Shown: positions 1-64,000 of the stretch, one piece after another
Layout: every line of letters starts with the position of its first letter
Numbering within the stretch: position 1 is the stretch's first letter
Source of the DNA: an uncultured Alphaproteobacteria bacterium
Lineage (GTDB): Bacteria > Pseudomonadota > Alphaproteobacteria > RF32 > CAG-239
Assembly: GCA_944391505.1 (NCBI GenBank)
Contig: CALXTV010000001.1
Span: forward strand, 34,651 to 98,650
Reading direction: 5' to 3'
DNA: 64,000 nucleotides
Position numbers and translations under genes: made by a program
Notes under the pieces: generated by a model
Databases searched by the model: none
What the model saw: the letters and a program-made list of their open reading frames with translations, nothing else
Told to the model about the DNA's origin: nothing

Positions 1-363
1 CGCAGGGTGCACACCGGTCTTGATGGCATAGTTTTCAGCCGGCAGCCCGAAAGCGTCAAAGCCCATCGGATACAAAACGTTAAAACCCTGCATGCGTTTT
101 TTGCGGGCAATTACGTCCAAAGCGGTATAAGAGCGCGGATGCCCTACATGCAAACCGGCACCGGACGGATACGGGAACTCGACCAGAGCGTAAAACTTCT
201 CTTTATTATGATCGATTTCAACCTTGTAAGCTTTCTCGTCGTCCCATATCTTCTGCCATTTTTTCTCAATGGTATGAAAATTGTATCTGTCTTCCAGCGC
301 CCATTCCTTGCGCCACTCTTCAAAACTTGCTTTGCCGTTGTATCTGGCGTTCTTTTCGGTCAT
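1..363 (-). CDS. leuS: Leucine--tRNA ligase, 5' part (runs off window edge)
   Basis: Manual translation from ATG at 363: ...[61 protein letters not shown]; class I HIGH-type motif HVGH. Not in the supplied ORF track. Confidence 0.95.
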
Positions 364-369
364 TTTTGT

Positions 370-840
370 TTATTCCTCTCTAGCCGCTAAATCTCTTCTG
401 TACAGTTTTCTGGCCTGGGTCAGGATCGCATTTTCAATCTCCCCGGACAATCTTTTGTCCGGAGTTTCGTTAACCCATGCACCGTCACGCAAAACGCGTT
501 TAAAAACAGCCACTTTCAGACAGTCGGCACGCAGATTGCGAGACAAAATATTGACGGTAATTTTGAACTGTTCGTTCTGAATGTCGTCCATCGCCGCCCA
601 ATCGGTAATAATCACCCCGCCGGCAGAATCCGCCGATGCCAGGGGCATAAAGGCCAATTTGCCGAGTGCCGCCTGCCACAAATACGGATTGACACCGACA
701 ATCTCCTCGACCGGCGCCTCTTTTTCAACTTCGGCGGCGGCATCGTCGGAAAACGGATTAAGAGATGACATCGACGGCAGTTGCGAACAACCGGAAACCA
801 TCAGCATTGCAGCGAGAACCGAGCTTAATTGCTTTCTCAT
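370..840 (-). CDS. DUF3576-like lipoprotein
   Basis: Lipobox-like VSGC; GVNPYLWQAAL...PLASADSAGGVIITDW motif; usual alphaproteobacterial position upstream of leuS. Confidence 0.8.
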   Translation of the reverse strand: MRKQLSSVLAAMLMVSGCSQLPSMSSLNPFSDDAAAEVEKEAPVEEIVGVNPYLWQAALGKLAFMPLASADSAGGVIITDWAAMDDIQNEQFKITVNILSRNLRADCLKVAVFKRVLRDGAWVNETPDKRLSGEIENAILTQARKLYRRDLAAREE

Positions 841-989
841 CGGACAAACCTTTCTCTCAAATTACCACATTGCACCCAAAGTATAATACTTTTCATGAAA
901 AGACAAGTCACTTACGCCATTTTCTCACTTGTAATTCATACGGCTTTTGCATAAGATAAGCAAAAATCACTTTTGATAAGGAACAGACG

Positions 990-2285
990 ATGTCAGCCCC
1001 CCGTCAAACCGCCGCCGAAATGCTTCAAAAAGTTCTGACCGAAAAGGCCTTTTTCAGCGAAGTTAAAAATGAAGCCGATTCGCTTGCGGGCAAAGATGCC
1101 GCTTTTGCCAATATGCTGGTTTTGACGGCATTGCGCCGGCTGGTCTTCATCAAAAAGGTTCTCAAACAATATGCCCGCAAAAAACTTCCGGAAAAAGCAG
1201 CTTTCGCCGAATTTGCCCTGTTGCTCGGCCTGACCGAAATTCTGTTTATGGAAACTCCGGATTATGCCGTCATCAACAGCTGGGTTGAAATAATCAAAAA
1301 AAGAACGGACAAATACGTTGCCGGATTCGCCAATGCCGTCCTCCGCAAAGCCTGTACCGATCGCGAAGAACTGAAAAGTCGCGATGCCGGCGAATTTTTC
1401 ACTTCCGAATTTTACCGGATTCTCAATCACGCCTACGGCAAAAGAACCGTTTCCCAAATACAGGCGGCCTCATTGCAGGAACCGGCGCTTGACCTTACGG
1501 TCAAAAGCGATCCGGCGGGCTGGGCACAAAAGCTCGGCGGTTTGCTGCTGCCGACCGGTTCCGTCAGACTGAAAAACGGCGGCCGCATTTCCGAAATCGA
1601 AGGATATGAAAGCGGCGGTTGGTGGGTTCAGGATGCGGCCGCGGCTCTGCCGGCCAAATGTCTCGGAGACATTTGCGGCCTGAAAATTCTGGATATGTGC
1701 GCCGCCCCCGGCGGCAAAACCGCCCAGCTCATCAACGGCGGCGCCGAGGTAACCTCTCTGGACATTTCCGAAACCCGGCTTAAGAAATTGCGTGACAATA
1801 TGGCGCGCCTGCATTTTCCGCTCCCGGAAACAATCTGTGCCGACGGCACAGACTATTTGCAAAATTATAAGGGAAAACCGTTTGACGCCATTCTCCTTGA
1901 TGCCCCCTGTTCGGCCACCGGAACCCTTCGTCGTCACCCGGAACTGGTCCACATCAAGACAACCGCAGACATTGAAAAACAAATTATCCTGCAGCAAAAA
2001 CTGCTCAATGCCGCTTCTTCGGCTCTCAATATCGGCGGCTTTCTGGTCTACTGCGTCTGCTCAATAGCCAAAGCGGAAGGAGAAGAACAAATAAAAAGTT
2101 TCTTGGAAAAGCACGACAATTTCAAACTTTGCAAACTTTCCCCCAAAAATATTTGCTGCTGCGAAGGTCCAGATATTTCCGAGATATTCACACCCGAAGG
2201 CTGTATCCGCACTTTGCCCTTTCATCTGGCGGACTGCGGCGGTCTCGATTCTTTTTTCATTGCCAAACTGCAAAAGGTTGCCTGA
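990..2285 (+). CDS. rsmB: 16S rRNA m5C967 methyltransferase RsmB/Sun (NusB-like N-terminus)
   Basis: WWVQDAAA, DMCAAPGGKT, LLDAPCSATGT and VYCVCS motifs. Confidence 0.9.
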   Translation: MSAPRQTAAEMLQKVLTEKAFFSEVKNEADSLAGKDAAFANMLVLTALRRLVFIKKVLKQYARKKLPEKAAFAEFALLLGLTEILFMETPDYAVINSWVEIIKKRTDKYVAGFANAVLRKACTDREELKSRDAGEFFTSEFYRILNHAYGKRTVSQIQAASLQEPALDLTVKSDPAGWAQKLGGLLLPTGSVRLKNGGRISEIEGYESGGWWVQDAAAALPAKCLGDICGLKILDMCAAPGGKTAQLINGGAEVTSLDISETRLKKLRDNMARLHFPLPETICADGTDYLQNYKGKPFDAILLDAPCSATGTLRRHPELVHIKTTADIEKQIILQQKLLNAASSALNIGGFLVYCVCSIAKAEGEEQIKSFLEKHDNFKLCKLSPKNICCCEGPDISEIFTPEGCIRTLPFHLADCGGLDSFFIAKLQKVA

Positions 2286-3287
2286 ATGTTTTTTCGTAAA
2301 GATATTTTTAATGCCAAACCCGCCTCTCTTGAGGCGGAAATCGACCACGAAACAACCGAGGAAGACGATGTTAAAAGCCTTCCTTCCGACACACGCCCGG
2401 TCTACATCATCGGCGACAACGCCCTCACCTGCTATCTGGCCGCCAAAATAACCGATGCCGGACACAATGTCATTGTCATTGCCGGCAAAGGAAACAATGT
2501 CAGCCTTTCAACCAACGGCATCAGCCTCAAAGAAGACAGCAGTCTCAAACTCAGCCGTTACAAATTTACAACCTCGTTCTGGATAAAGGAAGAACCGAAA
2601 CTGGTCATCATTACGGCCGACGCCGGACACATCAATTCTTCCCTCGCGGCCGTTTCAAAAACCAAAATTGGCGGCGCACCCGTTTTGTGTTTCACGCCGC
2701 TGAAAGACATCAATTATCTAGAAGCCGTGGTCGGCGGAAATCTTTTCCGCGCCTTTTTCGACGGTTATCTGCAGATGGAAAACCAACAGGTCTTTTTGTA
2801 TGGCCGCGCACCGCAAATCAAAATCTGCAAAAACATTAACTGGGAAAAAGAAAATCCGTTTCCTGAACTCTTCTCCTACACCGGACTGAATATAAGTTAT
2901 GAGACAGACACGTCCCTTTGCTATTGGGAGTTTTTTGCACCCTATGCCGTCGGTTCGCTTCTGGCTGCCCTCAACAACAAAAACCTCTTCGACATAACCA
3001 AAGACAAACAGCTGCGCGACCAAATTCCGCTGCTGATTGCCGAAACCGCCGAAATCGCCGCCGGCGAAGGCCTGGAGCTGAACAAAGACGCCCTGGTCAA
3101 AAAACTTTACGCCGTGCCGATGAACTACCGCTTTCCGCTTCAGGACGAAATCAACGGCAGCGGCTGCGGGGAGACCAACCTCATCAGCTCAGTTCTGATG
3201 AACGCCGCCCGCAGCGGCAAAACCCGTTTTATGGACAGCAGGCTAAATAAAATCCTCAAACAGATTTATAACTTAATCTTAGTATAA
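2286..3287 (+). CDS. Ketopantoate reductase (PanE/ApbA)-like protein, degenerate
   Basis: Rossmann-like start VYIIGDNALTCYLA and PanE-like C-terminal region; canonical GxGxxG not intact. Confidence 0.5.
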   Translation: MFFRKDIFNAKPASLEAEIDHETTEEDDVKSLPSDTRPVYIIGDNALTCYLAAKITDAGHNVIVIAGKGNNVSLSTNGISLKEDSSLKLSRYKFTTSFWIKEEPKLVIITADAGHINSSLAAVSKTKIGGAPVLCFTPLKDINYLEAVVGGNLFRAFFDGYLQMENQQVFLYGRAPQIKICKNINWEKENPFPELFSYTGLNISYETDTSLCYWEFFAPYAVGSLLAALNNKNLFDITKDKQLRDQIPLLIAETAEIAAGEGLELNKDALVKKLYAVPMNYRFPLQDEINGSGCGETNLISSVLMNAARSGKTRFMDSRLNKILKQIYNLILV

Positions 3288-3368
3288 AAACGCTTTCCCG
3301 GTTGAAGAAAAAGAAGAAACGGATTATAAAAGGGAATAACCGTTTCAATTATCAAAAAGGTCCGGGTT

Positions 3369-4439
3369 ATGGATTTTACATATCTTATCACGATTGCCGC
3401 TTTTCTGGTTTGTTTTCTTGCCGTCCTGATCGGGTTACGCCTGATCGTATCCGGACAAACGTCGTCGGCTCCCGTTTCCGGAAACAAATGGTACGGCGAT
3501 TCTTTCCTGCCGGTTCTGCTGACAACCGTTACGGCTTTCATTCTTCTGTTTGCCTTTTCCGGACCGGCTTATGACCAGATATATCCTCTGAACTGGACGG
3601 ATATGCTGCCCTCTCTGATATCAATGACAGGTATATATTTCGTTTCCCTGTTTGCCAAAACCTCCCGTCTGACTTTTCCTGTTCTCATTGCCGGCATCAT
3701 CTTATGTACGGCTTTTCTTCCCGCAGACTTCACACTTTTTCAAAACAATCTGCCGTTCTGGGGTGACCGCTTGTGCATTGTTATCCTCTGGACCGGATTT
3801 GCCTGGTGTTTCCGCTATATGAACGGTTTGGAGGGCGTTGCCGTACTGCAGGCAACCGGGCTGACCGGCGGCTTGGTCATACTTTTTGTCCTCGGCGGCC
3901 TTCCGTTTTTGTACGGAAATTTTGCCGCCGCCCTGCTCGGCGCCTTAACCGCGCTGCTCATCTACAACTGGTATCCGGCAAAACTCCTGCTCAAAGACAG
4001 TGCCTGTGTTTCGCTCGGCTTTTTGCTCGGCTGGCTGATAATTCTGTCTGGACGCGAAGGTACGGCCAGTTGCGCTTTAATCTATATCACGTATTATATT
4101 CTGGAAATATGCTGGGCCGTCGGTCGCAAATTACTCTCCAAAGAGGGAAGTCTTGTCGCCAACACGCTTTATGACCGCCTAAACGTATCCGGCCTTTCGC
4201 CGGCCGAAATCTGCCAAAACATCGGCAAGCTTATGATCATTTTGCTGATATTGGGCAGTTTTCAACTTTACGCGCCCAACAATTATTCTCTGCCGACGGC
4301 CGCCGTATTCATCACGCTTTGGTTCATGGGCAAACTGAACAACTGGCAGGAACCACCGCAAAGTTTCAAGGATTTAAATCGTGAAGTTCTTCGCGACATC
4401 AAAGAAAACGTGGAAGATATAAAAAAGATAATTCGCTAA
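3369..4439 (+). CDS. MraY/WecA-like (glycosyltransferase family 4) membrane protein, divergent
   Basis: About 10 hydrophobic segments; YMNGLEG and YNWYPAKLLLKDS resemble the NxxDGxDG and NxxPAKIFMGD motifs. Confidence 0.65.
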   Translation: MDFTYLITIAAFLVCFLAVLIGLRLIVSGQTSSAPVSGNKWYGDSFLPVLLTTVTAFILLFAFSGPAYDQIYPLNWTDMLPSLISMTGIYFVSLFAKTSRLTFPVLIAGIILCTAFLPADFTLFQNNLPFWGDRLCIVILWTGFAWCFRYMNGLEGVAVLQATGLTGGLVILFVLGGLPFLYGNFAAALLGALTALLIYNWYPAKLLLKDSACVSLGFLLGWLIILSGREGTASCALIYITYYILEICWAVGRKLLSKEGSLVANTLYDRLNVSGLSPAEICQNIGKLMIILLILGSFQLYAPNNYSLPTAAVFITLWFMGKLNNWQEPPQSFKDLNREVLRDIKENVEDIKKIIR

Positions 4440-4457
4440 AGGGACTTTTGCAAAAAA

Positions 4458-5816
4458 ATGGAACTTTTCGGCGCATTAAAAAAACTTTTTCAAAATTCCG
4501 GCGGCCGTTCTGCCGAAACAACCGGAACCGTTCCGGCCGCCATGCCGCGTTTCAAAATAAAAGTCATCGAATTCAGCGACAACGTCGAAGGCAGCAGTGG
4601 CGAAATAATTGCCCGGCAGCTGTCGGCCAGAGAAGGTATCGAAGTCGGCTATTTTGATGAACCATTTAACAAAAGCTTCCTTAATCTGGAAAGCCGGACA
4701 CTGTTCGACCTCATTGACAAAGGACAAGCCATTTTAGATAAGACCGGAGCCGACGTTTTGCTCTGGGGCTGTCGGGAAGGCAACCGCATCCGCCTTAACT
4801 TTCAGGTTCCCAGTCAGTACGAAGACGAAGAACTGACCTTTGTCTCTCTGATGGACAGCCTGTATATTCCGGCCAGACCGGAAAACGAAATTTACCCGGA
4901 GGCCGTTATCAGCCTCATCTACGGAGGGTTGCTCAGCGCTGTAAAGACTTCCGGCGCACAGGCAAAGATTTACAAGCGCTACCTGTTGAAAAAAATCATC
5001 GACCGATTGTCAAAAGACAATTCTGCCAAAACGCTTTCCATAGAATATATGCCTTATATCATGAATTTTTTGGGCATTATTTACTTCAGTTACGCCTTTG
5101 ACAAATCCGACGGACATGATTTCAAAATTGTCAAAGGCCTTTTTGATACAGCGGTCAAGCATCAGGATTTGATAACCTCGCCAATTCATCTGGGCTGCAT
5201 TTATAACCACCTCGGACAGCTTTATGATTGCGCCACACGCTATATGGAAAAAAATCCTGCCTCATATTTCAAAGGAGCCATTGAATATTATCGGCTGGCA
5301 CAAAAATACCTCGGCAAATACACCTACCCCTACGATTACGGCTATATTTCCTATAAGTTGTCCAAACTGTTCTTCAATTACTGGCGCCAAAAAGAAGATC
5401 TTCAGGCGCTTCGCGATGCCGTTTTTCAGCTTCGCGAAGCCGAAAAAATTTATACTTACGCTTTATTTCCGGAATTTTGGGCAGAGATTCAGGGACAACT
5501 CGGCTACCTTTTGTCGCTGCTTGGCTCGTTTACCAAAAGCGAAGACATTTCGGAACTGGCGATTACCAGCTATAAAAACCGCCAAAAAGTCATTACCGAG
5601 CGGCGCGACCCGCTGCTCTGGGCCGAATGTTCGGAAAACATCGGCAACATCTATTACCGCATTGGCAAAAACAAAGAGGATCGTGCAGCTTTGGAAGAAG
5701 CGCTTGAATATTTCCACGACGCCCTGTATATTTTCGAAAACGCCCAGCTTCCCGAACAAACAAAAAAACTTACGGCCGACATCGCCCGCACCAACCAAAG
5801 CATAAATCTGCTCTGA
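4458..5816 (+). CDS. TPR-like helical repeat protein
   Basis: C-terminal helical repeats (WAEIQGQLGYLL, WAECSENIGNIYY, ALEYFHDAL). Confidence 0.6.
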   Translation: MELFGALKKLFQNSGGRSAETTGTVPAAMPRFKIKVIEFSDNVEGSSGEIIARQLSAREGIEVGYFDEPFNKSFLNLESRTLFDLIDKGQAILDKTGADVLLWGCREGNRIRLNFQVPSQYEDEELTFVSLMDSLYIPARPENEIYPEAVISLIYGGLLSAVKTSGAQAKIYKRYLLKKIIDRLSKDNSAKTLSIEYMPYIMNFLGIIYFSYAFDKSDGHDFKIVKGLFDTAVKHQDLITSPIHLGCIYNHLGQLYDCATRYMEKNPASYFKGAIEYYRLAQKYLGKYTYPYDYGYISYKLSKLFFNYWRQKEDLQALRDAVFQLREAEKIYTYALFPEFWAEIQGQLGYLLSLLGSFTKSEDISELAITSYKNRQKVITERRDPLLWAECSENIGNIYYRIGKNKEDRAALEEALEYFHDALYIFENAQLPEQTKKLTADIARTNQSINLL

Positions 5817-5821
5817 GCACC

Positions 5822-6274
5822 TTATACCTTCCCTTTCGGCGAGGCCTCGTCCAATATAATTTTTTCACCATAAATTTCAATTTTATGCCCCTGCATTTTA
5901 TAACCGTACGCCGCCGCAATTTTTTCCAGCACAACATCTAGTTCATCTGCCGAAAACTCCGTAATTGCGCCGCTCCGAACGTCTATTATGTGGTGGTGAT
6001 GATGTTCCGTCTCCGAAACTCTTTCATAAGTCGCCTCCATATTCGGAAATTCGTGTTTTTCAATCAGTCCGAGCGCGCAAAGCAAATTCAGTGTACGATA
6101 TACTGTTGCCAACCCCAGAGTTCTGTCCTTTTTTCTGGCTCTGCTCAATATTTCGTCCACCGTCAAATGTCCCCGGGCTTTTTCCAATACCGAAAACAAT
6201 GCCAAACGCGAGGACGTCAGGCTGATTCCCCTTTCCCGAAATGTTTTTTCAAAAGCCGACATAAATTTATCCAT
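5822..6274 (-). CDS. fur: Fur-family transcriptional regulator (start 6274 or 6262)
   Basis: LTSSRLALF, HLTVDEI, LGLATVYRTLNLL and HHHHII motifs. Confidence 0.85.
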   Translation of the reverse strand: MDKFMSAFEKTFRERGISLTSSRLALFSVLEKARGHLTVDEILSRARKKDRTLGLATVYRTLNLLCALGLIEKHEFPNMEATYERVSETEHHHHHIIDVRSGAITEFSADELDVVLEKIAAAYGYKMQGHKIEIYGEKIILDEASPKGKV

Positions 6275-6282
6275 AAAAAAGA

Positions 6283-6311
6283 TTGACACAATGCAAAGAA
6301 AATTTTATAAA
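6283..6311 (+). promoter_or_regulatory. Sigma70-type promoter divergent from fur
   Basis: TTGACA (6283-6288), 17 bp, TATAAA (6306-6311). Confidence 0.7.
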
Positions 6312-6312
6312 T

Positions 6313-6349
6313 TTATTTATTGAGAAAGATTATCATTCTCAATAAATAA
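6313..6349. promoter_or_regulatory. Fur box within a 14-bp-arm palindrome
   Basis: Reverse complement of 6322-6340 is GAGAATGATAATCTTTCTC, 16/19 to the consensus GATAATGATAATCATTATC; arms TTATTTATTGAGAA / TTCTCAATAAATAA. Confidence 0.75.
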
Positions 6350-6426
6350 GTCAACACAAAAATTAAACATCAAATATAACTCCTGAAACGACAATACGGA
6401 ACCGGCAACATCGGTTCCGTATTTTT
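6318..6426 (+). ncRNA. Putative Fur-regulated small RNA (RyhB/PrrF-like functional analogue)
   Basis: Promoter and Fur box followed about 100 nt later by an intrinsic terminator, no sense ORF; contains anti-SD seed ATATAACTCCTGAAA (6374-6388). Confidence 0.5.
6393..6426 (+). terminator. Intrinsic terminator
   Basis: AATACGGAACCG-gcaacat-CGGTTCCGTATT followed by TTT. Confidence 0.7.
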
Positions 6427-6509
6427 CATCATACCTAAAACTTCTTGCTCATATCGCCAAACAAAGGTATCATCTTTTTGTTTAATATCGTCTCGCAGGA
6501 GAGTATAAA

Positions 6510-6854
6510 ATGCAGCATTGCATAGAACCCAACATCAAAATCGAAGACACCGGTTTTGGCTATACCATGTCCATCATCGGTGGCAAATATAAAATGATAA
6601 TTCTCTATTGGCTGGGCGAGTTCGGGGTCCTGCGACACAATGCGCTGTATCGGCTGATTGGCAAAATTTCTTTCAAAATGCTGAGTTCTACCTTAAAAGA
6701 ACTTGAAGCGGACGGTCTGATTCTCCGCAAAGTATACCCGCAAATGCCGCCCAAAGTCGAATACAGCCTGTCTGCCAAAGGAAAATCTCTGATACCGATG
6801 CTGTTCGAACTTTGTGATTGGGGAGACCAAAACCGTCCGAAAATTAAATCATAG
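6510..6854 (+). CDS. HxlR-family winged-helix regulator
   Basis: IIGGKYKMIILYWL...LSSTLKELEADGLILRKVYPQMPPKVEYSLS. Confidence 0.9.
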   Translation: MQHCIEPNIKIEDTGFGYTMSIIGGKYKMIILYWLGEFGVLRHNALYRLIGKISFKMLSSTLKELEADGLILRKVYPQMPPKVEYSLSAKGKSLIPMLFELCDWGDQNRPKIKS

Positions 6855-7403
6855 GGAAGCTCCTAAATCTTTTGCCTCAGACAAAGCCTTATGACCTTTA
6901 ATATCACCAATTTTAAACACGCCGCCGGCAATAACGCATCCGAGATTATCCCACCCCATTTGCGCAAGCAACGCATTAAAATAATCTTTAACCGGTTTTG
7001 CATTATCCAGCGTATCACCTTCGGCCGCCATTAACAAAAGACACCCTTTCTTCGGATTTTCATAATTTTCATTACATTCGGCGACGGCAAATAAACGGTC
7101 AAAGGCACATTTCAGTTGGCCTGAAATACTCCAATAATACATCGGCGAAGCCAAGACCAAAATATCGGCCGCAGCATATTCCGGATAAATTTTCTGCATA
7201 TCGTCTTTCTGCACACACGGACTGCTTTTGTCTTTACCGCCGCCAAAGCAACCCAAACAGCCATGAATATTCATTTTTTGCAAATCAAAACATTTTACTT
7301 CATGTCCCTTGCTTTGAGCTCCTTCCGTAAAGGCTTCAATTAAAGCCTTGGTATTGCCGTTTTGCCGCGGACTTCCGTTCAAAATCACGATTTTTTTAGT
7401 CAT
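6849..7403 (-). CDS. Flavodoxin-family / NADPH-dependent FMN reductase (iron-sulfur flavoprotein-like)
   Basis: LNGSPRQNGNT, CxGCxxC...C (CLGCFGG...CVQKDDM), ASPMYYWSISGQLK; start MTKK at 7403. Confidence 0.85.
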   Translation of the reverse strand: MTKKIVILNGSPRQNGNTKALIEAFTEGAQSKGHEVKCFDLQKMNIHGCLGCFGGGKDKSSPCVQKDDMQKIYPEYAAADILVLASPMYYWSISGQLKCAFDRLFAVAECNENYENPKKGCLLLMAAEGDTLDNAKPVKDYFNALLAQMGWDNLGCVIAGGVFKIGDIKGHKALSEAKDLGASL

Positions 7404-7550
7404 TGCTGCTCCTTTCGTCATAATCAAATCAAACCGTATATACCTTAATCCAAACTTCTCATTTCGCAATACTAACAATTTCGTATAATACTAACCTTTG
7501 AGTGAGTTATCCTAACCATAACAACACAATATCCATTAAATCGAGGGAGA

Positions 7551-10028
7551 CATTTAGCTTCCTTTCCAAATCAGATATGCTATACTTAGACACACAATCA
7601 GGCATCATTGAACCGGGTTATAGCTTCCTTTCCAAATCAGATATGCTATACTACTGCACAAATTCAGAATGTAGACGCCGATGTTATAGCTTCCTTTCCA
7701 AATCAGATATGCTATACTTTAAAAAAACCTTTCTACCTAATAGGGTTCGTTATAGCTTCCTTTCCAAATCAGATATGCTATACTACACTTAATACAGGCA
7801 TGCTCATCCCAATTGTTATAGCTTCCTTTCCAAATCAGATATGCTATACTAACACCATGAATGTGAACCGTGTTTGCATAGTTATAGCTTCCTTTCCAAA
7901 TCAGATATGCTATACTTTCGGGGTGCGGAAAAACCACAAAAGCCCGGTTATAGCTTCCTTTCCAAATCAGATATGCTATACTTCCGGAAGATTCAGCTTT
8001 GCAAGAAATTAAGTTATAGCTTCCTTTCCAAATCAGATATGCTATACTCTTTTGAATATTTTCCTTTGTAGTCTTTATGTTATAGCTTCCTTTCCAAATC
8101 AGATATGCTATACTTGGCCGGATTAAAAGCCATCATTGAAGCCAGTTATAGCTTCCTTTCCAAATCAGATATGCTATACTGTTATTGTCGGCATTTATGC
8201 TTACCAGTATGTTATAGCTTCCTTTCCAAATCAGATATGCTATACTACGTGTTTAGCTTGAACATGGGTCGCTTGCGTTATAGCTTCCTTTCCAAATCAG
8301 ATATGCTATACTCGGTTTTCGCCGCCGACCTGGTTAACTTCCGTTATAGCTTCCTTTCCAAATCAGATATGCTATACTGGTTCGGAAGTACGAAACACCA
8401 AATTATTTGTTATAGCTTCCTTTCCAAATCAGATATGCTATACTGGCACCACAGTCACATTTGACCCGACAGACGTTATAGCTTCCTTTCCAAATCAGAT
8501 ATGCTATACTAATGAGAACCGCAACGTTTGGCGCGGTGATGTTATAGCTTCCTTTCCAAATCAGATATGCTATACTAATCATCTTTTGGATTAAAAGAAT
8601 TAATGAGTTATAGCTTCCTTTCCAAATCAGATATGCTATACTTGTCAGTTCATCGTCACGAAATGGTCAGAAGTTATAGCTTCCTTTCCAAATCAGATAT
8701 GCTATACTGACAGAAGAATTTATGCCCGAACAGCGGCAGTTATAGCTTCCTTTCCAAATCAGATATGCTATACTAGCGCAAAAGTCTATTCAGATAATGA
8801 ATGGGTTATAGCTTCCTTTCCAAATCAGATATGCTATACTAGATCAATAAATACAGCCTGCCAAAACTCAGTTATAGCTTCCTTTCCAAATCAGATATGC
8901 TATACTTTTTTATCACAAAAGACCAGACATTAAAGAGTTATAGCTTCCTTTCCAAATCAGATATGCTATACTGGCACCACAGTCACATTTGACCCGACGG
9001 ATGTTATAGCTTCCTTTCCAAATCAGATATGCTATACTCAAATGAAACGTCTTATGGCTGCTGGTCTTGTTATAGCTTCCTTTCCAAATCAGATATGCTA
9101 TACTAAAATTGGTCGTATGCGTGGGATTACGTCTGTTATAGCTTCCTTTCCAAATCAGATATGCTATACTTCATTCATAAGTAATATTCAAACAGTTGGA
9201 GTTATAGCTTCCTTTCCAAATCAGATATGCTATACTCACATTATCACGCCATAATCTTTGGATGGAGTTATAGCTTCCTTTCCAAATCAGATATGCTATA
9301 CTCACATTATCACGCCATAATCTTTGGATGGAGTTATAGCTTCCTTTCCAAATCAGATATGCTATACTTACTCAGACAATGATTGGCTTACAAATCCTGT
9401 TATAGCTTCCTTTCCAAATCAGATATGCTATACTTCTCTTAGCTTCTCTTCCTTTTGGTACAGAGTTATAGCTTCCTTTCCAAATCAGATATGCTATACT
9501 AAAAAAAAGAGACTGGAGACTGTGGAAAACGTTATAGCTTCCTTTCCAAATCAGATATGCTATACTGAAAAATATGAAAATAATGAAATCATATTTGTTA
9601 TAGCTTCCTTTCCAAATCAGATATGCTATACTATCTGAAGAGAATATGTTAACCGGAATGTTGTTATAGCTTCCTTTCCAAATCAGATATGCTATACTAA
9701 CTTTCGGATGAATAATATGATTGGAGGAGTTATAGCTTCCTTTCCAAATCAGATATGCTATACTCAAGCTTTAGCAAACGCAATTTTGGAAGCAGTTATA
9801 GCTTCCTTTCCAAATCAGATATGCTATACTTGATATTCTGGTTCGACGATGCCTGTCTGTGTTATAGCTTCCTTTCCAAATCAGATATGCTATACTAAAA
9901 GTATATGAAAGAAACAAAGCAATTAAGTTATAGCTTCCTTTCCAAATCAGATATGCTATACTTAAAATTAAAGAAATTGAAAACCTCGGAAAGTTATAGC
10001 TTCCTTTCCAAATCAGATATGCTATACT
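7551..10028 (+). CRISPR. Type II-C CRISPR array: 38 repeats of 36 bp (GTTATAGCTTCCTTTCCAAATCAGATATGCTATACT), 37 spacers of 30 bp
   Basis: Strict 66-bp period checked from 7551 to 9993; first repeat degenerate (CATTTAGCTT...), so the cas-distal end is the old end; orientation from tracrRNA complementarity. Confidence 0.99.
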
Positions 10029-10036
10029 ACATACTA

Positions 10037-10073
10037 AATAACCTGTTGATTTCTCAACAGGTTATTCCTTTTT
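10037..10073 (+). terminator. Hairpin/terminator at the cas-proximal end of the array
   Basis: AATAACCTGTTGA-tttc-TCAACAGGTTATT then ccTTTTT. Confidence 0.7.
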
Positions 10074-10085
10074 CGAAGTACAAAA

Positions 10086-10415
10086 CTAAAGCAATAAAAG
10101 CTGCTTATCACCTATTTCTTCCTCTTTTTTTAAGGTTCCAACTAAAATTTCCATCGAGGTATATTGTTTTTCTGTTATCGTTAACATTCTAACGCTTCCT
10201 TCCTTTGGAATCAAGGATTTTAGCCGCTTTGCATGTTTATCCACATCATCTTGACCTTTACAAATTCGCGAATAAACAGATAATTGCAACATTATATATC
10301 CGTCTTTCACAAGGAAATTCCTAAAGCGACTCGCATTACGCCGGTCAGTTTTGGTCAACGTCGGAAGATCAAAAAACACAATCATTCGCATATATCGTTC
10401 TCCTCCGACAGCCAT
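10086..10415 (-). CDS. cas2: CRISPR-associated endoribonuclease Cas2
   Basis: MRMIVFFDLPT...FRNFLVKDGYIMLQLSVYSRI. Confidence 0.97.
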   Translation of the reverse strand: MAVGGERYMRMIVFFDLPTLTKTDRRNASRFRNFLVKDGYIMLQLSVYSRICKGQDDVDKHAKRLKSLIPKEGSVRMLTITEKQYTSMEILVGTLKKEEEIGDKQLLLL

Positions 10416-10427
10416 TTATCCACAGCC

Positions 10428-11330
10428 TCATTCAAAAAGCGGCAATTTTTTTAATATTGGTATCTGTAAACACTTAATATCTTTTTGCCTTATTGATTTT
10501 ACGAAACTAATTGCCAACAACTCACAGGCTTTTAAAAGACTGACTTCTTCGTTATTAAAAATGCAGTTTTGCATTAAACTGCCAACCAAATAATTTTTAT
10601 CCAAAGATGCCAGCTCTGTTTTACCAGCCATATTCATTTTACTTACCTGATAATCAATAAAAGGACGAAAAGGCTCCATTAAATCATCAACCAAATTAAA
10701 TTGGTTTAGTTTATTTGCATGATGAATACCAAAACAAGGTTGCAAACCCGAACCGACAACAGATCGGGCCATACAACCACGAATAATAGCATAACCATAA
10801 TTTAAAGCCGAATTACGAATATCCGTATCATCATTGCGATTAAAGTTTTCAAATAAACTTTTCCAATAGATACCTGCCGCAAAAGCCTCAGAATTTTTGG
10901 CGTCTCCTGATTGTACCTGTTTTGAGATTTCTCGTAACTTTGAAAAATTAACACAATTAAGAATCTCTAGACACATCGCCTGATTGTTAATTTTGGCTTT
11001 AACAATTTCCTGCCACAAACGTTTTTTCAAAGGCTCAGACACTCCAATCTGCAGCCAGGCAATTTCAGAATAGCGAGAATGATTATGAAAAGGAAAGAAC
11101 ACGCCTGAGGGCAAATGACTGCCATCACAAGTAAAAAGAACAATATCATATTCAGACAATTCTGAAAACAAATAGTTATTCAAAGAAATTTGTTTATTTT
11201 CCAAAATAAGAACCGAAATATCTTCCAGCGGAATTTTCAAACCATCTCCCTCCTGAGGCACATAAAGAAGCTGCTTATCTTTGATGCTCAACCGGCAGGG
11301 TTTAGTTATTTGAACAATCCGCCATCCCAT
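10428..11330 (-). CDS. cas1: CRISPR-associated endonuclease Cas1 (type II)
   Basis: NSALNYGYAIIRG...FGIHHAN..NQFNLVDDLMEPFRP. Confidence 0.97.
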   Translation of the reverse strand: MGWRIVQITKPCRLSIKDKQLLYVPQEGDGLKIPLEDISVLILENKQISLNNYLFSELSEYDIVLFTCDGSHLPSGVFFPFHNHSRYSEIAWLQIGVSEPLKKRLWQEIVKAKINNQAMCLEILNCVNFSKLREISKQVQSGDAKNSEAFAAGIYWKSLFENFNRNDDTDIRNSALNYGYAIIRGCMARSVVGSGLQPCFGIHHANKLNQFNLVDDLMEPFRPFIDYQVSKMNMAGKTELASLDKNYLVGSLMQNCIFNNEEVSLLKACELLAISFVKSIRQKDIKCLQIPILKKLPLFE

Positions 11331-11333
11331 AAG

Positions 11334-14330
11334 TCATCCTTTCTGTTGCCGCTCTTTACGCCTTTGAGCGTTAGATTTCATTAGAGTCAAAGGAAGCCTC
11401 ATTTCATGTTTGACTTCAGTTATATTTCCCAAGGGATCTACAGAATATTTTTGAAAAGATTCTTGAGTTTTTACTCCTATTCCCCTATATACCAACTCTC
11501 TATCATGAACTCTGATAGAAACTGCACCGGTAGCTCTATCTGTTCCTTTAAAATAGCCAAATATTTCCTTTTCTCCCTTTTTAACCTTGATCAAATCATC
11601 CATATAAAGACTAAACATAAAAGAAAAACTTTCATCAACAGGCAACCATTCATCCTCAAACTTCAACTGAACAATAGCTTTGTTTGGCAGTTCCTTGCCC
11701 ATATCAGATAAATAAATCGGCACAAGGTAAAACTCATCCTTGCCTTTTTTATTTTTTTTCACAAACACGTCTGTTCGCAACATTGCTCCATTGTTAGCCA
11801 ACCCGCCTCGGACTTTAACGCCTGATTTTATATCTTTTTCACTATAATTTTTATGCGAAGGATTTAGCGAACGAATTGTTTCTTGATGTACCTCACCCGT
11901 AGCGGTTTTTCGCGGCGGACGAGAAACAAATATTTCATTCAATGATTGTTCAACACTTTCTCTAAAACCATGCCACGGTTCCAAAAATTTATATTTAAGC
12001 GACTTATACCAAGCCTCGCCATTTTCTTTAGTCTGAGCAATTTGCCACTTATTTTCCCACAAAGACGAGACCGTCGACAAATATTTAACCATTCCCTGAG
12101 TTGCACACGCAATAACAATAGCGTCTTGTGCGTGATGCCTGTCACTTTCATTACGATCTTTTTTCAACCCCCAGCAATGACGCAGATATGACGTTAATGC
12201 CCCTGTCCGCATTTGCACCCTATTTTTGATATCCTTACGATTCGCCGTGCTGAAATCAAGACCATCTTCCAAATACTGTTTAATATACCGTGCAATATAA
12301 TTGTTGTCATTGGCATTTCTCTCTCTAAATTCCAATTCTCTATCATCAAAAGTCTTATTCAATAAGGCTTCTTTTTTCTTATTATTACGTAATAAACGAA
12401 CTCTCGCTTCAAATTCTTCCCAGGCGTTTTTATCTTGAATATATTCAAACGGTGTCTTATTTCCCTTCATCCTGTTCTCCGACGAAAGACATAACACCTT
12501 ATTATTAAAAGAATCATCTAAAGATCGAGAATATGGAATAATATGATCTACATCTAAATAGCCCTCTTCATCCAGACGACGCAGATCTATCGGCTTGCCG
12601 GAGTAAATACATTTTCCGTCCTGTTCCTGATACAAACGATATTTTAAGATATTTTTAGAAGTTCCGCTAATACTTTCCCTTTGAAGTTCCTCTTTTGCCT
12701 CTTGCTTTTCCTGCTCATTCTCCTTATTTTTATTAATAATTTTTCGCCTTTCTTCAAAATTCTTTTTTAAATCACGCCCAGTCTCAATATTGATCTGATC
12801 CGGAACACCAAATTGCCGCACCATTGCATTATAAACTTTTCGAAATTGCGCCACAGTGCGATTAACAACCGGAACCTTTGTTTGTTTTTCGGCAGGAATG
12901 ACACTCAACAAAATTCCCTTTTTTTCAACCAGTTTATCAGCACTTTTTCTAAAATCATATCCGGCCTTTTCACAAGCCTCATTATACTTCATCCCTTGCT
13001 TCATATAAGGAATAATTTTATATAAGGCTTTAAAAGATAAATTAATAAATTTATCAGTCACAAAAGAAGCAAACTTCTCAAGATATTTATCGGGAATTCC
13101 GATCTCCCTCAATTCTTTGATAATATTTTCATCATTTTTTTCACTGGCTATAACATTAACAACCTTATCCAACAGCGGAATATTCAAACTAATCTCACGC
13201 CACTCATCTTTTTCAAATAACGATTTTAATTTATGCCAGCCTTTCATTTCATAAAACACGACATCTTCAGGATTAATTTCTTTGACAGCGCCATCTTTGG
13301 TTCTTTTCTCTGTCCGGCTATAATCAACATCTGCGAATTGAATATTTTTTCCACCTAGAATCTTTTTGGAAATTGTCTGATATTTTACTTTTTGAGTATT
13401 ATAAAGCAGTTCTAATAAAGCATTTTTTTCTTCTAAAGACAAAAACCTTTTTTGACCATTTTCATAAACAGCCAAATTATTAATTTTCCCTAATGCTACA
13501 AAAATTTCAGAACTTGGAGCCTCTTTAGGCGCCCTTTTTTCCCCTTTTTCAAAGCTGCAGAAACCAACCATTTGGGCAATACTTCCCATAGGCTTATACC
13601 TGAAAGCTATCTTTTTAAAATCATTAAATAAATCCTCACTGAAAATACCGTATTGTTTTTGTTGCGCATAAATTAAATCTAGCTCTCGTTCAATTTCCGT
13701 CCTGGGAATTGAATTATTGTATACAGCCCTTACCCCTTTTGAATCTGTTTCCGTATAATTTCGTTTTTTTCCTGTTTTACCTGCTCTTTCAACAATAACT
13801 TGAGCCAAAGTTTTCCCGTCTGACAATAATTTTTTATTTTCATTAATTGCCTCAAGTACTTTTCCACCCTCAGCATCATATTTTTCTTCGGCTTTTCTGT
13901 AAGATTTAAAACCTCGATGCTTGGCCAAATGGGTTAAAACCCGCAAAAGCTCCTCTTTCGAAAGTTTTTCGGATATCCCTTTTACGCGCAAATCCCAAAC
14001 ATCTCCACCACACTGCCCAGCATAAAGAGCATTCAATTCATTCAAATCAGAAATCAAATGTTTGGCAACAAAGAGCCTTTTTATGCCTTCCATACGTCTT
14101 GCTTTACGCCGACATATGCGCCTTGCCAGACGTTTCTCCCGTCGCGGTGCAGCCAAAGAAGAACCATCTTTGGGATTCTCAGCAACCGGGAAACACCTGA
14201 CACCGGATTTTATAACCCTGCCTTCAACAACTTCTCCCGTTTCCGAATTAAAATATTCATTGTCAAATTCGACAACAGCCCAACCTATTGAGGCAATTCC
14301 CAAATCAAAACCAAAAATCTTTTTTTTCAT
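11334..14330 (-). CDS. cas9: Type II-C Cas9, 998 aa
   Basis: Ruv[14 protein letters not shown], Arg-rich bridge helix, [24 protein letters not shown], Ruv[15 protein letters not shown]; no csn2/cas4 in the locus. Confidence 0.99.
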
Positions 14331-14387
14331 TGCGCCATTCCCAAAATACTATTGACTTTAAGCTTATCAATTAATAGTATTTATGCA

Positions 14388-14497
14388 AGGAATTTTTTGG
14401 TTATGTATCTGATTTGGAAAGGAAGCTATAATAATCGAAAAATTTCGAGTGGGGCTCTGACGAACTGTTTTTTCAACAGATAGTCATCCCCTTTTTT
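14388..14497 (+). ncRNA. tracrRNA: tracrRNA
   Basis: 26-nt exact anti-repeat TATCTGATTTGGAAAGGAAGCTATAA (14406-14431), 3' stem-loop GGGG..TGAC..CTGTT/AACAG..GTCA.CCCC and T6 tail; TTGACT-18-TAGTAT upstream. 5' end approximate. Confidence 0.88.
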
Positions 14498-14513
14498 AGT
14501 AACCGAATTTCCG

Positions 14514-14749
14514 CGGATACGAAAAAAGACGCTGTTATCTAGCGTCTTTTTAATCAAAATGGCGGAGAGATAGGGATTACTCTGCGCTAAAGCTTGAGTT
14601 GCACAGGCACTCATCGGCTTTCCAAGCCGACCGGCGTACTCCCGTCCGCCTTTCGCTGGTAGTCGAACCCTATCTCTAGGGTTCAAATCCAACCTTCCTC
14701 ATCATTTACAACAAAACCCGCACAAGGCGGGCTTTGTTGTAAATGGCGG
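14514..14749. repeat. Left 236-bp direct repeat (island boundary; contains tRNA-Ser 3' fragments and two hairpins)
   Basis: Matches 34488-34723 at offset 19974 with one substitution (ttatctagcg vs ttatccagcg); ends in TGGCGG, the reverse complement of the tRNA 3' end. Confidence 0.97.
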
Positions 14750-14808
14750 TGTAGTAAACCTCAACGGTATTAAGCATACTAAATCAAAAACACTCCAATC
14801 CCAAATAA

Positions 14809-14935
14809 CAGGGAATCTACAGGGAATTTTATCTTGTTTCTCTCCCCTCATACCACCATATTTACCTTGAATTGCTTAGCTTACCAAAACATCTCTCCCT
14901 AAATTATCAGGGAATTTAAAATTAAATACAGGGAA
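14809..14935 (+). repeat. Four CAGGGAA motifs at the island left end (possible recombinase accessory sites)
   Basis: CAGGGAA at 14809, 14820, 14908 and 14929; inverted TCCCT at 14896. Confidence 0.5.
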
Positions 14936-15018
14936 AATTTACAATTAGGAATTGCTTTTTGCAAAGTACAATAGTAACAATATATATTATTGATTATTGA
15001 AAGAATTAGGAAACAAAA

Positions 15019-16778
15019 ATGAGTTTTCAAGCGCCTTTAACAATTAAAAAAGCCCTAGAAAGAATAGATAAGAGAGAACTATTACTACCTGCAATCCAAA
15101 GAGAATTTGTATGGAGTGCAGATGATATAGAATTATTATTTGATTCTTTAATGTGCGATTTTCCAATAAACTCATTCCTTTTCTGGAAGGTAGATAATGC
15201 TGAGAATAAAAATCAGTATAAATATTACCAATTTCTAACTAAATATATTGAATATTACCACGAAACTGCTGATTCTTTTAATACAAATGGAGTAAATGAC
15301 TTTTGTGCTGTACTGGATGGACAACAAAGACTAACAGCGCTATATCTTGGGCTAAAAGGATCTTATGCATATAAAAAACCTTATGCTCACTGGGATAATT
15401 TAGATAACTATCCAGAACGAAAATTATATTTAGATATCTGGAAAAAATATAAAGAATATACAGAAGAAGAACATAAAAATATTGCTGAATATGATGATGA
15501 AAGAGAATATGGCTTCTACTTTTTAACAGAACAAGAGTTTAATAACTTAGGTGGTTCCTCACGTTTCTTTAAAGTAGGAGACATTTTAACAGAAAATACA
15601 AAGATGTATCCTGTCTCATAAAAACATTAGAAGAACAGTTTCCCAACAACAAATTTGCTCATGATACCATAGCAAAGTTATATGAGATTATTTATAACAA
15701 ACCTTTAATCAACTATTATCTTGAAGAAACAGAAGATTATGATAAAGCACTAAAAATCTTTATAAGAACAAATAGCGGAGGAGAAAAATTATCTTTTTCA
15801 GATCTGCTAATATCTACAATTATTTCAACTTGGACTTCCGTTGATGCAAGAACAGAATTTAATAATTTAGAAAAAGAAATAAAAAACATGGGATTTTATA
15901 ATTTTTCGAAAGAATTCATTGTTCGATGCGCTCTCCTCGCTTATAGCAAAGATATAAAATTTAAAGTTAATAATTTATCTTCTGAATGTTTATTTCAATT
16001 TGAAAAAGAATGGAATTCTGAAGGAGGGTTAAAGGCTACAATTAAAGAAGCTTTTACATTATTAAAAAATTACGGCCATAATGATAATACAATTACATCA
16101 TACAATGCAATTGCCTTAATTGTTTATTATTTAAATCACTCTGGAAAAACCAAACAATTTTGTGATAAGGTGGCGTATAAACAAGATAGACTTATTATTT
16201 TAAAATGGCTAAATATTGTATTTCTAAAAAAGATATTTGGAGGCCAATCTGATTCAATTTTAAAAGAGATTCGTGATGTAATACAAAGATCTAAATCTCG
16301 TAACTTTCCTCTAGAAGAAATAAAAGAGAATCTAGAAGGAAAAAGAAAATCATTAAAAGTTGATAATGAATTTATAGAGAGCTTATTGTTTGAACAAAAG
16401 GAATCTAGATATGCCTTTCCAATTTTATCTTTACTATATGATGGTTCAGATTATAGAGCAACAAAGCACAAAGATCACCTTCACCCCGAATATTGCTTTA
16501 GCAAAAAAGAACTTAAGAAACTAAATCTGTCAGAGGATGACCTCAAATTCTATCAAGATAAAAATAACTGGAATAGCATTCTAAATCTTCAATTACTTTA
16601 TGGTAATGACAACGAAGCAAAAAATAAAAAATCTTTAAAAGAATGGATAGAAAAAAACAATATAAATTGTAAAGAACAGCTAATCCCTTCTAAATTTATC
16701 GATATTAAAGATTTTCGTAAATTTATTGAAGAACGCAAAAAAATCCTTACACAAAGGCTATTAAAAGCATTTGAATAA
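15019..16778 (+). pseudogene. DUF262 + DUF1524/HNH (GmrSD/SspE-like) nuclease with a single frameshift
   Basis: LPAIQREFVW and VLDGQQRLTAL in 15019-15621; the -1 frame continues KDVSC...IFIRTNSGGEKLSFSDLL into ORF 15888-16778 (HKDHLHP, NWNSILNLQLL); frames join near GAAAATAC at 15592-15599. Confidence 0.85.
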
Positions 16779-16788
16779 AAATATTTCT

Positions 16789-19218
16789 TTATGGTAAAAA
16801 CTTATTCAATTCGAATCTAAAAAAGTCATCCGAAGCATTTTTATATTCTAAAAATTTTTCATTATAAGTTAAATTTTTATATTCATCTATTGACAAATTA
16901 CATATTTGGTCATCTTTAACTAATTTATTTATAACATGCAAACTTAATCCCAATTTGCTTAAAGATAATATTAAAGGATCGTTTGTGCCATATACCAAAT
17001 CATTATAAAGTTGCTGAGATATAAGTTCATAATCTAACATTAACTGAAAAAACTTATTTAATTTAAAACTGATAAAGTCATCTTCTAACTTTATTTTTAT
17101 TATAGATAAATTAACTATATAAGAATAATTTTTCGACCTAAGATTGACATAGAAATTATTATAACCGGAAATATTACCTCTATCATCACATTCTCCATAA
17201 GATGACCCAACATATAGAAAAGGATTTGTACTTAATCTTTTAATGCGATATAAATATCTTGCCGTTAACGAAATTTTTTCTTTCAATGAAAGTTTTCGAT
17301 GTTTAACTATTAATTTATGATAATAATTTCTACTTATTTCATTATCCAAACGTTTAAATTCATCGTCTTTAATTAAAGCATTTAATTGACCGATAAAAAC
17401 ATAATTTAGCAAATCAAATACATATCTTTGATCAGAAAGAGTTCCATATCTTTCTTTATATCTACTAATTCTTAGCCAAATCTCAGAACATAAATCATTT
17501 GAAAGATTATAAATTGTATTCATGCTAAGCTTTAGCATATTTTGTTTAAGTAATAAAATATTATCGTCTGTCTCCTGAAATATAAAATTTTCATTATTAA
17601 TTATCTCTTCCAGTACTACTTTTTCTTCTATTTTTTTATTTTCAATATTAAAGTTATCTAGTAATGGATTTTGAATGTCATCCTGAAAATCAGACGTTTT
17701 TAAAAGTTTTATTTTATTTTCCATACTACAAGTACAAAATTCCCCATGATTTTCAACAAAATGCACCTTAGGCATCAATTTGGATAAATCATCAATAGAG
17801 TTTGTAAATACCATATTTAAACGATTAACTCGTCCTATTAAATTTATTAAAGAATTTTTATTTAAATTACGAGAATCTACTATAAACAATGAGTCAAAAG
17901 GTAAATTAATGCCTTCTAGTATCACATTATTTGCAATCAGGTATTTTATCTGCGGAATTCTATTAAACTTAAATTCCAAATAATCTTTTATATCATCCGG
18001 TAACTTTCCATGAATATAAATGATTCCTTTCTGCAAATACTTAGACACATAAAAATCTTTATGAACATGTTTATTAAGACTTTCAATAACCTGATGAATT
18101 TCAGGACAATCAATTTCTTGTGATATAGTTTCAAACAAAGTCTTCGCAAAATGTTCAATTTTACGAGGAGTATATAAATATATAAAATTTTTATCAGTAG
18201 CTTTATTTTCTATATATTGCAAATAACTTCCGTCAAAATGAGCATCTTTAATTAAAGCGTTAAAAAAACGGTTATAAATAAAAACATCTCCGTTATCTGC
18301 ATATTCGTATACTATAGGAACTTTAATATTGAAAGCTATTTTATACTCCCGTATTTCCTGATCTGATAAAGAAATGTTTTTACTATCTTGTACTAATGGC
18401 GATAAATATAACATTTTTGCACGATTATTTCTATGCTTTACTAACCTTATAAGCCTAGCTAATAAAATGCTTCTATCAGTATTTTCTAATAATTTATGAG
18501 CTTCATCCACATATAAAATATCAAAACACAAACTATTGTATTTTTCCAACAATCTTAAAGCTCTTTCTTGAGTAAATACTGAGATAAAACAATTGTCGCT
18601 TTCATTATACATTTCATCATGTATTAACACACGAATACGAGGGAATGCCTTTTTTATATTCCTATACGTCTGCATCAATAGTGATTTTGTAGGAACAATT
18701 ACAGCTATTTTACTATAAGTATTAATATGTTGTTTTATATGTTCTATAATAAGTTTACTTTTTCCAAAAGACGTTGGAGCAATATAACTTACATATGATT
18801 GATCCGTAGATAATAGCTCTTTTCTTGATATATTTTGTTCTTTTGTTTCGATAATACCGTCATTACCAAAAAAAGTCTCGGTAGCTACAGTTAAAGTTTC
18901 AGTAGTTATATCAGATATTATTCCCTTATTGTTTATAATAGCATTTGAGATTGGGTAAAATCCAAAATTTACAGATAAATCATATAATGGTTGCCAATCA
19001 TGAAATAAAATTGAATATTTTAATATAATAAAATATGCCAATTCAAAAGAAGTTTTATAACTTTTATCTTTTTGATATTGCTTTATTAAAACAATAGCTA
19101 AACTTAAAACAAACTGTTTTTCTGCATTATCTAAATGCTGAGATAGAAATAATTTATTTATAACATTTTGAATGGAGGAAATAGTTTTAAGATTTGATAT
19201 TTTTGTGGCTTCACTCAT
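16789..19218 (-). CDS. SF2 DEAD/DEAH helicase, Hachiman HamB-like
   Basis: APTSFGKS, VDEAH, IHGKLP, ILEGINLP, IGRVNR; overlaps the upstream nuclease gene by 8 bp. Confidence 0.7.
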   Translation of the reverse strand: MSEATKISNLKTISSIQNVINKLFLSQHLDNAEKQFVLSLAIVLIKQYQKDKSYKTSFELAYFIILKYSILFHDWQPLYDLSVNFGFYPISNAIINNKGIISDITTETLTVATETFFGNDGIIETKEQNISRKELLSTDQSYVSYIAPTSFGKSKLIIEHIKQHINTYSKIAVIVPTKSLLMQTYRNIKKAFPRIRVLIHDEMYNESDNCFISVFTQERALRLLEKYNSLCFDILYVDEAHKLLENTDRSILLARLIRLVKHRNNRAKMLYLSPLVQDSKNISLSDQEIREYKIAFNIKVPIVYEYADNGDVFIYNRFFNALIKDAHFDGSYLQYIENKATDKNFIYLYTPRKIEHFAKTLFETISQEIDCPEIHQVIESLNKHVHKDFYVSKYLQKGIIYIHGKLPDDIKDYLEFKFNRIPQIKYLIANNVILEGINLPFDSLFIVDSRNLNKNSLINLIGRVNRLNMVFTNSIDDLSKLMPKVHFVENHGEFCTCSMENKIKLLKTSDFQDDIQNPLLDNFNIENKKIEEKVVLEEIINNENFIFQETDDNILLLKQNMLKLSMNTIYNLSNDLCSEIWLRISRYKERYGTLSDQRYVFDLLNYVFIGQLNALIKDDEFKRLDNEISRNYYHKLIVKHRKLSLKEKISLTARYLYRIKRLSTNPFLYVGSSYGECDDRGNISGYNNFYVNLRSKNYSYIVNLSIIKIKLEDDFISFKLNKFFQLMLDYELISQQLYNDLVYGTNDPLILSLSKLGLSLHVINKLVKDDQICNLSIDEYKNLTYNEKFLEYKNASDDFFRFELNKFLP

Positions 19219-19963
19219 TCTCAGCTCCTAAATACTGCATAAACATTTCATAACTATTTTGAGTAACACAAATAACATGAATTTTTTTTCCTTGTAATAT
19301 AGAAATTCTCTTAATTGATTGTACTATTTCATCATGATTCTGTGGCGTCCAAACTCCATTCAAAAATATTGTTGCACTTGGTATAATGTTATTGTCATCA
19401 ATACTTTGATAACGATGATTGATAAAATCATCTGACAAACTTTTTAATCTATCTCTCAACTCTTTTTTAGTTCCTACTGCTCTTGCATGATTATATGCAT
19501 TCAACCAAGGATTATTACTCACTTCTGTAGTTATTTTTGCTTTGACGTCATTATACGCTTCTCTTATCTTAGAGGCATGCGTTATACCAGAAGTAGTTAT
19601 CAATCCAGATTTACTTTCCATAAACCAAAGATCATCTTCTATAGAATACAATCCATCGAATCCCTTTTTCAAAGAATTTTCCTCAAGATTAAAAAATAAA
19701 CACTCTTGTTTATAGCCTTTATATTTTAAATATAAATGTATAAAAAACTCCGCTATAGAGCCTATTATTTTGTTTTGATCTCCCCATCTTTCTATGCGGC
19801 CTTTTAAATCCAATTTTATGGTTGATAGATCTCCGTCTTCTCCAATACATATTTGATGAATATTTTCATCAATAAACTGTTTCAATTCCTCTGTAATAGT
19901 TTCAATATCAATTACACTTATTTCAATTTTATCGTCCACTGTTTGTGTAACATTAAATACCAT
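19211..19963 (-). CDS. PD-(D/E)xK nuclease, Hachiman HamA (DUF1837)-like
   Basis: IAEFFIH...KKGFDG...LWFMESKS; coupled to the helicase. Confidence 0.6.
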   Translation of the reverse strand: MVFNVTQTVDDKIEISVIDIETITEELKQFIDENIHQICIGEDGDLSTIKLDLKGRIERWGDQNKIIGSIAEFFIHLYLKYKGYKQECLFFNLEENSLKKGFDGLYSIEDDLWFMESKSGLITTSGITHASKIREAYNDVKAKITTEVSNNPWLNAYNHARAVGTKKELRDRLKSLSDDFINHRYQSIDDNNIIPSATIFLNGVWTPQNHDEIVQSIKRISILQGKKIHVICVTQNSYEMFMQYLGAENE

Positions 19964-19986
19964 TATTTCAAATTCCTTTAAACAAT

Positions 19987-20172
19987 TTAGTAATATTGCT
20001 CAATGTATTGATATACCTTATCTAAGACGTCTTTATCTTTTATTTTATATTTTATCCAGATGATACTACGTAAGGCTTTTTTGATCTCTTGTTTTCCGGT
20101 TGTTGTATCCTGCCAATCTGGAAAACGCACATATTTCACAATATCATCCATATTATTAATAATCCGTTCCAC
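19987..20172 (-). pseudogene. C-terminal remnant of a type I restriction subunit HsdR
   Basis: VERIINNMDDIVKYVRFPDWQDTTTGKQEIKKALR...YQYIEQYY* resembles the HsdR C-terminus; in-frame stop a few codons upstream. Confidence 0.65.
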
Positions 20173-20255
20173 ATTATCTTCGAAAAAATCTAAACCTCAA
20201 ATATTCTGCCCATTAGTAGGAATCCCTTAATGATGCCCCCATAAGAGAATGAAAC

Positions 20256-21260
20256 TTATTCAATTTCATTCATCTCTTCAAATAGATACGGAGCTACAGA
20301 GATTTCCTTTTGTTTTTCAACTTTTCTTTTAAATGCCTCTATATTTTTACTAATCTCCATAAGAGCTGAAACCCTACCAATCTGTAAAATAAGGATATTT
20401 CTTCCCTCTTCAGTTAACCACCTATGAAACTGAGCAATTCTTTTTCCATCTTTTTTTATATTCTTCTTATTAAGTTCTTCTTTTATATATCCGTGTTCTA
20501 TTGGCTCATACACATATTTATTTATAAAGTTTCCATAATACATCGGCCTTTTACGAGAAATAGTGATTCCGTTATTATAAAGACGATCTAGTTCAGCAAA
20601 AAAAGCATCCGGAAATGTTTTAATCCATTTTTGTAAACCTTCTTCAATATATTTTGCTAACAATATCCTTAATGCATCGTGTTTTCTGTCATATTGGTAA
20701 CCCGTTGCTTCGTCAATTAATGCATCTATACCAACTTGAGCAAAAGCCATTAATAGAATTTCAGATTTCTCTGCAAGTTTCTTTTGTGAAGCTGTTAATT
20801 GGTTGTCTCTACGTGCATTGAGATAAACTTCACACATTTTAGGTAATATACTAGCCAAATAACCTGTTTTTTCTATAGACCCATCAATATATGTGATTGG
20901 GGTGGCTTTCTCAATAACTTCTGAAGTTATATATTTTTCTAAGTTTTTTGCGGCCAAAAATGGAGGTATTTTTGTTCCTTCAATTTCGAGCCTTGAATTC
21001 ATACCTTTTCTAGTTCGATCAAAAGCATTAAATATAGATGTTGCGGTTAAAACTCTCCGACCATCATCTAATACAGCACAATCTATTTCCACATCGCCAA
21101 TAGGAAGCACTCCAGTATATAGAGTCTTAGGAAAATTGCTTTCATTAGTAGCACTTTTTTGCCATCTTGATTGTGCCGCTTTTACTGCTATCTCTCTACG
21201 TTGTTCTGATGATAATTTTTTTGCTCTAACCTTACCACCTTTAATTTGATTTACATTCAT
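20256..21260 (-). CDS. P63C domain protein
   Basis: KGGKVRAKKLSSEQRREIA N-terminus; GIDALIDEATGYQ; WIKTFP; RPMYYGNFINKYVYEP; FHRWLT. Confidence 0.8.
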   Translation of the reverse strand: MNVNQIKGGKVRAKKLSSEQRREIAVKAAQSRWQKSATNESNFPKTLYTGVLPIGDVEIDCAVLDDGRRVLTATSIFNAFDRTRKGMNSRLEIEGTKIPPFLAAKNLEKYITSEVIEKATPITYIDGSIEKTGYLASILPKMCEVYLNARRDNQLTASQKKLAEKSEILLMAFAQVGIDALIDEATGYQYDRKHDALRILLAKYIEEGLQKWIKTFPDAFFAELDRLYNNGITISRKRPMYYGNFINKYVYEPIEHGYIKEELNKKNIKKDGKRIAQFHRWLTEEGRNILILQIGRVSALMEISKNIEAFKRKVEKQKEISVAPYLFEEMNEIE

Positions 21261-21413
21261 ATTTATACCTCTTTTTTATGCTTGCTGATATTTTTTATAT
21301 TGCATGCTTGCTATAGAGTCAAGAATTTTTCTTTTAACTAATTTAATGATTGTGTTTTCAATAATCGCCAGTATAATTTCAATATATTAGTAAAAACAAC
21401 ATAGGAAATAGCT

Positions 21414-22127
21414 ATGACTGAGGCAGAAAAAAGAGAAATACTAGCAAAAGCAAAGGATTTTTTTAGAGAGAAAATTGTTGATAATCATAAAAGGAATACA
21501 GAAAGATTAGGTAAATTATCGGCTTTTCAACCGAATCCTTTTTTAGAAAAATATCTAGCAAACTTTGCTTTTGGTAATTGTAACGCTTCTAGCATAGCAA
21601 AGGCTCTAATATATCCTAGGGTTTTAGGAACATCAATAAATACTACATTCGGTACACAAATGCAGGCTTTTTGCAAAGATGTGCTTAGTGGTTTTGCATC
21701 CACTACTCCTGGTATAGATATTGAATTTATTGACCAAATAGATAATCGCCGCAAATATTGCCAAATAAAAGCTGGGCCTAACACCATTAATAATGATGAT
21801 ATTACAACTATTAAAAATCATTTTGAATCTATTCGTCGTATAGCCCGCACCAATGGTTTACGCGAATTTAATGCTGATATTGATTGTATTGTTGGTGTTT
21901 TTTATGGAAAAAGTGATGATTTATCACAAATGTATCGGACAATTGATCGTTCGCATCCAGTATATGTCGGCAAAGATTTTTGGCACCATTTAACCGGGGA
22001 TCCCAGCTTTTATGATGAATTAATAAATGAAATTGCGTCTATTGCAACAGAGGTCGATGGAACCGAATTATTAAATAATGCAATTAGGCAGCTATCTACA
22101 GAAATAGAAGAAAAATATAATCAATAA
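21414..22127 (+). CDS. Type II restriction endonuclease (PmeII-family-like)
   Basis: LIYPRVLGTSINTTFG, GIDIEFID, YCQIKAGPNTIN; directly upstream of a C5-MTase. Confidence 0.75.
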   Translation: MTEAEKREILAKAKDFFREKIVDNHKRNTERLGKLSAFQPNPFLEKYLANFAFGNCNASSIAKALIYPRVLGTSINTTFGTQMQAFCKDVLSGFASTTPGIDIEFIDQIDNRRKYCQIKAGPNTINNDDITTIKNHFESIRRIARTNGLREFNADIDCIVGVFYGKSDDLSQMYRTIDRSHPVYVGKDFWHHLTGDPSFYDELINEIASIATEVDGTELLNNAIRQLSTEIEEKYNQ

Positions 22128-22219
22128 CGATATTTTAACTTATCTACAGCTATCCTAATAACCCTTGCATATATGCAAGGGTTATTTTATTGTTCCTTTA
22201 TTGAATCAAGGAGTGTCTT

Positions 22220-23464
22220 ATGCAGTTATCTATTCATGAAGTTAGCCAAAAACTTAATCTTTCAATCGATACAATCAGAAGATGGGAGAAAAAAGGCCTG
22301 ATAAAAGCAGAAAGATCGGATAAAAACCATAGAATCTTTGATGAAGATGAAGTAAAAGTACTTCTAAAAAAATTAAACGACAAATCTGAAGCAGAATTTA
22401 AAGTATTAAAAAATGAAATACCCTCATCTTATACAGCAATAGAGTTGTTTGCCGGTGCAGGAGGGACAGCTCTAGGCTTCGAAAATGCTGGAATACACCA
22501 TGTACTTCTAAATGAATTTGATAAAAACTGCGTAGAAACCTTAAGAAATAACTTCCCTAAAGGCACAAATATTGTTCATGCTGATATACATAATGTCGAT
22601 TTTTCATCTTGGAAAGGTAAAGTTGATATCGTGCAAGCTGGTTTCCCTTGCCAAGCCTTTAGTTATGCGGGAAAAAGCATGGGGTTTGAAGACACACGAG
22701 GAACACTATTTTTTGAATTTGCAAGATGTGTTAAAGAAACAATGCCAAAGATTGCTGTTGGAGAAAATGTCAAAGGATTATTAAAACATGATAATGGCAG
22801 AACTCTTCAAACTATGATAAATACGCTAACAGAACTTGGTTATAATGTAAGATATAAGCTGTTAAGAGCGCAATATCTTGATGTTCCACAAAAAAGAGAA
22901 CGTTTAATTATAATAGGAATTAGAAAAGATTTAGATTTACCTTTCATTTTCCCTAAAGAAAAAAATTATACAGTCTCTTTAAGAGCTGCATTGAAAAATT
23001 GCCCAAAATCAGAAGGGCAAAGCTATCCAAAAAGAAAAGCTGAGATTCTTTCTCAGGTTCCAGAAGGTGGATATTGGAGAGATCTTCCAATAGAGTTACA
23101 AAAAGAATATATGAAAGGAAGTTTTTACCTTTCTGGAGGAAAAACTGGTATGGCAAGACGCCTTTCTTGGGATGAGCCAAGCCTAACCTTGACCTGTGCT
23201 CCTGCACAAAAACAAACAGAAAGATGTCATCCTGAAGAAACTCGACCATTAACTATTAGGGAATACGCCAGAATCCAGACATTCCCGGACACTTGGGAAT
23301 TTAAGGGATCTATGGGAGCTCAATACAAACAAATAGGGAATGCTGTACCAGTAAATTTAAGTTATCACATTGGCCGCTGTTTGATTGCTATGCTTGATAA
23401 AAACTATGATATTGAAGATGCTGTTATTGAAGATAATACAAGCCATTTATCTAAAGCTGCATAA
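22220..23464 (+). CDS. DNA (cytosine-5)-methyltransferase with N-terminal MerR-type HTH
   Basis: ELFAGAGG, GFPCQAFS, ENVKGL, PQKRER, RIQTFPD, KQIGNAVP; N-terminal SIDTIRRWEKKGLI. Confidence 0.95.
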   Translation: MQLSIHEVSQKLNLSIDTIRRWEKKGLIKAERSDKNHRIFDEDEVKVLLKKLNDKSEAEFKVLKNEIPSSYTAIELFAGAGGTALGFENAGIHHVLLNEFDKNCVETLRNNFPKGTNIVHADIHNVDFSSWKGKVDIVQAGFPCQAFSYAGKSMGFEDTRGTLFFEFARCVKETMPKIAVGENVKGLLKHDNGRTLQTMINTLTELGYNVRYKLLRAQYLDVPQKRERLIIIGIRKDLDLPFIFPKEKNYTVSLRAALKNCPKSEGQSYPKRKAEILSQVPEGGYWRDLPIELQKEYMKGSFYLSGGKTGMARRLSWDEPSLTLTCAPAQKQTERCHPEETRPLTIREYARIQTFPDTWEFKGSMGAQYKQIGNAVPVNLSYHIGRCLIAMLDKNYDIEDAVIEDNTSHLSKAA

Positions 23465-23589
23465 CTTTAAATATACAGATGCTTATGTGCAAAGAGATAA
23501 TTATCTACAAGTTAAAAAATATATTAATAAAGTAAGAAATATAGATCTTAATGCTTAAGCATCCAGAAAATAATAGAAAAATACTTGAG

Positions 23590-23910
23590 TTATTTCAAAA
23601 CTTCAATAAATTTGGATAAGGTATGAATTTGTTCATCCGAAAGGTGCCTAATATTTGCAATCAACAAGGACTCTTCAGCTGCACGTTTGGGGCTAATGTT
23701 GTCATCAACATTATCATCTAAAATCATGCTTAATCGGCAATTAAGAGCTTTTGTTATATCGACCAAGGTCTCAAAATGTGGATAATTGACACCTCTTTCT
23801 ATGTTTGATATAGCCTCAACAGAAACATCACATCGCTCAGCTAAAACTTCTTGTGTCATTTTAGCCGCTTGTCTAATAGCCTTAATTCTTAACCCGATCT
23901 TTTTCTTCAT
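23590..23910 (-). CDS. XRE/Cro-C1 HTH regulator
   Basis: IGLRIKAIRQAAKMTQEVLAERCDVSVEAISNIERG. Confidence 0.9.
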   Translation of the reverse strand: MKKKIGLRIKAIRQAAKMTQEVLAERCDVSVEAISNIERGVNYPHFETLVDITKALNCRLSMILDDNVDDNISPKRAAEESLLIANIRHLSDEQIHTLSKFIEVLK

Positions 23911-23960
23911 GTTTTACCCCATAATTAGAAGTTTAGCTTAAAGTTTTTGCTTGAAAGCGG

Positions 23961-24000
23961 AGTAAAACTTGTATAATTTTTATGTAATAGAAGTTTTACT
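23961..24000. promoter_or_regulatory. Putative operator flanking the -10 box of the operon promoter
   Basis: Perfect inverted repeat AGTAAAACTT (23961-23970) / AAGTTTTACT (23991-24000) around TATAAT (23972-23977). Confidence 0.6.
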
Positions 24001-24030
24001 TAATAAAATAAAAATCTATAGGCTAACATA

Positions 24031-24927
24031 ATGAAAAATCGAGCAATATCTGAAAAATTTTTTTATGAGTTTAAAAGCGGAAAGTATCAAAACATCCTAC
24101 AAACTGTAAAGCAAGACGATGATTTAATTATGTGCCTGCGAGGTGATTATATTACCATATATTATAAGAGTATGCGTATATTGGAAATATCCGAAAATGG
24201 CGAATATGATGTTGATAAAAACTACGGCATTATTCCTCCAAACGATAATACAAATTGGATAGAATATTTCAAAAATGCAAAATTTGCCTTGAGTTCCTAC
24301 AATAAAACTAAACAAATTAATAAACTTGAAAAGGAAGTTCAACAAGCGATTGTTAAAGAAAACAACACAAGCTCTATCTGCAATGAAACCGATTACTTTA
24401 TTATTGATATAGAATATACTCAGTCGGAATTTGATGGTAGATTTGATGCATTAGCTGTCTATTGGCCTAAAAACAAACGCAAAAACGGCCATGACCTACA
24501 ACTAGCGTTCATTGAAGTTAAAGCCGGCAATAATGCTATTGGAGGGACTTCCGGTATTGTAAAGCATTATGAATCGGTTATTGAATTTTTGAATAATCTT
24601 ACCAAGAATAATGAAAAAGAACAATTTATCCAAGATATTGAAAAAGTGATAGCTCAACAGCGAGACTTGGGATTATGGAATATTCCTCATAATAAACACG
24701 AAATAACTTTGTCTCGCTCAACCAAGCCTCAATTAATTTTTATTCTTGCCAACTATAATCAAAACTCAACAGTATTACGCAATGAATTAAATCTTTTTCC
24801 CAGTATTAACAAGAAATATAGTAATGAGCTTCCTTTTGAATTGAAATTTGCTACGTCATCTTTTGTCGGATATGGCTTATATAGTAACGGAATGATTACT
24901 ATAGATAATATATTAGATAAAAAATAA
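24031..24927 (+). CDS. Hypothetical protein with a PD-(D/E)xK-like nuclease motif
   Basis: EKEVQQ...IIDIEY...GRFDALAV...LAFIEVKAG. Confidence 0.6.
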   Translation: MKNRAISEKFFYEFKSGKYQNILQTVKQDDDLIMCLRGDYITIYYKSMRILEISENGEYDVDKNYGIIPPNDNTNWIEYFKNAKFALSSYNKTKQINKLEKEVQQAIVKENNTSSICNETDYFIIDIEYTQSEFDGRFDALAVYWPKNKRKNGHDLQLAFIEVKAGNNAIGGTSGIVKHYESVIEFLNNLTKNNEKEQFIQDIEKVIAQQRDLGLWNIPHNKHEITLSRSTKPQLIFILANYNQNSTVLRNELNLFPSINKKYSNELPFELKFATSSFVGYGLYSNGMITIDNILDKK

Positions 24928-24936
24928 GGAACTAAA

Positions 24937-26133
24937 ATGAAGGCATGTATTAGAAGAGGAGCAAACCAAATCGGAGGATCTGCTGTTGAAATTATAGCAG
25001 ATAATCAACAAAGGTTGATTATAGATATTGGGTTACCTCTTGATGCAGAGGAAAATACTCAAGACCTTCTTCCTCAAATTGACGGTCTTAAACATAAGAC
25101 ACCTGATTTGCTAGGTATCTTAATATCTCATCCCCATCAAGATCATTATGCCTTAGGATTACATATTGATAAAGACATCCCTGTTTTTATGAGCCATGCG
25201 ACATCAAAAATAATGGAAGTTGCCACACAGCATAATATTCCTGACGCATTTGTCTTTAGCAATATCAATATCTTTGAAAATCAAAAAAGTTTTAAAATCG
25301 GGAGCTTCAACATTACACCCTATTTGGTTGATCATTCGGCCTATGAGGCTTATGCTTTTTTAATTGAAGCTGACGGCAAACGTTTGTTTTACAGCGGAGA
25401 TTTTCGTGCACATGGTCGAAAATCCAAATTATTTGAATCATTCATTAAAAATCCTCCGCAACATATAGATACATTATTAATGGAAGGCTCTTGTTTAGGA
25501 CGAGATAAATCCGAGCAATACGAAAGTGAAACCGAGTTGGAAGAAAAGTTTTTTGATATATTTAAACAAACAAGGGGGATAAGCCTTATTCAAACATCTT
25601 CGCAAAACATTGATAGAATTGTTACCATCTACCGAGCATGCAAAAAAAGTAACCGCACATTGGTAATGTCTGGGTATACAGGACATATTCTGCAATGTTT
25701 AGAAAATTCACATTTACCAAATTTTACATGGCCGGATGTTAAAAAAATGAGCCAATCAGTTACAAGAAAACATGAAATATCTGTTGAAATGATAGAAAAG
25801 TCTCCCGATAAATACACAATCCTTTTGGGCGGCCAGATATTTAATATGCTAAAAAACAGTTTCCTTTTAAATAATGAAGCTTCATTTATTTATTCCATGT
25901 GGGATGGTTATAAAGAACTATATAAAGAGCGACTGGAACTAATTCAAAATAAAGGGGTTAATATGTTTGATATTCACACCTCAGGACATGCAGATATTCC
26001 AAGTCTTCAAAAATTTGCATCAGCTCTTAATCCTCATCAATTGGTTCCGATTCATACTTTTCTCCCACAAGAGTTCAAAAAGCTATTCAATAATGTAGTT
26101 ATTTATGAAGATAATCAAATATTTACAATATAA
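24937..26133 (+). CDS. MBL-fold metallo-hydrolase, beta-CASP / RNase J-like
   Basis: SHPHQDHY, VDHSAY, YSGDFRAHG, HTSGHA and PIHT motifs. Confidence 0.9.
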   Translation: MKACIRRGANQIGGSAVEIIADNQQRLIIDIGLPLDAEENTQDLLPQIDGLKHKTPDLLGILISHPHQDHYALGLHIDKDIPVFMSHATSKIMEVATQHNIPDAFVFSNINIFENQKSFKIGSFNITPYLVDHSAYEAYAFLIEADGKRLFYSGDFRAHGRKSKLFESFIKNPPQHIDTLLMEGSCLGRDKSEQYESETELEEKFFDIFKQTRGISLIQTSSQNIDRIVTIYRACKKSNRTLVMSGYTGHILQCLENSHLPNFTWPDVKKMSQSVTRKHEISVEMIEKSPDKYTILLGGQIFNMLKNSFLLNNEASFIYSMWDGYKELYKERLELIQNKGVNMFDIHTSGHADIPSLQKFASALNPHQLVPIHTFLPQEFKKLFNNVVIYEDNQIFTI

Positions 26134-26144
26134 GGACAAAGTAA

Positions 26145-26843
26145 ATGGATTTAAAAAACAACTTAGAACTTATAATCGGTGGTATTGCATCTACTGTCGC
26201 CATGGCCGCAATTATTTTTAGATTTGTCTTTTTTGAAATAGATTTAAGCACAACAGCTGATTTTATAAAAGACTTTTCAGAAATTATTGTATCGGTTTTA
26301 GTCTTTTTTGTTGCCGTTAAAAGTATCTTAAGCCAGAGTAAAAAAAAGGAAACTTTCAAAAAAGTTTTTGATGAAGAGCTTCAAGCATGGATGCAACGCA
26401 ATCGCCCACTGATTTCTAAAGAGAACCGTTTTCAGGTTGAAAATGCTGACAGATATTTTATTTTGTCGGATCATGATCACATTTTTGATATTGGAGAAGA
26501 TTTTCAAGACGACAAAAAGTATCAAAAAGGTGTGTTTGTTCAACTTCCCCACACATTTACAACTAATGATAAAATTATTTTCTTTATGAACAAAAGTACA
26601 TTTATGGCACGAGCCAAGGCTAAAGACAGTAATGTAGAGGCAGAAATAGATAAACTCATATATCGAACAGCAAATTGTATTAGTGCCAAATTTGGTAAAG
26701 AATTATTTGAGGCAAGTGGAGATCCCAAACATCATCAAATCCATGTTAAAATAAAGACCCGAGATCTTGATACACCTGAAGATGCTCGAACAATAATAAA
26801 AATGCTTGATTATGTAATGATTTTATACTTAGCAGCAGCTTAA
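26145..26843 (+). CDS. Hypothetical protein with two N-terminal TM helices
   Basis: Hydrophobic segments LIIGGIASTVAMAAIIFRFVFF and IIVSVLVFFVAV followed by a soluble domain. Confidence 0.7.
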   Translation: MDLKNNLELIIGGIASTVAMAAIIFRFVFFEIDLSTTADFIKDFSEIIVSVLVFFVAVKSILSQSKKKETFKKVFDEELQAWMQRNRPLISKENRFQVENADRYFILSDHDHIFDIGEDFQDDKKYQKGVFVQLPHTFTTNDKIIFFMNKSTFMARAKAKDSNVEAEIDKLIYRTANCISAKFGKELFEASGDPKHHQIHVKIKTRDLDTPEDARTIIKMLDYVMILYLAAA

Positions 26844-26872
26844 ACTTCAACTCAAACCGAAAGGAAAAAGAC

Positions 26873-27175
26873 ATGAGAAATTTTAAAATAGAAAGAACCG
26901 GAGTCGTTCGAGATGAAAGAGGAATGAAAGTTGGTACGGTTCAAAGAAATACCCTAAGAGATGCTAGAGGATCCCGCCTCGCAGAAATATCTGGAGATAG
27001 AATCAAGGATAGTCGAGGTTTAACTTTAGGAGAAATTAGCGGCTCAAGAATAAAAACGAGACGAGGAAATACAGTTATGGAAATTGATAAAATTCCTCTT
27101 GATTACGAAATGCCAGTTTCTCCGGCAATGGCCGCAGCAATCATGCATTTTTTTATCAAACCGATTTTTGATTAA
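26873..27175 (+). CDS. Small beta-repeat protein (beta-flower-like)
   Basis: About four ~15-aa repeats: VRDERGMKVGTVQ / LRDARGSRLAEIS / IKDSRGLTLGEIS / IKTRRGNTVMEID; SD GAAAGG. Confidence 0.6.
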   Translation: MRNFKIERTGVVRDERGMKVGTVQRNTLRDARGSRLAEISGDRIKDSRGLTLGEISGSRIKTRRGNTVMEIDKIPLDYEMPVSPAMAAAIMHFFIKPIFD

Positions 27176-27197
27176 AATTTCAGCTTAGTTATAATTG

Positions 27198-27227
27198 AAA
27201 ATGCCGAGTACTTACTCGGCATTTTTT
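27198..27227 (+). terminator. Intrinsic terminator ending the four-gene operon
   Basis: AAAATGCCGAGTA / TACTCGGCATTTT hairpin with T-run. Confidence 0.8.
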
Positions 27228-27341
27228 GTTATACAATGGAAAACAACGTATATAATATACATAAATACACTTAAATAAAAGTATTGACATTTATAATATA
27301 CTTTGATATACATAAGCACATAAGAAGGTAAGGAGGGCTCT

Positions 27342-27707
27342 ATGGCATTTGAAAAATTTATTATCCAAACCAAAAAAAACTTCCCAACTGCATCAATTTC
27401 AACGCTCGGAAGACTTAGCCTGAATGAGGCTGCAATCTCTGCTTTTGGCTTACAAACAAAAAACTTTGCAGAACTTTTTTACGATTCGGAAAAGGCGCTT
27501 ATTGGCATAAAATTTTTGAATTCAGAGACAGAAAACAGTCTAAAAGTCCAAAGACGTGACAACTCCGGTATGTTTTTATCGGTTAAAAGCTTCTTCAAAG
27601 CCTATCAGATTGACTACTCAACTACATATTTTTGTGAAGTATCACAAGATGAAAAGGATAAAGACTTTTTGATAATAAACTTAAACACCAAGACAGAAAG
27701 GAGATAG
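27342..27707 (+). CDS. Hypothetical protein
   Basis: 121-aa ORF with SD AGGAGG and upstream TTGACA-17-TATACA. Confidence 0.7.
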   Translation: MAFEKFIIQTKKNFPTASISTLGRLSLNEAAISAFGLQTKNFAELFYDSEKALIGIKFLNSETENSLKVQRRDNSGMFLSVKSFFKAYQIDYSTTYFCEVSQDEKDKDFLIINLNTKTERR

Positions 27708-27901
27708 ACCAATGAACTGTTGACAATAAAAAAAAGAGGTTAAGAAACCGCTATTTCCCAACCTCAGAAGAAATGTTAAAAATTAACATCTCCAATCAAG
27801 AGTTATCTTAACATTTCTCCGAATAAAATCAATCTTTTTTTACTTATACCATTTGCGGTTTAGGTACAAATTCATTTTTTCAATAAGAAAGGAGAAAGTT
27901 A

Positions 27902-29224
27902 ATGGACAATTCATTAATTATTGAAAATATAAACCTTACTTCGTTAAAAACATATCATAACAATGCCAAAGTACATAATGAAGAGCAGCTTCAAGCCTTA
28001 GCTTCGTCAATTAAACAATTTGGCTTTAATTCCCCCATTTTGATTGATGAGAAAAACGAAATCATTGCCGGGCATGGCCGATTAGAAGCTGCCAAAATTG
28101 TCGGATTGACAGAAGTTCCTGCCATCAGGCTAACTCATTTGTCTGAAGTTCAAAAACGTGCATACCGTCTTGCTGATAACAAAATTGCTGAAAAAGGCGG
28201 ATGGAATGAAGACATTCTCAAACTTGAACTTTCTGAGTTAGAAAGCATGTGTAATGATTTTGACATAACGATCACCGGTTTTAGTTCTGTCGAGTTAGAT
28301 GTGTTGCTTGATGATACCGGCAATTCACATAAAATTGATAAGCAGCTTAACACTGATCCTTTTGTTCCTGAAAATGAAATAATTACGCAGCCAGGAGATA
28401 TTTGGCACCTTGGCAATCATCGGATTATCTGCGGCAATTCTCAAGATGAAGAAACCTTCTCAAAATTGATGCAAACTCAAAAAGCAAAGATGGTTTTGCA
28501 AGATCCTCCTTTTAATGTTGCCATTAACGGACATGTTTGCGGAAGCGGCAAAACCAAGCATAAAGAATTTGCTTTTGCCTCTGGTGAAATGACTGATGAT
28601 CAATTTATCAAATTTTTAGAAACAAACTTCAGACTTTGCGCCTCTTTTTCACAAGAAGGCTCTCTTCACTATAACTTTATGGACTGGCGACATATTCTTC
28701 ATATATCGGTTGCAGGAAAAAATGTTTTTGACTCATTGATTAACCTTTGTGTGTGGAACAAAGGAACTGGCGGCATGGGAAGTCTATTCCGTTCAGGATA
28801 TGAACTGTGTTTTATTTTCAAAAAAGGAAATAAAAGTCACACTAATAATGTTGAGCTTGGCAAAAATGGTCGCTACCGAACAAATGTTTGGAATTATCCC
28901 GGAGTAAATAGTTTTGGTCGTCATCGACAAGACTTAAAAATGCATCCGACAGTAAAACCCGTAGAAATGCTTTATGATGCTATTTTAGATGTAACCAAGC
29001 GTGGTGATTTAGTTTTAGATTCGTTTTTAGGTTCTGGCTCAAGTTTAATTGCTGCCGAGAAAGCACACAGGATCTGCTATGGCATTGAATGCGAGATGCT
29101 TTATATCGATACCACAATCAGACGTTTTCAAAATATCTTCAAGATTGATGCTGTCCGTGAAAAAGACGGTAAGACATACAATCAATTATTGGAAGAACTA
29201 AAATCAGGAGACACTCATGACTAA
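27902..29224 (+). CDS. ParB/Srx N-terminal domain fused to an N4/N6 DNA methyltransferase
   Basis: SIKQFGFNSPILIDE..IIAGHGRLEAA; QDPPFN; HPTVKP; VLDSFLGSGS. Confidence 0.92.
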   Translation: MDNSLIIENINLTSLKTYHNNAKVHNEEQLQALASSIKQFGFNSPILIDEKNEIIAGHGRLEAAKIVGLTEVPAIRLTHLSEVQKRAYRLADNKIAEKGGWNEDILKLELSELESMCNDFDITITGFSSVELDVLLDDTGNSHKIDKQLNTDPFVPENEIITQPGDIWHLGNHRIICGNSQDEETFSKLMQTQKAKMVLQDPPFNVAINGHVCGSGKTKHKEFAFASGEMTDDQFIKFLETNFRLCASFSQEGSLHYNFMDWRHILHISVAGKNVFDSLINLCVWNKGTGGMGSLFRSGYELCFIFKKGNKSHTNNVELGKNGRYRTNVWNYPGVNSFGRHRQDLKMHPTVKPVEMLYDAILDVTKRGDLVLDSFLGSGSSLIAAEKAHRICYGIECEMLYIDTTIRRFQNIFKIDAVREKDGKTYNQLLEELKSGDTHD

Positions 29225-29603
29225 TAAGACTTATGATGTTGGCTATTGCAATCCACCACAACATTCCCGCTTTCAGAAAGGGAAAAGCGGCAATCCTTCG
29301 GGGCGCCCTAAGTACAGCCGAAATACGTATAAGCTATTGGAAGATATTTTGGAGCAGAAGGTTTCAATCGTCCAAGATGGTAAGCAAATCAAAATTTCAA
29401 AAAAGGTAGCGATTCTTTTGCAGGCAGTCAATTCTGCGGTTAAAGGCGATACAAAAGCCATCCGCGATTTATTTCCTCATTTGTTGGCTGTCGATGCCAG
29501 ACAAGAAGAGAAAGAACAAAAAAGAGCTTCACTTAAAGCTGATGATTTAAGCATAATTAATAATTTTTTGCAAAATAAGGAGACCGAAAATGGTGAACTT
29601 TAA
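29217..29603 (+). CDS. DUF5681 protein (possible small-terminase analogue)
   Basis: YDVGYCNPPQHSRFQKGKSGNPSGRPK. Confidence 0.75.
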   Translation: MTNKTYDVGYCNPPQHSRFQKGKSGNPSGRPKYSRNTYKLLEDILEQKVSIVQDGKQIKISKKVAILLQAVNSAVKGDTKAIRDLFPHLLAVDARQEEKEQKRASLKADDLSIINNFLQNKETENGEL

Positions 29604-30087
29604 TCTAAACAAAACAAAATCAATACTTTTTTTAGAACAAATAAGTCACAATGCTTCTTCTCCGAAGCAACTACTGCAAAATCTTGCAAAAGATTTCCGG
29701 TCGTTGAGTTCAGAAGAACAAAAAGATTTTCAGCAATTATTGCTTGATATGCTTGATAAAACTTGCAGTTTGAAAAAGATAAAAATTGCTCAGGATGCCG
29801 AAAGTAAAGTAAAAAGACCTGAATTTCCTAAAGACATTTTTGAAAAATTGCTTTGGGAATTACAAGACAAACCATCTGAATATATTGAACCTCGGCTGGA
29901 GATGATGCGAGCTTGTCTTTCTTTTCCATCGGGCAAACAATCTAAAACAGCATCAAGCGCCATTCAAGAAATGAAGTTGAGCTTATCTCACAAAGGTTTT
30001 TCATTAGCTAAAAAACGCAACGTCTTCTTAAGATGTTTGTACGAAACATTTTTACTTCAGGAGCTGTACAATGATATCGATGAATAA
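29590..30087 (+). CDS. Hypothetical protein
   Basis: 165-aa ORF overlapping both neighbours. Confidence 0.6.
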   Translation: MVNFNLNKTKSILFLEQISHNASSPKQLLQNLAKDFRSLSSEEQKDFQQLLLDMLDKTCSLKKIKIAQDAESKVKRPEFPKDIFEKLLWELQDKPSEYIEPRLEMMRACLSFPSGKQSKTASSAIQEMKLSLSHKGFSLAKKRNVFLRCLYETFLLQELYNDIDE

Positions 30088-31597
30088 CCAAGACTTGCTT
30101 AAGGCCATTTTACGTTCAGATCTAAAATCATTTGTCACAAAAGTGTTTTTTGATGTATCACCCTCGGCTCAATATCTTGATAATTGGCATATTGATCTTA
30201 TTTGCCAAGAATTAGCACAAATGATAAATGGTCAAGAAACGCGTTTAATAATTAACATTCCACCACGATATTTAAAATCCATAATCTGTTCGGTTGCGCT
30301 TCCGGCTTTTATTTTAGGACATAATCCGCAAAGCTCTATTATCTGCGTAAGTTATTCGGATGATTTGGCGGCAAAACATGCTAATGATTGTCGCAGAATA
30401 ATTACCTCACAATGGTATCAAGAGCTATTTCCCGAAACAGTGTTAAGCAGCAATAAAAAATCAACATCAGATTTTGAAACTACTAAAGGAGGTGGAAGAT
30501 TTTCTACCTCCATAAACGGCACATTAACCGGACGAGGAGCTGATTGGATTATAATTGACGACCCCATAAAACCGACAGATGCAATGTCAGATAATATCAG
30601 AGATAAAGTTAACGACTGGTACCGATCAACACTATATTCCCGTCTCAACAATAAAGTTGAAGGAAAAATCATTCTGATTATGCAGCGCTTACATGAAAAT
30701 GACATGACCGGATTTTTGCTTGAAAGCGATAAAAAGTTTAAACTCATCAAACTCCCCGTCATTGCGGAAGAAGACGAAACATGGATTTTAAAAAATCAAT
30801 TTACACAAACAACGCTTACAATCGAGCGACATCCTGGAGATCTTTTGCATCCACAGAGAGAAAACCTTGAAACGATTAAAGAATTGCAAGATTCTTTAGG
30901 CGAATTTGCCTTTGCAGGGCAATACCAACAAAATCCCGTTCCCCAAAGTGGTGGAATGGTAAAAAAGGACTGGATGTACTTTTATAATGAGCTGCCAGCA
31001 TTAAAGCAAATCATTTTGTCTTGGGATACGGCAAGTAAAGATGGCTTTGACAATGCATATTCTGCATACGTCTTACTTGGTGTTGATTACAACCGCAAAT
31101 ATTATTTGATAGAAGCTAATCGCTATCGGCTCAATTTTCCAGAACTAGTAAAAACAGTAGATAGAATGAATGATCAATGTATTGATTTATTTAAGCAAAA
31201 GCCGGATATCCTTATTGAAGATGCCACATCCGGGACACAACTTATCCAAGTTTTAAGAGGAGAATATGGTCTATCTCCACATGCAATCAGAGCCGAGCAA
31301 GACAAAATTTCACGTATGCAAGCGGTATCTCTAGCAATAGAGCAACAAAGACTGTTATTTCCTAATCAAGCCGGAATATGGTATCAAACTTTTGAAAAAG
31401 AGCTTTTAACATTTCCAAAATCAAGATTTAAGGATCAATGTGATGCCTTGAGTCAAGCAGTGTGCTTTTTATCTTCAGAGATACAAAATCCGCAAATCAA
31501 ACCATATATAGCCACCGGCAATCATTTTTACACTAGTGGACATCGATCAACCTATAAAGTACATCCTATGCGAGATCCAAGGAAACTAAGACATTAA
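30071..31597 (+). CDS. terL: Phage terminase large subunit
   Basis: IINIPPRYLKS, GRGADWIIIDDP, FAGQYQQNP, SWDTA, KDQCDALSQ. Confidence 0.9.
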   Translation: MISMNNQDLLKAILRSDLKSFVTKVFFDVSPSAQYLDNWHIDLICQELAQMINGQETRLIINIPPRYLKSIICSVALPAFILGHNPQSSIICVSYSDDLAAKHANDCRRIITSQWYQELFPETVLSSNKKSTSDFETTKGGGRFSTSINGTLTGRGADWIIIDDPIKPTDAMSDNIRDKVNDWYRSTLYSRLNNKVEGKIILIMQRLHENDMTGFLLESDKKFKLIKLPVIAEEDETWILKNQFTQTTLTIERHPGDLLHPQRENLETIKELQDSLGEFAFAGQYQQNPVPQSGGMVKKDWMYFYNELPALKQIILSWDTASKDGFDNAYSAYVLLGVDYNRKYYLIEANRYRLNFPELVKTVDRMNDQCIDLFKQKPDILIEDATSGTQLIQVLRGEYGLSPHAIRAEQDKISRMQAVSLAIEQQRLLFPNQAGIWYQTFEKELLTFPKSRFKDQCDALSQAVCFLSSEIQNPQIKPYIATGNHFYTSGHRSTYKVHPMRDPRKLRH

Positions 31598-31653
31598 TAA
31601 AACTTGACTTAAGACAATGAAAGAGCCTTCATGCAACAATATGGAGGCTCTTA

Positions 31654-31911
31654 ATGTATAAAAAACCGCCTATAGCACACCAATTTCAAAAAGGAAAATC
31701 TGGAAATCCGAATGGTCGACCCAAAATCTCCGATTCGGCACTATTTGATTTGACTTCCTTGTTTTTGCAAGCGTTACTGTTAGCAAGGAACAAAGATAAA
31801 AGTTCCCGAGACAAATTAAGCAAAATAAGGGAGATTTTGTATGAAAAGGAAAATTCATCTACCCAAAAACATCGAAGAGCTAAAAAAATTATCACAAAAA
31901 AAGCAGGCTGA
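31654..31911 (+). CDS. Second, short DUF5681-motif protein
   Basis: KPPIAHQFQKGKSGNPNGRPK; SD GGAGG. Confidence 0.6.
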   Translation: MYKKPPIAHQFQKGKSGNPNGRPKISDSALFDLTSLFLQALLLARNKDKSSRDKLSKIREILYEKENSSTQKHRRAKKIITKKAG

Positions 31912-32293
31912 GCTTTGGGAGCGTTATGTAAACAGCCCTTACAATCACCAGCTTAGAGCATTGTGGTATTATATTGCTTGCGAAAATGCCAATCTTAAGA
32001 TTGAACGCAAACACCTAATTAAGTTAGAAAAATATGCTGAAAACCCTGATGAATGTATGATTAAGGTATACAAAACCAAATATAACCTTCATCCGGGAAC
32101 AGAAATTACTAAAACCTTCCGCAACCATCAATACAAAGTTATTATAAATGAAGCAAATGATTTTATTTTTGAGGGCAAACATTATAAAACTCTATCGGCG
32201 GTTGCCAAAGAAATATGTGGAATAAAAGTATCAGGCTATGACTTCTTTGGCTTAAACAACAAACGAGCATTAAAGGAGGCAACACATGACTAG
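31841..32293 (+). CDS. DUF2924 protein
   Basis: PGTEITKTFR...FIFEGKHYKTLSAVAKEICGIKVSGYDFFGL; directly upstream of the recombinase. Confidence 0.8.
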   Translation: MKRKIHLPKNIEELKKLSQKKQAELWERYVNSPYNHQLRALWYYIACENANLKIERKHLIKLEKYAENPDECMIKVYKTKYNLHPGTEITKTFRNHQYKVIINEANDFIFEGKHYKTLSAVAKEICGIKVSGYDFFGLNNKRALKEATHD

Positions 32294-33917
32294 AATAAAT
32301 TGTGCCGTCTATGTTCGTAAATCTACCGAAAAAGGATTGGAGCTTGAGTTTAATTCATTGCATAATCAAGAAGAAGCATGCCGAAGCTATATATTATCAC
32401 AAGCCTTTAACAACTGGGAATATTTCAAAACTTATACCGACGGCGGCATTTCCGGTGGCACTATGGAACGTCCGGCCTTAAAACAAATGCTTGAAGATAT
32501 TCGACATGGATTAATACAGACAGTGGTGGTTTATAAAGTCGACCGTTTATCCCGCTCAATTATGGACTTCCATAATATGATGAAAGAATTTGATAAATAT
32601 GGTTGCAGCTTTGTTTCAATTACTCAAGCCTTTGACACGTCGACTTCCATGGGCAAGCTAACGCTAAACATGCTGCTATCATTTGCTCAATTTGAGCGAG
32701 AGGTGTCTTCGGAACGTGTCCGTGATAAAATCCGTGCCAGTAAAGCCAAAGGCCTATGGACTGGAGGAATACCTAAACTAGGTTATGATATTATAGATAA
32801 AAAACTGGTCATTAATCCCGTCGAAGCCGAACAGGTGCATAGCATTTTTGAAGACTATCTGCAATGTAGCTCGCTGGCGGAGCTTGAGAAATTTGCTGAA
32901 ATAAAAGGTTTCAAACATAAAAGCTGGATAACCAACAAGGGGGAACAGAGAGGCGGAAAACCTTTTAAAATATCCGCGCTCCACCGCTTGCTGCATGAAA
33001 AATTATACCTCGGCATGATTGAGAACAAACGCACCGGACAAGCATTTAAAGGACAGCATGAAGCTATCATATCAAAAGATCTGTGGGAAAAGGTACAAAA
33101 CAAGCTCAAAGAAAATGACAACAGCTCTAATCATACAAGGAACAGAAACAATAATCTGCTGACTGGAAAACTGTTTGATGCTAACGGCACAATTTTTACC
33201 AATCAGGCCAACAGTAAAAAGAAAGCTACCAAACGACATTACTATTCTATTAAGGGTTTGTTCCTACCCACGGAGCAAATTGATAAGCTCGCTAAAGATG
33301 CCATTATTGAGATTCTTAACGGCAATCTCAATGGCTTAAACAAAGACAGCGCAATGGCTTTAAAACTGATAAACTTCAACGATATGGACTATTTCGCGCA
33401 ACGCAATTTTATCCGCAACTTCATCAATAAAATCATCTATCAAAAAGATCTCTTAACCTTCTTCTTTAATACCGATCCGATAATCCTCTCGGCCTATACC
33501 GGCGATTCGCTGAATGAAAGCAACAACCCGCTGGAAGTTATTGCTGATAATACCAACAACCAAATCATCTATGAAAAACAGGTCATCATCAACCGAGGGC
33601 TGTCAAGCAATGTCTACAACGCCGGAAAGGTCGGACTGATGAGCATCAATGACAACAACCGCCTGATCGTCAGAGCCTTTGCCTATGCATGGAAATTTAA
33701 GAAACTATATGAAAAAGGCATCCGGATGGAAGACATCATGAAACAGGAGAAAATGACCAAGCGTACAATTTACAAATATCTCAACCTTGCTTATCTCTCG
33801 CCAAGAATAGTCAATCAACTTCTCTCCGGAACACTAACCATCAATCTGCAAACTCTTTTCGATATCGCCTCTAAAAACCTAAGCTTTGAAGAACAGGAAA
33901 AAGAAATATTTCAGTGA
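32286..33917 (+). CDS. Large serine recombinase (resolvase + recombinase domains)
   Basis: CAVYVRKST, DGGISGGTMERPAL, VYKVDRLSRS, FAQFEREVSSER. Confidence 0.95.
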   Translation: MTRINCAVYVRKSTEKGLELEFNSLHNQEEACRSYILSQAFNNWEYFKTYTDGGISGGTMERPALKQMLEDIRHGLIQTVVVYKVDRLSRSIMDFHNMMKEFDKYGCSFVSITQAFDTSTSMGKLTLNMLLSFAQFEREVSSERVRDKIRASKAKGLWTGGIPKLGYDIIDKKLVINPVEAEQVHSIFEDYLQCSSLAELEKFAEIKGFKHKSWITNKGEQRGGKPFKISALHRLLHEKLYLGMIENKRTGQAFKGQHEAIISKDLWEKVQNKLKENDNSSNHTRNRNNNLLTGKLFDANGTIFTNQANSKKKATKRHYYSIKGLFLPTEQIDKLAKDAIIEILNGNLNGLNKDSAMALKLINFNDMDYFAQRNFIRNFINKIIYQKDLLTFFFNTDPIILSAYTGDSLNESNNPLEVIADNTNNQIIYEKQVIINRGLSSNVYNAGKVGLMSINDNNRLIVRAFAYAWKFKKLYEKGIRMEDIMKQEKMTKRTIYKYLNLAYLSPRIVNQLLSGTLTINLQTLFDIASKNLSFEEQEKEIFQ

Positions 33918-34354
33918 TTAAGTTTATACAAAACTATCTTATTTATAATATAAAAAATTTCCCAAGATAAATCATTATAAAGCATCAAAAGTGTGTCATT
34001 TTCGTAGAATGGATAAAAAATACCTTCTTTTTCAAATCCCAAAGAAAATACATCAGCATGCATCAATAAGTTTCTTATTTTTCTTACACTCAAATTTTCA
34101 TTATTAAGAAAATCAAATTCCTTTCCATCTATAATATTTTGGGTAAACAATGTTTGTAGAACATTGTAAAACTTCATATCATAATTCTCAATAACTGATT
34201 TCGATACATTTTCAAATACATTAAATAAAACATTTAAGCAAGCTATTCCTTGACCTTCTTTATACAGAATTTCACACGTTTGTAAAGATTGAGCGTAATA
34301 GTGAGAATATTGCCAAACATTATCTATTATAGCATTTTTATCTACTCCTTGCAT
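33911..34354 (-). CDS. Hypothetical protein with a HEPN-like RxxxxH motif
   Basis: RKIRNLLMH; N-terminal helix with NVFENVSK. Confidence 0.55.
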   Translation of the reverse strand: MQGVDKNAIIDNVWQYSHYYAQSLQTCEILYKEGQGIACLNVLFNVFENVSKSVIENYDMKFYNVLQTLFTQNIIDGKEFDFLNNENLSVRKIRNLLMHADVFSLGFEKEGIFYPFYENDTLLMLYNDLSWEIFYIINKIVLYKLNH

Positions 34355-34487
34355 ATTTTCCTCTCAAGTGACTCTCCCAAAATCGGCAATGTATGTAACT
34401 GCCGGAAATTTTGCACTTTCCAACATAAAACGAGCTTACCATAGTCATTTCGGCAAAGTCAACCGCCGACAAAGCCAGCGTTTCCGC

Positions 34488-34723
34488 CGGATACGAAAAA
34501 AGACGCTGTTATCCAGCGTCTTTTTAATCAAAATGGCGGAGAGATAGGGATTACTCTGCGCTAAAGCTTGAGTTGCACAGGCACTCATCGGCTTTCCAAG
34601 CCGACCGGCGTACTCCCGTCCGCCTTTCGCTGGTAGTCGAACCCTATCTCTAGGGTTCAAATCCAACCTTCCTCATCATTTACAACAAAACCCGCACAAG
34701 GCGGGCTTTGTTGTAAATGGCGG
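34488..34723. repeat. Right 236-bp direct repeat, overlapping the tRNA-Ser 3' end
   Basis: Copy of 14514-14749. Confidence 0.97.
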
Positions 34724-34809
34724 AGAGATAGGGATTCGAACCCTAGGTACCCCGATAGGAGTACAATTGATTTCGAGTCAACCGCATTCGACCACTCTGC
34801 CATCTCTCC
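34718..34809 (-). tRNA. tRNA-Ser(CGA)
   Basis: GGAGAGATGGCAGAGTGGTCGAATGCGGTTGACT-CGA-AATCAATTG...GGGTTCGAATCCCTATCTCTCCGCCA; long variable arm, encoded CCA. Confidence 0.97.
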
Positions 34810-34899
34810 ACAGTCGACTACACCTTAATAAAATCAAATCAAATAATTTGCAAGTCAAATTTCACGGTTTTGAAATTTTTTTGGCCTCAATGCACAAAT

Positions 34900-35499
34900 T
34901 CAATCAAACACCTTAACCCGCATATCCAAAGGCAAATAAGTTTTGGCCTCTGCCGCGGCACCGATGCTGCCAAACGGCATCTGAGCCCTCAGCCGCCAAC
35001 TTTTCGGCAACAACCATTCTTCGCGAACTTTATCATCAATCAACGGATTATAATGCTGCAAACTGGCGCCGACATTTTGTTCAGCCAATGCCGTCCAGAC
35101 CATATATTGCAAAATGCCGTTTGCCTGTTCGGCCCAAACCGGAAAATTATCGGCATATAACGGGAATTTTGCCTGTAAATCCGCCGTTATCTGATCATCA
35201 ATAAAAAACAAAACCGTTCCGTAACCGGCCGCAAACGAATTCATTTTCTCCTCCGTTTTGCCAAAGGCCTCTGCCGGAACTTTCGTTTTCAACACATCTT
35301 TAACAATATTCCAGAGTTTATGATGATTTTCGCCCAAAAGAACAACAACCCGTCCCGACTGAGAATTAAACGCCGTCGGACAATTCTTAACCATATTCTC
35401 AACCAGTCGGACAATCTCTCCGTCCGCCAAAACTTTATTTTTTCCCAAATTATAAATCGACCGGCGTTTTTCAGCCAAATGCAGAAATTTTTCTTCCAT
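34900..35499 (-). CDS. Nitroreductase-family protein (Frm2-like)
   Basis: KRRSIYNLG, PTAFNSQSGR, GASLQHYNP, LRAQMPFG. Confidence 0.88.
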   Translation of the reverse strand: MEEKFLHLAEKRRSIYNLGKNKVLADGEIVRLVENMVKNCPTAFNSQSGRVVVLLGENHHKLWNIVKDVLKTKVPAEAFGKTEEKMNSFAAGYGTVLFFIDDQITADLQAKFPLYADNFPVWAEQANGILQYMVWTALAEQNVGASLQHYNPLIDDKVREEWLLPKSWRLRAQMPFGSIGAAAEAKTYLPLDMRVKVFD

Positions 35500-35532
35500 A
35501 ACCGCCTCCCTAAACAACTCGTTTTTTCATAT

Positions 35533-36972
35533 TTAATTATTAATTCTTATGCCTTCAAGCATTTGATATTCAAACAAAGCAAAGTTGTCCGTCATTCCGC
35601 TCACATGGTCAACGATAAGATGAACCCTGAGCCACCATTCCAGAACATCGGCACCATATTTTTCAACGGCCCGGACATCATTCAGCCAGTCCTGAAGCTG
35701 ATATTGATAGCTCTGAATACATCTTTTGGACAACCGGTTAAACAAATGCTTTTCATACGCAAGCCCTTTAACCGTTTTTCCTTCAACAAAAGACGCGAAA
35801 TCTTCCCGCGACAGTCTCAACAGACGCGAAAAATATCTGTTAAGCAAACCGGTAATAACCGAAAATCCGGAAAGTTCTATACTTTCCGCTTCTTCCGACT
35901 GATAAATATACTTGGCGGAAAAAGTTTTAATCACATCCAAAACACGTCCAATCGGCATATCTTTGGTAATCAGCTCATCTGCCGTTCCGCTGCAAAACTC
36001 CTCGTATCTGGCAACAAATTCCGCTGCCGCAGCGTCCACCGCTTTGTGACTGATATCAATGCAGACACCCGCACCAAAACCTTTATCTTTATCTTTTTCT
36101 GCTCGTAAACCGGCAACCGGAATTTCTTCATTACCATAACGCTCTTGCCAAATGTGCTGAAATGATGCCAAAAATTCTTCCGGCGAAACAATTTTCTTTT
36201 TTACGGCATCGGACACATCGCTCAAACAATACGATATATCGTCTGCTGCTTCCATAATATATGTCAGCGGATAACGCCGTCCTTTTTCCCAACCGGCCAA
36301 CTTGCAGGCCTTTTCAATCAAAGGCTCTTCCGTCTTAAAATAACCGGCCTTTTTCTTAATTTTCTGCCCGCCGGTCGGCTCTCCCGGTGCCCGGGCATAT
36401 TTAACCGCGGCCAACAACGAAGGAATAGTCAAATTCAGTGCAAATTCATCTTTTTCGCAATGCAGCCGGCTGATAATTCTGATTCCTTGGGGATTCCCGT
36501 CAAATTCATAAAAATCCGCCAGTAACGGTGTCGCTTTCTTCACATCAATACAAGCTTCTCCGGCATATATCGGCAGCAAATCCTTTGCCCATTTAATCAA
36601 AGCGGCTTCACCGAAGTGCCCGAACGGCGGATTGCCGATATCGTGCATCAGACAGGCGTTTTCAACAACCGCCGGAATTTCGACGGCGTTTTCCGCGCTT
36701 ATTTTTCCGTCGGCCCATAACTGCCGTGCTATCCGGCTGGCCAGAATTTTTCCGACATCGGCCACTTCAAGCGAATGAGACAGCCGAGAACGCACGCTTG
36801 AATTAAGTTCCAAAGAAAAAACCTGTGCCTTTTGCTGCAACCGCCGAAAAGACGATGAATAAATTATCCGCGATTTATCGCTGAAAAACTCTTCCAACGG
36901 AACACGGCCGCAGATATCCGACTTCCTGAGCCTTACCGGTATCAATATCCGGTCAAACAAATTTTCTGTCAT
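35533..36972 (-). CDS. dgt: Deoxyguanosinetriphosphate triphosphohydrolase (HD domain dGTPase)
   Basis: RRLQQKAQVF, RSRLSHSLEV, HDIGNPPFGHFGE, FDGNPQG, EAADDISY. Confidence 0.9.
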   Translation of the reverse strand: MTENLFDRILIPVRLRKSDICGRVPLEEFFSDKSRIIYSSSFRRLQQKAQVFSLELNSSVRSRLSHSLEVADVGKILASRIARQLWADGKISAENAVEIPAVVENACLMHDIGNPPFGHFGEAALIKWAKDLLPIYAGEACIDVKKATPLLADFYEFDGNPQGIRIISRLHCEKDEFALNLTIPSLLAAVKYARAPGEPTGGQKIKKKAGYFKTEEPLIEKACKLAGWEKGRRYPLTYIMEAADDISYCLSDVSDAVKKKIVSPEEFLASFQHIWQERYGNEEIPVAGLRAEKDKDKGFGAGVCIDISHKAVDAAAAEFVARYEEFCSGTADELITKDMPIGRVLDVIKTFSAKYIYQSEEAESIELSGFSVITGLLNRYFSRLLRLSREDFASFVEGKTVKGLAYEKHLFNRLSKRCIQSYQYQLQDWLNDVRAVEKYGADVLEWWLRVHLIVDHVSGMTDNFALFEYQMLEGIRINN

Positions 36973-37205
36973 TAACTTTCTCTCATTTTTATAACCTGAT
37001 TATTAATTTATAACAGAAAAATAAAATCTGATAACAATTAATTGGCAGTTTTTCGCCCTTTCAAGCGCCCGGCGATAAAATATTTATAAAACGAGTGACC
37101 ACAGCGAGTTGGTAAATGTCAATGAACCTGCGAGCCAGACAGAGATTTGAAAAATCCCTTTGCTTTAAAGCATAAAAAGGCCTTGTTTTTACAAGGCCTT
37201 GAAAA

Positions 37206-37280
37206 TGGAGCGGGCAAAGGGATTTGAACCCTCGACATCAACCTTGGCAAGGTTGCGCTCTACCCCTGAGCTATACCCGC
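37206..37280 (-). tRNA. tRNA-Gly(GCC)
   Basis: GCGGGTATAGCTCAGGGGTAGAGCGCAACCTT-GCC-AAGGTTGATGTCGAGGGTTCAAATCCCTTTGCCCGCTCCA. Confidence 0.97.
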
Positions 37281-37377
37281 ATTTTGTAGAACGAAATATT
37301 AATTATCATATCCGAAGAAAAATGCAAGCCCTAATTTCAATTTTTTTTCATTTTTTCACAACAGCGGGGTTAAACAC

Positions 37378-37806
37378 CTAAATAACCTCATATTTCCTGG
37401 CATAAAAAAACAAAAAAACCATTCCGGCCAAACGACACAGCCAGATAGCCGCCCGACTGCCGCGAAACCGCATGCCGTTGGCACCGTGATTAACAAACAA
37501 AAACTCCGCCAATGCCCAAAATGACGTTATCAACAGCGGAATATAAAACATATAAAAGGAAATCAAGGTCAAAAAAAGCTGTATACCGCCGCGTTTATAA
37601 TATCCGGCATAGAAATTATGCAACCCGATAACACCGGTAAAATACGCCAGCAACAGATAGATCAGACCGTTTCTGCTGCGCGCCTCCTCTTTCCGGTCAC
37701 TCACCAGCCGCCGCGTCATTTGGCGATAATAGGTTTTGTATTGTTCCTCGCTTAAAATTCCCCGCGCCCGCAGTGCTTTAAGTTCTTCCAGATTCTCAAA
37801 ATCCAT
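37378..37806 (-). CDS. SHOCT + TM2/NINE membrane protein
   Basis: LEELKALRARGILSEEQY; LLAYFTGVIGLHNFYAG. Confidence 0.75.
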   Translation of the reverse strand: MDFENLEELKALRARGILSEEQYKTYYRQMTRRLVSDRKEEARSRNGLIYLLLAYFTGVIGLHNFYAGYYKRGGIQLFLTLISFYMFYIPLLITSFWALAEFLFVNHGANGMRFRGSRAAIWLCRLAGMVFLFFYARKYEVI

Positions 37807-37911
37807 TTCCGGTTCCTCTTTTTCTCCAGCATAAACTCTCCGGATTAATATTTTATAAAAAAAGAGCCCTTAACTAAGGACTCTTTTTTCGGACTTACCT
37901 TTTGCCGGATT

Positions 37912-39564
<1,653 letters not shown>

Positions 39565-39589
39565 TTATCTTCCTTTTCTTTGACAACTG

Positions 39590-39880
39590 TTATTCTTCAA
39601 CGACAGCCAGAATATCTGACTCTTTCATAATCAACCGGTCTTCACCGTTCAGCTTGACTTCGGTGCCGCCCCATTTGGCAAACAGAACCTTGTCGCCGAC
39701 CTTAACACACATCGGAATAATTTTTCCGTCTTCGGTGCGGGCTCCGTCACCGACGGCTTCGACAATACCTTCGCTCGGTTTCTCTTTTGCCGTATCCGGA
39801 ATAATGATACCGCCGGAAGTCTTTGTCAGTTCATCCAGTCTTTTGACGACGACACGATCATGTAACGGTTTGATTTTCAT
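39590..39880 (-). CDS. groS: Co-chaperonin GroES
   Basis: KPLHDRVVV...[13 protein letters not shown]. Confidence 0.99.
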
Positions 39881-40092
39881 AATTTTTTCAGCTCCTTCAA
39901 TAGATTGGTTTAAGCAGAATTAAAAATTTCTAGTACTTTAGTTAGTGTTTCGTCAAAGCATTGTCAAGCGCGGAAGCAAAAAAAATCCGCCCGGCTTTGC
40001 AATTTGTTTTTGACAAAAAAAGCCAAATATTCTAATAATAAAGTTCCTATTTATATTATCATGAATATATTAACTTCAAAATTTTCAGAAAT

Positions 40093-40458
40093 ATGAACAA
40101 GCAAGACTTAAAAAAACAGCTTTTGAATGTTGTCGGTCCGATTGATTTTTCCGAAACGCCGTTCGCGCTTTTGCAAAAATTTACTCTGGCCGAAAAAGAC
40201 GAGACATTGCGGCGATATCTTCAGGCGCTGCAGGAGGAAGTTGAAACGGGTTATTCCGTTCACAAACCCAGTAACAAACTGCATGAGGCAGAACATGACA
40301 TGCTCTGCTGGCTCATACAGATTTACTTAAATAACGAAACTCAGCCCGTCTTCAAACGATACCTGACCGTTGTCTGCCTGTTTCCAGACTGCGTCGTGGA
40401 CATGAAGCTACTGCTGAGCATACTGGATTACTATGACATATTTAACAAAAAATTTTAA
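40093..40458 (+). CDS. Hypothetical protein
   Basis: 121-aa ORF, no recognised motif. Confidence 0.6.
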   Translation: MNKQDLKKQLLNVVGPIDFSETPFALLQKFTLAEKDETLRRYLQALQEEVETGYSVHKPSNKLHEAEHDMLCWLIQIYLNNETQPVFKRYLTVVCLFPDCVVDMKLLLSILDYYDIFNKKF

Positions 40459-40463
40459 AAGTT

Positions 40464-41003
40464 ATGGAAAATCAGAACATCCGCAAGCGGGTTTTTAAAA
40501 GTCTCGGCAATTTGCACTACACTGCCGACGTATATAAAATTTTCGCCAGTGAGCAAAAATATCACAATCGCGGATATGAGAAATTCTGGCGGCGGCTGAA
40601 AAAAGACAATCAGCTGATAATCGAACTGCTGTTCAGACCGCAGTTGCACAGCAAATTGAGCGGAGGAACATACAAAACGCTCGTTTATGCCTTTGCCAAG
40701 GCTTATTACGAACGAACCAACATTCCGACGCTCAAAGCATATGCCGATGCCCTGGTCGTCAAATATCAGACAGGTTATGATTCTTTTGCCAACATTGTCA
40801 AACAAAGGGAAAAAGCTCTCATAAACCACATCCTTGACGAAATCAGAGTTTCCGATATGTGCAACGACAAAAAAACGCAGGTCTTCATGCGGCAGGCAAT
40901 GACTCTTTTGGTAATCTCCTCAAAAATGAAATATGATGAGGAAACCGAACAAATTATAGATTATCTGCTTGACGAATTTGAAGAAGGCCGTGCCCAAATG
41001 TAA
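40464..41003 (+). CDS. Hypothetical protein
   Basis: 179-aa ORF, 5 bp after the previous gene, followed by a terminator. Confidence 0.65.
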   Translation: MENQNIRKRVFKSLGNLHYTADVYKIFASEQKYHNRGYEKFWRRLKKDNQLIIELLFRPQLHSKLSGGTYKTLVYAFAKAYYERTNIPTLKAYADALVVKYQTGYDSFANIVKQREKALINHILDEIRVSDMCNDKKTQVFMRQAMTLLVISSKMKYDEETEQIIDYLLDEFEEGRAQM

Positions 41004-41020
41004 AATTTCTGAACACCAAA

Positions 41021-41060
41021 AACGCCTCCCGCTTTTAAGCCGGAGGCGTTGCTTTTATTT
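41021..41060 (+). terminator. Intrinsic terminator
   Basis: AACGCCTCC..GCTT/AAGC..GGAGGCGTT then gcTTTTATTT. Confidence 0.7.
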
Positions 41061-41099
41061 ATAGGTTTCTGTGCTAGACGCCCATTATACAAACTTTTA

Positions 41100-41477
41100 C
41101 AAAAACCTCGGAGAACGAGGGAAATAATAAGGATTTAGGGAAAATAAAGCGGAATGTACATATTAGTACATGAGCATTTATTTTACCCGCTAATCCTGTA
41201 TTAGTTCCCCGCTATACGAGGTTTTCAAAAACCTCGGAGAACGAGGTGTATAGTAAGATTTAAGAGTGAAAAAAGCGGAGCATACATAAACGTATGTGAG
41301 CATTTATTTTACCCGCTAATCCTGTATTAGTTCCCCGCTATACGAGGTTTTCAAAAACCTCGGAGAACGAGGTGTATAGTAAGATTTAAGAGTGAAAAAA
41401 GCGGAGCATACATAAACGTATGTGAGCATTTTTTCAGCTCGCAAAATCTGTACTAGACACCCGTTATACGAGGTTTT
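41100..41477. repeat. Three tandem 126-bp palindromic units (RPE/REP-like)
   Basis: Units start at 41100, 41226 and 41352; each begins CAAAAACCTCG, ends CGAGGTTTT, with central hairpin GTACATATTAGTAC or CATACATAAACGTATG followed by TGAGCAT. Confidence 0.85.
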
Positions 41478-42192
41478 AAAGGCGGGACTTAAGATTAAAC
41501 GCCCTCTTCACAACCTCTGCAACGACACTCATCAGGAACGAAATGGAAATAAGAAACGAGATGAAGACAAACGAAACAAAGAACAGCCACGAATGGGGGA
41601 AAACCGCCATGACCGGACGCGCAATGTTCGAAGCCCAGCCGTCCAGAGTCACAACCTGCAACAGAGCAAACAGCGAAGACCCGAGATTGGAAAACTCGAT
41701 AAAGACGTCACCGAACAGACAAACGGCCATAATTGCAAAAACATAAACAAAAACCGCCATCACCAACAACATGGCCATAAAGTTCGGCAGCAGCGCGATA
41801 AAGATGTTAATCATCTGCTTAAGCCGCGTAAATTTGTTGACATAACGCAGCAGACGAAACAGACGAAACGTCCTGAGAATGATAAAATAGCTGGCAAAAG
41901 GAACCGACGAAATCACAATTACCGTAAAATCGAACACATTCCAACCCGACTTGAAGAACTTTTTGCCGAAAGCAAAAATCTTCATAATCATTTCGATAAT
42001 AAAGATGGCCATAAACAGACGGTCAAGAATAAACAAGCCGCCGTCAAAGAAAAGATTCATCTCTTCCGAAGTCATCAAACCCAGAATAACCGCGTCCATA
42101 CAAATCAGAGACATGATCAGGAAGTCAAAATTTTTGCCTTCCACCAGTTTTTTCACTCTGCGTCTGTCGGTTTCAACTGCACTTTTCTTCAT
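41476..42192 (-). CDS. Bacterial voltage-gated Na+/Ca2+ channel (BacNav family)
   Basis: WNVFDF, S4 LRTFRLFRLLR, filter TLDGWAS. Confidence 0.88.
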   Translation of the reverse strand: MKKSAVETDRRRVKKLVEGKNFDFLIMSLICMDAVILGLMTSEEMNLFFDGGLFILDRLFMAIFIIEMIMKIFAFGKKFFKSGWNVFDFTVIVISSVPFASYFIILRTFRLFRLLRYVNKFTRLKQMINIFIALLPNFMAMLLVMAVFVYVFAIMAVCLFGDVFIEFSNLGSSLFALLQVVTLDGWASNIARPVMAVFPHSWLFFVSFVFISFLISISFLMSVVAEVVKRAFNLKSRL

Positions 42193-42232
42193 GGTCAATA
42201 TCCTCAAAAATTTATCTGTTTTTCATTTTAGC

Positions 42233-42913
42233 CTAGAAAAAGTAAAAAGCAATCATTATTGCGGCAACCGTAATTGCCGGGCCGAAAGCACCGACCCGCA
42301 TCCGACGAAACAAAGCATACAGCACAAACAACAGGCTGGCCAGAATCATCGTATAAATTACCAGCTCCATACCCAGCCAGGCACCCAGCGCGGCCAACAA
42401 CTTAATATCGCCGCCGCCGAAAGCGTCTTTGTTTTTCCAAACCAGAAACGCACTGGCAATTACCGGCAGCATATACCCGGTTACGGCGCCGAGCACGCTC
42501 TCGGGCGGAATAACCCACTGACTGACAAAAACCGAATAGGCAAAACCGGCAATCAGCAGCGGCACGGTCAGAATATCCGGCAGCAGCATCATGCGGTTGT
42601 CGATTTCGGTTAAGAGCAGCAGCGTCCAAATCAACCCCAGATACCAGACGATATAAACGTCGCTGAAACGCTCTGCAGCCAGATAGCTGATTGCCGCGGC
42701 AACGATTCCCCAGCCGATGCTGCGCATGCGATACTTGGTCATCAGCCGTCGGTATGACGGATTTCCGGAACGTTTGGCGCGCGAAACGCTGCGAACCGGC
42801 CGGAGGATTCGATAAAGCGCATACGCCGGGGTTGCCGGCATAAACTTGCTGAAACGCCGGGCCAGATAAGGGATAAGAAGGCCGAAGACAAGGCCGTAAG
42901 CCGCATAAATCAT
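42233..42913 (-). CDS. Prepilin peptidase (A24 family), C-terminal-type
   Basis: EIDNRMMLLPD, FGGGDIKLLAALGAWLG, AFGPAI. Confidence 0.85.
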   Translation of the reverse strand: MIYAAYGLVFGLLIPYLARRFSKFMPATPAYALYRILRPVRSVSRAKRSGNPSYRRLMTKYRMRSIGWGIVAAAISYLAAERFSDVYIVWYLGLIWTLLLLTEIDNRMMLLPDILTVPLLIAGFAYSVFVSQWVIPPESVLGAVTGYMLPVIASAFLVWKNKDAFGGGDIKLLAALGAWLGMELVIYTMILASLLFVLYALFRRMRVGAFGPAITVAAIMIAFYFF

Positions 42914-43048
42914 TGCAATATTCCTGTTTGTTACGCTACCCGGAGCATAGCGTCAAAAGATTAAAATCAATTTAATGACCGAATATTAATTGCAAAATAG
43001 TTTTTTGCCTTTATAATCAGTCCTGCCATAAGAATGGTTAGACTTGTG

Positions 43049-43201
43049 GCGGAGCCTTCAAGCTCCTTATAGAGAACCGATTATATAACCTCCATCTATG
43101 GAGGATGACGCGAAATAAGCCGCTTTTGCGGACGAATAAGCGTGCTGTCTCTATACAGTTTGAAGCTCCTCCGCTCTCATTTTGAGAGCGGTTTTGTTTT
43201 T
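43049..43201 (+). promoter_or_regulatory. Structured leader / putative attenuator
   Basis: Long-range stem whose 3' strand overlaps terminator CCGCTCTC-atttt-GAGAGCGG-TTTTGTTTTT; promoter TTGCAA-16-TATAAT at 42990-43017. Confidence 0.55.
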
Positions 43202-43227
43202 AACAAAACCTTTTAACGGAGGAAGTT

Positions 43228-43461
43228 ATGGAACACGAAATCAGAAAACAGAATTTGCAACAACTGCGTTTAGAGTACGGCGAAAGTTTCCGCCGGGCTC
43301 TGGCAGAGCAGGGGCTGACGCCGGAAGAATTCAGCGAACAAAGCAAAATACCGCTGACCGTTGTCGAAGATCATTTAAGCGGTAAATTGCGCTTTCTCGG
43401 CGAAGTAAACAATATTTGTTTCCGCCTGAACAAGCGTCTGAAAGTGGAACTGGTTGACTGA
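43228..43461 (+). CDS. Small XRE-like HTH protein
   Basis: GESFRRALAEQGLTPEEFSEQSKIPLTVVEDHLSG; SD GGAGG; bidirectional terminator at about 43471-43497. Confidence 0.65.
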   Translation: MEHEIRKQNLQQLRLEYGESFRRALAEQGLTPEEFSEQSKIPLTVVEDHLSGKLRFLGEVNNICFRLNKRLKVELVD

Positions 43462-43507
43462 ACATTTCAAAAAAAAGCTCCCCGAAGGGAGCTTTTTCCG
43501 ATTAAAG

Positions 43508-45346
43508 TTAAAACGACTTGAGAATATATTCGCTCATCTTCTCGCTGTAAAAAGACGGGTCGCTGATACATTCGCCCTCGGCAATTTTCGCCTGATCCAA
43601 CAGCAGCCGCGACACTTCTTCGACTTTCGGCTTCAATGCCTCGTCACCCATGGCTTCCGCCAGTTTGATAATCAGCGGATGATACGGATTCAGCTCCAGA
43701 ATTCGCGTGCTGGCAAAAGCCGTTTGTTGCTGATGGTTGCGCATCAAACGTTCCAGATGAATGCTCATCTGCCCGGCTTCAACCGTCAGGCTGACCGGCG
43801 ATTTGGTCAGTTTGTCGGTGGTCGTAACCTTGCCGACTTCGTTCTTAAACATTTCGCCGAGCAAATCGGTCAGCTTTTTCAAATTGCCTTCTTCCGCCTT
43901 TTTGCCCTCACGCTTAAACGACAGGTCGACATCTGCCTGCGAAATATGTTTAACCGCAAAAGTCTTGTATGTTCCGAGCGTCTGCGTCCAGAACTCGTCA
44001 ATCGGATCGGTCAGCAGCAAAACCTCCAGCCCTTTTTCCTTAAAGGCTTCCAACTGCGGATTATTGACCAGCGTCTTGACGTCGTCACCGGTAATGTAAT
44101 AAATCGCTTTTTGTTCCGGTTTGGCACGGCCGATATAATCGTCAAGCGAAGTCAGTTTTTCAATGTCGTTGGTCGAAACAAAGCGCGACAACGCGGCAAT
44201 TTCTTCGCGATTGGCAAAATCTTCGTAAATGCCTTCCTTAAAGGCAATGCCGAAAGCATCCCAGAATTTTTTGTAGTCATCATAATCTTTGCTGCGTTTT
44301 TTCAACTCCTTGAGAATTCTGGAAACCGTTCCCTGCCGGATTTTGGCAATCAGCGGCGACTGTTGCAGCATCTCGCGGGAAATGTTCAGCGGCAGATCCG
44401 ACGAGTCGATAATGCCGCGCACAAAACGCAGATACGACGGCAGCAGCTCTTCAACCTTTTCAGAAATAAACACGCGGTTGACATAAAGCTTCAGCCCCTG
44501 CTTGCGATCCGGTTGAAACAGATCATACGGCGCCGTTCCGGGAATATAAAGCAGTCCGGTATATTCAATACTGCCCTCAGCCTTGAAATGCAGCGTCATC
44601 CACGGGTCGTCAAAATTCTTGGAAACATGATGATAAAATTCCTTATATTGTTCCGGCGTAATCTCGGCCTTGTTGCGCGTCCACAAAGCCGAAGCGCTGT
44701 TAACTGTTTCTTCGCCGGCCTTGCCCAGACACAGCACAATCGGATAATTGATATGGTCGGAATACGTACGGATAATCTGCCGCAGATAAATGCTGTCGGT
44801 ATAGTTTTTCTCGTCTTTTTTCAAAAACAGCTTGATTTCCGTACCGTTTGTTTTCTTCTCCGCCTCACGGATTTCAAAGCCGTCCACACCGTTGGAAACC
44901 CAGAACCAGGCTTTGTCCTCGCCGGCGCGCCGGGTCAGAATTTCAACCTTGTCGGCCACCATAAACGCCGAATAAAACCCGACGCCGAACTGTCCGATTA
45001 AGTCCACTGCCGAACCGTTGTCGGAAGCGTTTTTCACAAAATCGGCAGTGCCTGATTTGGCAATCGTGCCCAGATGGTTAATCAAATCGTCACGGTTCAT
45101 GCCGATTCCGTTATCGGCAACCGTCAGCGTGTTTTTCTCCGCATCCGGCGTAATCCATATCTTCATCTCGCCGGATTCCTTGGCAATGTCCGGATGTGTC
45201 AGCGCCATATATTTCAGTTTGTCGCAGGCATCGCTGGCATTCGAAATCAATTCGCGTAAAAAAATCTGCTTTTCCGAATACAGCGAATTAACCACGATAT
45301 CGAGCATTTTACTGACATCGGCCTGAAAATTCATCTTATCGCTCAT
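43508..45346 (-). CDS. htpG: Chaperone HtpG (Hsp90)
   Basis: FLRELISNASDA, DNGIGM, GQFGVGFYS, LPLNISRE; start MSDK at 45346. Confidence 0.98.
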   Translation of the reverse strand: MSDKMNFQADVSKMLDIVVNSLYSEKQIFLRELISNASDACDKLKYMALTHPDIAKESGEMKIWITPDAEKNTLTVADNGIGMNRDDLINHLGTIAKSGTADFVKNASDNGSAVDLIGQFGVGFYSAFMVADKVEILTRRAGEDKAWFWVSNGVDGFEIREAEKKTNGTEIKLFLKKDEKNYTDSIYLRQIIRTYSDHINYPIVLCLGKAGEETVNSASALWTRNKAEITPEQYKEFYHHVSKNFDDPWMTLHFKAEGSIEYTGLLYIPGTAPYDLFQPDRKQGLKLYVNRVFISEKVEELLPSYLRFVRGIIDSSDLPLNISREMLQQSPLIAKIRQGTVSRILKELKKRSKDYDDYKKFWDAFGIAFKEGIYEDFANREEIAALSRFVSTNDIEKLTSLDDYIGRAKPEQKAIYYITGDDVKTLVNNPQLEAFKEKGLEVLLLTDPIDEFWTQTLGTYKTFAVKHISQADVDLSFKREGKKAEEGNLKKLTDLLGEMFKNEVGKVTTTDKLTKSPVSLTVEAGQMSIHLERLMRNHQQQTAFASTRILELNPYHPLIIKLAEAMGDEALKPKVEEVSRLLLDQAKIAEGECISDPSFYSEKMSEYILKSF

Positions 45347-45520
45347 TATTTTTCTCCCGAACAATATTTTTTCTGATTTAACCAATATATGGGAAGCAGA
45401 GCACCGTTTCGCAAGTTTGCCGGCGCAAAAAAATCCCCCTGCCGACTTTTTTACTTGCATTTCGGGATAAAATTGCTAAATTGAAGCCGATGTTTACAAT
45501 TAATTTTTAGGAGTTATATC

Positions 45521-45760
45521 ATGGTTTCTGTTGTTAGTGACGCTTGCGTCAAATGCAAATCCTGCGTAGACGTTTGCCCGGTAGACGCTTTCCATGAAGG
45601 CGAAACCCAGCTGGTTATTGATCCCGATACCTGCATCAGCTGCGGCGTGTGCATTTCCGAATGCCCGCAGGAAGCAATCGCTCCCGATGACGAAGCCGAC
45701 GAAAAATGGGTTAAATTCAACGCCGAAAACGCCGCCAACTGGCCGAACGCTAACGAATAA
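45521..45760 (+). CDS. fdxA: Dicluster (7Fe/8Fe) ferredoxin
   Basis: [12 protein letters not shown] and [12 protein letters not shown]. Confidence 0.88.
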
Positions 45761-45883
45761 TCCGTTTGTCGGAACAATTTGTTGAAAAAGGCCTTTGTTC
45801 AAAGGTCTTTTTTTTATTTGCCCTCTTGCTTGTTTGCCCAAAGCATATTAAAACTTCTCTAAAACAACTGAAATTAGGATAAC

Positions 45884-46903
45884 ATGATGAACAAAGATTC
45901 TATTCTTTATGACGTCGTCGGCATCGGCAATGCCATTGTCGACGTTCTGGCCAAAGTCGGCGACGGTTTTCTCAAAGAACGTGACCTGCACAAAGGCGGC
46001 ATGACACTGGTTGAAGCGGCCGACGCCGGCAAAATCTATGCGGATCTTATCCCCGAGCGCGAAGTTTCCGGCGGTTCGGCGGCCAATACCGTTTCCGGCC
46101 TTGCTTCCCTGGGTTCCGACTGCGCTTTCATCGGCAAAGTCCATGACGACGAACTCGGACAGGAATTTCAGCGCAACATCGGCGCCGCCGGCATCGACTT
46201 CTTTACCAAACCGCTGACCGAGGGTCCTTCCACCGGCCGCAGCATTGTTCTGGTCACTCCGGACGCCGAACGCTCCATGTTTACCTACCTCGGCGCTTCC
46301 AAACGACTGACTTCCGACGACATTGACGAAGAAACCATCGGCGCCGCAAAAATCACCTATCTGGAAGGCTACCTTTGGGACGAAGGCTCAGCCAAGGAAG
46401 CCGTCATCAAAGCCTGCGAACTGGCGCATAAACACAACCGCAAAGTTGCTTTCAGCCTGTCGGATAAATCCTGCATTTTGCGCAATCGGGACGAAATCAT
46501 CAATTTGATAAAAGACCATGTCGACATTCTTTTCGGCAACGAAGAAGAACTCAAAACCCTCTTTGCCGAAGACGATTTCTACAAAGCGCTCGATTTGGTC
46601 AAACCGCTGGTCGAGATTGCCGCCATAACCCGCAACGCCAAAGGTTCGGTCGTTGTCAACGGTCGTGTCAAAATCTTTGTCGAAGCGGAAAAGGTCGATG
46701 ACGTCGTCGATTCGACCGGAGCCGGCGATTTGTACGCCGCAGGTTTTCTGTATGGCGTCACACAAGAGCGCAGCCTTGGTACCTGCGCCATGATTGGCGG
46801 CATCTGTGCGGCTGAAATCATCAGCCACTACGGTGCCCGGCCGGAGGTTTCGCTTCGCGGTTTTGTCCGCAACCGCCTCCGCCAATACGGTAAAAGAGCT
46901 TAA
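45884..46903 (+). CDS. PfkB-family kinase (adenosine kinase-like)
   Basis: GGSAANT; DSTGAGDLYAAGFL. Confidence 0.92.
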   Translation: MMNKDSILYDVVGIGNAIVDVLAKVGDGFLKERDLHKGGMTLVEAADAGKIYADLIPEREVSGGSAANTVSGLASLGSDCAFIGKVHDDELGQEFQRNIGAAGIDFFTKPLTEGPSTGRSIVLVTPDAERSMFTYLGASKRLTSDDIDEETIGAAKITYLEGYLWDEGSAKEAVIKACELAHKHNRKVAFSLSDKSCILRNRDEIINLIKDHVDILFGNEEELKTLFAEDDFYKALDLVKPLVEIAAITRNAKGSVVVNGRVKIFVEAEKVDDVVDSTGAGDLYAAGFLYGVTQERSLGTCAMIGGICAAEIISHYGARPEVSLRGFVRNRLRQYGKRA

Positions 46904-47131
46904 AATCCCACGGGGAGAAAAATGGCCAACTTTTCAATCAGATACCGCACTAATCTCTTGAATTTTAATTTTAAAGCGGTATTGTAGGGCGAATTTGATT
47001 ACTGCCGGAATTTTAAAGTACACATTTTTCTCCAGACAACGGCTCCGATAAACGGAACCCGGCAATGTGTACAAGGCGGTACATGGGCGGTCAGGCTCAT
47101 GACACGACCAGTTTTTAGGAAAGAAATAAAG

Positions 47132-48949
47132 ATGAAAAGAAGAAATATCGCCATTATTGCCCACGTCGACCACGGCAAAACCACTTTGGTTGATGGCCTC
47201 CTGAAACAGAGTGGTACCTTCCGCGAAAACCAGAAAGTCGAAACCTGCGTCATGGACAGCAACGACCTGGAAAGGGAACGCGGCATTACCATTCTGTCCA
47301 AATGCACTTCCGTCCAATGGAAAGATACGCATATTAATATTGTCGACACTCCGGGTCACGCGGACTTCGGCGGTGAGGTCGAGCGCATTATGTCCATGGT
47401 CGACGGCGTCGTCCTGCTCGTCGATTCTTCGGAAGGCCCGATGCCGCAAACCAAATTTGTTCTCGGCAAGGCCTTAAAAGTCGGTCTCAAGCCGATTGTC
47501 GTCATCAACAAGGCCGATAAGCCCGATGCCCGCGTCGATGAAGTCTTAAACGAAGTTTTCGATCTGTTTGTCAGCCTCAACGCCAGCGATGAGCAACTTG
47601 ACTTTCCTGTTCTCTATGCCTCGGGACGCAACGGCTGGGCAGTTAAAGACATGAACGACGAAAAGAAAGACCTCTCGCCGCTGTTTGAACTGATTCTGTC
47701 TTATGTTCCGGAACCCGTCTGTGAACCGGACAAACCGTTTTCCATGCTGGCCACCACGCTGGAAGCAGACAAATTCATCGGACGTATTCTGACCGGAAAA
47801 ATCCATTCCGGCAGTCTGAAAGTAAATGATTCGGTCAAAGTCATCAACGAACAGGGCGAAGTCGAACGCACCCGCATTACCAAAATTCTGGCCTATGAAG
47901 GGCTCAACCGCGTCAGCAAAGAAGAAGCCCATGCCGGAGACATTGTCGCCGTTGCCGGTATTGTCAAAGGAACGGTTGCCGACACCATCTGTGCACCGGA
48001 AGTAACCGAGGCCATACACGCGCAGCCGATTGATCCGCCGACCCTGGCCATGACTTTCTCGGTCAACGATTCGCCCTTGGCCGGACGCGAAGGCGACAAA
48101 GTTACCTCCCGCATGATTTGGGATCGCCTTTGCAAAGAAGCCGAGGGAAACATTGCCCTGCGCATATCCAAAACCGATTCGACCGATTCTTTCGAAGTTG
48201 CCGGCCGCGGCGAACTTCAGCTCGGCGTATTGATTGAAACCATGCGCCGCGAGGGCTTCGAACTTTCCATCTCCCGCCCGCGCGTACTGATGAAAAAAGA
48301 CGAAAACGGACAACTGCTGGAACCGGTTGAAGAAGTAGTCGTTGATGTTGATGAAGAATTTTCCGGCGTTGTTGTCGAAAAACTCGGCCAGAAACGTGCC
48401 GAACTGATTGAGATGATTCCCTCTCAGGTCGGTAACAAAGTGCGCCTGATTTTCCATGCACCGTCCCGCGGCCTCATCGGCTATCACTCCGAATTTTTAA
48501 CGGATACGCGCGGCACCGGCGTCATGAACCGCAGTTTTTACGCCTATGAACCGTACAAAGGAGACATCGACGCCCGTCGCAACGGCGTGCTCATTTCCAG
48601 CGAAGCCGGTACAGCCGTCGCCTATTCTCTCTGGAAACTTCAGGATCGCGGCCCGATGTTCATTGACGCCGGCGTTCCGGTATATGTCGGCATGATTATC
48701 GGCGAACATACCAAGTCCAACGATTTGGAGGTCAACCCGACCAAGGCCAAACAACTGACCAATATCCGCGCCGCCGGCAAAGACGAGGCGATTGATTTGG
48801 TTCCGCCACGCAAACTCACGCTGGAACAGGGATTGTCCTACATTCAGGCTGACGAACTTTTGGAAGTAACGCCGAAAACCATCCGCCTGCGCAAACGGAT
48901 TCTCGACCCAATTGCCCGCAAACGCGCCAAACCGGACATAGCTTCTTAA
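47132..48949 (+). CDS. typA: Translational GTPase TypA/BipA
   Basis: [27 protein letters not shown]. Confidence 0.98.
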
Positions 48950-49056
48950 ATTAAACAAAAACAGCCTGATTTTATCAGGCTGTTTTTGTACAAAAAAATA
49001 AGCCCCGCATTCCGCGGATCTTAAAAACTTTCCGAAGAAGATGAGTCTGACAGTGG

Positions 49057-49428
49057 TTAACCTCTCTGCACCTCCGCTTCTTTGCTGAATGACATTTCTT
49101 TAACTTTACGTCTGTCATGCTCGGCCATTTTGTCAATATCTCCGGCCTCCAGACCTTTGACAATTCTCAGGCTCTCCGGAACCGGCGACTTGCTCTTCTC
49201 GTCATTATAAGGATTATGCTCTCCGGCCGGAAATCTGTCCATAACATTTCCCCAAACTTTGTTAACACGAGCAATAAAATATTCGCCGCGTTCAGCTCTT
49301 TTGCCGACGGCTTTTCCATCTTCCTGAAGCACAGTTGTTCCGACATGCTCCACCATCTTATTGATAAAGCGTTTTCTGTAAACTTTCTCTTTTGCCCTTT
49401 CGGCTTTTTCTTTTAACTCAGACATCAA
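49057..49428 (-). CDS. Hypothetical protein
   Basis: 123-aa ORF with SD AGGAG. Confidence 0.6.
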   Translation of the reverse strand: MMSELKEKAERAKEKVYRKRFINKMVEHVGTTVLQEDGKAVGKRAERGEYFIARVNKVWGNVMDRFPAGEHNPYNDEKSKSPVPESLRIVKGLEAGDIDKMAEHDRRKVKEMSFSKEAEVQRG

Positions 49429-49616
49429 TCTTCTCCTAAAATTTCTTCCGTTCTTTTTGTCTATTATCGCAATTTAAACCCATTTTGTCAACAATAAACT
49501 TGTCGGAAACTGCACAATATAAATAGATTATTAGCTATTTATACAATATACTATCGGCAAATCAATAAAATTGTCTTAACAAATAACAGTTTTTTAGAAA
49601 AAATCGACGGAAAAAT

Positions 49617-51212
49617 ATGTCACTGTTCAAATCAATCGCCGCCTTCGGAGGCTTTACGCTTATCAGCCGTATCACCGGTTTTGTCAGAGATATGGTGCTT
49701 GCCAATGTGCTTGGTGCCGGCGCCGTCTCCGACGCTTTTTTCGTCGCTTTCAAACTGCCCAACTTCTTCCGCAGCCTTTTCGGCGAAGGCGCTTTCACAA
49801 CCGCCTTTGTTCCGATGCTTTCGCAAAAACTGGCCGTCGGCGAACGAGAAAACGGCATCAAATTTGCCGCACAGGCCATTTCCGTCCTGGTATTTTTCCT
49901 GACTCTGTTCATTATCCTGATGGAAATATTCATGCCGGCCGTTGTCGTTGTTCTGGCCCCGGGATTCGCCGAAAACGGCGGCAAGGTTGAACTGGCCGTT
50001 GTGCTCTCGCGTATAACCTTTCCTTTTCTGTTGTTTGTTTCCATTGTCTCTTTTCAATCCGGCATTCTCAATTCCCTCGGCCGCTTTGCCGCACCGGCCG
50101 CCTCTCCGGTAATTCTCAACCTGATGATGGCTGTTTCGGCTTTTCTGTTTGCGCCTTTTGGTCTTTCTCCGGCACACGGCATTGCCGTCGGCGTCACGGT
50201 TGCCGGTTTTCTCGAAATACTCTGGCTAAGCCGCTTCCTGCACAAAGAAGGTGTCTTCATACGCCCTCACCTGAATATCCCTAGGCTGATTCGCGAACCG
50301 GAAATTAAAACGCTCTTCCGCCGCATAGCCCCGGGAATGCTCGGAGCCGGCGTTTATCAAATTAACATGTTCGTTGACACTGTCCTGGTCTCACTGGTCG
50401 GAACCGGCGCCATTTCCTGGCTCTATTACGCCAACCGCATGCAGCAGCTTCCCCTGGGAGTTGTCGGCGCAGCCATCGGTGTCGCGTTGCTGCCGATACT
50501 TTCCCGCCAGTTAAAAACGGGCAACGCGGAAGAAGCCCGTCAAACGCAGGATAAGGCCGTCGAATACGGCGTTTTGTTGTCCCTTCCCGCCGCCGTTATG
50601 CTGGTTATTCTTGCCGAGCCGATTATTAACATTCTCTTTCAGCACGGCAAGTTCGGTACCGCTGATACCCTGATGACGGCCAGAGCGCTGATAGCCTACG
50701 CCGTCGGTTTGCCGCTTTATGTCATCGTCAAAGCTCTGGCACCAAACTTTTTTGCCCGCGGCGACACCAAAACCCCGGTCAAATATTCTGTTGTTGTCCT
50801 TATTGCCAATCTTTTGTTTGCCCTGCTTCTGATGCGTCCGTTCGGGCATGTCGGCATTGCCGCCGCCACCACGTTGGCCGCCGTCATTTCACTTTGGCAA
50901 TATGTTCGCGGTCTCCAAAAACGCGGTTACTGGACTTTTTCTCCGAAACTGATAAAAAAAATATTGCTGATTGCCTTGTCTTCGCTGTTGATGGGAATTA
51001 TAATGCTTGGTGTTCAGGCCGGCATTAATCATTGTACGGGAGATTGGCTGACGCTTCCGCTCCTGCCCAAAATGGCTGTTCTGGTACTTTTGGGACTGAC
51101 GGGACTTGCCGGTTTTCTGCTTTTCGCAAAACTGACCCGGGTACTGGATATCGGCGAAATATTAAAAACGCTAAAAAACAAAAGGAAACAAGATGTCAAA
51201 ACTTCAGCTTAA
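49617..51212 (+). CDS. murJ: Lipid II flippase MurJ
   Basis: SRITGFVRD, FKLPNFFRSLFGEGAF, YYANRMQQLPLG. Confidence 0.97.
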   Translation: MSLFKSIAAFGGFTLISRITGFVRDMVLANVLGAGAVSDAFFVAFKLPNFFRSLFGEGAFTTAFVPMLSQKLAVGERENGIKFAAQAISVLVFFLTLFIILMEIFMPAVVVVLAPGFAENGGKVELAVVLSRITFPFLLFVSIVSFQSGILNSLGRFAAPAASPVILNLMMAVSAFLFAPFGLSPAHGIAVGVTVAGFLEILWLSRFLHKEGVFIRPHLNIPRLIREPEIKTLFRRIAPGMLGAGVYQINMFVDTVLVSLVGTGAISWLYYANRMQQLPLGVVGAAIGVALLPILSRQLKTGNAEEARQTQDKAVEYGVLLSLPAAVMLVILAEPIINILFQHGKFGTADTLMTARALIAYAVGLPLYVIVKALAPNFFARGDTKTPVKYSVVVLIANLLFALLLMRPFGHVGIAAATTLAAVISLWQYVRGLQKRGYWTFSPKLIKKILLIALSSLLMGIIMLGVQAGINHCTGDWLTLPLLPKMAVLVLLGLTGLAGFLLFAKLTRVLDIGEILKTLKNKRKQDVKTSA

Positions 51213-52230
51213 GGATTTGCCGGCGCGAATAAAAACTCTTTTCAGGCAAAAGATTTCGCCCCGTCTTGCCCGGCTTCCGGACTATCTGATTTTGTTTGTC
51301 AGTTCCTGGTGGCACATTATTCTGATTGCCTTGGCCGCCCTCATTTTTCTTTATTATCCGATCGGCGGCATGATGGTCAGCAAAATAGATACCGATACCT
51401 CTTACGAAATAAAAGAGCCCGAAACCGGACAATCAGCGGCCGTAGACATGATGGCTTTCATCATCAACCGGGAAGTCAACGAAAAAATGTGGACGCCGAA
51501 CCTGCCCTTCTTTTTCCCATCCTATTTTCTCGATAATATGCCGGCCTTTCAACTCGGTATGTTCGATTCTCTGGCCAAATTTTCCGCCGTCATGGCTCGC
51601 CAAAACGGAAAACTCGTCATCAACGGCGATTCGCCGCACCACTTGCAGGAGGCTGCCGAATTGCTCAAATATCCGGGAACAATCTGGATGTTTTCGCCCG
51701 CCAACAGGCTGCGTCCCGTTCCTTCGGCCAACACCCAATACCGGAAAGCGCGCAAACACCTGATAAAATTCAATGCGTCGCTGGCCGGCGGCAGCGAAAT
51801 TTGGTATAAGAGCCCCGAAGAATTATCCCGCCTGCTTTCCTCGGCAGGCAACGATCTCTGGCAAACGGCCTCCCGGCGGCTTGAACGGCAAATCCGCGAA
51901 AACAGCGCCGATTTCATAGACAACAAAGCCGATGATGTTTTTTACTACGGACAGGGCAAAGCCTATGCCTATTACCTGCTGTTTAACGCACTCGGCAGAG
52001 ACTATAAGGAAATCATTGTCAAAAAAGATGCTTACAGCATTTGGACGTCTATGCTCAAAGCCTTGGAAGACGCATCAAAAATCAACCCTTCCGTTATCAG
52101 AAACGGCCGTCTTGACAGCTTTGGCGCGCCCAACCATCTTGCCGCGTTGGGCTTCTACATTCTGAAAGCCCAGACACTGATGAACCGGATTAACGACAAA
52201 ATAAACATCTCCTCACCAAACAAGGAATAA
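51193..52230 (+). CDS. DUF2333 family protein
   Basis: WTPNLPFFFPSYFLDNMPAFQLG; ADDVFY; alphaproteobacterial family. Confidence 0.75.
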   Translation: MSKLQLKDLPARIKTLFRQKISPRLARLPDYLILFVSSWWHIILIALAALIFLYYPIGGMMVSKIDTDTSYEIKEPETGQSAAVDMMAFIINREVNEKMWTPNLPFFFPSYFLDNMPAFQLGMFDSLAKFSAVMARQNGKLVINGDSPHHLQEAAELLKYPGTIWMFSPANRLRPVPSANTQYRKARKHLIKFNASLAGGSEIWYKSPEELSRLLSSAGNDLWQTASRRLERQIRENSADFIDNKADDVFYYGQGKAYAYYLLFNALGRDYKEIIVKKDAYSIWTSMLKALEDASKINPSVIRNGRLDSFGAPNHLAALGFYILKAQTLMNRINDKINISSPNKE

Positions 52231-52233
52231 CCC

Positions 52234-52779
52234 ATGCTCATTGAAACTCAGACTACTCCCGATTCCAACGTCATCAACTTTTTTCCGGCCGAAAAAGTTA
52301 TGCGTTCCGGCACCGCCGAATTTATCGATGCCAAATCCCTGCGCCGCTCCCCGCTGGCCGAAGCCATTTTTGACATTGGCGGCATCAAATCGGTTTTTCT
52401 GACCTCGGACATGGTTTCGGTTACAAAAGAAGACAATGCCTCCTGGGACGATCTCAAACCGCAGATACTCGCGGAAATCATGGACTTCTTTGCCACAGGC
52501 GAACAGGCTGTCGTCGAAAATCCGACAGACCGCAGCCCCGAAAACATCATTCGCGAAATCACCAGCCTGATAAATGCCCGCATTCGTCCGGCCATTCGTC
52601 AGGACGGCGGCGATATCGTCTTCAAAAAATTTGCAAACGGCGTTGTTTATGTCGAACTGCAGGGAAACTGCAAAGGCTGTCCCTATGCTTTGGTCACCTT
52701 GAAAGAAGGTGTTGAAAAAATTCTCAAAACCTATATTCCCGAAGTCAAATCCGTCGAGAACTACGATAAAGATGCTTAA
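52234..52779 (+). CDS. nfuA: NifU/NfuA Fe-S scaffold
   Basis: IETQTTP, IRPAIRQDGGDI, GNCKGCP. Confidence 0.9.
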   Translation: MLIETQTTPDSNVINFFPAEKVMRSGTAEFIDAKSLRRSPLAEAIFDIGGIKSVFLTSDMVSVTKEDNASWDDLKPQILAEIMDFFATGEQAVVENPTDRSPENIIREITSLINARIRPAIRQDGGDIVFKKFANGVVYVELQGNCKGCPYALVTLKEGVEKILKTYIPEVKSVENYDKDA

Positions 52780-53712
52780 ATGAAAAATATTTTCCTCCGG
52801 TTATATCTGCTCGCTTTTCTTCTGACCGCTTCCGCCGCGGCCAAGGCCGAAATCGATCTCCGCCCGGACGGACTTTACCTGACCGATGTTACAGTCGCCC
52901 AGCTTGAAAAACAATATGAGTTGTACGAATATAAAGACTACATTTATATGCCGGATTGGATTTATCCGCCGATTTTTCTGACCAATCTGCCGACGGATTT
53001 CAATCAAATCTCCGACGCAAATCAGCGCAACAAACTGTTTTTGCAAATACTCGGTCCGCTGGCACTGAAACTAAGCGAAGAACAAAAAGAAGAACGGCTG
53101 GCAATCCGCGAACTGCGTGCCGCTTTCCTGGAAGGTGCCGACCTCACTCCCGAACAGGAAAAGTTCGTTGAAGAAAAGGCCGTCAAATATGATATATTTA
53201 CCCGCATGAAAGGCCGTCGGCGCTATGACATTCTGCTCAAACAATTGGAACTTAAAGCCGATGTTATTCCTCCCTCCTTGCTGATGGCCGCAGCGGCTAT
53301 CGAAAGCGATTGGGGAACCAACCGTATTGTCCGCGAAGGAAATTCTCTTTACAAAGAACTTGATTGGTACACGGACAAAGGACTGAAACCAGAAGACGAC
53401 AAACAAGATCAAAGCTACCGTTACAAAACGTTCCCCAGCCTTTATGATTCCATGAAATCTTATGCGCTGCATTTAAACAGCAACGTCAACTATGAACAAA
53501 TGCGCTCCTACCGTGCGGCCATCGAATATCGTGAAAAACCGGTCTTCGGACGAGCTCTGGCACACACCATGCTCTTCGGCACCAACCTTAAAAACTTTGC
53601 CGGTCTGTTGGATTATACCATAACTTTTTACGAGCTGACAAACTTCGATGAAGCAGAACTCGGCTTTGTAAAGCTTCCGAAAAGCGAAGACAAAAAAATA
53701 AAAAAAATTTGA
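52780..53712 (+). CDS. Glucosaminidase-domain protein (Bax-like)
   Basis: IPPSLLMAAAAIESDWGT; signal peptide. Confidence 0.75.
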   Translation: MKNIFLRLYLLAFLLTASAAAKAEIDLRPDGLYLTDVTVAQLEKQYELYEYKDYIYMPDWIYPPIFLTNLPTDFNQISDANQRNKLFLQILGPLALKLSEEQKEERLAIRELRAAFLEGADLTPEQEKFVEEKAVKYDIFTRMKGRRRYDILLKQLELKADVIPPSLLMAAAAIESDWGTNRIVREGNSLYKELDWYTDKGLKPEDDKQDQSYRYKTFPSLYDSMKSYALHLNSNVNYEQMRSYRAAIEYREKPVFGRALAHTMLFGTNLKNFAGLLDYTITFYELTNFDEAELGFVKLPKSEDKKIKKI

Positions 53713-53824
53713 CTAAATACAAAGACCGCGTATTATATAGTAGATTTGTAACAAAAAATTAATAAGGTTTTTGTACAATAATACATTATCATAAGAGATA
53801 TGATAACCAGATGCAGGTTGCCCC

Positions 53825-54931
53825 ATGGATAAGAACGTCTTAACCTCAAATGACATAAAACTTTTATCCCAGAACCTCTCCGTAGAAAACAAAGGCAATA
53901 CGGCCCGTAAAGTTACGGCCTATTACGAAGGCGGCCAAATTACTGAAAAAGGCCTCAAACTGGCCGAAGATATTTTCCGCATCATGGTTGAGGATATTGA
54001 AGTCAAAGTCCGCGAAATTCTTTCCGACAGCCTGAAAAACTGCAAAAGCATTCCCCGCGACATTGCTTTCAAACTGATAAACGATCAGGCCAGCGTTGCC
54101 GTTCCGTTCATCAAACACTATGCCAACCTGACCCGGGAAGATCTGATTAGCATTCTCGAAATGCAGAATATTGACAAGCAAAAAGCCGTTGCCCAGCGTC
54201 AAAACCTTTCCGAAGACATCTCACAGTATATCGTCGACAAATGCCCCGAAGAAGTGGTTGGCACCCTTATTTCGAACGATTCAGCCAAAATTATGGAAAG
54301 CACATATACCAGTATTGTGCAAAAATATTCGGAAAGCGACAATATCAAAAAACGGCTGGTTTATCGTGCCGAACTTCCGGTAACGGTCATAGAGAAAATT
54401 GTCAACTACCTTTCCGAAGAACTGCAACAGCACTTGATTGTATCGCACAACCTGCCTGACGACATCGCCACGGACATCATCGAACAGGTCAAAGAAAAAG
54501 CCACTCTAAAAATTTCCGAAGAATACAGCTCGGACAAACAAATTGAAGAGCTTGTGCATCAATTATATACCGCCAACCGCCTGACGCCGACTTTAGTCGT
54601 GCGCGCCATCTGCATGGGTGATTTGAAATTTTTTGAATATGCGCTGGTTTACTTGTCCAATACACCGATTACCGAAGTTCGTAAAATCTTATACAATACC
54701 CAGCTTGATTTCATGATTCGCAACCTGCTGCGCAAGGCTTTTATACCAAAGAGTATGTTTCCGGCCGTTTTCAGCGCGCTTAATGTCATCAAAGACATTC
54801 GCTTTGACTGCCGTCGCTCTGACCGCAGTTCGTTTATTCATAAAGTCATTGAGCGTATCCTCACTTTCGGTAGCGCCGGCGAAGATCTCAGCGAAGCGGA
54901 CGTTAATTATCTGATTTCCCGCATCAGCTGA
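53825..54931 (+). CDS. DUF2336 protein
   Basis: EVKVREILSDSLK...VAVPFIKH...AVAQRQNL pattern. Confidence 0.8.
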   Translation: MDKNVLTSNDIKLLSQNLSVENKGNTARKVTAYYEGGQITEKGLKLAEDIFRIMVEDIEVKVREILSDSLKNCKSIPRDIAFKLINDQASVAVPFIKHYANLTREDLISILEMQNIDKQKAVAQRQNLSEDISQYIVDKCPEEVVGTLISNDSAKIMESTYTSIVQKYSESDNIKKRLVYRAELPVTVIEKIVNYLSEELQQHLIVSHNLPDDIATDIIEQVKEKATLKISEEYSSDKQIEELVHQLYTANRLTPTLVVRAICMGDLKFFEYALVYLSNTPITEVRKILYNTQLDFMIRNLLRKAFIPKSMFPAVFSALNVIKDIRFDCRRSDRSSFIHKVIERILTFGSAGEDLSEADVNYLISRIS

Positions 54932-55028
54932 CATATCTTTGCTAAGATGTGCACGTTTTGCAAAAATTCTTGATTATATCGAGCCCCTGTCTATATAATA
55001 TGATAATTAATTAGCAGAGGAAAAAATT

Positions 55029-56708
55029 TTGGCCGCCAACGCAGACATTCTGCCCGATTTGTTAAAACTGAACGATCTTCTCATTTCCGAGAAAGATTTT
55101 ACCGTTGTTATTGAAAACATTATGGAAACGGCCGCTAACATATGCAATGCGGACTGCGGCTTTTTCTATACCCTCAACGATGACAATTTTCTCAGTCTGG
55201 ACTACAGTTTTAACCGCTCACAGCGTTTGTCGCTGCGCGGCTCTGATAATCTGACCTTTTTCCAAACCGTATACCTGCCAGAACGCAAAAACAAAACACC
55301 AAAATCTCTGGTTGAAAATTGCTATTTTAATAATGAAATTGTCAACACCGCCAACTTATACGGCACGCCTGATTTGGACAATACTTTCTTCATTACCTAC
55401 GACGAAGCGAATTCCTATCGGACAATTTCTGTTCTCACACTGCCGATTATCAGTCGCAAAGAAAACATCGTCGGCATTGCCCAATTTGTCAATCCGCAGG
55501 ATTACAACGGTAAAACCGTTGTTTTTACGTCCGAAATGCAAAAGACAATCCAGTCGGTTCTTTCTCTGGCCGGCCTGATACTTGAAAACCGGCGGATGAA
55601 TGAAGCCTACGGACAACTCCTCGAATCATTTATTGAAGTCCTGGCCCGTGCCATAGATGCCAAATCACCCTACACCGGGGCCCATTGCCAGCGCGTCCCC
55701 GTTATCGCCCGCATGCTGGCCACCGCCGCAGTTCAGGAAGACAGCGGCCCGTTGCGCAATTTTGAAATGACCCCGGAAGACTGGTATGCCCTGCATATTG
55801 CCTCCTGGCTGCATGATTGCGGCAAGGTCACGACGCCGGAATATATTGTTGACAAAGCCACCAAGCTGGAAACCATTTACAACCGCATTCACGAAATCCG
55901 CGACCGTTTTGAAATTTTACGCCGCGATGCTCATATCGAATACCTTAAAAAACGTTTGAACAACGTCGATAAACAGGAAAATCTCCAAGCCGAATTTGTC
56001 AGCAAAGTCAAACAGCTTGAAAACGACTTTGCTTTCATTGCCGATTGCAACATCGGCGACGCACCTCTGACAGATGAGGACATTCAACGTCTGGAGCAGC
56101 TTTCCAAAATAAAATTCATTCGCTACTTCAACCGTATGCTCGGCCTGTCCTGGGCCGAACGCGACAATGTCCGGTGGCCGGAGCTTTACGAACGTCCGAG
56201 CTGGGAAAACCTGCTCCAAAACCGTGACGACCACATTTTCGGCCAATATAATCGCGGCGAGCTTTACAATCTCGAAATCAGGCAGGGAACCATCAACAAA
56301 GAGGAGCGCGAAAAAATTAACGAACATATTGTCGTAACAATAGATATGCTCAAAGCGCTTCCTTTTCCCAAAGAATTGTCTAAGGTTGTCGAATATGCTG
56401 GCGCCCATCACGAACGCGTCGACGGCAAAGGCTATCCAAACGGGTTGACCGGCGATGAGATGTCCGTCCCGGCCAAAATCATGGCCATAGCCGACATCTT
56501 TGAAGCGCTGACCGCCAACGACCGCCCGTATAAAGAACCCAAAAAGCTTTCCGAAGTCCTGCGCATTATGCAGGAAATGAAAAATACCGGCCACATTGAC
56601 CCTGACTTGTACAAAGTTTTCATTACCAGTAAGGTTTATATGGATTATGCCGAACAATATATTTCGCCACAACAGATTGACGAAATAAATCCGGACGACT
56701 ATCTCTGA
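55029..56708 (+). CDS. GAF + HD-GYP c-di-GMP phosphodiesterase
   Basis: DAKSPYTGAHCQRV, WLHDCGK, HHERVDGKGYP, ADIFEALT. Confidence 0.92.
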   Translation: MAANADILPDLLKLNDLLISEKDFTVVIENIMETAANICNADCGFFYTLNDDNFLSLDYSFNRSQRLSLRGSDNLTFFQTVYLPERKNKTPKSLVENCYFNNEIVNTANLYGTPDLDNTFFITYDEANSYRTISVLTLPIISRKENIVGIAQFVNPQDYNGKTVVFTSEMQKTIQSVLSLAGLILENRRMNEAYGQLLESFIEVLARAIDAKSPYTGAHCQRVPVIARMLATAAVQEDSGPLRNFEMTPEDWYALHIASWLHDCGKVTTPEYIVDKATKLETIYNRIHEIRDRFEILRRDAHIEYLKKRLNNVDKQENLQAEFVSKVKQLENDFAFIADCNIGDAPLTDEDIQRLEQLSKIKFIRYFNRMLGLSWAERDNVRWPELYERPSWENLLQNRDDHIFGQYNRGELYNLEIRQGTINKEEREKINEHIVVTIDMLKALPFPKELSKVVEYAGAHHERVDGKGYPNGLTGDEMSVPAKIMAIADIFEALTANDRPYKEPKKLSEVLRIMQEMKNTGHIDPDLYKVFITSKVYMDYAEQYISPQQIDEINPDDYL

Positions 56709-56729
56709 GAAAAACAAACAAGGATTAAA

Positions 56730-57455
56730 ATGAGTTTAGACATAGAAACAATCTTGTGCCGCGCCGGCTATATGAATAACTATTCATATTTGCTGACCGA
56801 CCGCGAAACCGGAATTTCCGCCATTGTTGACCCCTCGGAAGCGGAACCCGTAATTGCCCGCTGCAACGAGCTCGGTCACAAACCGTCATATATCCTCAAC
56901 ACGCACCATCATTTTGACCACACCGAAGCAAACCTTGAAATCAAGAACTATTATCAGGCCAACGTCATTGGCGCCGAATACGACAAAAACCGGATTCCCG
57001 GAATTGACGAAACCGTTTCCGACGGTCAGTTCTGGATGCTTGGAAAAAGCAAGGCCGAAATTATCCGCGTTGACGGACACACCATCGGTCACATTCTCTG
57101 GTATTTTCCGAACGACAAGGCTCTCTTTACCGGCGACACGCTGTTTAATCTCTGTATTGGCGGTTTATTTGAGGGAAGCGCCGAAGAAATGTTCTCTTCT
57201 CTGAACAAAATTAAAAATCTGCCGGGTGATACGCTGTTTTACCCCGGCCACGAATATACCCTGCAAAGCCTGCCTTTCGCTCTTCACCTTAACTTGAACA
57301 ACCCGATTCTCCAAAATTACATTACTGAAGCGCAGAAGCGCCTTCGCCGCGGACTGCCGGCCGGCCCGATTGCCCTTAACACAGAAAAGCAATGCAATCC
57401 TTACCTCATGGCCCAAACCTTAACGGAATTCAAACAACTGCTCAATCGGGAATAA
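56730..57455 (+). CDS. gloB: Hydroxyacylglutathione hydrolase (glyoxalase II)
   Basis: THHHFDH, GHTIGH, FTGDTLF, PGHEYT. Confidence 0.93.
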   Translation: MSLDIETILCRAGYMNNYSYLLTDRETGISAIVDPSEAEPVIARCNELGHKPSYILNTHHHFDHTEANLEIKNYYQANVIGAEYDKNRIPGIDETVSDGQFWMLGKSKAEIIRVDGHTIGHILWYFPNDKALFTGDTLFNLCIGGLFEGSAEEMFSSLNKIKNLPGDTLFYPGHEYTLQSLPFALHLNLNNPILQNYITEAQKRLRRGLPAGPIALNTEKQCNPYLMAQTLTEFKQLLNRE

Positions 57456-57521
57456 AAAATTAGACAAAAAACTTTTTTTGTGCTATATTACTTTCATACT
57501 TGGATTTGAGGAGGAAGCAGC

Positions 57522-59075
57522 ATGCCGCCAAAAAAAGAAGAATGGGAAGTCAGATTTGAAGAATACCGCAATACGCTTATTTCTCTGGGGGCAAGAATAA
57601 AAAACGAAAAAGCCCTGAAAATGGCATTCAAGATTTACGGTGAAGAAAGAATGCCGGCACGCATCTATCAAAACTGCGTTGAAGAACCCGCAGCAACAAA
57701 ATCTCCGACAAAAGAAGCAACTGACAAAAGAAAGACATCAGCGGCGGAACAGCCTTCATCCAAGCCCCAACCCAAAGATAAAAAACAAACAACGTTCAAT
57801 AGTTTTGAAGATCTGGCAGGTCTTCCGCGCGACGAAATTGTCTCCGAACATACCGAAGCAACCCCCAAAACAGAAGAAAACAAAGAAAAAAAACCGCGCA
57901 AGACACAACACGAACGCTTTGAGGAATATAAAAAACGGCTTCAGGAAAAAGGTTTTACGATTAATGACGAGGCCGGCCTGTGGGAAACTTTCCGTTCAAT
58001 TCGCGGACATCTGAGCAATGAACAGATCCGTAACTTTGTAACGCCACCCGAACGCAATCCCCGCAGCACGACCAAAGACCCCAGGGATTCTGAACGCAGA
58101 AACGACAGAAAAACAGAAAAGACATCCCGCCCGAATAACCGGGAGAACTCTGCTTCTGCCCCCAAGACACCGGAAAACAGTCAGAAAAAAGAAACTGTCG
58201 ACAAGCCAACCCCGCCCAAACAGCAAAGTCCGGACAAAACACCTTTTGAAGAATACCGCAAAAATCTTTTGGATCAGGGTTATGAAATAACCAACCTCAA
58301 TACGCTGGCCAGATTATATGTCAAAGGAAAAGGCTTCATTGCTCCGGAAGAATTGTCAAAACTGGTACATAAAAAAGAAGAACGGCCGCAGGCGGAAATC
58401 AACAATATGCTTGTTCCCGTTGCCAAAGAGGAATCGTTACCCGCCGTCATCGAAGCTTCTTTCGCCGACAGATGGGTTAAGCCTCTCAAAGAATACTGCC
58501 AAAAGGATTTGGACGGAAACGGACAGCCCAAACGTACGGTTACGGCCGTAAAAGCAGATAAAAATTCGGTCGTCATTGATGTTGTTCCCGCCGAGTCCTA
58601 TGCTGCAGAAAATCCGCAAGACGCCGGTGTGCGCTACAGCTTTGAAAAAAGTGACCGCCGCGGCAGCGTCAAGGTAAACATGGGCGCCAAAGACGGAGGC
58701 ACGCCGGACTATGAATATTTCAGAATGATGATGGAAGCCAACCGCAGAAACGGCATCAAAATCATTTCATTCAAAGACATCAAAACCGAAGAATTTCGCG
58801 ACAAATTGCTTGCCGCCGCATTGGAATTTGACATGAAAGTCAAAGGCGCGCCGGAAAAAATAAATGTCAATGCGCCTTACCTGAAATCGTTGCCTAATAA
58901 AGTCAAAATCAAGCTCGGCATCTACAACGGCGACATTACCCCGGGCAAAAACGTTGAACAAATCAAAGAAAGCCTGCAGAAAAAACAAGCTGCCGGAGAC
59001 AAAGAACAAAAAACCACACGGGCAAAACCGATGCTGGCGCTTCCTGCACGTATTCCGCCCCGCGAAATGGACTGA
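57522..59075 (+). CDS. Hypothetical protein with three internal FEEY repeats and a low-complexity linker
   Basis: FEEYRNTLISLG / FEEYKKRLQEKG / FEEYRKNLLDQG. Confidence 0.7.
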   Translation: MPPKKEEWEVRFEEYRNTLISLGARIKNEKALKMAFKIYGEERMPARIYQNCVEEPAATKSPTKEATDKRKTSAAEQPSSKPQPKDKKQTTFNSFEDLAGLPRDEIVSEHTEATPKTEENKEKKPRKTQHERFEEYKKRLQEKGFTINDEAGLWETFRSIRGHLSNEQIRNFVTPPERNPRSTTKDPRDSERRNDRKTEKTSRPNNRENSASAPKTPENSQKKETVDKPTPPKQQSPDKTPFEEYRKNLLDQGYEITNLNTLARLYVKGKGFIAPEELSKLVHKKEERPQAEINNMLVPVAKEESLPAVIEASFADRWVKPLKEYCQKDLDGNGQPKRTVTAVKADKNSVVIDVVPAESYAAENPQDAGVRYSFEKSDRRGSVKVNMGAKDGGTPDYEYFRMMMEANRRNGIKIISFKDIKTEEFRDKLLAAALEFDMKVKGAPEKINVNAPYLKSLPNKVKIKLGIYNGDITPGKNVEQIKESLQKKQAAGDKEQKTTRAKPMLALPARIPPREMD

Positions 59076-59092
59076 CCTCTCGTTGTGCGGGT

Positions 59093-60193
59093 TTAATCCT
59101 TGCCGAGCGGAACGTTTCGGTTAATATGTACGCAAAGAATAATTCCGAAAGAAGCCATAATTGAGAGCATAACCGTACCGCCGTAGGAAATCAGCGGCAG
59201 CGGAATACCGACCACCGGCAACAGTCCCAAAACCATTGCAATATTGATGAACACATACATAAAATAGTTTGTCGCCAAACCGATGGCCAACAGCTTGCCG
59301 AAATAACTCGTGCTTTTAAGCGCAAAAGAGTAACTGTAGGCCAATATCAGCATATTCAAAACCACGACCAGAACCGCGCCGACCATACCGAATTCCTCGG
59401 ACAACATCGTAAAAATAAAATCGGTATGCTTTTCCGGCAAAAAGTTCAAATGACTCTGAGAGCCCTTCAAAAAACCCTTGCCGAAAACACCGCCGGATCC
59501 CAACGCAATTTTTGATTGGATAATATGATATCCGGCGCCCAGCGGATCCCGTTCCGGGTTCAAAAAAGTCAGCACGCGATTCTGCTGATAATCATGCAGA
59601 AAATGCCAGGCAAATGGAATGGTTATCACGCCGCCGATAAAAACAACGACAAATTTCCAAATCTGCACGCCGACCACAAAGAAGACCGCCGCCGTTGTAA
59701 AAATAAGCATCAACGCCGTTCCCAAATCCGGCTGCAAAATAATCAGAAACGCCGGGAAAACGGCCATCAGCAACGGCGGAATAATCCCGCGCACGCTTTC
59801 AATGCTCTGCAGGGAGGATGTGTGAAAATAGCGTGCTAAAACAAGTACCATGGCAATCTTCATAAACTCTGACGGCTGCAGTTTAATAAACCCAAGATTA
59901 ATCCAGCGGGTTGCACCCATGCCCGTATGTCCGGCAATTTCCACCACAACCAGCAAAATCAACGTCAGAAAATAAAAAACATAGGCATAACGCAAAAGCA
60001 GCTTAATATCCGTCAAGGCCAAAACAATCATAACCGCAAAGCCCATACCGAAACGTATCAGCTGATTAATCGCCCAGGGCTTCCAGTTGCCGTTGGCCGC
60101 CGAATAAAGCATAATAACACCGATGGCCGCCAGAATTACAATAAACAAAACATACGAAAAACTGATATTGTAAAGTTTTTCGCGAATTGTCAT
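59093..60193 (-). CDS. rodA: Rod shape-determining protein RodA
   Basis: GATRWI, LQPSEFMK, QPDLGTA, LPEKHTDFIF, SYGGT. Confidence 0.97.
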   Translation of the reverse strand: MTIREKLYNISFSYVLFIVILAAIGVIMLYSAANGNWKPWAINQLIRFGMGFAVMIVLALTDIKLLLRYAYVFYFLTLILLVVVEIAGHTGMGATRWINLGFIKLQPSEFMKIAMVLVLARYFHTSSLQSIESVRGIIPPLLMAVFPAFLIILQPDLGTALMLIFTTAAVFFVVGVQIWKFVVVFIGGVITIPFAWHFLHDYQQNRVLTFLNPERDPLGAGYHIIQSKIALGSGGVFGKGFLKGSQSHLNFLPEKHTDFIFTMLSEEFGMVGAVLVVVLNMLILAYSYSFALKSTSYFGKLLAIGLATNYFMYVFINIAMVLGLLPVVGIPLPLISYGGTVMLSIMASFGIILCVHINRNVPLGKD

Positions 60194-60246
60194 GCTCTGA
60201 TTTCTGAAACTCGTTTCATAAGGCTTATACATATCCAAACCTGCTC

Positions 60247-62070
60247 CTAATGAATTTCTTCCCGGGTGGGATCCAGCATAACCGCTTCCTTGAGAATTTT
60301 ACCGGCCAGCGGAGCGGCAACCGAAGATCCGCCGCCGCCGTGTTCAACCAATACGGCCACGGCATATTTCGGATTATCGTGTGGCGCATAGCCCACAAAC
60401 AATGCATGATTGCGCAGCCTCCAGGGAAGCTCACTTTCTTTTTTTATGCCTTCGCGCCGTTCTTTCATGGTAATCCGGCGAACCTGCGTCGTTCCCGTTT
60501 TGCCGCCCATTCTCTCGCCGTGATAATCAAACTGCGAGCGCCATGCGGTGCCGCCCGGCTTGTTAACGACAGCATACATGCCTTCTTTGACCAATTCAAG
60601 ATTGGCCGGAGAAACATCAATCTTTTTGATTTTATTTTTCTCTTTGTCCGAAACTTTAAGAAACGTCGGTTTGATTTCGTAACCGCCGTTAACCAGACGC
60701 GCCGTCATGGTTGCAAGCTGCAGAGGCGTCGTCAGAATATATCCCTGTCCGATGCCGGAAATCAGGCTTTCGCCTTGCTGCCAGGGTTCGCCGAACCGTT
60801 TGAGTTTCCATTCCTTATCCGGAATCAATCCGGCCTTTTCGTTTTCCAGCCCGACGTTAATTTTAGAGCCAAGCCCAAATCTGCGAGCCATGTCGGCAAT
60901 TTTTTCAATACCAAGCTTCTGCGCCGTTTCATAAAAGAAGATATCGCAGGAATGCTGCAAAGCCTCGACAACATTAAGATGCCCGTGCCCTTCTTTTTTC
61001 CAGCAATGAAAGGCATGATTACCCAAAAACATTTTGCCGGCACAATAGGTACGGGTCTCCGGCTTAATAATTCCGGCCTCCAGAGCAGCCAGTGCCACAA
61101 TCATTTTGAATGTCGATCCCGGCGAATATTGCCCGGAAATCGCTTTGTCAGTCAGCGGATTCCTTTCATTATGCAACAAGGCATTCCAATCTTTGGTGCT
61201 CAAGCCCTGCGTCATCATATTCGGATCAAAAGACGGCGCCGAAACAAAAGCCAGTATCTCGCCGGTATGAACGTCAAGCAAAACCGCCGCACCGCTCTCT
61301 TCCCCAAAAAGCTCAAAAGCTTTCTGCTGCAGGCGTGAATCTATCGTCAACTGCACGTCTTTGCCCGGAATACCGTCCACACGCTCGATTTCTTTCATAA
61401 TTCGCCCGTAAGCGTTTACCTCCAGCTTAAGGTTTCCGCTCTCTCCGCGTAAATCTTTCTCCAGATATTTTTCGATTCCCGACTTGCCGATTTTAAAACC
61501 CGGAACTTCCAACAGCGGATCATCTTTAACATCTTTATCGGAAACCGAAGAAACATACCCCAGAATATGCGCCATGGCCGCACCGAAAGGATAATAGCGG
61601 GTCAACCCCTCATCAATAACGATTCCAGGCAAATCCGGCGCGTTGAGCTGAATTTTGGAAACCTCCTCCCACGACAGATTATCGCGGATTTTAATCGGAA
61701 CAAAACTGCGATTACGCTTCAAATCTTTTTTTATTCGCTCTTCCTCGGCTGCACTCAACGGCATAATTTTTTTGAAAGCATCCAGTGTTTCCTGAACATT
61801 AGGTGCCTGCTCGGCAACAATCAGTGCCTGAAAATTCTGCTGATTACTGGCAATTGTTACCCCGTTTCGATCATAAATAATTCCCCGCGGCGGCACCAGC
61901 AACCGGGTTGAAATCCGGTTTTCGTCAGCCAGCGTTTTATAACGGTCTGCCTGATAAACCTGCAGGTAATACAGCCGAACGATAATAACCATCAACAGCA
62001 AAAACTTTATCAGCGCCATAATCAGCGAGCGCCGGATAAGAACTTTTCCTTTATCGTTGTCGCGGTTCAT
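60247..62070 (-). CDS. mrdA: Penicillin-binding protein 2
   Basis: SPGSTFK, SCD, KTGT motifs. Confidence 0.97.
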   Translation of the reverse strand: MNRDNDKGKVLIRRSLIMALIKFLLLMVIIVRLYYLQVYQADRYKTLADENRISTRLLVPPRGIIYDRNGVTIASNQQNFQALIVAEQAPNVQETLDAFKKIMPLSAAEEERIKKDLKRNRSFVPIKIRDNLSWEEVSKIQLNAPDLPGIVIDEGLTRYYPFGAAMAHILGYVSSVSDKDVKDDPLLEVPGFKIGKSGIEKYLEKDLRGESGNLKLEVNAYGRIMKEIERVDGIPGKDVQLTIDSRLQQKAFELFGEESGAAVLLDVHTGEILAFVSAPSFDPNMMTQGLSTKDWNALLHNERNPLTDKAISGQYSPGSTFKMIVALAALEAGIIKPETRTYCAGKMFLGNHAFHCWKKEGHGHLNVVEALQHSCDIFFYETAQKLGIEKIADMARRFGLGSKINVGLENEKAGLIPDKEWKLKRFGEPWQQGESLISGIGQGYILTTPLQLATMTARLVNGGYEIKPTFLKVSDKEKNKIKKIDVSPANLELVKEGMYAVVNKPGGTAWRSQFDYHGERMGGKTGTTQVRRITMKERREGIKKESELPWRLRNHALFVGYAPHDNPKYAVAVLVEHGGGGSSVAAPLAGKILKEAVMLDPTREEIH

Positions 62071-62071
62071 G

Positions 62072-62590
62072 TCATTCCTCGTCCGTCATCAGCCGGTTCT
62101 GCACAAATGCGTTAAGCAGGCTCAAAATCGGATAAACCGCCGCCGTTACCAGATAACTGAACATAACCGTCGCCAGCGGCAGAAAATGGCTGTAATAAAC
62201 CGAAACCAGCAGCCAGCGGCTTAAAAACGTTACCAGCGACAGCAAGGCAAAACCATACCAGATAATGATAAAAGGCTTGGCGTTAAAAAAACGGGAAAGA
62301 TTCGTTACCAGCACATACATAACCAGCAGGGCAAAAATATTTGAACCAAACGGTGCCGAACTGATAATGTCTTCCGTCAATCCCAAAAAATAAACCGACA
62401 GCAGATTAAAAACATCAGGACGATATAAAAGCCAGAAATAAACGCATATCATGCCTGCCGCCGGCCGAATATTGTTGGAAACAGGCAAATTAAACGGAAC
62501 ATAGGAAACAAGCAGCAGCAACAGCGAAAACAGCAAAGGCAGCAGCCGCTGAAGATACAAGGTCAGAGTTTCGCCCCATTCGTCATTCAT
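62072..62590 (-). CDS. mreD: Rod shape-determining protein MreD
   Basis: Hydrophobic protein with WLLYRP motif, between mreC and mrdA. Confidence 0.88.
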   Translation of the reverse strand: MNDEWGETLTLYLQRLLPLLFSLLLLLVSYVPFNLPVSNNIRPAAGMICVYFWLLYRPDVFNLLSVYFLGLTEDIISSAPFGSNIFALLVMYVLVTNLSRFFNAKPFIIIWYGFALLSLVTFLSRWLLVSVYYSHFLPLATVMFSYLVTAAVYPILSLLNAFVQNRLMTDEE

Positions 62591-63459
62591 TCGCCAGCCT
62601 CTTCCGCGGCCGTTTCGACAGATGTCCCGTCATCTAAGCCGTAATCAATGATTTTCACATATTCCAAACGGTCAAGATTACCGAAAGTCTCGATTTTAAC
62701 ACTGTTTTTTTCAATGGAGCTTATTTTCCCGACCGGCAGACCCGGCGGAAAAACACCGGCCACGCCGGAAGTAATAATCCGATCCCCGACCGTCAGTTTT
62801 GCCGAAAGCGGAATAAATATCATCTTCGGCACACTTGTATTATCTCCGGACAAAATGCCGCGGACACGGGTTCTCTCAACCATAACCGGAATTTTCGAGT
62901 TAATGTCGGTAATCAGAATAATTTTAGAATACATTTCTCCCGGCCTGTCGACACGCCCGATAACCCCGTTGTCACTCATAACGACCTGCCCTTTTTTCAC
63001 GCCGCTGTTTCGTCCCGTATAAGCAATAATCGAATGAGAAAAAGCATCTCCTTCTTCGGCAATAACTCTTGCTGTTACAAACTTGGCATTCGGCGGCGGC
63101 GTATAATTCAAAAGCCGGGACAACAGCTTGTTTTCAATCTCCAAAGCCCGCGCCTTATCGCTGATAACCTGCAGCCGACTGTTCTCCGAACGCAGTTTCT
63201 GGTTATCATCATATATTTTGCTCAAATCCCGAAAATAGTCAAAAACGCCGGCCAGGGTTCGAGCCGGAACCACCAATACGTCAATCAGCGGACTGACGAC
63301 GTCCGTCGCCATAGATGAAGTTTTTTCGATTATAACCGTATCGGTCTTGTTAACCAGCATCATTATAAAGGCCGAAAGAAACAAAATCACGATAGCAAAC
63401 TTTTTGGCCAAAAGTCTGATCTGACTAAGCTGTATAAATAAGACCTTGCGACGCTTCAT
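62587..63459 (-). CDS. mreC: Rod shape-determining protein MreC
   Basis: ILITDINSKIPV, GDRIITSG..GVFPPGLPVG. Confidence 0.95.
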   Translation of the reverse strand: MKRRKVLFIQLSQIRLLAKKFAIVILFLSAFIMMLVNKTDTVIIEKTSSMATDVVSPLIDVLVVPARTLAGVFDYFRDLSKIYDDNQKLRSENSRLQVISDKARALEIENKLLSRLLNYTPPPNAKFVTARVIAEEGDAFSHSIIAYTGRNSGVKKGQVVMSDNGVIGRVDRPGEMYSKIILITDINSKIPVMVERTRVRGILSGDNTSVPKMIFIPLSAKLTVGDRIITSGVAGVFPPGLPVGKISSIEKNSVKIETFGNLDRLEYVKIIDYGLDDGTSVETAAEEAGE

Positions 63460-63591
63460 CTGCTTTATCCGGTTAACGATATAAGAACCCGGATGGCAGA
63501 CCTCAGAAAAACTTTAAAAGCAGAAAATCGACACCCGGAAGCGTCCGTTTCTCATCTGCAAAGCTCTGACAATCTGCCATCCGAGTTCGGA

Positions 63592-64000
<409 letters not shown>

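Follow-up and report, generated by a model that had tools for sequence, protein, structure and literature searches.

Probable remnant of a nicotianamine-synthase-like gene beside fur in an uncultured gut alphaproteobacterium: a putative Fur-controlled promoter and a ferredoxin match that is most likely incidental

Results

A short predicted transcription unit divergent from fur

The window, a stretch of 64,000 nt analysed here as a whole, belongs to the genome of an uncultured gut alphaproteobacterium (G000), available as a 1.74-Mb assembly in 36 contigs. It carries a fur-family gene on the minus strand and, divergent from it, a short stretch on the plus strand (6283-6426) that opens with a near-consensus promoter and closes with an intrinsic terminator (Table 1). 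Beyond this terminator, the plus-strand gene of an HxlR/RrpA-like regulator (6510-6854) and the minus-strand gene of a NADPH-dependent FMN reductase/flavodoxin-like protein (6849-7403) are convergent and overlap by 6 nt.

Table 1. Features of the fur-divergent unit and of its proposed target, in window coordinates
Feature	Position	Strand	Remarks
fur-family regulator gene	5822-6262	-	146 aa; PF01475 at 3.6e-31
-35 element TTGACA	6283-6288	+	17-nt spacer before the -10; read from the sequence
-10 element TATAAA	6306-6311	+	near-consensus promoter with TTGACA
P_NAS, predicted promoter of the lost nicotianamine-synthase-like gene	6283-6311	+	predicted start ~6318-6320
Predicted Fur operator	6313-6349		common to two divergent promoters; palindrome with 14-bp arms, 6313-6326 / 6336-6349
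19-mer Fur box GAGAAAGATTATCATTCTC	6322-6340		inside the palindrome; 16/19 vs Fur consensus
Predicted promoter of fur: TTGACT (6354-6349), 16 nt, TAATCT (6332-6327)	6327-6354	-	-10 inside the Fur box
Putative deletion junction acaaaaattaa, 11 nt (junction string of the scar: AAGTCAACACAAAAATTAAACATCAAATATAAC)	6356-6366	+	relatives have a 5′UTR and a 262-266-codon synthase gene here
28-nt block	6364-6391	+	3′UTR of the G002 synthase gene, identical; contains the seed; predicted unpaired
Proposed seed ATATAACTCCTGAAA	6374-6388	+	within the 28-nt block
Intrinsic terminator, probably formerly of the synthase gene	6396-6426	+	hairpin 6396-6420, then A + T5
Shine-Dalgarno region and start codon of the 2x[4Fe-4S] ferredoxin gene, proposed target	45505-45527	+	79 aa, FdxA-like; CDS 45521-45760

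A sequence-only reading of this stretch had described it as a candidate iron-sparing small RNA gene repressed by Fur, and the physical features on which it relied hold up. Reading the sequence confirmed the coordinates of the TTGACA-17-TATAAA promoter, and the Fur box placed over the predicted start (+4 to +22 relative to it), the stretch without a sense ORF, the intrinsic terminator after it and the divergence from fur were all found as described. Neither the promoter nor the terminator was listed by a consensus scanner; the promoter escaped it because the scanner demands a T at the last position of the -10 element.

The predicted RNA, from a start at ~6319 to the terminator hairpin, would be ~105 nt long. 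Folding of a 110-nt RNA gave -27 kcal/mol (z = -6.4) and a layout in which a 40-nt AU-rich linker stays open between a 5′ hairpin and the terminator, whose GC-rich stem has 9 bp (longer in the fold) under a 7-nt loop. From its sequence, the unit could plausibly produce a short Fur-repressed transcript with an exposed anti-Shine-Dalgarno (anti-SD) segment. The Rfam search that had been proposed was run with Rfam 15, at E-values up to 10 on positions 5800-6900 and at the gathering threshold on the whole window, and returned no matching family but only chance miRNA-type matches on the palindrome; the sequence, unrecognised by the first reading, was unrecognised there too.

Matches to the Fur consensus as good as 16/19 occur at only three sites of the 1.74-Mb genome. 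A genome scan with the local 19-mer detected no second copy with fewer than three mismatches and no wider Fur regulon, the sole copy with three mismatches being AT-rich intergenic DNA near cas9. FeoB was also sought by motif in the genome, as it would point to an iron regulon, and only Der/EngA matched. The arms of the palindrome (window 6312-6350, compared with L002 1515-1550) measure 14 bp in G000 vs ~7-8 bp in two relatives presented below, G002 and G012, the left arm being altered in G000 so as to mirror the right one; template switching and chance in AT-rich DNA were considered as origins of this change.

The unit aligns with the two ends of a synthase gene

Comparison with relatives gave a different picture of the origin of this unit. 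The closest of the two main comparators, Candidatus Scatocola faecigallinarum (G002), is a congener and sister species, while G012 belongs to another genus. In G002, the same TTGACA-17-TATAAA promoter and Fur box precede a 60-nt leader, after which comes a gene encoding a 266-aa protein of the nicotianamine synthase (NAS) family (PF03059). The arrangement of fur, Fur box and synthase is the same in G012, with a TTGACA-17-TATACC promoter, and the synthase-like gene of these relatives (262-266 aa) is divergent from fur. At its far end in G002, the string TAA-acatcaaatataactcctgaaacga-hairpin with its T-run constitutes the 3′ end, 3′UTR and terminator of the synthase gene.

Alignment of the two species resolved the G000 unit into the promoter piece of G002 joined to its 3′UTR piece, with blastn identities of 75% over fur and the promoter and of 88% over the 3′UTR. 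The TAA at 6364-6366 aligns with the stop codon of the synthase. Since only 11 nt separate the operator region from the 3′UTR and this TAA falls on the stop codon, the unit appears to be what deletion of the body of a gene left behind, its head and its tail. By origin, the stretch 6283-6426 is very probably a deletion scar. The proposal that it represents an "independently evolved analogue" of RyhB or PrrF does not survive this comparison, as the unit corresponds to the head and 3′ tail of a deleted nicotianamine-synthase-like gene.

Synteny with G002 ends exactly at the terminator, at position 6426. The terminator copy of G002 retains its stem via a paired T:A insertion. In a G002-type human gut contig (L078), the terminator loop is inverted, ggttgcgc for gcgcaacc, on an unchanged stem, and other G002-type strains show G-U or single changes in the stem.

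Three further genomes of the family carry the synthase; in one of them (G224) a similar, near-perfect Fur box lies in front of it, and in G025 the gene and that of an M20 peptidase are transcribed divergently, fur not lying between them. In sum, fur, box and NAS occur together in two genera (G002 and G012), two more have NAS together with either a Fur box or an M20 gene, and the empty form occurs in one species, a distribution that points to the intact arrangement as the older of the two.

A second difference was found on the other side of fur. The gene order of relatives is fur-M20-GNAT-glyoxalase-TPR, reduced in G000 to fur-TPR, so that ~2.2 kb (M20, GNAT and glyoxalase) are missing 3′ of fur. 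In G002-type relatives the fur stop codon overlaps the start codon of the M20 peptidase gene (ATGA), M20 being translationally coupled to fur (L002 2000-2020 / L144). The deletion downstream of fur accounts for the new C-terminus of the G000 Fur protein, ~10 residues with the private tail ILDEASPKGKV. After this loss, a short palindrome, cgaggcctcg, is found between the convergent fur and TPR genes (window 5817-5860).

No stand-alone homolog of the unit was found: an exact 19-mer scan of metagenomes returned NAS-linked copies only, and a scan across the family, covering 282 genomes, gave exact matches in G000 and G002 alone. The stand-alone form was found in this species only, the other carrier, G002, having it as the 3′UTR of a protein-coding gene. 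A looser family scan, with an 18-mer and two mismatches, was set aside, its matches being mostly chance or ribosome-binding sites (RBSs) and the one in G005 lying in coding sequence.

The same junction is present across strains

The source genome is a 36-contig assembly of an uncultured organism, which makes it conceivable that the arrangement arose as an artefact when this one metagenome-assembled genome was put together. An identical Fur protein is encoded by 16 contigs; the 10 that were examined had been assembled independently, from several samples and at least two projects, and every one shows the order HxlR, scar, fur, TPR. They fall into two haplotypes 0.45% apart, between which the sole difference within 6283-6426 is A5 vs A6 in the junction run. 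This recurrence of the junction refutes an artefact, whose probability we regard as negligible, and the scar is the normal state of this species. Given the low diversity of the strains, the lack of other changes in the unit is uninformative on selection.

fur and its operator

The Fur protein of the window lacks CxxC pairs and has an HHHHH motif. Its best NCBIfam matches are Fur equivalogs, every one below the cut-off. Orthologs share 74% identity with it in G002 and 65% in G012, and fur is absent in 5 of the 7 species of the genus. The genome has one other Fur-family gene, which is PerR-like and adjoins rubrerythrin, leaving the fur of the window as the only Fur-type regulator. That second locus lies outside the window (G000:C6:69235-71484) and consists of the PerR-like gene, then rubrerythrin, with a divergent flavodiiron-type gene, an oxidative-stress set typical of anaerobes.

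The predicted promoter of fur has its -10 element inside the Fur box, a layout that implies autoregulation. The same layout of promoter and box recurs in G002, G012 and L063, with an identical 19-mer upstream of the fur ortholog; the box is thus kept in four genomes. As L063, a metagenome-assembled genome, has no divergent gene at this place, autoregulation of fur suffices to retain the operator. Just 21 nt separate the fur start codon from the -35 element of the leftover promoter, which lies upstream of it in the fur leader. Accelerated decay of fur was not seen, with 11 unique changes in G000 vs 8 in G002 relative to the outgroup G012, a result compatible both with recent structural-gene loss and with Fur still being in use.

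Pairing with the ferredoxin start region

The claimed complementarity between the seed and the start of a ferredoxin gene of the window proved exact: 6374-6388 pairs with 45505-45519 over 15 contiguous positions (14 Watson-Crick, 1 G-U), and the claimed extension of the pairing across the AUG is possible through a 1x4 loop. To place this match among others, the start regions of the 1618 genes called in the genome were ranked by the stacking energy of their best contiguous helix with the open linker. A plain duplexfold ranking was dropped, as it strings distant helices together across long loops, and was replaced by this contiguous-helix stacking. The ferredoxin ranked 1st of 1618 (15 bp, -21.9 kcal/mol), and the 2nd was a gene for a thioredoxin-like 2Fe-2S ferredoxin (13 bp), the first gene of an Fe-S-rich hydrogenase-like operon. 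In this operon, which lies outside the window (G000:C23:17500-23800), the gene for the thioredoxin-like 2Fe-2S protein (start at 23726) is accompanied by genes for proteins of 639 aa (ferredoxin-type N-terminus) and 313 aa, for another small 2Fe-2S protein and for an Fe-S protein of 483 aa. Judged by N-terminal motifs, the operon is similar to sensory/regulatory [FeFe]-hydrogenase clusters, its first gene being the one checked against Pfam.

The weight of this ranking varied with the control applied. The best helix was reached by 3.6% of dinucleotide shuffles of the linker and the second-best by 0.4%; the ferredoxin pairing is only weakly above chance. With ACTCCTG held fixed and its flanks shuffled, the proportions rose to 22% for the best helix and 10% for the second-best; the complementarity to the ferredoxin does not exceed what chance yields for an anti-SD core between AU-rich flanks. 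Real start regions in reverse complement were rejected as a control because their GC content is far above that of the linker. When the accessibility of both target and small RNA was included, restricted to the linker, the ferredoxin came 5th of 1618 and the 2Fe-2S gene 125th, the other top candidates being hydrolases, PBP1A, ribosomal protein S10 and FlgE. Beyond the two ferredoxin-type genes, no other iron gene appeared near the top of the rankings of the 1618 start regions. The modelled enrichment of Fe-S targets is suggestive, though it varies with the ranking method.

In seven genomes of another genus (g7), an unrelated gene has TTTTCAGGAGTTATATTATG, the complement of the seed, as its RBS, which indicates that the seed mirrors a strong RBS of a kind generic in this family. 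A small g7 gene (L129, L131, L132) encodes a protein with a conserved N-terminal domain, MANNYNENAIREAAYYIWQNxGCPSG..., and a long Ser/Lys-rich tail; between this gene and the ferredoxin gene of G000 the RBS hardly differs.

The 28-nt block that contains the seed is unchanged between G000 and G002, although their Fur proteins are only 74% identical. Both target sites are also retained in G002, with 14 bp for the fdx site and 12 bp for the 2Fe-2S gene. None of the five congeners lacking the element has the 2Fe-2S pairing site, while the fdx core, AGGAGTTATA, occurs in 6 of the 7 genomes of the genus, element present or not. As G000 and G002 are sister species, this co-occurrence of element and target sites counts as one event and not as repeated co-evolution. 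The two genomes frequently share intergenic runs of ~20 identical bases, and locus identities elsewhere range from 82 to 91%, which makes the 88% identity of the 3′UTR unexceptional.

Discussion

The reading that we favour, and to which we give a probability of roughly 0.6, is that of a deletion scar with a leftover Fur-controlled promoter, whose pairing with the ferredoxin gene is most likely incidental. The ancestor would have carried an accessory metal-chelator module in which the NAS gene and fur diverged from two promoters sharing one Fur operator, fur being followed by the M20 peptidase gene and more genes. Loss of the NAS coding sequence, almost exactly from the 5′UTR to the stop codon, would have fused the Fur-controlled NAS promoter to the NAS 3′UTR and terminator, and a second deletion would have taken the genes downstream of fur. 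The Fur box is presumably still used for the autoregulation of fur, which would keep the box and the overlapping promoter DNA intact, and the terminator may still shield the downstream HxlR gene. Whenever Fur releases the operator, the leftover promoter would probably yield a non-coding RNA of ~105 nt, and a short Fur-controlled RNA is likely still made in this way. That this RNA can pair with the start of the ferredoxin mRNA is most likely a coincidence, since an anti-SD core flanked by AU-rich sequence finds long matches among strong RBSs.

Two other readings of the same DNA attribute a function to it. The more substantial is a working Fur-repressed riboregulator: a seed from the NAS 3′UTR, now carried by a stand-alone small RNA of ~105 nt and probably acting with Hfq, would lower the translation of Fe-S ferredoxin genes by blocking the RBSs of fdx and of the 2Fe-2S/hydrogenase operon. 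In the sister species the seed, still part of the NAS 3′UTR, would already have this effect upon induction of the module. We consider this possible but rather unlikely. It draws on the fact that the top two contiguous helices among the 1618 start regions both belong to Fe-S ferredoxin genes, are matched by few dinucleotide shuffles (3.6% and 0.4%) and, for the ferredoxin, keep a 5th rank once accessibility is taken into account. Yet the pairing loses significance as soon as the anti-SD core is fixed (22% and 10%), the 2Fe-2S site is predicted to be buried (rank 125), and there is no iron-related enrichment past the two ferredoxin-type genes. Conservation is similarly two-sided: the seed is identical in G000 and G002, both of which have the target sites, and the 2Fe-2S site is missing from congeners without the element; however, the element exists in only two sister species, a single phylogenetic event, and its 3′UTR is no more similar than the rest of the genome. 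The shape of the RNA, an open seed between a 5′ hairpin and a U-tailed terminator, is that of a classic Hfq-type small RNA, and the genome contains hfq. The 10 contigs examined out of the 16 found, from both haplotypes, all have an intact promoter, operator, terminator and fur, and the persistence of fur, although the structural genes are gone and the local box has no close second copy, suggests that something may keep Fur and the transcript in use. Against this, the loss of both structural genes around fur looks like the decay of a module, and this Fur paralog, which may sense a metal other than iron, travels with a metallophore gene and is missing from 5 of the 7 congeners.

A second alternative concerns the minus strand. 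The sequence-only reading had itself named, as a competing explanation, that the AGGAG is only the RBS of a 17-codon minus-strand ORF (6317-6370). On this account a conserved AGGAG-N9-ATG would start a small gene or an upstream ORF of fur (MFNFCVDLFIENDNLSQ, 6370-6317), and the likeness to the ferredoxin gene would be that of one RBS to another. Shine-Dalgarno sequence, spacer and ATG all fall in the 28-nt block that G000 and G002 share without change, and a real gene of another genus is preceded by the same RBS-type string. The peptide, on the other hand, is not conserved, the G002 frame running ~51 codons antisense into the synthase gene with a different sequence, and in G000 the ORF overlaps the promoter and operator of fur; we judge it highly improbable. 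Returning to the earlier proposal of a Fur-repressed small RNA with an Fe-S target, the Fur-box promoter, the non-coding stretch and the terminator stand, whereas the independent origin does not. With no conservation as an RNA gene outside this species and weak statistics once the core is controlled for, the locus is reported here as a gene-loss remnant, with a nascent small RNA as the minority reading. In that minority reading, which is doubtful, a small RNA would be caught at its birth: upon precise deletion of the coding sequence, the 3′UTR seed of a Fur-controlled metallophore gene would have become a stand-alone, Fur-repressed anti-SD RNA with an iron-sparing effect through silencing of the 2x[4Fe-4S] ferredoxin and the 2Fe-2S/hydrogenase operon.

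Known iron-sparing RNAs offer points of comparison. RyhB in E. coli, PrrF1/2 in Pseudomonas and NrrF in Neisseria are Fur-repressed, Hfq-dependent iron-sparing small RNAs. Like them, the unit has a predicted Fur box over a sigma-70-type promoter, ~100 nt of non-coding sequence, a Rho-independent terminator, a putatively exposed stretch that could pair near the start of an Fe-S mRNA, and hfq in its genome; unlike them, it matches no Rfam sequence or structure, is not conserved as a gene and derives from the ends of a protein-coding gene. FsrA of Bacillus subtilis is a Fur-repressed small RNA that pairs with the Shine-Dalgarno regions of Fe-S enzyme mRNAs. The same holds for IsrR of Staphylococcus aureus (PMC9410917). 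The proposed C/U-rich anti-SD segment would resemble these two in masking the RBSs of Fe-S genes under Fur derepression. IsrR and FsrA, however, show genus-wide conservation, several C-rich motifs and validated targets, whereas the unit has one CUCCU core and two sister species.

The 3′UTR-derived small RNAs CpxQ, SdhX, DapZ and FarS share their layout with the G002 locus, where seed and terminator form the 3′UTR of an mRNA under the same regulator; they differ from G000, in which the coding sequence is wholly gone. The seed is conserved in G002 and predicted to be open there. Reading of the G002 3′ end found no processing site or internal promoter that could release it. The sole promoter-like site there, TTGAAA-16-TATAAC, starts downstream of the seed and therefore cannot supply a seed-bearing small RNA.

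Among Alphaproteobacteria, RusT of Caulobacter crescentus is an iron-responsive, Hfq-bound small RNA of ~118 nt that is induced on iron limitation and acts at mRNA 5′ regions; it is controlled by NtrYX, has TonB-dependent receptor mRNAs as its main targets and shows conservation within Caulobacteraceae (PMC11005374). The unit comes from the same class of bacteria but differs from RusT by its Fur-box promoter and has no sequence relation to it. An analogue of RyhB in a gut alphaproteobacterium without a cultured relative would be notable, because RusT, the one iron-responsive small RNA of the class found in our literature search, is not controlled by Fur. To our knowledge, no Fur-repressed RyhB-type regulator was known earlier in Alphaproteobacteria; a working regulator at this locus, if real, would be the first, and would explain the retention of the orphaned fur.

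What the evidence describes is a more ordinary process, in which an accessory metallophore gene was probably lost and its control signals left behind. The resulting fusion of promoter, operator, 3′UTR and terminator would nonetheless be a ready-made source of a regulated short transcript with an exposed anti-SD segment, thought to be raw material for trans-acting small RNAs, and the sister species G002 provides the "before" state for a direct comparison. The locus also calls for caution in small RNA prediction: even where no small RNA has evolved, a 15-bp match to an Fe-S gene can turn up together with a Fur box and an orphan terminator.

The staphylopine operon cnt of S. aureus and the pseudopaline operon cntOLMI of P. 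aeruginosa encode nicotianamine-like metallophore systems under Zur/Fur control. The presumed ancestral module resembles them in having a PF03059 gene behind a Fur-family operator and adjoining the regulator. It differs in that no opine dehydrogenase or dedicated importer was seen adjoining it, its partner being an M20 peptidase, and in that the synthase appears to have been deleted in G000. Since the synthase gene of G025 is divergent from M20 without fur, the synthase-peptidase pair may be the functional core of the module. In genus g20 (L126 / L127; G025, G222), the synthase-like gene adjoins a gene for an Fe/Mn superoxide dismutase.

Follow-up and report, generated by a model that had tools for sequence, protein, structure and literature searches.

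Probable accretion of mobile elements at a tRNA-Ser(CGA) gene, and the composite make-up of a 236-bp repeat around a serine-recombinase island

The stretch of DNA analysed here, 64,000 nucleotides from an uncultured alphaproteobacterium and called the window below, carries a defence island between a type II-C CRISPR-Cas locus and a tRNA-Ser(CGA) gene. We consider it probable that mobile elements have stacked at the 3' end of this tRNA gene by serial accretion, and that the long direct repeat around the island is not a 230-bp attachment site. Across the window the segments follow in the order tracrRNA-B-C-D-island-B-C-D-tRNA, and the 236-bp repeat is a local composite of B (the ends of two islands), C, D and a TGGCGG core (Table 1). 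Judged from conserved junctions in related islands, the true ends of the island are near 14750 and at 34533-34539, rather than at 14514 and 34723 as an earlier note on this DNA had it.

Table 1. Features of the window and their positions
Feature	Position	Strand	Remarks
CRISPR array	7555..10031	+	~37 repeats of 36 bp, period 66
cas2, cas1, cas9 (998 aa)	10086-10415, 10428-11330, 11334-14330	-	type II-C cassette
tracrRNA	14404..14497	+	anti-repeat 14406-14431; terminator T-run ending 14497; fold
Segment A (island right-end spacer), probable remnant	14498..14513	+	last 7 nt TTTCCGC = A end 34481-34487
B-left	14514..14559	-	island-type terminator hairpin, putative scar of older island right end; 45/46 = B-right
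C-left	14560..14578	-	displaced exact last 19 nt of tRNA-Ser; first 6 nt = TGGCGG core
D-left	14579..14743	.	gene-less tRNA-linked unit; identical to D-right
TGGCGG core of left junction (attL)	14744..14749	.	same core in 10 + 69 left junctions
Island proper	14750..34533	+	~19.8 kb, 24-39% GC
Cargo: split HEC-05/GmrSD-like gene	15019-16778
Cargo: Hachiman-like HamB + neighbour	16789-19963
Cargo: P63C	20256-21260
Cargo: R.EcoO109I + M.C5	21414-23464
Cargo: XRE + 4-gene operon	23590-27175
Backbone: ParB-methylase	27902-29224
Backbone: DUF5681 (first)	29217-29603
Backbone: TerL	30071-31597
Backbone: DUF5681 (second)	31654-31911
Backbone: DUF2924	31841-32293
Large serine recombinase, 543 aa	32286..33917	+	PF00239 1.9e-40, PF07508 3.5e-14
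Right end: orf147	33911-34354		without Pfam match
Right end: segment A	34363-34487
B-right	34488..34533		within island right end
C-right	34534..34552	-	19-nt tRNA 3'-end copy; first 6 nt = TGGCGG of right junction (attR)
D-right	34553..34717	.	second gene-less 165-nt unit; units like it in island-free sister species
tRNA-Ser(CGA), intact	34718..34809	-	ARAGORN; Rfam tRNA 58.9 bits

Anatomy of the repeat

The two copies of the repeat (14514-14749 and 34488-34723) agree at 235 of 236 bases, far beyond chance expectation in 64 kb. The sole mismatch, T at 14540 against C at 34514, lies in the loop of hairpin 1; the perfect identity within the repeat amounts to 209 bp, and, with a single 1-nt indel permitted, the match can be carried 7 bases further upstream (TTTCCGC). 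On the tRNA strand, each of the two hairpins folds as a strong intrinsic terminator (z of -4.4 and -7.6). The earlier description of a long, near-perfect flanking repeat that includes both hairpins was accurate. It had also been stated that, of the tRNA, the repeats share no more than the last 6 nt. This is right for the edge of the repeat, as the right copy overlaps the tRNA gene only in its last 6 nt (CCGCCA; TGGCGG on the plus strand), but not for the content: in segment C, each copy repeats exactly the terminal 19 nt of the tRNA, T-loop to CCA (34718-34736 in the tRNA itself), and it additionally contains a 10-nt T-arm piece.

The D unit is made up of a conserved core of ~86 nt, a T-arm palindrome, a decayed inverted tRNA 3' end and terminator hairpin 2; the live tRNA has this hairpin of D-right as its terminator. 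The repeat gave no match in Rfam besides the tRNA itself, and the D core as a two-piece tmRNA, a group I/II intron fragment or a 5S rRNA was dropped for want of an Rfam match. A tyrosine integrase acting on the D units in trans was also rejected, since none of the five PF00589 genes of the genome lies beside a D core.

Junctions of related islands

Island ends were compared across gut Alphaproteobacteria at about 79 left junctions (10 from genomes and 69 from human-gut metagenome contigs) and 27 right junctions. The only sequence common to the ends throughout this set is TGGCGG, and the outer flanks are unrelated. On the left, TGGCGG is followed in all 10 + 69 cases by [T/A]GTAGTAAA. What precedes it was classified for the 61 left junctions whose flank is 300 nt or longer. 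Native-like terminators other than B precede it in 37 and fall by eye into at least 8 sequence classes unrelated to each other; B does so in 22 (tandem arrays or attP), and C-D, as in the window, in 2. On the right, at 25+ loci, A-B stands directly before the 3' end of a tRNA-Ser (CGA, GGA or TGA), and a relative of the recombinase, 50-98% identical at these loci, is always found beside that end. The earlier proposal that the island duplicates 230 bp downstream of the tRNA does not agree with these junctions, in which the ends share TGGCGG only and the left flank is either a pre-existing terminator or B. They show instead that the island carries its own predicted terminator hairpin, B, for the tRNA. 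The backbone genes are constant over ~30 loci, with cargo that differs between them; no capsid or tail genes were found in the window.

Where A-B adjoins the tRNA-Ser 3' end at 25+ loci elsewhere, the tRNA match in the window ends after 19 nt, and none of the other right junctions among the 27 has C-D between B and the tRNA. Tandem att-type junctions as in the window were found in G020, L052, L054 and L117. In G020, A-B-C-D-TGGCGG leads into an island that ends in A-B-tRNA, and metagenome contig L117 has the same A-B-C-D-TGGCGG before an island left end; in L023, 1.6 kb separate A-B-C from the tRNA, and in L034 A-B is followed by a partial tRNA and then other DNA. The D units also occur by themselves. 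Island-free sister species have a coding sequence, a terminator, one or two C-D units and then tRNA-Ser(CGA), with a syntenic right flank; a tandem D-D array is present in one of them (G004), and G012 has B-C-D-tRNA without an island.

The recombinase

The recombinase has a resolvase-type catalytic domain (PF00239 at residues 7-157; TP901-1 integrase catalytic domain, E 3.4e-23) with the serine nucleophile S13 in the motif VRKST, followed by a Recombinase domain (PF07508, residues 178-277); the A118 integrase chain aligns to residues 157-334. No zinc ribbon was matched in Pfam, and there is no Cys after residue 194. The gene is present once in the genome and is the only recombinase between the repeats, as the earlier note had it from the reading frames: none of the 20 island ORFs scanned against Pfam is a tyrosine recombinase (PF00589), and the five such genes of the genome are on other contigs or, on this one, ~110 kb past the island. 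The short TGGCGG core fits a large serine recombinase. The earlier reading that such an enzyme, rather than a tyrosine integrase, moved the element is supported, as is its placing of the tRNA junction in the last 6 nt of the gene. We infer that this recombinase catalyses the joining of the island site to the terminal six bases of tRNA-Ser genes. Around the core, neither the reconstructed attP nor the reconstructed attB showed convincing dyad symmetry, and the attP-type junction was sought in IMG/VR with no match apart from a chance one within a thymidylate-synthase gene.

The neighbouring CRISPR-Cas locus

The type II-C set is complete: cas9-cas1-cas2 (Pfam domains Cas2, Cas1 and HNH_4/RuvC_III/Cas9), a repeat array, and a tracrRNA whose anti-repeat is complementary to the CRISPR repeat at 26 of 26 positions. 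The left repeat begins just past the tracrRNA T-run, as had been noticed before, with a gap of ~16-17 nt. From tracrRNA to array, the locus is collinear with its counterparts in G111, G001 and others. In G111, which belongs to another genus and has a Cas9 83% identical, the order is tRNA-Ser(GGA)-B-A-tracrRNA-cas9-cas1-cas2-array, with a full A of ~122 nt between tracrRNA and B; in 25+ related islands, B likewise follows A. In G001 it is tRNA-Ser(GGA)-terminator-tracrRNA-cas9. Because the cassette in G111 lies directly next to an entire island right end beside tRNA-Ser(GGA), the CRISPR locus of the window is probably what is left of an earlier island of this family, in line with the earlier suggestion that it had arrived first at the same hotspot. 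The remnant keeps the right end only, as no second island left-end motif bounding it was found in the window. A cas9 inside intact islands was sought in the 10 kb upstream of each of 37 recombinase loci, and none was seen.

Proposed history and rival explanations

The history that we favour starts from an island-borne site in which TGGCGG has terminator hairpin B before it and the conserved left end TGTAGTAAACC after it. A crossover within TGGCGG would keep the tRNA intact and exchange its terminator for hairpin B. The D unit sits at a T-loop breakpoint, flanked by the displaced 19-nt copy C, and each C retains TGGCGG at its start, with 13 nt of tRNA sequence behind it. The II-C cassette was probably brought by an older island of this family, of which only the cassette and a right-end scar (7 nt of A, and B) would remain, and the present island lies between two C-D units. 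As to the order of events, islands may have entered the C pseudo-sites of a tandem D-D array such as that of G004; alternatively, a D unit may have been added or duplicated after the island arrived. Against this history it counts that the putative pseudo-site C would offer the recombinase only 13 nt of the tRNA-side arm, that C-D stands between B and the tRNA in no other of the 27 right junctions, and that a zinc ribbon was not matched in the recombinase. The loops of B differ widely between islands, yet B-left and B-right differ at 1 of 46 nt, so an independent origin of the two would need gene conversion, or else a single duplication of A-end-B-C-D must have taken place. We infer recent duplication or gene conversion from the near-identity of the two B-C-D copies.

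It can also be asked whether the 236 bp are a functional identity block, through which a B-C-D circle entered a chromosomal B-C-D by RecA-dependent or site-specific recombination; sequence downstream of the tRNA would then have been duplicated by the island after all. The match of 235/236 over the whole block, with 7 more nt upstream, speaks for this, as does the island-free B-C-D-tRNA state known in G012, and a circle excised via the tRNA-proximal TGGCGG would include C-D. Such a long identity block is present in no other member of the family, however, and the conserved ends (TGTAGTAAACC and A-B) stand at TGGCGG in ~100 junctions whatever lies beyond. To capture C-D would moreover take an excision of attL x attB type, a non-canonical reaction for serine integrases, and on balance we regard this explanation as improbable. 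An assembly artefact, with the repeat collapsed or misthreaded and the island a free circle, located elsewhere or present in part of the population, and the chromosome reading tracrRNA-B-C-D-tRNA, is a concern in a short-read-type MAG of 36 contigs: the 209-bp perfect stretch exceeds the usual k-mer sizes, which leaves the path across the repeat to the assembler, and the graphs for an integrated island and for a circle plus empty site are identical. Against it, the left flanks of the two copies differ, and the one SNP and the indel go with them; the contig contains each of the four junction types; and C-D-TGGCGG joined to an island occurs among islands of the same logic in independent assemblies (G020, L117, L124), which makes an artefact very improbable.

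The exact 19-nt tRNA 3' repeats would, taken by themselves, be a classic tyrosine-integrase island scar, with the island spanning 14579-34552, inserted at the T-loop by an integrase in trans, and the serine recombinase as mere cargo. But the island has no tyrosine recombinase and the genome's five are not near D units; D is joined to the island left end in a minority of genomes, while the left end follows many other flanks, always at TGGCGG, and A-B and the left end are accompanied by the recombinase and its backbone. The conserved island ends are at TGGCGG, 165 nt from the left 19-mer, and it is the D units that the 19-nt copies flank. We find this the hardest of the alternatives to credit. 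An extension of serial accretion, which we put forward as speculative and rather unlikely in its full form, is that the gene-less T-loop units supply spare TGGCGG landing sites for a recombinase specialised on tRNA-Ser, so that defence islands stack with the live tRNA untouched, and that II-C cassettes move as cargo between tRNA-Ser genes and genera.

Implications

Calling the island by its longest direct repeat would misplace both ends by 184-236 bp and assign an attachment site that is not used. As a candidate serine integrase, the enzyme of this family has a conserved natural target of simple form: the CCGCCA end of tRNA-Ser together with its terminator tail, which many bacteria possess. 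From ~100 natural junctions, attP and attB could be defined in a group of gut Alphaproteobacteria without genetic tools. A compact II-C CRISPR-Cas locus may come as island cargo and persist after the island has decayed. The near-perfect 236-bp repeat is a plausible RecA substrate; it predicts two distinguishable loss products, by which the stability of the defence cargo could be measured.

Comparison with known systems

The element resembles the serine-integrase elements Bxb1, phiC31, A118 and TP901-1 in its Resolvase and Recombinase domains and in having the enzyme gene near one end, but the C-terminal region has no cysteines where the zinc ribbon is expected. The closest phage-encoded recombinases, of Acidithiobacillus phage AcaML1 (48% identity) and Wolbachia phage WO (41%), are similar in the N-terminal half only; both phages are full prophages, whereas the island has just a module of ParB-methylase, DUF5681 and TerL. 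A Wolbachia genomics paper reportedly names both DUF2924 and serine recombinases. The word tRNA is absent from one large recombinase survey, to which our check for tRNA targets was confined.

As in the Int-S prophages of M. abscessus, the common core is short, 6 bp here against 5-8 bp there (PMC8092301), and long repeats are not needed. The cited serine integrases disrupt protein genes, while here the site is made up of the final 6 nt of a tRNA gene, and this gene is kept intact by the new terminator that the island supplies. Islander-type tyrosine islands share with it the targeting of tRNA 3' ends, the regeneration of the gene and the displaced 3'-end copies. They differ in their integrase, and in that the identity of the ends is 6 bp here, against the 25-76 bp common cores of tyrosine integrases at tRNA attB sites (PMC8092301); the 19-nt copies, furthermore, belong here to the D units and not to the island.

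In tandem accretion and cis-mobilizable elements (CIMEs), a resident element decays and a newcomer enters at the retained site, giving arrays of live and decayed elements (PMC5704250). The window is similar in having several elements and remnants at one target, but two mechanistically different element types alternate in it, the CCA end being taken by recombinase islands and the T-loop by gene-less units, and the decayed element has kept a complete CRISPR-Cas cassette with only one att end, the right. The use of a pseudo-attB, as described for PhiBT1 (PMC5937489), would explain why islands lie against the 19-nt copies and not against the live tRNA, with the difference that the candidate pseudo-site here consists of the core plus 13 nt of one arm only.

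Composition of the repeat

The window holds an island of the serine-integrase kind with an unusual tRNA-end target; a stranded CRISPR-Cas cassette and gene-less units of T-loop type form a stack with it. The host genome is a 1.74-Mb metagenome-assembled genome (MAG) of 36 contigs from an uncultured gut alphaproteobacterium, whose relatives include Ca. Scatocola and 'Azospirillum sp. 51_20'. A repeat search of the window found a single direct repeat of 236 bp around the island and so bears out the repeat described in the earlier note; compared base by base, its copies agree at 235 of 236 positions (the sole mismatch is T at 14540 against C at 34514), and seven further matching bases, TTTCCGC, lie upstream of them across a 1-nt indel. 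GC content is 24–39% between the copies, compared with ~47% in the flanks.

As placed by ARAGORN and Rfam, the tRNA-Ser(CGA) gene overlaps the right copy, which therefore stops 6 nt into the tRNA at TGGCGG (CCGCCA on the tRNA strand). The sharing of these last 6 nt had been noticed earlier and stands, but they are not the only tRNA content of the repeat, since the tRNA 3' end, from T-loop to CCA, recurs inside each copy as an exact 19-nt match. On the tRNA strand, both hairpins of each copy form strong folds that resemble terminators. With A for the island right-end spacer, B for its terminator hairpin, C for the 19-nt copy, D for the gene-less unit and G for the island left end, the window reads tracrRNA – (7 nt of A) – B – C – D – TGGCGG / G ... 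recombinase ... A – B – C – D – tRNA.

Coordinates of the features (window positions, unless a contig of the host genome, G000, or of the same-genus genome G001 is named)
Feature	Position	Remarks
tracrRNA anti-repeat	14406-14431	26/26 complementary to CRISPR repeat; T-run ends at 14497
Repeat, left copy	14514-14749	
Repeat, right copy	34488-34723	
B		46 nt, hairpin 1; first piece of repeat, plus-strand reading
C	14560-14578, 34534-34552	19-mer TGGCGGAGAGATAGGGATT; second piece, plus-strand reading
D	14579-14743, 34553-34717	165 nt, hairpin 2 at its end; third piece, plus-strand reading
Core		TGGCGG; last piece, plus-strand reading
G	from 14750	begins TGTAGTAAACC
HEC-05/GmrSD-like ORFs	15019-15621, 15888-16778	profile positions 20-201 and 301-593
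Mosaic comparison	23590-31911	with loci L028, L030, L031, L037, L021
Recombinase	32286-33917	543 aa
A	34363-34487	
tRNA-Ser(CGA)	34718-34809	minus strand
D-like units	G000 C6:7-308	two tandem copies
D-like unit	G000 C15:46227-46347	
Second-set unit, tRNA-Asp	G000 C2:36507-36583	
Second-set unit, tRNA-Val	G000 C4:5495-5570	
Second-set unit, tRNA-Pro CGG	G000 C18:14646-14722	
Second-set unit, tRNA-Glu	G000 C21:20252-20327	
Island-family scar	G000 C22:23203-24936	L003, L007
Cas9 orthologue	G001 C2:4335-7310	L067

The island family and its ends

A search with the recombinase as query gave 37 loci at 50–98% identity. At 25 or more of these the right junction runs from the recombinase through A and B directly into the 3' end of tRNA-Ser (anticodon CGA, GGA or TGA). 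Left junctions show TGGCGG followed by T or A and then GTAGTAAA in 10/10 cases from the recombinase-locus genomes, and in 69/69 from human-gut metagenome contigs, which were themselves retrieved by the left-end motif. The outer flank was classed wherever a metagenome junction had 300 nt or more of it, in 61 cases. TGGCGG is preceded by other, native-like terminators in 37 (at least eight unrelated sequence classes, judged by eye), by B in 22 (tandem islands or attP) and by C-D, in a window-like arrangement, in two. Because the left ends are constant after TGGCGG and their outer flanks variable, the island ends have in common only this 6-bp core (7 bp where G begins with A). The 230-bp downstream duplication, once proposed as the island's mode of attachment, is instead a composite scar that serial accretion has left. 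The island brings hairpin B with it, and B substitutes for the tRNA's own terminator.

A backbone of ParB-methylase, DUF5681, TerL, DUF5681, DUF2924 and recombinase is kept at ~30 loci with variable cargo. The window's cargo comprises a split HEC-05/GmrSD-like gene, a Hachiman-like helicase with its neighbour, an EcoO109I-type restriction-modification pair and an XRE-linked four-gene operon. About 100 profile positions are absent between the two HEC-05/GmrSD-like ORFs, so this defence gene is probably a pseudogene. The island is also a mosaic: its TerL, DUF5681 and XRE-linked operon are 96–100% identical to those of islands whose recombinase is just 85–86% identical, and the closest recombinase (97%, L021) is paired with an inverted TerL of just 48% identity. 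A second island-family scar in the host genome has no recombinase and reads B, ~1.6 kb, A-B-tRNA-Ser(GGA); its B loop is unlike both B loops of the window. In a phage collection, the 5.4-kb record MT839917.1 ('Bacteriophage sp.', human faecal samples) encodes a recombinase 87% identical to the window's, and island-type elements may thus reach virus-particle preparations, in agreement with the TerL module.

Gene-less units at tRNA 3' ends

Unit D is separate from the island. The island-free sister species G001, G004 and G005 have a CDS, a terminator, one or two C-D units and tRNA-Ser(CGA) in this order, and their right flanks are syntenic. D-like units of ~165–185 nt, all gene-less, are found on the 3' side of 12 or more different tRNAs in the host's bacterial family; they were present in 15/18 genomes searched from this family and in 0/13 from other families, and gave no Rfam match. 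In each, a conserved core of ~86 nt lies at a T-loop breakpoint, between flanks specific to the tRNA; each also has a tRNA-specific 19-nt 3'-end copy, a palindrome from its own tRNA's T-arm (on the tRNA strand, its loop is often GNRA), a 3' end that is inverted and decayed, and a terminator. One hairpin inside the core covaries through compensatory changes. The displaced tRNA end that each D unit leaves behind is C, which retains the initial TGGCGG and 13 nt of the tRNA-side arm.

The host genome also carries a second set of tRNA-linked units, often in tandem, made of a tRNA 3'-end copy, a core and a T-arm hairpin. Their cores are unrelated to those of D; the ones at tRNA-Val, tRNA-Pro and tRNA-Glu are alike among themselves.

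How the repeat may have arisen

In a MAG, the assembler could have threaded its path through a repeat with 209 bp of perfect identity. Against this, the SNP and the indel segregate with the flanks, and independent assemblies show like junction logic, both of which argue for a real structure. Genome G020 reads A-B-C-D-TGGCGG / G ... A-B-tRNA and metagenome contig L117 reads A-B-C-D-TGGCGG / G; other elements lie between A-B-C and the tRNA in L023 and L034, and L052 and L054 are tandem island-type arrays (A-B-G or repeated B-G). Compared with these stacks, the window has one extra C-D, which separates the island from the live tRNA. This would fit an ancestor with two tandem C-D units, as in G004, in which an older and the present island each entered at C pseudo-sites; it would also fit a C-D unit that arose by duplication or renewed insertion once the island was in place. 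The left and right B differ by one base, and B loops otherwise vary widely between islands. Neither route alone explains this near-identity, and we infer a further step, either gene conversion or a single duplication that took in the whole block from the end of A through B, C and D.

The CRISPR-Cas cassette

The tracrRNA lies next to the left repeat, as had been described; after it come ~17 nt, the final 7 of which are the end of A, and after these B. G111 belongs to another genus, and its Cas9 is 83% identical; there the series tRNA-Ser(GGA), B, a complete A (~122 nt), tracrRNA, cas9, cas1, cas2 and array is followed by ordinary genes. In these two arrangements, each at a different tRNA-Ser gene, the cassette is thus linked to an island-family right end. 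The earlier note had suggested that the cassette was an earlier arrival at the site, and it is indeed best read as what is left of an earlier island. No second G motif was found in the window to mark the cassette's left end, so the left end of that earlier island is gone. Among the 37 recombinase loci, no intact island had a cas9 within 10 kb upstream. Between the shared block (window 2–5808) and the tRNA, the sister species G004 and G005 have a 12-kb stretch of metabolic genes instead. In G001 the cassette adjoins tRNA-Ser(GGA) behind a single terminator; its Cas9 orthologue (77% identity) has two in-frame stop codons, and this cassette is thus probably decaying.

The recombinase and its proposed reaction

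The only recombinase between the repeats is of the large serine type, as first noted, with Resolvase and Recombinase domains. No zinc ribbon was detectable in it and no cysteine follows residue 194; it reads LFDANG...HYYS where its relatives have the ligands CxxC...YYxC, so the zinc site seems to have been lost. Crossover would take place within TGGCGG, with B-end/TGGCGG/G as the putative attP and terminator tail/TGGCGG/tRNA-Ser acceptor and T arm as attB. Excision of the present island by the recombinase would leave two tandem C-D units, and RecA recombination between the 236-bp copies a single one; either product would keep the tRNA intact and convergent with the tracrRNA. The DUF2924 gene is conserved together with the recombinase, whose start it overlaps; speculatively, its product might serve as an accessory or directionality factor. 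Scans of IMG/VR found no circle junction.

A literature search of limited coverage found no report of serine integrases aimed at tRNA ends. The common cores of serine integrases are 5–8 bp long, and those of tyrosine integrases at tRNAs 25–76 bp (PMC8092301); the island's 6-bp core agrees with the former and is unlike the latter.

Follow-up and report, generated by a model that had tools for sequence, protein, structure and literature searches.

A four-gene cassette (g1–g4), lying beside a divergent XRE-family gene in the 64,000-nt stretch of DNA analysed here (the window), is accessory and horizontally mobile. On balance we favour the view that it is a conflict module, most likely directed against phages or mobile genetic elements, in which a composite nuclease would be silenced by the XRE protein and coupled to the membrane. 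The widespread and conserved unit is the pair formed by g1, a predicted PD-(D/E)xK-type nuclease, and g2, a beta-CASP metallo-beta-lactamase (MBL); g3 and g4 accompany it rarely, as accessory genes. Coordinates are given in Table 1.

Table 1. Features of the cassette and of its surroundings (positions in the window).
Feature	Position	Strand	Size	Description
Integrated element	14508–34723		20.2 kb	Flanked by 243-bp direct repeats, beside tRNA-Ser
XRE gene	23590–23910	-	106 aa	XRE-family HTH putative repressor, divergent from operon
Operon promoter	23951–24000	+		TTGAAA 23951–23956; TATAAT 23972–23977; inverted repeat around the -10
g1	24031–24927	+	298 aa	New family, PD-(D/E)xK-type topology and motifs
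g2	24937–26133	+	398 aa	Beta-CASP MBL; Pfam Lactamase_B_2 and RMMBL
g3	26145–26843	+	232 aa	Two N-terminal TM helices and cytoplasmic alpha/beta domain
g4	26873–27175	+	100 aa	Predicted beta-flower: hairpin repeats and C-terminal hydrophobic helix
Intrinsic terminator	about 27197–27227	+		Hairpin then T-run; closes operon
g5	27342–27707	+	121 aa	3′ of terminator; element backbone, outside cassette
tRNA-Ser	34718–34809			Adjoins right repeat of element

The coordinates of the four same-strand open reading frames leave gaps of 9, 11 and 29 nt and, together with the divergent XRE gene and the terminator, they bear out the co-oriented operon described in the first-pass annotation. The XRE protein matches Pfam HTH_3 (9e-15; 54.9 bits against a cut-off of 23) and the PADLOC models HTH_VI and capH-like, and orthologues with 68–69% identity occupy the same position in sibling elements. 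The perfect 10-bp inverted repeat said to box the TATAAT is indeed present (AGTAAAACTT at 23961–23970, AAGTTTTACT at 23991–24000) and is also conserved: it is preserved in four sibling elements (L001, L009, L011, L015), and in a fifth (L018) both arms are altered (AGTGAAAATA / TATTTTTACT) with the palindrome still intact, a compensatory change. Extra AAGTTTT half-sites lie 5′ of the promoter (23926–23950). The HTH_3 domain and the conserved palindromic putative operator are those of a repressor of the XRE/Cro-CI type, and suggest that the cassette is under XRE control. The terminator hairpin has a predicted RNA folding energy of -20.2 kcal/mol (z = -8.3). A simple consensus scanner missed both the terminator and the promoter (15-nt spacer).

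The g1 protein comprises a small N-terminal alpha/beta domain followed by the PD-(D/E)xK-type part. Its motif residues are E100, D126xE128, D139, E162xK164 and H179; among them the D...EVK nuclease motif noted earlier (D139...E162-V-K164) is invariant in 22 relatives. The AF2 model (pLDDT 91.5) has an alpha-beta-beta-beta-alpha-beta core (H99-113, E122-131, E136-144 with D139, E156-165 with E162 and K164, H176-192, E234-240), which would place an acidic residue on beta2 and the (D/E)xK on beta3, the arrangement that defines the PD-(D/E)xK core. No family match for g1 was found in Pfam, PADLOC, PHROG or NCBIfam, Pfam giving marginal single-member matches to PDDEXK_13 and PDDEXK_9 (E about 0.01–0.02), and a g1 profile had no meaningful match among PDB sequences. 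Foldseek searches of the model against the PDB returned no match at E < 0.1: BsoBI, HincII, EcoO109I, RecB-family and other PD-(D/E)xK proteins were all at E > 0.1. The best Foldseek match, phage G Gp54 (6.8e-3), was the sole weak match in BFVD. It is the motifs, the topology and these sub-threshold matches that point to a PD-(D/E)xK-type nuclease. Clustered at 50% identity, the family comprises ∼2,055 clusters; g1 diverges more rapidly than its partner genes.

For g2 the assignment is more direct: it matches Pfam Lactamase_B_2 (49.5 against a cut-off of 27) and RMMBL (24.8 against 21.6), and the full set of MBL/beta-CASP motifs previously claimed for it is present (D30, H65xH67xD69H70, H133, D155, E183, H351, H373) and conserved in 63–64 of 64 homologues. 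These residues comprise MBL motifs 1–4 and beta-CASP motifs A, B and C, and place g2 in the beta-CASP family. The closest PDB sequences are 2AZ4/EF2904 (2e-18), then RNase J; the MBL and beta-CASP domains, and the seven motifs in full, are common to g2 and to RNase J, CPSF-73, SNM1/Artemis and EF2904 of E. faecalis, which is uncharacterised. RNase J itself was ruled out by scores far below the NCBIfam cut-offs (60.2 bits against 400 for TIGR00649, 48.5 against 820 for NF047419); g2 is also much shorter than RNase J profiles and chains (546–574 aa) and, unlike RNase J, is always coupled to a PD-(D/E)xK-type partner. That the motif C residue is a His, together with the RMMBL match, hints at RNA as the substrate, with DNA as the alternative.

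The two genes travel together. A g2 gene lies on the strand of g1 in 64 of 80 genomes, which span many phyla and include one archaeon, and in 53 of those 64 the two are within 300 bp of each other, in either order (24 with g1 before g2, 29 with g2 before g1). One 702-aa protein (P0054) is a natural fusion of g1 followed by g2, its g2 part 62% identical to that of the window; in another (P0120) g1 is fused to an RNase_T exonuclease, and RNase_T genes are also recurrent neighbours. The two fusions and these neighbours support an endonuclease-plus-exonuclease logic. Other neighbours and regulators of the pair are of a defence type, namely WYL-WCX regulators (13 loci), HTH_11, IetA-like AAA+, HsdR and McrBC. 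In other phyla many of the neighbours are housekeeping genes, which we count against a role in defence, as we do the absence of g1 from the phage and plasmid collections searched.

Hydropathy places two hydrophobic segments at residues about 7–32 and 40–65 of g3, in keeping with the 2-TM layout first proposed. The soluble domain is modelled by AF2 with a pLDDT of about 90; Foldseek found nothing at E < 0.1 for the g3 model in the PDB, and relatives of a known kind were not found for this domain. The idea that g3 is an abortive-infection effector survives in part: a pore-forming role is one option, and membrane tethering or nuclease gating fits equally well. The g3 family consists of just 8 clusters, each beside nuclease genes, and was not found in IMG/VR.

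The g4 protein contains four 16-residue hairpins with D/T-x-R-G tips and matches Pfam Bflower_2 (PF21785) at 4e-9, its 36.7 bits just below the cut-off of 38; homologues, including a 99%-identical cluster, already carry the PF21785 annotation. Hairpin repeats tipped by [DNEQ]xxG and a hydrophobic helix at the C-terminus, both predicted for g4, are described for beta-flowers of the Tubby-like clan (CL0395, PMC10584680). An earlier suggestion that g4 binds a ligand loses ground here: by analogy with beta-flowers, the hydrophobic C-terminus is most likely a helix enclosed by the barrel and not a ligand site (PMC10584680). Beta-flowers were described in 2023, their function and genomic context not being reported (PMC10584680); unlike them, g4 has an operon context, alongside nucleases and a 2-TM protein. 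The g4 family has 5 clusters. Because both families are tiny, the recurrence of g3/g4 rests on few lineages; the two genes are rare, yet they are not random cargo.

The cassette is carried by an integrated element of low G+C, the direct repeats of which (14508–14749 and 34481–34723) are 99.2% identical over 243 bp (blastn). Its backbone encodes ParB-MTase, DUF5681, TerL, DUF2924 and a serine recombinase; domain searches found no capsid genes in the element, despite the presence of TerL and DUF5681. In addition to the cassette its cargo includes HEC-05/GmrSD-like genes, a Hachiman-like pair and EcoO109I restriction-modification (R-M); the R-M, Hachiman-like and GmrSD-like surroundings reported in the first-pass annotation could thus be identified, the Hachiman-like component through its HamB helicase. 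Among 61 related genomes g1 was found in one. Three relatives harbour sibling elements with TerL, ParB-MTase and recombinase and without the cassette, and these three rule out g1–g2 as a core gene of the backbone. In some siblings the g3–g4 slot is empty, or is filled by WYL and exonuclease genes.

Beyond this type of element, the four-gene cassette is found intact between holA/RNase_T and clpX/clpP (L094/L095). A second architecture, on human-gut contigs, comprises a 97-aa beta-repeat protein (a weak Bflower_3), a 235-aa PD-(D/E)xK-like protein, a g2-like MBL (36%) and a g3-like protein (44%); the genes are tightly packed (gaps of 1 and 0 nt, one 4-nt overlap), a CBASS-type nucleotidyltransferase adjoins, and in L101/L102 the array is again divergent from an XRE gene. 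Alignment of g1 with the 235-aa protein (hhalign) paired the D...ExK regions at E = 0.67, which is not significant, and we therefore treat the two as analogous, not as proven homologues. A third architecture, on a mobilisable islet, combines a g3-like protein, a Cys-repeat protein of 85 aa and PDDEXK_4. Co-occurrence elsewhere, as examined by neighbourhood, is thus upheld: the same four part types recur, also in a second gene order, which makes the cassette a credible, unnamed anti-phage candidate. Its novelty holds against PADLOC v2 models as well, g1–g4 having no real match among them: in PADLOC-DB v2.0.0, g2, g3 and g4 had no match, and g1 had only a spurious one to Cmr5 (E = 0.0096). The proteins of the second architecture likewise matched no named or candidate PADLOC system.

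Comparison with described systems places the parts, although not the whole, in familiar company. Cas14 of type VII CRISPR-Cas is a beta-CASP immune effector, as proposed for g2, and was the only such effector found in the literature searched on beta-CASP proteins and anti-phage defence (PMC13069675); unlike type VII CRISPR-Cas, the cassette has neither Cas5/Cas7 nor crRNA, the partners of g2 are a nuclease and a membrane protein, and its targeting would not be guided by RNA. With Shedu, GAPS4 and type II/IV restriction enzymes, g1 shares the D...ExK on a predicted alpha-beta-beta-beta-alpha-beta core, a place in defence islands and, presumably, a nuclease activity that is induced or guarded; it differs from PD-(D/E)xK defence nucleases in its own N-terminal domain, its beta-CASP partner and the lack of a match to any PADLOC or Pfam model. 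GAPS4 was considered and ruled out: GAPS4a has an HGxD-SxK motif and a ring-forming partner, GAPS4b (PMC13748975), whereas g1 has D...ExK and a beta-CASP MBL partner. An MBL-fold enzyme is required in the anti-phage operons of the Hachiman variant HamMAB and of the AVAST-associated MBL; there it pairs with a helicase/protease or a STAND NTPase, and the cassette has neither helicase nor NTPase (PMC13069673). The putative control region resembles that of CapH/CapW/BrxR-type systems, with a small, divergently encoded HTH protein and a palindromic operator (PMC9122601, PMC11662680). WYL-WCX regulators replace or accompany the XRE gene in sibling loci; in contrast to CapH/CapW/BrxR-type systems, no CapP-like protease lies beside the XRE gene.

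The most likely reading of the cassette is a nuclease defence module of a "cut-and-chew" kind that is inducible and associated with the membrane. In the uninduced state the XRE protein would silence the operon through a palindromic operator overlying the -10 box. De-repression would release g1 as endonuclease and g2 as beta-CASP MBL nuclease, the two presumably working as a heteromer, that is, as a single enzyme: g1 may cut, and g2 may degrade DNA or RNA from the resulting ends. The 2-TM g3 and the Tubby-like beta-flower g4 would link this nuclease to the inner membrane, acting either as a tether and gate or as a sensor, and phage infection could be the trigger against which the module protects. 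A more specific proposal, which we advance tentatively, is an unnamed four-part innate immune system in which g4 and g3 keep the PD-(D/E)xK/beta-CASP nuclease bound to the inner membrane and, upon phage entry, set it free or switch it on. As for the original hypothesis as a whole, the operon, the mobile setting among defence genes and the recurring part types stand, and the correction is that g1 and g2 alone form the widespread unit.

Two independent lineages of elements with TerL have the cassette immediately under their XRE switch, an arrangement that fits a role in the element's own cycle too. It is conceivable, if unlikely, that the cassette is an early operon of a satellite-like element: when the switch flips, for example upon infection by a helper phage, the nucleases would break down nucleic acid of the helper or the host, or process the DNA of the element itself, in favour of packaging by the element's TerL, to the benefit of the element and not of the host. 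The position directly downstream of a CI/Cro-like divergent XRE switch recurs in elements with TerL and ParB-MTase, both in Alphaproteobacteria (L001, L003-5, L009-16) and in Melainabacteria (L022); an architecture that is not orthologous, that of L099-L103, occupies the same type of element, and the element of the window has TerL and DUF5681 without capsid genes. Yet one four-gene cassette (L094) sits at a plain chromosomal site, most g1–g2 pairs are in genomes that lack the backbone altogether, and the siblings without the cassette, or with the g3–g4 slot empty or otherwise filled, also argue against it.

A module for the response to DNA damage or its repair appears less probable still: damage signals would induce a beta-CASP nuclease of SNM1/PSO2-like type together with a structure-specific endonuclease, and the two would process lesions or stalled forks. 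SNM1-family beta-CASP enzymes repair crosslinks, DnaQ/RNase_T-type exonucleases are recurrent partners, even fused to g1, and WYL-WCX regulators flank the pair in the 13 loci mentioned above; in CapW-type systems such regulators sense ssDNA (PMC11662680). However, the distribution is very patchy (one of 61 relatives), the cassette rides on mobile elements amid defence genes, g1 outpaces its partners in divergence, a 2-TM partner is unexpected in a repair enzyme, and motif C of g2 has the RNA-type His, with the RMMBL match in addition. Least probable, and very unlikely, is an addiction module of toxin-antitoxin type that stabilises the mobile element, its toxin being the nucleases and/or the 2-TM protein, restrained by the XRE protein or g4. 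Potentially toxic nucleases under putatively tight repression, a small partner (g4) beside a membrane protein, and the mobile location would suit it; four genes including two large enzymes are atypical of such modules, both gene orders and the g1–g2 fusions suggest a composite enzyme and not a toxin paired with its antidote, and the cassette also occupies non-mobile sites.

Should the cut-and-chew module prove phage-protective, the catalogue of prokaryotic immunity would gain a large family that crosses domains and has no name as yet (g1, with its 2,055 clusters), one that is usually coupled, and at times fused, to a beta-CASP nuclease. The g3/g4 variant places the beta-flower fold in a genomic context for the first time and is a tractable case of nucleases putatively coupled to a membrane protein. 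If the four-part, membrane-held reading were true, it would give that fold its first biological role and define a modular class of 2-TM protein, repeat protein and nuclease, whose minimal form would be the widespread g1–g2 pair, with about 2,000 clusters across bacteria and archaea. PD-(D/E)xK partners that are not demonstrably homologous are exchanged around constant MBL and 2-TM parts, which illustrates the modular evolution of defence systems.

The gene that follows the terminator, g5, was ruled out as a member of the cassette: it is kept in siblings without g3/g4 (L001, L015, L016) and is missing from the free cassette L094. In this host, an uncultured alphaproteobacterium of the gut whose genome measures 1.7 Mb, a single 20-kb element brings together four defence systems, with the cassette as a candidate among them.

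All sequence features on which the first-pass annotation had built its proposal of a four-gene, XRE-repressed anti-phage system (open reading frames, gaps, inverted repeat and hairpin) were confirmed in the window. The genes g1 (PD-(D/E)xK-type), g2 (beta-CASP MBL), g3 (2-TM) and g4 (beta-flower) are separated by 9, 11 and 29 nt, and the hairpin 3′ of g4 has a folding energy of -20.2 kcal/mol (z = -8.3). The 120-bp region between g1 and the divergent XRE gene contains TTGAAA (23951-23956) and TATAAT (23972-23977); the arms of a perfect 10-bp inverted repeat (23961-23970 / 23991-24000) enclose TATAAT, with additional AAGTTTT half-sites upstream of the repeat. Both the promoter and the terminator of the cassette went undetected by a generic scanner. 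Behind the terminator lies g5, which is preceded by a TTGACA-like sequence and, in sibling elements, keeps its place ahead of ParB-MTase; it belongs to the backbone of the integrated element that carries the cassette.

Coordinates of the cassette, its divergent regulator and the gene that follows
Feature	Position	Strand	Remark
XRE	23590-23910	-	ORF
g1, 298 aa	24031-24927	+	ORF
g2, 398 aa	24937-26133	+	ORF
g3, 232 aa	26145-26843	+	ORF
g4, 100 aa	26873-27175	+	ORF
g5, 121 aa, without family match	27342-27707		behind terminator

Searches of Pfam, PADLOC, PHROGs and NCBIfam gave no match for the g1 product, and 22 members of its family, scanned one by one against Pfam, yielded only marginal matches to PDDEXK_13 and PDDEXK_9. 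Invariant residues in the family alignment (E100, Q104/Q105, D126, E128, R137-F-D139, E162-x-K164 and H179) fall, in an AF2 model with a pLDDT of 91.5, on an alpha-beta-beta-beta-alpha-beta core, the arrangement typical of PD-(D/E)xK nucleases; a small N-terminal alpha/beta domain precedes it. Foldseek found no significant match to this model in the PDB; its weak matches came chiefly from restriction enzymes and further PD-(D/E)xK proteins. The family is large: when 1.84 billion representatives were searched with its profile, 2,055 clusters came out at E <= 1e-3, 596 of them at <= 1e-30, and relatives occur in 257 genomes (one-genome-per-species contigs) covering Chloroflexota, Desulfobacterota, Bacteroidota, Firmicutes, Planctomycetota and one Bathyarchaeon.

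Usually g1 is coupled to g2. Among the best 80 g1 loci, 64 carry a g2 homologue on the strand of g1; the gap is below 300 bp in 53, with g1 leading in 24 and g2 in 29, and g2 is absent from 10 loci with adequate flanks. In P0054 (702 aa) g1 is fused to g2, and the C-terminal part shares 62% identity with the g2 of the window; a second fusion (P0120, 515 aa) joins g1 to an RNase_T (DEDDh) exonuclease, and RNase_T genes repeatedly lie beside the g1-g2 pair. On account of this co-linkage, the two fusions and the recurring RNase_T neighbours, the robust unit appears to be a composite nuclease, consisting of an endonuclease-like g1 and an exonuclease-type partner.

The g2 product exceeds the Pfam cut-offs for both Lactamase_B_2 and RMMBL; EF2904/2AZ4 and RNase J are its nearest relatives of solved structure, and its seven motif residues are all conserved (63-64 of 64 homologues). 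Assignment as an RNase J orthologue was rejected, as it reaches 60 bits where the cut-off is 400. A His at motif C, together with the RMMBL match, hints at an RNA substrate; since beta-CASP enzymes act on DNA too, either RNA or DNA is possible.

Several further observations concern g1 and g2. Near-identical elements at loci L010 and L011 share XRE, g2, g3 and g4 at 98-100% identity as against 91% for g1, where the changes and a 4-residue indel are concentrated in residues ~155-290. Between lineages identities are 42-58% for g1, 69-74% for g2 and 81-84% for g3. By both comparisons g1 diverges faster than its neighbours. A 574-aa protein (P0106) is a natural fusion of g1 to ankyrin repeats, and several other g1 proteins, of 450-505 aa, have extensions without a Pfam match. 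At locus L002 (7893-12819) the g2 gene ends after ~60 residues, and microvirus-like genes carrying Phage_capsid_2 and Bbp19 domains come next; either a microvirus-like element inserted in g2 or a chimeric assembly could account for this.

The remaining two genes belong to small families (8 clusters for g3, 5 for g4). Hydropathy gives g3 two hydrophobic helices; its cytoplasmic domain is modelled well by AF2, and the model has no fold match in the PDB. A borderline Bflower_2 match (Pfam) identifies g4, whose four 16-residue repeats with D-x-R-G tips and hydrophobic C-terminal helix match the described features of beta-flowers, relatives of Tubby domains with no known function (PMC10584680). The cassette is the first operonic context for such a protein. 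Rare as they are, g3 and g4 are not random cargo. Relatives of g3 gathered by a metagenome scan occur in four kinds of context. At L094/L095 the same four genes (g1 42%, g2 70%, g3 81%, g4 69% identity) lie on the chromosome with holA/RNase_T on one side and clpX/clpP on the other, and no TerL element surrounds them. Human-gut contigs (L098-L103) carry, in this order, a 97-aa protein of beta-hairpin repeats (weak Bflower_3 match, E = 0.005), a 235-aa protein, different from g1, with D125...E138-x-K140, an MBL 36% identical to g2 and a g3-like protein (44%), with gaps of 1 and 0 nt and one overlap of 4 nt. In L101/L102 the XRE of the window has a blastp match (28-29%) in a divergent gene, and one of the same size occupies its position in L099. 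The third context (L091) has a g3-like gene, a 230-aa PD-(D/E)xK-like protein and a g2-like MBL; the last, a mobilisable islet (L089/L092), an integrase, a g3-like gene, an 85-aa Cys-rich triple-repeat protein, PDDEXK_4 and a relaxase. Homology between g1 and the 235-aa partner was not demonstrable (hhalign E = 0.67). Given these four contexts and PD-(D/E)xK partners that are not demonstrably homologous, the part types (small repeat protein, PD-(D/E)xK nuclease, beta-CASP MBL and 2-TM protein) appear to recur with order shuffled and members swapped. The proposed four-component system is thus supported for this variant; the minimal widespread form is g1-g2. Directly downstream of the alternative cassette in L099, on the opposite strand, are a DncV-like/SMODS CBASS-type nucleotidyltransferase and a 239-aa gene (6688-8568, minus strand).

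The XRE product is a standard HTH_3 protein (Pfam), and siblings with an XRE of 68-69% identity keep the operator-like repeat; at L018 both arms are altered (AGTGAAAATA / TATTTTTACT) and the palindrome is retained. Regulators of the WYL-WCX (13 loci) or HTH_11 type frequently border the g1-g2 pair in other phyla, and 7 loci have an IetA-like double AAA+ ATPase at its flank. This ATPase (L019, L027, L039, L043, L058, L071 and L084; ~600-750 aa, PADLOC IetA 1e-41) adjoins the g2-g1 pair, often with a WYL regulator, and in these loci the system may take a larger form that includes the ATPase. Defence operons typically put potentially toxic nucleases under tight transcriptional control (PMC9122601, PMC11662680).

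The novelty proposed at first pass survived PADLOC v2, no model of which matched any of the four proteins. Among the papers searched, those combining beta-CASP with anti-phage or phage-defence terms were one on Cas14 of type VII CRISPR and an unrelated one; MBL proteins are already known in HamMAB and AVAST contexts (PMC13069673). Judged by its sequence, the cassette would belong to a known kind, the inducible nuclease-based defence operon, and what is undescribed here is the g1 protein family and the g3 2-TM family. In the best-supported model XRE would repress the cassette and induction would release a ‘cut-and-chew’ nuclease, in which g1 is the putative endonuclease and the beta-CASP protein g2 would work as an exo/endonuclease; its link to the membrane would come, in this variant, from g3 and g4.

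The low-G+C element spans 20.2 kb between 243-bp direct repeats (14508-14749 and 34481-34723; 99.2% identical), adjoined by tRNA-Ser (34718-34809). Its backbone consists of g5, ParB-MTase, DUF5681, TerL, DUF2924 and a serine recombinase. The R-M, Hachiman-like and GmrSD-like neighbours reported earlier are all present as cargo: a split HEC-05/GmrSD-like gene, a HamB helicase with a 250-aa partner and an EcoO109I R-M system accompany the cassette. Some siblings retain XRE-g1-g2 with g3-g4 replaced by WYL-WCX regulator and RNase_T genes, and in others the g3-g4 slot is empty; g1 is found in 1 of 61 related genomes and TerL relatives in 8, and three related elements (ParB-MTase, DUF5681, TerL, DUF2924 and recombinase 80-95% identical) are without XRE-g1...g5. 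For these reasons the cassette is accessory cargo rather than element backbone. It might instead be read as an early operon of this satellite-like element, which we consider unlikely. That it is a DNA-damage repair module is less probable still, and an addiction module is the most improbable of the three. Each of these readings is compatible with a defence role.

Other parts of the element merit brief mention. The HEC-05/GmrSD-like ORFs (15019-15621 and 15888-16778), 266 bp apart, correspond to positions 20-201 (N-terminal) and 301-593 (C-terminal) of a single PADLOC profile 600 residues long; a defence gene has probably been disrupted or split here. The HamB-type helicase (809 aa) overlaps its upstream 250-aa partner (16789-19963, minus strand); no PADLOC or Pfam model matches the partner, which may be a divergent HamA. 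Finally, in L115, L116 and L117 (relatives G020, G002 and G024) the recombinase is 80-95% identical to that of the window and ParB-MTase and TerL just 44-58%; gene order also differs, the recombinase being divergent from ParB-MTase and further genes following TerL. These elements are mosaic.

What the first reader, a model, noticed from the sequence alone, without database searches (positions are those of the whole stretch)
27902..33917. Terminase without a phage: ParB-MTase, two DUF5681 genes, TerL, DUF2924 and a serine recombinase
A tightly coupled six-kb operon encodes an intact-looking TerL flanked by two proteins sharing F(Q)KGKSGNPxGRPK. No portal, capsid, tail, lysis or replication genes occur between the island repeats. 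Inference: a satellite-like element that redirects or jams helper-phage packaging to move ~20 kb of defence cargo, or a terminase repurposed for another form of DNA transfer. Similar gene strings occur in Alphaproteobacteria to my recollection, but I know of no mechanism.
Basis: partly seen in the sequence, partly recalled or inferred. Interest (0 to 1): 0.7.

Follow-up and report, generated by a model that had tools for sequence, protein, structure and literature searches.

The report
Capsid-less terminase island carrying defence genes
This is an intact 20-kb mobile island beside a serine tRNA gene that keeps a phage's DNA-packaging enzyme and a serine integrase but no virus-shell genes, belongs to a large and apparently undescribed family spread over several bacterial phyla, and probably moves its changing load of anti-phage genes by borrowing another phage's capsids.

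Summary
Genes 27902-33917 encode a ParB-methyltransferase, DUF5681, a 165-aa protein, TerL, a short DUF5681 paralogue, DUF2924 and a large serine recombinase. They overlap or nearly abut, and each has its own ribosome-binding site.

They form the right end of a 19,974-bp, 32.5% GC island. The island lies between 236-nt direct repeats that end at the last 9 nt of tRNA-Ser(CGA). The rest is defence cargo, with no structural, lysis or replication genes.

- In 84 related loci only five genes recur: TerL 84, ParB-MTase 77, DUF5681 65, DUF2924 62 and the recombinase 61. Nothing else is found in more than 23.
- TerL dN/dS is 0.03-0.06.

The same backbone, 94-95% identical, sits in species whose groEL region is only 77% identical. 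Of 34 carrier genomes, 31 have none of three phage head or portal families.

My best reading (about 0.5) is a satellite-like element that brings its own terminase and takes capsids from an infecting phage. That step is inferred: I found no helper, no replication module and no particle evidence. I found no published description of the family.

The parts
14514..14749 (.). Left direct repeat (attL side). It runs X hairpin, a 22-nt copy of the tRNA-Ser 3' end, the Y unit, then AAATGGCGG. The island interior begins at 14750 (TGTAGTAAACC...).
   Evidence: 235/236 identical to 34488-34723. The left interior end (14660-14830) is conserved in L005 and L002.
15019..16778 (+). Cargo: a HEC-05 / GmrSD-like gene split into two ORFs (15019-15621 and 15888-16778), apparently by a frameshift.
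   Evidence: PADLOC PDLC04151 matches positions 20-201 and 301-593 of 600. phrog_17051 matches 1-179 and 286-580 of 584. The second frame stays open upstream to about 15570.
16789..19963 (-). Cargo: a Hachiman-like pair. It consists of a HamB helicase (16789-19218) and an upstream 250-aa partner (19211-19963).
   Evidence: PADLOC HamB 1.6e-45. Pfam DEAD/ResIII/Helicase_C. The partner has no family match, so the HamA role is inferred from position only.
20256..21260 (-). Cargo: a P63C-domain protein of unknown function.
   Evidence: Pfam PF10546 5e-18. phrog_2384 4e-105, unknown function.
21414..23464 (+). Cargo: a type II restriction-modification pair. It consists of an EcoO109I-type endonuclease (21414-22127) and a C5 cytosine methylase with a MerR HTH (22220-23464).
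   Evidence: Pfam PF14511 5e-35 and PF00145 3e-86. PADLOC MTase_II 4e-115. The same pair occurs in L002 with a different backbone variant.
23590..27707 (.). Cargo: an XRE repressor (23590-23910, minus strand), a four-gene cassette on the plus strand (24031-27175, including a beta-CASP metallo-hydrolase), and orf121 (27342-27707) just upstream of the packaging operon.
   Evidence: An XRE gene is present in 23 of 84 related loci, the beta-CASP gene in 10 and orf121 in 8.
27902..29224 (+). ParB-N domain fused to a beta-class DNA methyltransferase. Motif IV is DPPF at residue 201, so it is probably an N6-adenine enzyme. The ParB motif is AGHGRLEAA. It is the first gene of the packaging trio.
   Evidence: Present in 77 of 84 loci, always directly before DUF5681 and TerL. 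dN/dS about 0.2.
29217..29603 (+). DUF5681 protein of 128 aa in the small-terminase position. It has a basic N-terminal arm (GNPSGRPK), a small helix-hairpin-helix domain and a 48-residue helix.
   Evidence: Pfam 1e-20. Alignment A2. AF2 model with pLDDT 83. In Leptospira phage LE3 the homologue overlaps the start of terL, and the portal gene follows.
29590..30087 (+). orf165, an optional gene between DUF5681 and TerL, with no known family.
   Evidence: No Pfam, PHROG or PADLOC hit. It falls in a small four-locus cluster in the ORF clustering. Genes of 113-168 aa occupy the same slot in about eleven loci. dN/dS 0.2-0.3.
30071..31597 (+). Large terminase subunit, 508 aa. Walker A region INIPPRYLKS, Walker B IIIDD(163-164). 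Nuclease acidic residues D319, E383 and D455/D458.
   Evidence: dN/dS 0.03-0.06. Single copy in the genome. It lies in an island-only clade of 95 tips with support 1.0.
31654..31911 (+). Short DUF5681 paralogue of 85 aa. It keeps only the N-terminal basic motif and overlaps the DUF2924 gene by 71 nt.
   Evidence: Pfam 2e-9. Has its own GGAGG site. Conserved at 80-84% nt in L036, L038 and L005, with dN/dS 0.26-0.36.
31841..32293 (+). DUF2924 protein, an obligate partner of the recombinase.
   Evidence: Pfam 7e-19. Present in 62 of 84 loci, always directly upstream of the recombinase. Pairwise identities track those of the recombinase, rho 0.86. The same pairing occurs in phage AcaML1.
32286..33917 (+). 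Large serine recombinase, 543 aa. The catalytic motif is YVRKS(13)T.
   Evidence: Pfam Resolvase 2e-40 and Recombinase 4e-14. Sequence. dN/dS 0.07-0.10. In 35 of 42 related loci its 3' end faces the 3' end of a tRNA gene.
33911..34354 (-). orf147, a variable gene between the recombinase and the att arm. It contains an RNLLMH (Rx4H) motif.
   Evidence: No family hit. Homologues hold the same slot in L002, L033, G002 and G006. It is replaced by other genes in L032 and L035.
34355..34530 (.). Right arm of the element (segments Z and X), including a terminator hairpin that would serve the tRNA after integration.
   Evidence: Conserved at 79-88% next to the recombinase in L002, L010-L012, L032-L038, G002 and G006. 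Absent from the unoccupied sites of congeners G004 and G005.
34488..34723 (.). Right direct repeat (attR side). It ends in AAATGGCGG, which is the last 9 nt (CCGCCATTT) at the 3' end of the tRNA gene.
34718..34809 (-). tRNA-Ser(CGA), the integration target. Its 3' end faces the island.
   Evidence: ARAGORN and Rfam.

Best explanation
The window holds an intact member of a large family of integrative mobile islands. The family is built on two phage-derived modules.

Integration module. This is DUF2924 plus a large serine recombinase. It inserts the element at the 3' end of a tRNA gene, here tRNA-Ser(CGA). The junction lies at CCGCCA-TTT, and the element's own arm supplies a new terminator for the tRNA.

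Packaging-initiation module. This is a ParB-methyltransferase, a DUF5681 protein in the small-terminase slot, and TerL.

Everything else is exchangeable anti-phage cargo. Here that is a split HEC-05 gene, a Hachiman-like pair, a type II restriction-modification pair and an XRE-controlled nuclease cassette.

Proposed mechanism (inferred):
1. A phage infects the cell and the M-S-L operon is expressed.
2. The methylase marks the island DNA. This could license the pac cut, as Dam methylation does for phage P1. It could also protect the DNA in the next host.
3. DUF5681 binds a pac site through its basic GNPxGRPK arm and oligomerises through its long helix.
4. TerL cuts the DNA and pumps island DNA into the infecting phage's procapsids. 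This lowers the phage's yield and spreads the island.
5. In the new cell the serine recombinase inserts the island at the tRNA site.

Shown here: the anatomy, the family, purifying selection, recent transfer between species, and the lack of capsid genes in the island and in most carrier genomes. Inferred: every step that involves a helper phage.
For: Family and backbone:
- In 84 loci found through TerL, the recurrent genes are TerL 84, ParB-MTase 77, DUF5681 65, DUF2924 62 and the recombinase 61. An XRE regulator is in 23 and every other cluster in 12 or fewer.
- The same five genes recur in 80 IMG/VR loci.
- Six neighbourhoods with precomputed Pfam labels show only defence-like cargo.

TerL looks functional:
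- dN/dS is 0.03-0.06.
- R66, K69, S70, D163, D164, D319, E383, D455 and D458 are invariant in 36 sequences.
- Cultured phages share the same P-loop frame, PPRYSKT or PPRSGKT.
- DUF5681 occupies the TerS slot in a real phage, LE3.
- ParB-MTase fusions occur in 348 phage records, often as the last gene before the packaging genes.

Mobility:
- The backbone is 93.6-95.5% identical in three other species, whose groEL region is 77% identical.
- Cargo differs between these copies.
- Distribution is patchy: 8 of 61 relatives carry it.
- There is a decay remnant in G006, and the site is unoccupied in G004 and G005.
- The recombinase faces a tRNA 3' end in 35 of 42 loci.

No resident helper:
- The own genome has no PF04860 portal and no PF05065 capsid gene.
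- 31 of 34 carrier genomes lack PF05065, PF06381 and PF04860.

Weak hints:
- A 5.4-kb GenBank 'Bacteriophage sp.' scaffold from human faeces has the same layout. It probably comes from a DNase-treated virus-particle preparation (PMC8361208), but that link is not verified.
- Chicken-gut metatranscriptome contigs cover M, orf165/TerL and D/R at 97-99% identity.
Against: - No replication gene is conserved in the family. It is therefore unclear how a 12-20 kb element would form the concatemers that headful or cos packaging normally needs.
- There is no gene for remodelling capsid size.
- No helper phage is identified. The nearest phage TerLs are only 33-44% identical.
- Logan contigs of four metagenomes show the island at the same depth as its flank. 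They show no circular or empty-site junction.
- No virome run could be found that holds it.
- The DUF5681 model matches no solved small terminase (best E 0.66). The DUF2924 model matches nothing either.
- The P-loop has Leu or Met where most terminases have Gly.
- The RNA evidence comes from assembled contigs that may contain DNA. It also comes from a variant whose host flank is not covered.
Confidence: 0.52

Rival explanations
1. Packaging jammer only. The ParB-MTase/DUF5681/TerL trio is itself a defence module. It competes for an infecting phage's procapsids or cuts its concatemers, but it does not move the island. The island would spread by some other route, such as transformation, vesicles or generalized transduction, followed by recombinase integration.
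For: - The island is otherwise full of defence genes.
- The family has no replication module and no capsid-size genes.
- Hosts lack resident phages, so the trio could only ever act on invaders.
- The packaging and integration modules reassort. Pairwise identities of TerL correlate only weakly with those of the recombinase (rho 0.19).
Against: - The trio is never seen as free-standing cargo. In the loci found through TerL it nearly always comes with the recombinase pair.
- None of S, L, D or R is in PADLOC.
- A jammer would not need an intact nuclease plus translocase kept under dN/dS 0.03-0.06, although this point is weak.
- Interference and self-packaging are not exclusive in known satellites.
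Confidence: 0.18
2. The terminase is repurposed for a step that does not involve a capsid. One possibility is cutting the excised or chromosomal element at a defined site to give a linear transfer or recombination substrate. Another is resolving replication products.
For: - No helper phage, capsid or portal partner could be found.
- Island TerLs form their own long-stemmed clade, far from phage TerLs.
- They carry a clade-specific insertion in the ATPase domain.
Against: - Both the translocating ATPase and the nuclease motifs are conserved. A pure nuclease role would not need the motor.
- To my knowledge, no precedent exists for a TerL acting outside a capsid.
Confidence: 0.12
3. A decayed prophage: the two ends of a temperate phage left behind after its middle was deleted.
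For: - Real temperate phages have both modules. AcaML1 has DUF2924 next to a serine recombinase and a ParB-MTase upstream of its terminase. Wolbachia phage WO has a similar layout (PMC10299305).
- Decay does occur. G006 keeps only a 102-aa recombinase tail, and G002's TerL has an internal TAG.
Against: - None of 164 related loci shows structural genes.
- The five genes are kept across at least five phyla.
- TerL dN/dS is 0.03-0.06.
- Copies 94-95% identical lie in different species and carry different cargo.
Confidence: 0.03
4. A GTA-like division of labour: the island supplies the terminase for head and tail genes encoded elsewhere in the same genome.
For: Many hosts are Alphaproteobacteria, a class in which gene transfer agents are common (established knowledge).
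Against: - The own genome has no HK97-type portal or capsid gene.
- Only 3 of 34 carrier genomes have any of PF05065, PF06381 or PF04860.
- Carriers include genomes of 0.8-0.9 Mb.
Confidence: 0.03

Closest known systems
Phage-inducible chromosomal islands (SaPI/PICI type) and their minimal relatives (PICMI, marine VEIMEs, PICI-like tycheposons)
   Same: A 12-20 kb island integrated at a fixed site. It has no structural or lysis genes, carries a phage-derived packaging gene set and carries anti-phage cargo. It presumably depends on a helper phage's capsids.
   Different: - These known satellites encode at most a small terminase or a redirecting protein, and use the helper's TerL (PMC9618062; tycheposon preprint). 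This family brings a complete TerS-like plus TerL pair and a ParB-methylase.
- It uses a large serine recombinase with DUF2924 instead of a tyrosine integrase.
- It has no primase/rep module.
- It has no recognisable Stl/AlpA-type control.
Capsid-forming PICIs (cf-PICIs)
   Same: The satellite encodes its own TerS and TerL, so packaging specificity is entirely its own.
   Different: cf-PICIs also encode capsid, portal and head-tail connector proteins, and take only tails from the helper. Here no head gene is present in any of 164 loci.
PLE of Vibrio cholerae
   Same: It has a large serine recombinase integrase, is about 18 kb, and exploits a lytic (non-resident) helper. It protects the host population.
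   Different: PLE has its own replication initiator and no terminase genes. It manipulates ICP1's packaging motor instead (bioRxiv 10.1101/2024.04.22.590561, listed).
Integration and packaging ends of temperate phages such as Acidithiobacillus phage AcaML1 and Wolbachia phage WO
   Same: DUF2924 sits directly upstream of a serine recombinase beside attP, and a ParB-methyltransferase lies upstream of terS and terL. This is the likely evolutionary source of both modules.
   Different: Those are 50-65 kb phages in which portal, head, tail, lysis and replication genes follow. Here the two modules are all that is conserved. The TerL and DUF5681 lineages are not found in deposited phages above 33-44% and 35% identity respectively.

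Membership tests
PICI / SaPI-type phage satellite | Site-specific integrase at one end, with a fixed chromosomal att site | tested here: met
   The recombinase lies at the tRNA-proximal end. The 236-nt repeats end at the tRNA 3' terminus. The same holds in 35 of 42 loci. The enzyme is a serine recombinase, not the usual tyrosine type.
PICI / SaPI-type phage satellite | Own replication module (primase or rep protein plus origin) | tested here: not met
   No replication family is found in the island. No replication gene is among the clusters shared by the 84 loci.
PICI / SaPI-type phage satellite | Packaging redirected by a small terminase or Rpp/Ppi-like protein while using the helper's TerL | tested here: not met
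   The element encodes its own TerL in all 84 loci.
PICI / SaPI-type phage satellite | No virion structural or lysis genes | tested here: met
PICI / SaPI-type phage satellite | Helper-induced excision, replication and packaging cycle | not testable with these tools
   Only assembled contigs were available. They show no circular or empty-site junction.
cf-PICI | Own capsid, portal and head-tail connector genes | tested here: not met
   None is found in the window or in related loci. The own genome lacks PF04860 and PF05065.
cf-PICI | Own TerS and TerL | tested here: inconclusive
   TerL is present. The TerS role of DUF5681 rests on gene position only, with no structural match.
Gene transfer agent (RcGTA type) | Head-tail structural cluster in the genome, and no integrase-driven self-transfer | tested here: not met
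   The element has its own recombinase and moves between species.
Decayed prophage | Remnants of structural, lysis or replication genes, and relaxed selection on what is left | tested here: not met
   No remnants are found. dN/dS is 0.03-0.14 for TerL, DUF2924 and the recombinase.
Large terminase subunit (Terminase_6 / T7-like lineage) | ASCE ATPase with Walker A and Walker B motifs | tested here: met
   Walker B IIIDD is invariant. Walker A is deviant (PPRYLKS), but in the same frame as cultured phages Geezett and PLPE (PPRYSKT) and PHS21 (PPRSGKT). The nearest solved structure is T7 gp19, E 1e-4. Activity was not tested.
Large terminase subunit (Terminase_6 / T7-like lineage) | RNase H-like nuclease domain with conserved acidic residues | tested here: met
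   D319, E383 and D455/D458 are invariant in 36 sequences and align with the phage residues. Pfam Terminase_6C 8e-6.
Small terminase subunit (for DUF5681) | Gene immediately upstream of terL, usually overlapping it | tested here: met
   Seen in 65 of 84 loci. The LE3 homologue overlaps terL, and the portal gene follows.
Small terminase subunit (for DUF5681) | N-terminal DNA-binding domain plus an oligomerisation core with a recognised TerS fold | tested here: inconclusive
   The AF2 model (pLDDT 83) has a basic arm, a small domain and a 48-residue helix. There is no PDB match (best E 0.66). The only BFVD matches are other DUF5681 proteins. The nearest phage TerLs pair with Terminase_2 or Sf6-type TerS instead.
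Large serine recombinase | Resolvase catalytic domain with a serine nucleophile, plus a Recombinase domain and a long C-terminal region | tested here: met
   PF00239 2e-40 and PF07508 4e-14, 543 aa. The motif is YVRKS13T. No zinc-ribbon family was detected.

The most novel reading that the evidence does not exclude
The five-gene backbone defines an old, widespread and so far undescribed class of phage satellite. The backbone is a large serine recombinase, DUF2924, a ParB-methyltransferase, a DUF5681 small-terminase analogue and TerL. Members have neither capsid nor replication genes. They bring a complete terminase of their own and take only empty procapsids from infecting, mostly non-resident phages. 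Packaging possibly starts from the integrated copy. They serve as the main shuttle for defence systems in small-genome gut bacteria of at least five phyla.
Probability: 0.4. Interest if true: 0.85.

Novelty: new variant of a known kind. Interest (0 to 1): 0.72.

Why it matters
If the reading holds, it adds a satellite design that is missing from current schemes. Known satellites either borrow the helper's large terminase or build their own capsids. This one would do neither.

It would explain how defence systems move between uncultured gut lineages that have tiny genomes, almost no prophages and no conjugation genes in these islands. These include Alphaproteobacteria such as Enterousia and Scatocola, Gastranaerophilales, Vampirovibrionales and Elusimicrobia.

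The family also offers:
- a clean marker set of five genes for finding defence islands in metagenomes;
- a set of tRNA-targeting large serine recombinases with a dedicated partner protein (DUF2924);
- a candidate function for two domains of unknown function.

Virus-mining pipelines already pick these islands up as 4-16 kb 'viral contigs', so recognising them would also clean up virome catalogues.

Tried and rejected
- Excised circle or empty site. I laid Logan contigs of four chicken-gut runs on the island. The only 'goes back' joint is just the right repeat mapping onto the left copy. Depth equals that of the flank. Contigs cannot settle the question.
- Virome runs. A word-filtered run search found none.
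- Link between MT839917 and the DNase-treated particle study. It is plausible from country, source and scaffold naming, but the paper lists no accession numbers. I treat it as a hint only.
- Fold searches. The DUF5681 and DUF2924 models gave no significant PDB match.
- PADLOC. The backbone proteins gave no hit apart from generic methyltransferase models for the ParB-MTase.
- TerL tree. The window's TerL lies in an island-only clade of 95 tips (support 1.0), and 14 phage-context TerLs form its sister group. A further 61 more distant IMG/VR island TerLs branch outside both when the tree is rooted on LE3. So I could not resolve whether all island TerLs form a single clade.
- dN/dS script. Where small indels broke my colinear extension, it reported 'internal stops'. 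Those genes are intact ORFs in the clustering, so I did not read them as pseudogenes.
- Walker A as a sign of inactivity. I rejected this because cultured phages of the same TerL lineage also lack the glycine.
- The 236-nt repeat as a product of serine recombination. I rejected this. The X-Z part belongs to the element's arm and the Y part is host sequence. The repeat more likely reflects tandem or repeated insertion at duplicated copies of the tRNA end.

Full report
**What is in the window**

The window comes from a 1.74-Mb, 99.6%-complete genome. It belongs to an uncultured gut alphaproteobacterium. The runs that hold the sequence are chicken-gut metagenomes, and the closest named records are alphaproteobacterial MAGs.

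Host DNA on both sides has 47-48% GC. The stretch between the repeats has 32.5%.

The seven genes of the finding are present as described and belong to the stated families:
- ParB_N + N6_N4 methyltransferase;
- DUF5681 (128 aa);
- a 165-aa protein with no family;
- TerL;
- a short DUF5681 paralogue (85 aa);
- DUF2924;
- a 543-aa serine recombinase.

Successive genes overlap by 8, 14 and 17 nt, then comes a 56-nt gap, then overlaps of 71 and 8 nt. Each start codon is preceded by a GGAG-type site. Both DUF5681 proteins carry FQKGKSGNPxGRPK.

**Island limits**

A 236-nt repeat (235/236 identical) lies at 14514-14749 and at 34488-34723, 19,974 nt apart. The right copy runs into tRNA-Ser(CGA) at 34718-34809 on the minus strand. 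The repeat ends exactly with the last 9 nt at the tRNA's 3' end, CCGCCATTT. After that point the left copy continues with island sequence, TGTAGTAAACC.

Comparison with congeners splits the repeat into two parts:
- Segments Z and X (34355-34530, with a terminator hairpin) are always found next to the recombinase in related elements. They are missing from the unoccupied tRNA-Ser sites of congeners G004 and G005. They are therefore the element's own right arm.
- The Y unit (34553-34714) and its flanking copy of the tRNA 3' end are host sequence. They are present at the unoccupied sites.

A serine recombinase does not create long repeats. The repeat is therefore best read as the result of insertion at duplicated tRNA-end copies, or of tandem elements. 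This is inference.

**Cargo**

Between the left repeat and the packaging operon lie:
- a HEC-05/GmrSD-like gene split by a frameshift;
- a Hachiman-type HamB helicase with an upstream partner;
- a P63C protein;
- an EcoO109I-type restriction enzyme with a C5 methylase;
- an XRE repressor with a four-gene nuclease cassette.

No ORF matches a head, tail, lysis or replication family.

**Is this a decayed prophage? The family test**

TerL has thousands of relatives. Every neighbourhood I opened is a small island with ParB-MTase, DUF5681, TerL, DUF2924 and a serine recombinase. These neighbourhoods have TerL at 50-68% identity and come from Alphaproteobacteria, a complete Vampirovibrio genome and others. 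Their cargo is unrelated and defence-like: SIR2, PLD, a reverse transcriptase, HNH, SNF2 with a methylase, restriction-modification, WYL.

A scan of one genome per species found 341 loci. I clustered all ORFs of the best 79 plus five others:

| Gene | Loci out of 84 |
|---|---|
| TerL | 84 |
| ParB-MTase | 77 |
| DUF5681 | 65 |
| DUF2924 | 62 |
| Serine recombinase | 61 |
| XRE regulator | 23 |
| Any other cluster | 12 or fewer |

Some of the shortfall is due to truncated contigs.

M-S-L is always one operon, and D-R is always a pair. The two modules are adjacent, divergent or separated by cargo.

IMG/VR holds 207 further loci. The best 80 are 4-16 kb contigs with the same genes, and none has terminal repeats.

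In 35 of 42 loci with enough flank, the 3' end of the recombinase gene faces the 3' end of a tRNA gene within 3 kb. In 28 of those 35 the tRNA is tRNA-Ser.

**Is TerL alive?**

- Against three near-identical copies in other species, TerL has dN/dS 0.03-0.06. DUF2924 has 0.06-0.14, the recombinase 0.07-0.10 and the ParB-MTase about 0.2.
- In an alignment of 36 TerLs, the P-loop residues R66, K69 and S70 are invariant. So are Walker B D163/D164 and the nuclease residues D319, E383 and D455/D458.
- The P-loop reads PPRYLKS, without the usual glycine. Cultured phages of the same lineage read PPRYSKT (Klebsiella phage Geezett, Iodobacter phage PLPE) or PPRSGKT (PHS21). The glycine is thus dispensable in this lineage.
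- The nearest solved structure is T7 gp19.

**Relation to real phages**

Among 50,697 phage records, the best genuine phage TerL is about 33% identical. In those phages a portal gene follows terL directly, and the small terminase is of the Terminase_2 or Sf6 type.

The nearest phage-context TerL overall is 44% identical over the ATPase domain. It belongs to an IMG/VR phage with a 706-aa portal, a major head protein and short-tail-like genes.

In a FastTree of 171 TerLs, the window's protein sits in a clade of 95 island-context sequences. That clade has support 1.0 and a stem of 0.60 substitutions per site. Fourteen phage-context TerLs form its sister group. The position of 61 more distant island TerLs depends on the root.

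DUF5681 of this type is nearly absent from phage records. The exception is Leptospira phage LE3, where it overlaps the start of terL and a portal gene follows. That is the small-terminase slot.

ParB-MTase fusions are common in phages (348 records). They are often the last gene before the packaging genes.

Phage AcaML1 has DUF2924 abutting its serine recombinase beside the genome end, and a ParB-MTase upstream of its terminase. Wolbachia phage WO is laid out similarly (PMC10299305).

So both modules have phage counterparts. The island looks like the two ends of such a phage, kept as a unit while everything between was replaced.

**Mobility**

Three other species carry the same backbone at 93.6-95.5% nucleotide identity. 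Their groEL region is 77% identical to the window's. Their cargo differs.

The recombinase gene in those copies is only about 82% identical, while TerL is 97-99% identical. Across 41 complete loci, pairwise identities correlate as follows:

| Pair | rho |
|---|---|
| D-R | 0.86 |
| M-S | 0.73 |
| L-M | 0.49 |
| L-R | 0.19 |

The two modules therefore reassort, yet they are still always found together. This argues for a functional link rather than mere shared descent.

Among 61 relatives, 8 have the TerL. Only one of six congeners does, and that copy has an internal TAG. Congener G006 keeps just the arm, the orf147 homologue and a 102-aa recombinase tail next to tRNA-Ser.

**Where would capsids come from?**

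The window's genome has one TerL and no HK97-type portal or capsid gene. Of 34 carrier genomes, 31 have none of PF05065, PF06381 and PF04860. Several of these genomes are only 0.8-0.9 Mb.

A resident helper or a GTA-like partner is thus unlikely. If capsids are used, they must come from infecting phages, as with PLE and ICP1.

**Structure predictions**

- DUF5681 (pLDDT 83) has an extended basic N-terminal arm, a helix-hairpin-helix unit and a 48-residue helix. This is compatible with a DNA-binding, oligomerising small terminase. It matches no solved structure, and in BFVD it matches only other DUF5681 proteins.
- DUF2924 (pLDDT 77) also has no significant match.

**Direct evidence for activity is thin**

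- Logan contigs show the island at flank depth, with no circle or empty-site joint.
- Metatranscriptome contigs, 97-99% identical, cover pieces of the cargo, M, orf165/TerL and D/R. They come from a variant whose host flank is not covered, and such libraries can contain DNA.
- A 5.4-kb 'Bacteriophage sp.' scaffold from human faeces in Mexico has the R-D-M-S-L layout. It probably stems from a chloroform- and DNase-treated particle preparation (PMC8361208). I could not confirm the link.

**Literature**

Full-text searches for DUF2924, DUF5681 and combinations of satellite, large terminase and serine recombinase found no description of such elements.

Marine VEIMEs and tycheposons carry at most a small terminase or a capsid gene, and mostly tyrosine integrases.

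Earlier notes of this scan report the same family in at least ten other genomes, with the same reading. I treated them as leads only. Here I re-derived the backbone, the selection signal, the P-loop comparison and the absence of capsid genes independently.

**Verdict**

The island is an intact member of a large, apparently undescribed family of tRNA-targeting, serine-recombinase islands. These islands carry a complete terminase but no capsid or replication genes, and they shuttle defence systems.

The most likely mechanism is that the island packages itself into an infecting phage's capsids (about 0.5). A pure interference role, or a use of the terminase that does not involve capsids, cannot be excluded.

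Noticed in passing
window 14508-14578 next to cas9 (11334-14330); L011 17305-17483: The type II-C CRISPR-Cas locus starts directly behind a copy of the element-type right arm (tRNA-end core plus X, and in L011 also Z). In the live element that is the position of the recombinase end. The CRISPR-Cas locus (36% GC against 48% in the host) may therefore be what is left of, or cargo of, an older sibling element inserted in tandem at the same tRNA. L012, a related strain, has the island but no CRISPR-Cas locus there.
   Followed up: partly
window 34548-34664 and 14574-14690; G001-G006, several contigs: The core of the Y unit is about 117 nt and sits inside a split copy of the tRNA-Ser 3' end. It is a dispersed repeat: copies 73-79% identical occur at several unrelated places in each of the six congeners. 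G004 has two Y units in tandem beside tRNA-Ser. It looks like a small structured insertion element. It gave no Rfam match at gathering score.
   Followed up: partly
window 15019-16778: The HEC-05/GmrSD-like defence gene is split into two ORFs. The second frame stays open upstream to about 15570, so this is a frameshift: either a pseudogene or an assembly error.
   Followed up: partly
window 33911-34354 (minus strand): orf147, between the recombinase and the att arm, has no family. It contains RNLLMH, an Rx4H motif like that of HEPN nucleases. Homologues sit in the same slot in several elements, and one survives in the G006 remnant.
   Followed up: no
window 27760-27830: The 194-nt spacer before the ParB-MTase gene holds an 11-nt inverted repeat, AGAAATGTTAA ... 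TTAACATTTCT, about 30 nt apart. This is a candidate operator or protein-binding site for the packaging operon.
   Followed up: no
L032-L035, L207 compared with window 14750-27800: Backbones 94-99% identical carry quite different cargo. One has an SNF2 helicase, DUF4391, an SLFN/Fic-like gene and a methylase set. Another has a 1085-aa helicase. The window has restriction-modification genes plus the nuclease cassette. So cargo turns over much faster than the backbone diverges.
   Followed up: partly
G002:C24 (L206 16085-17506): The only congener with the element has an in-frame TAG in the N-terminal part of TerL. It could be decay or a recoding event.
   Followed up: no
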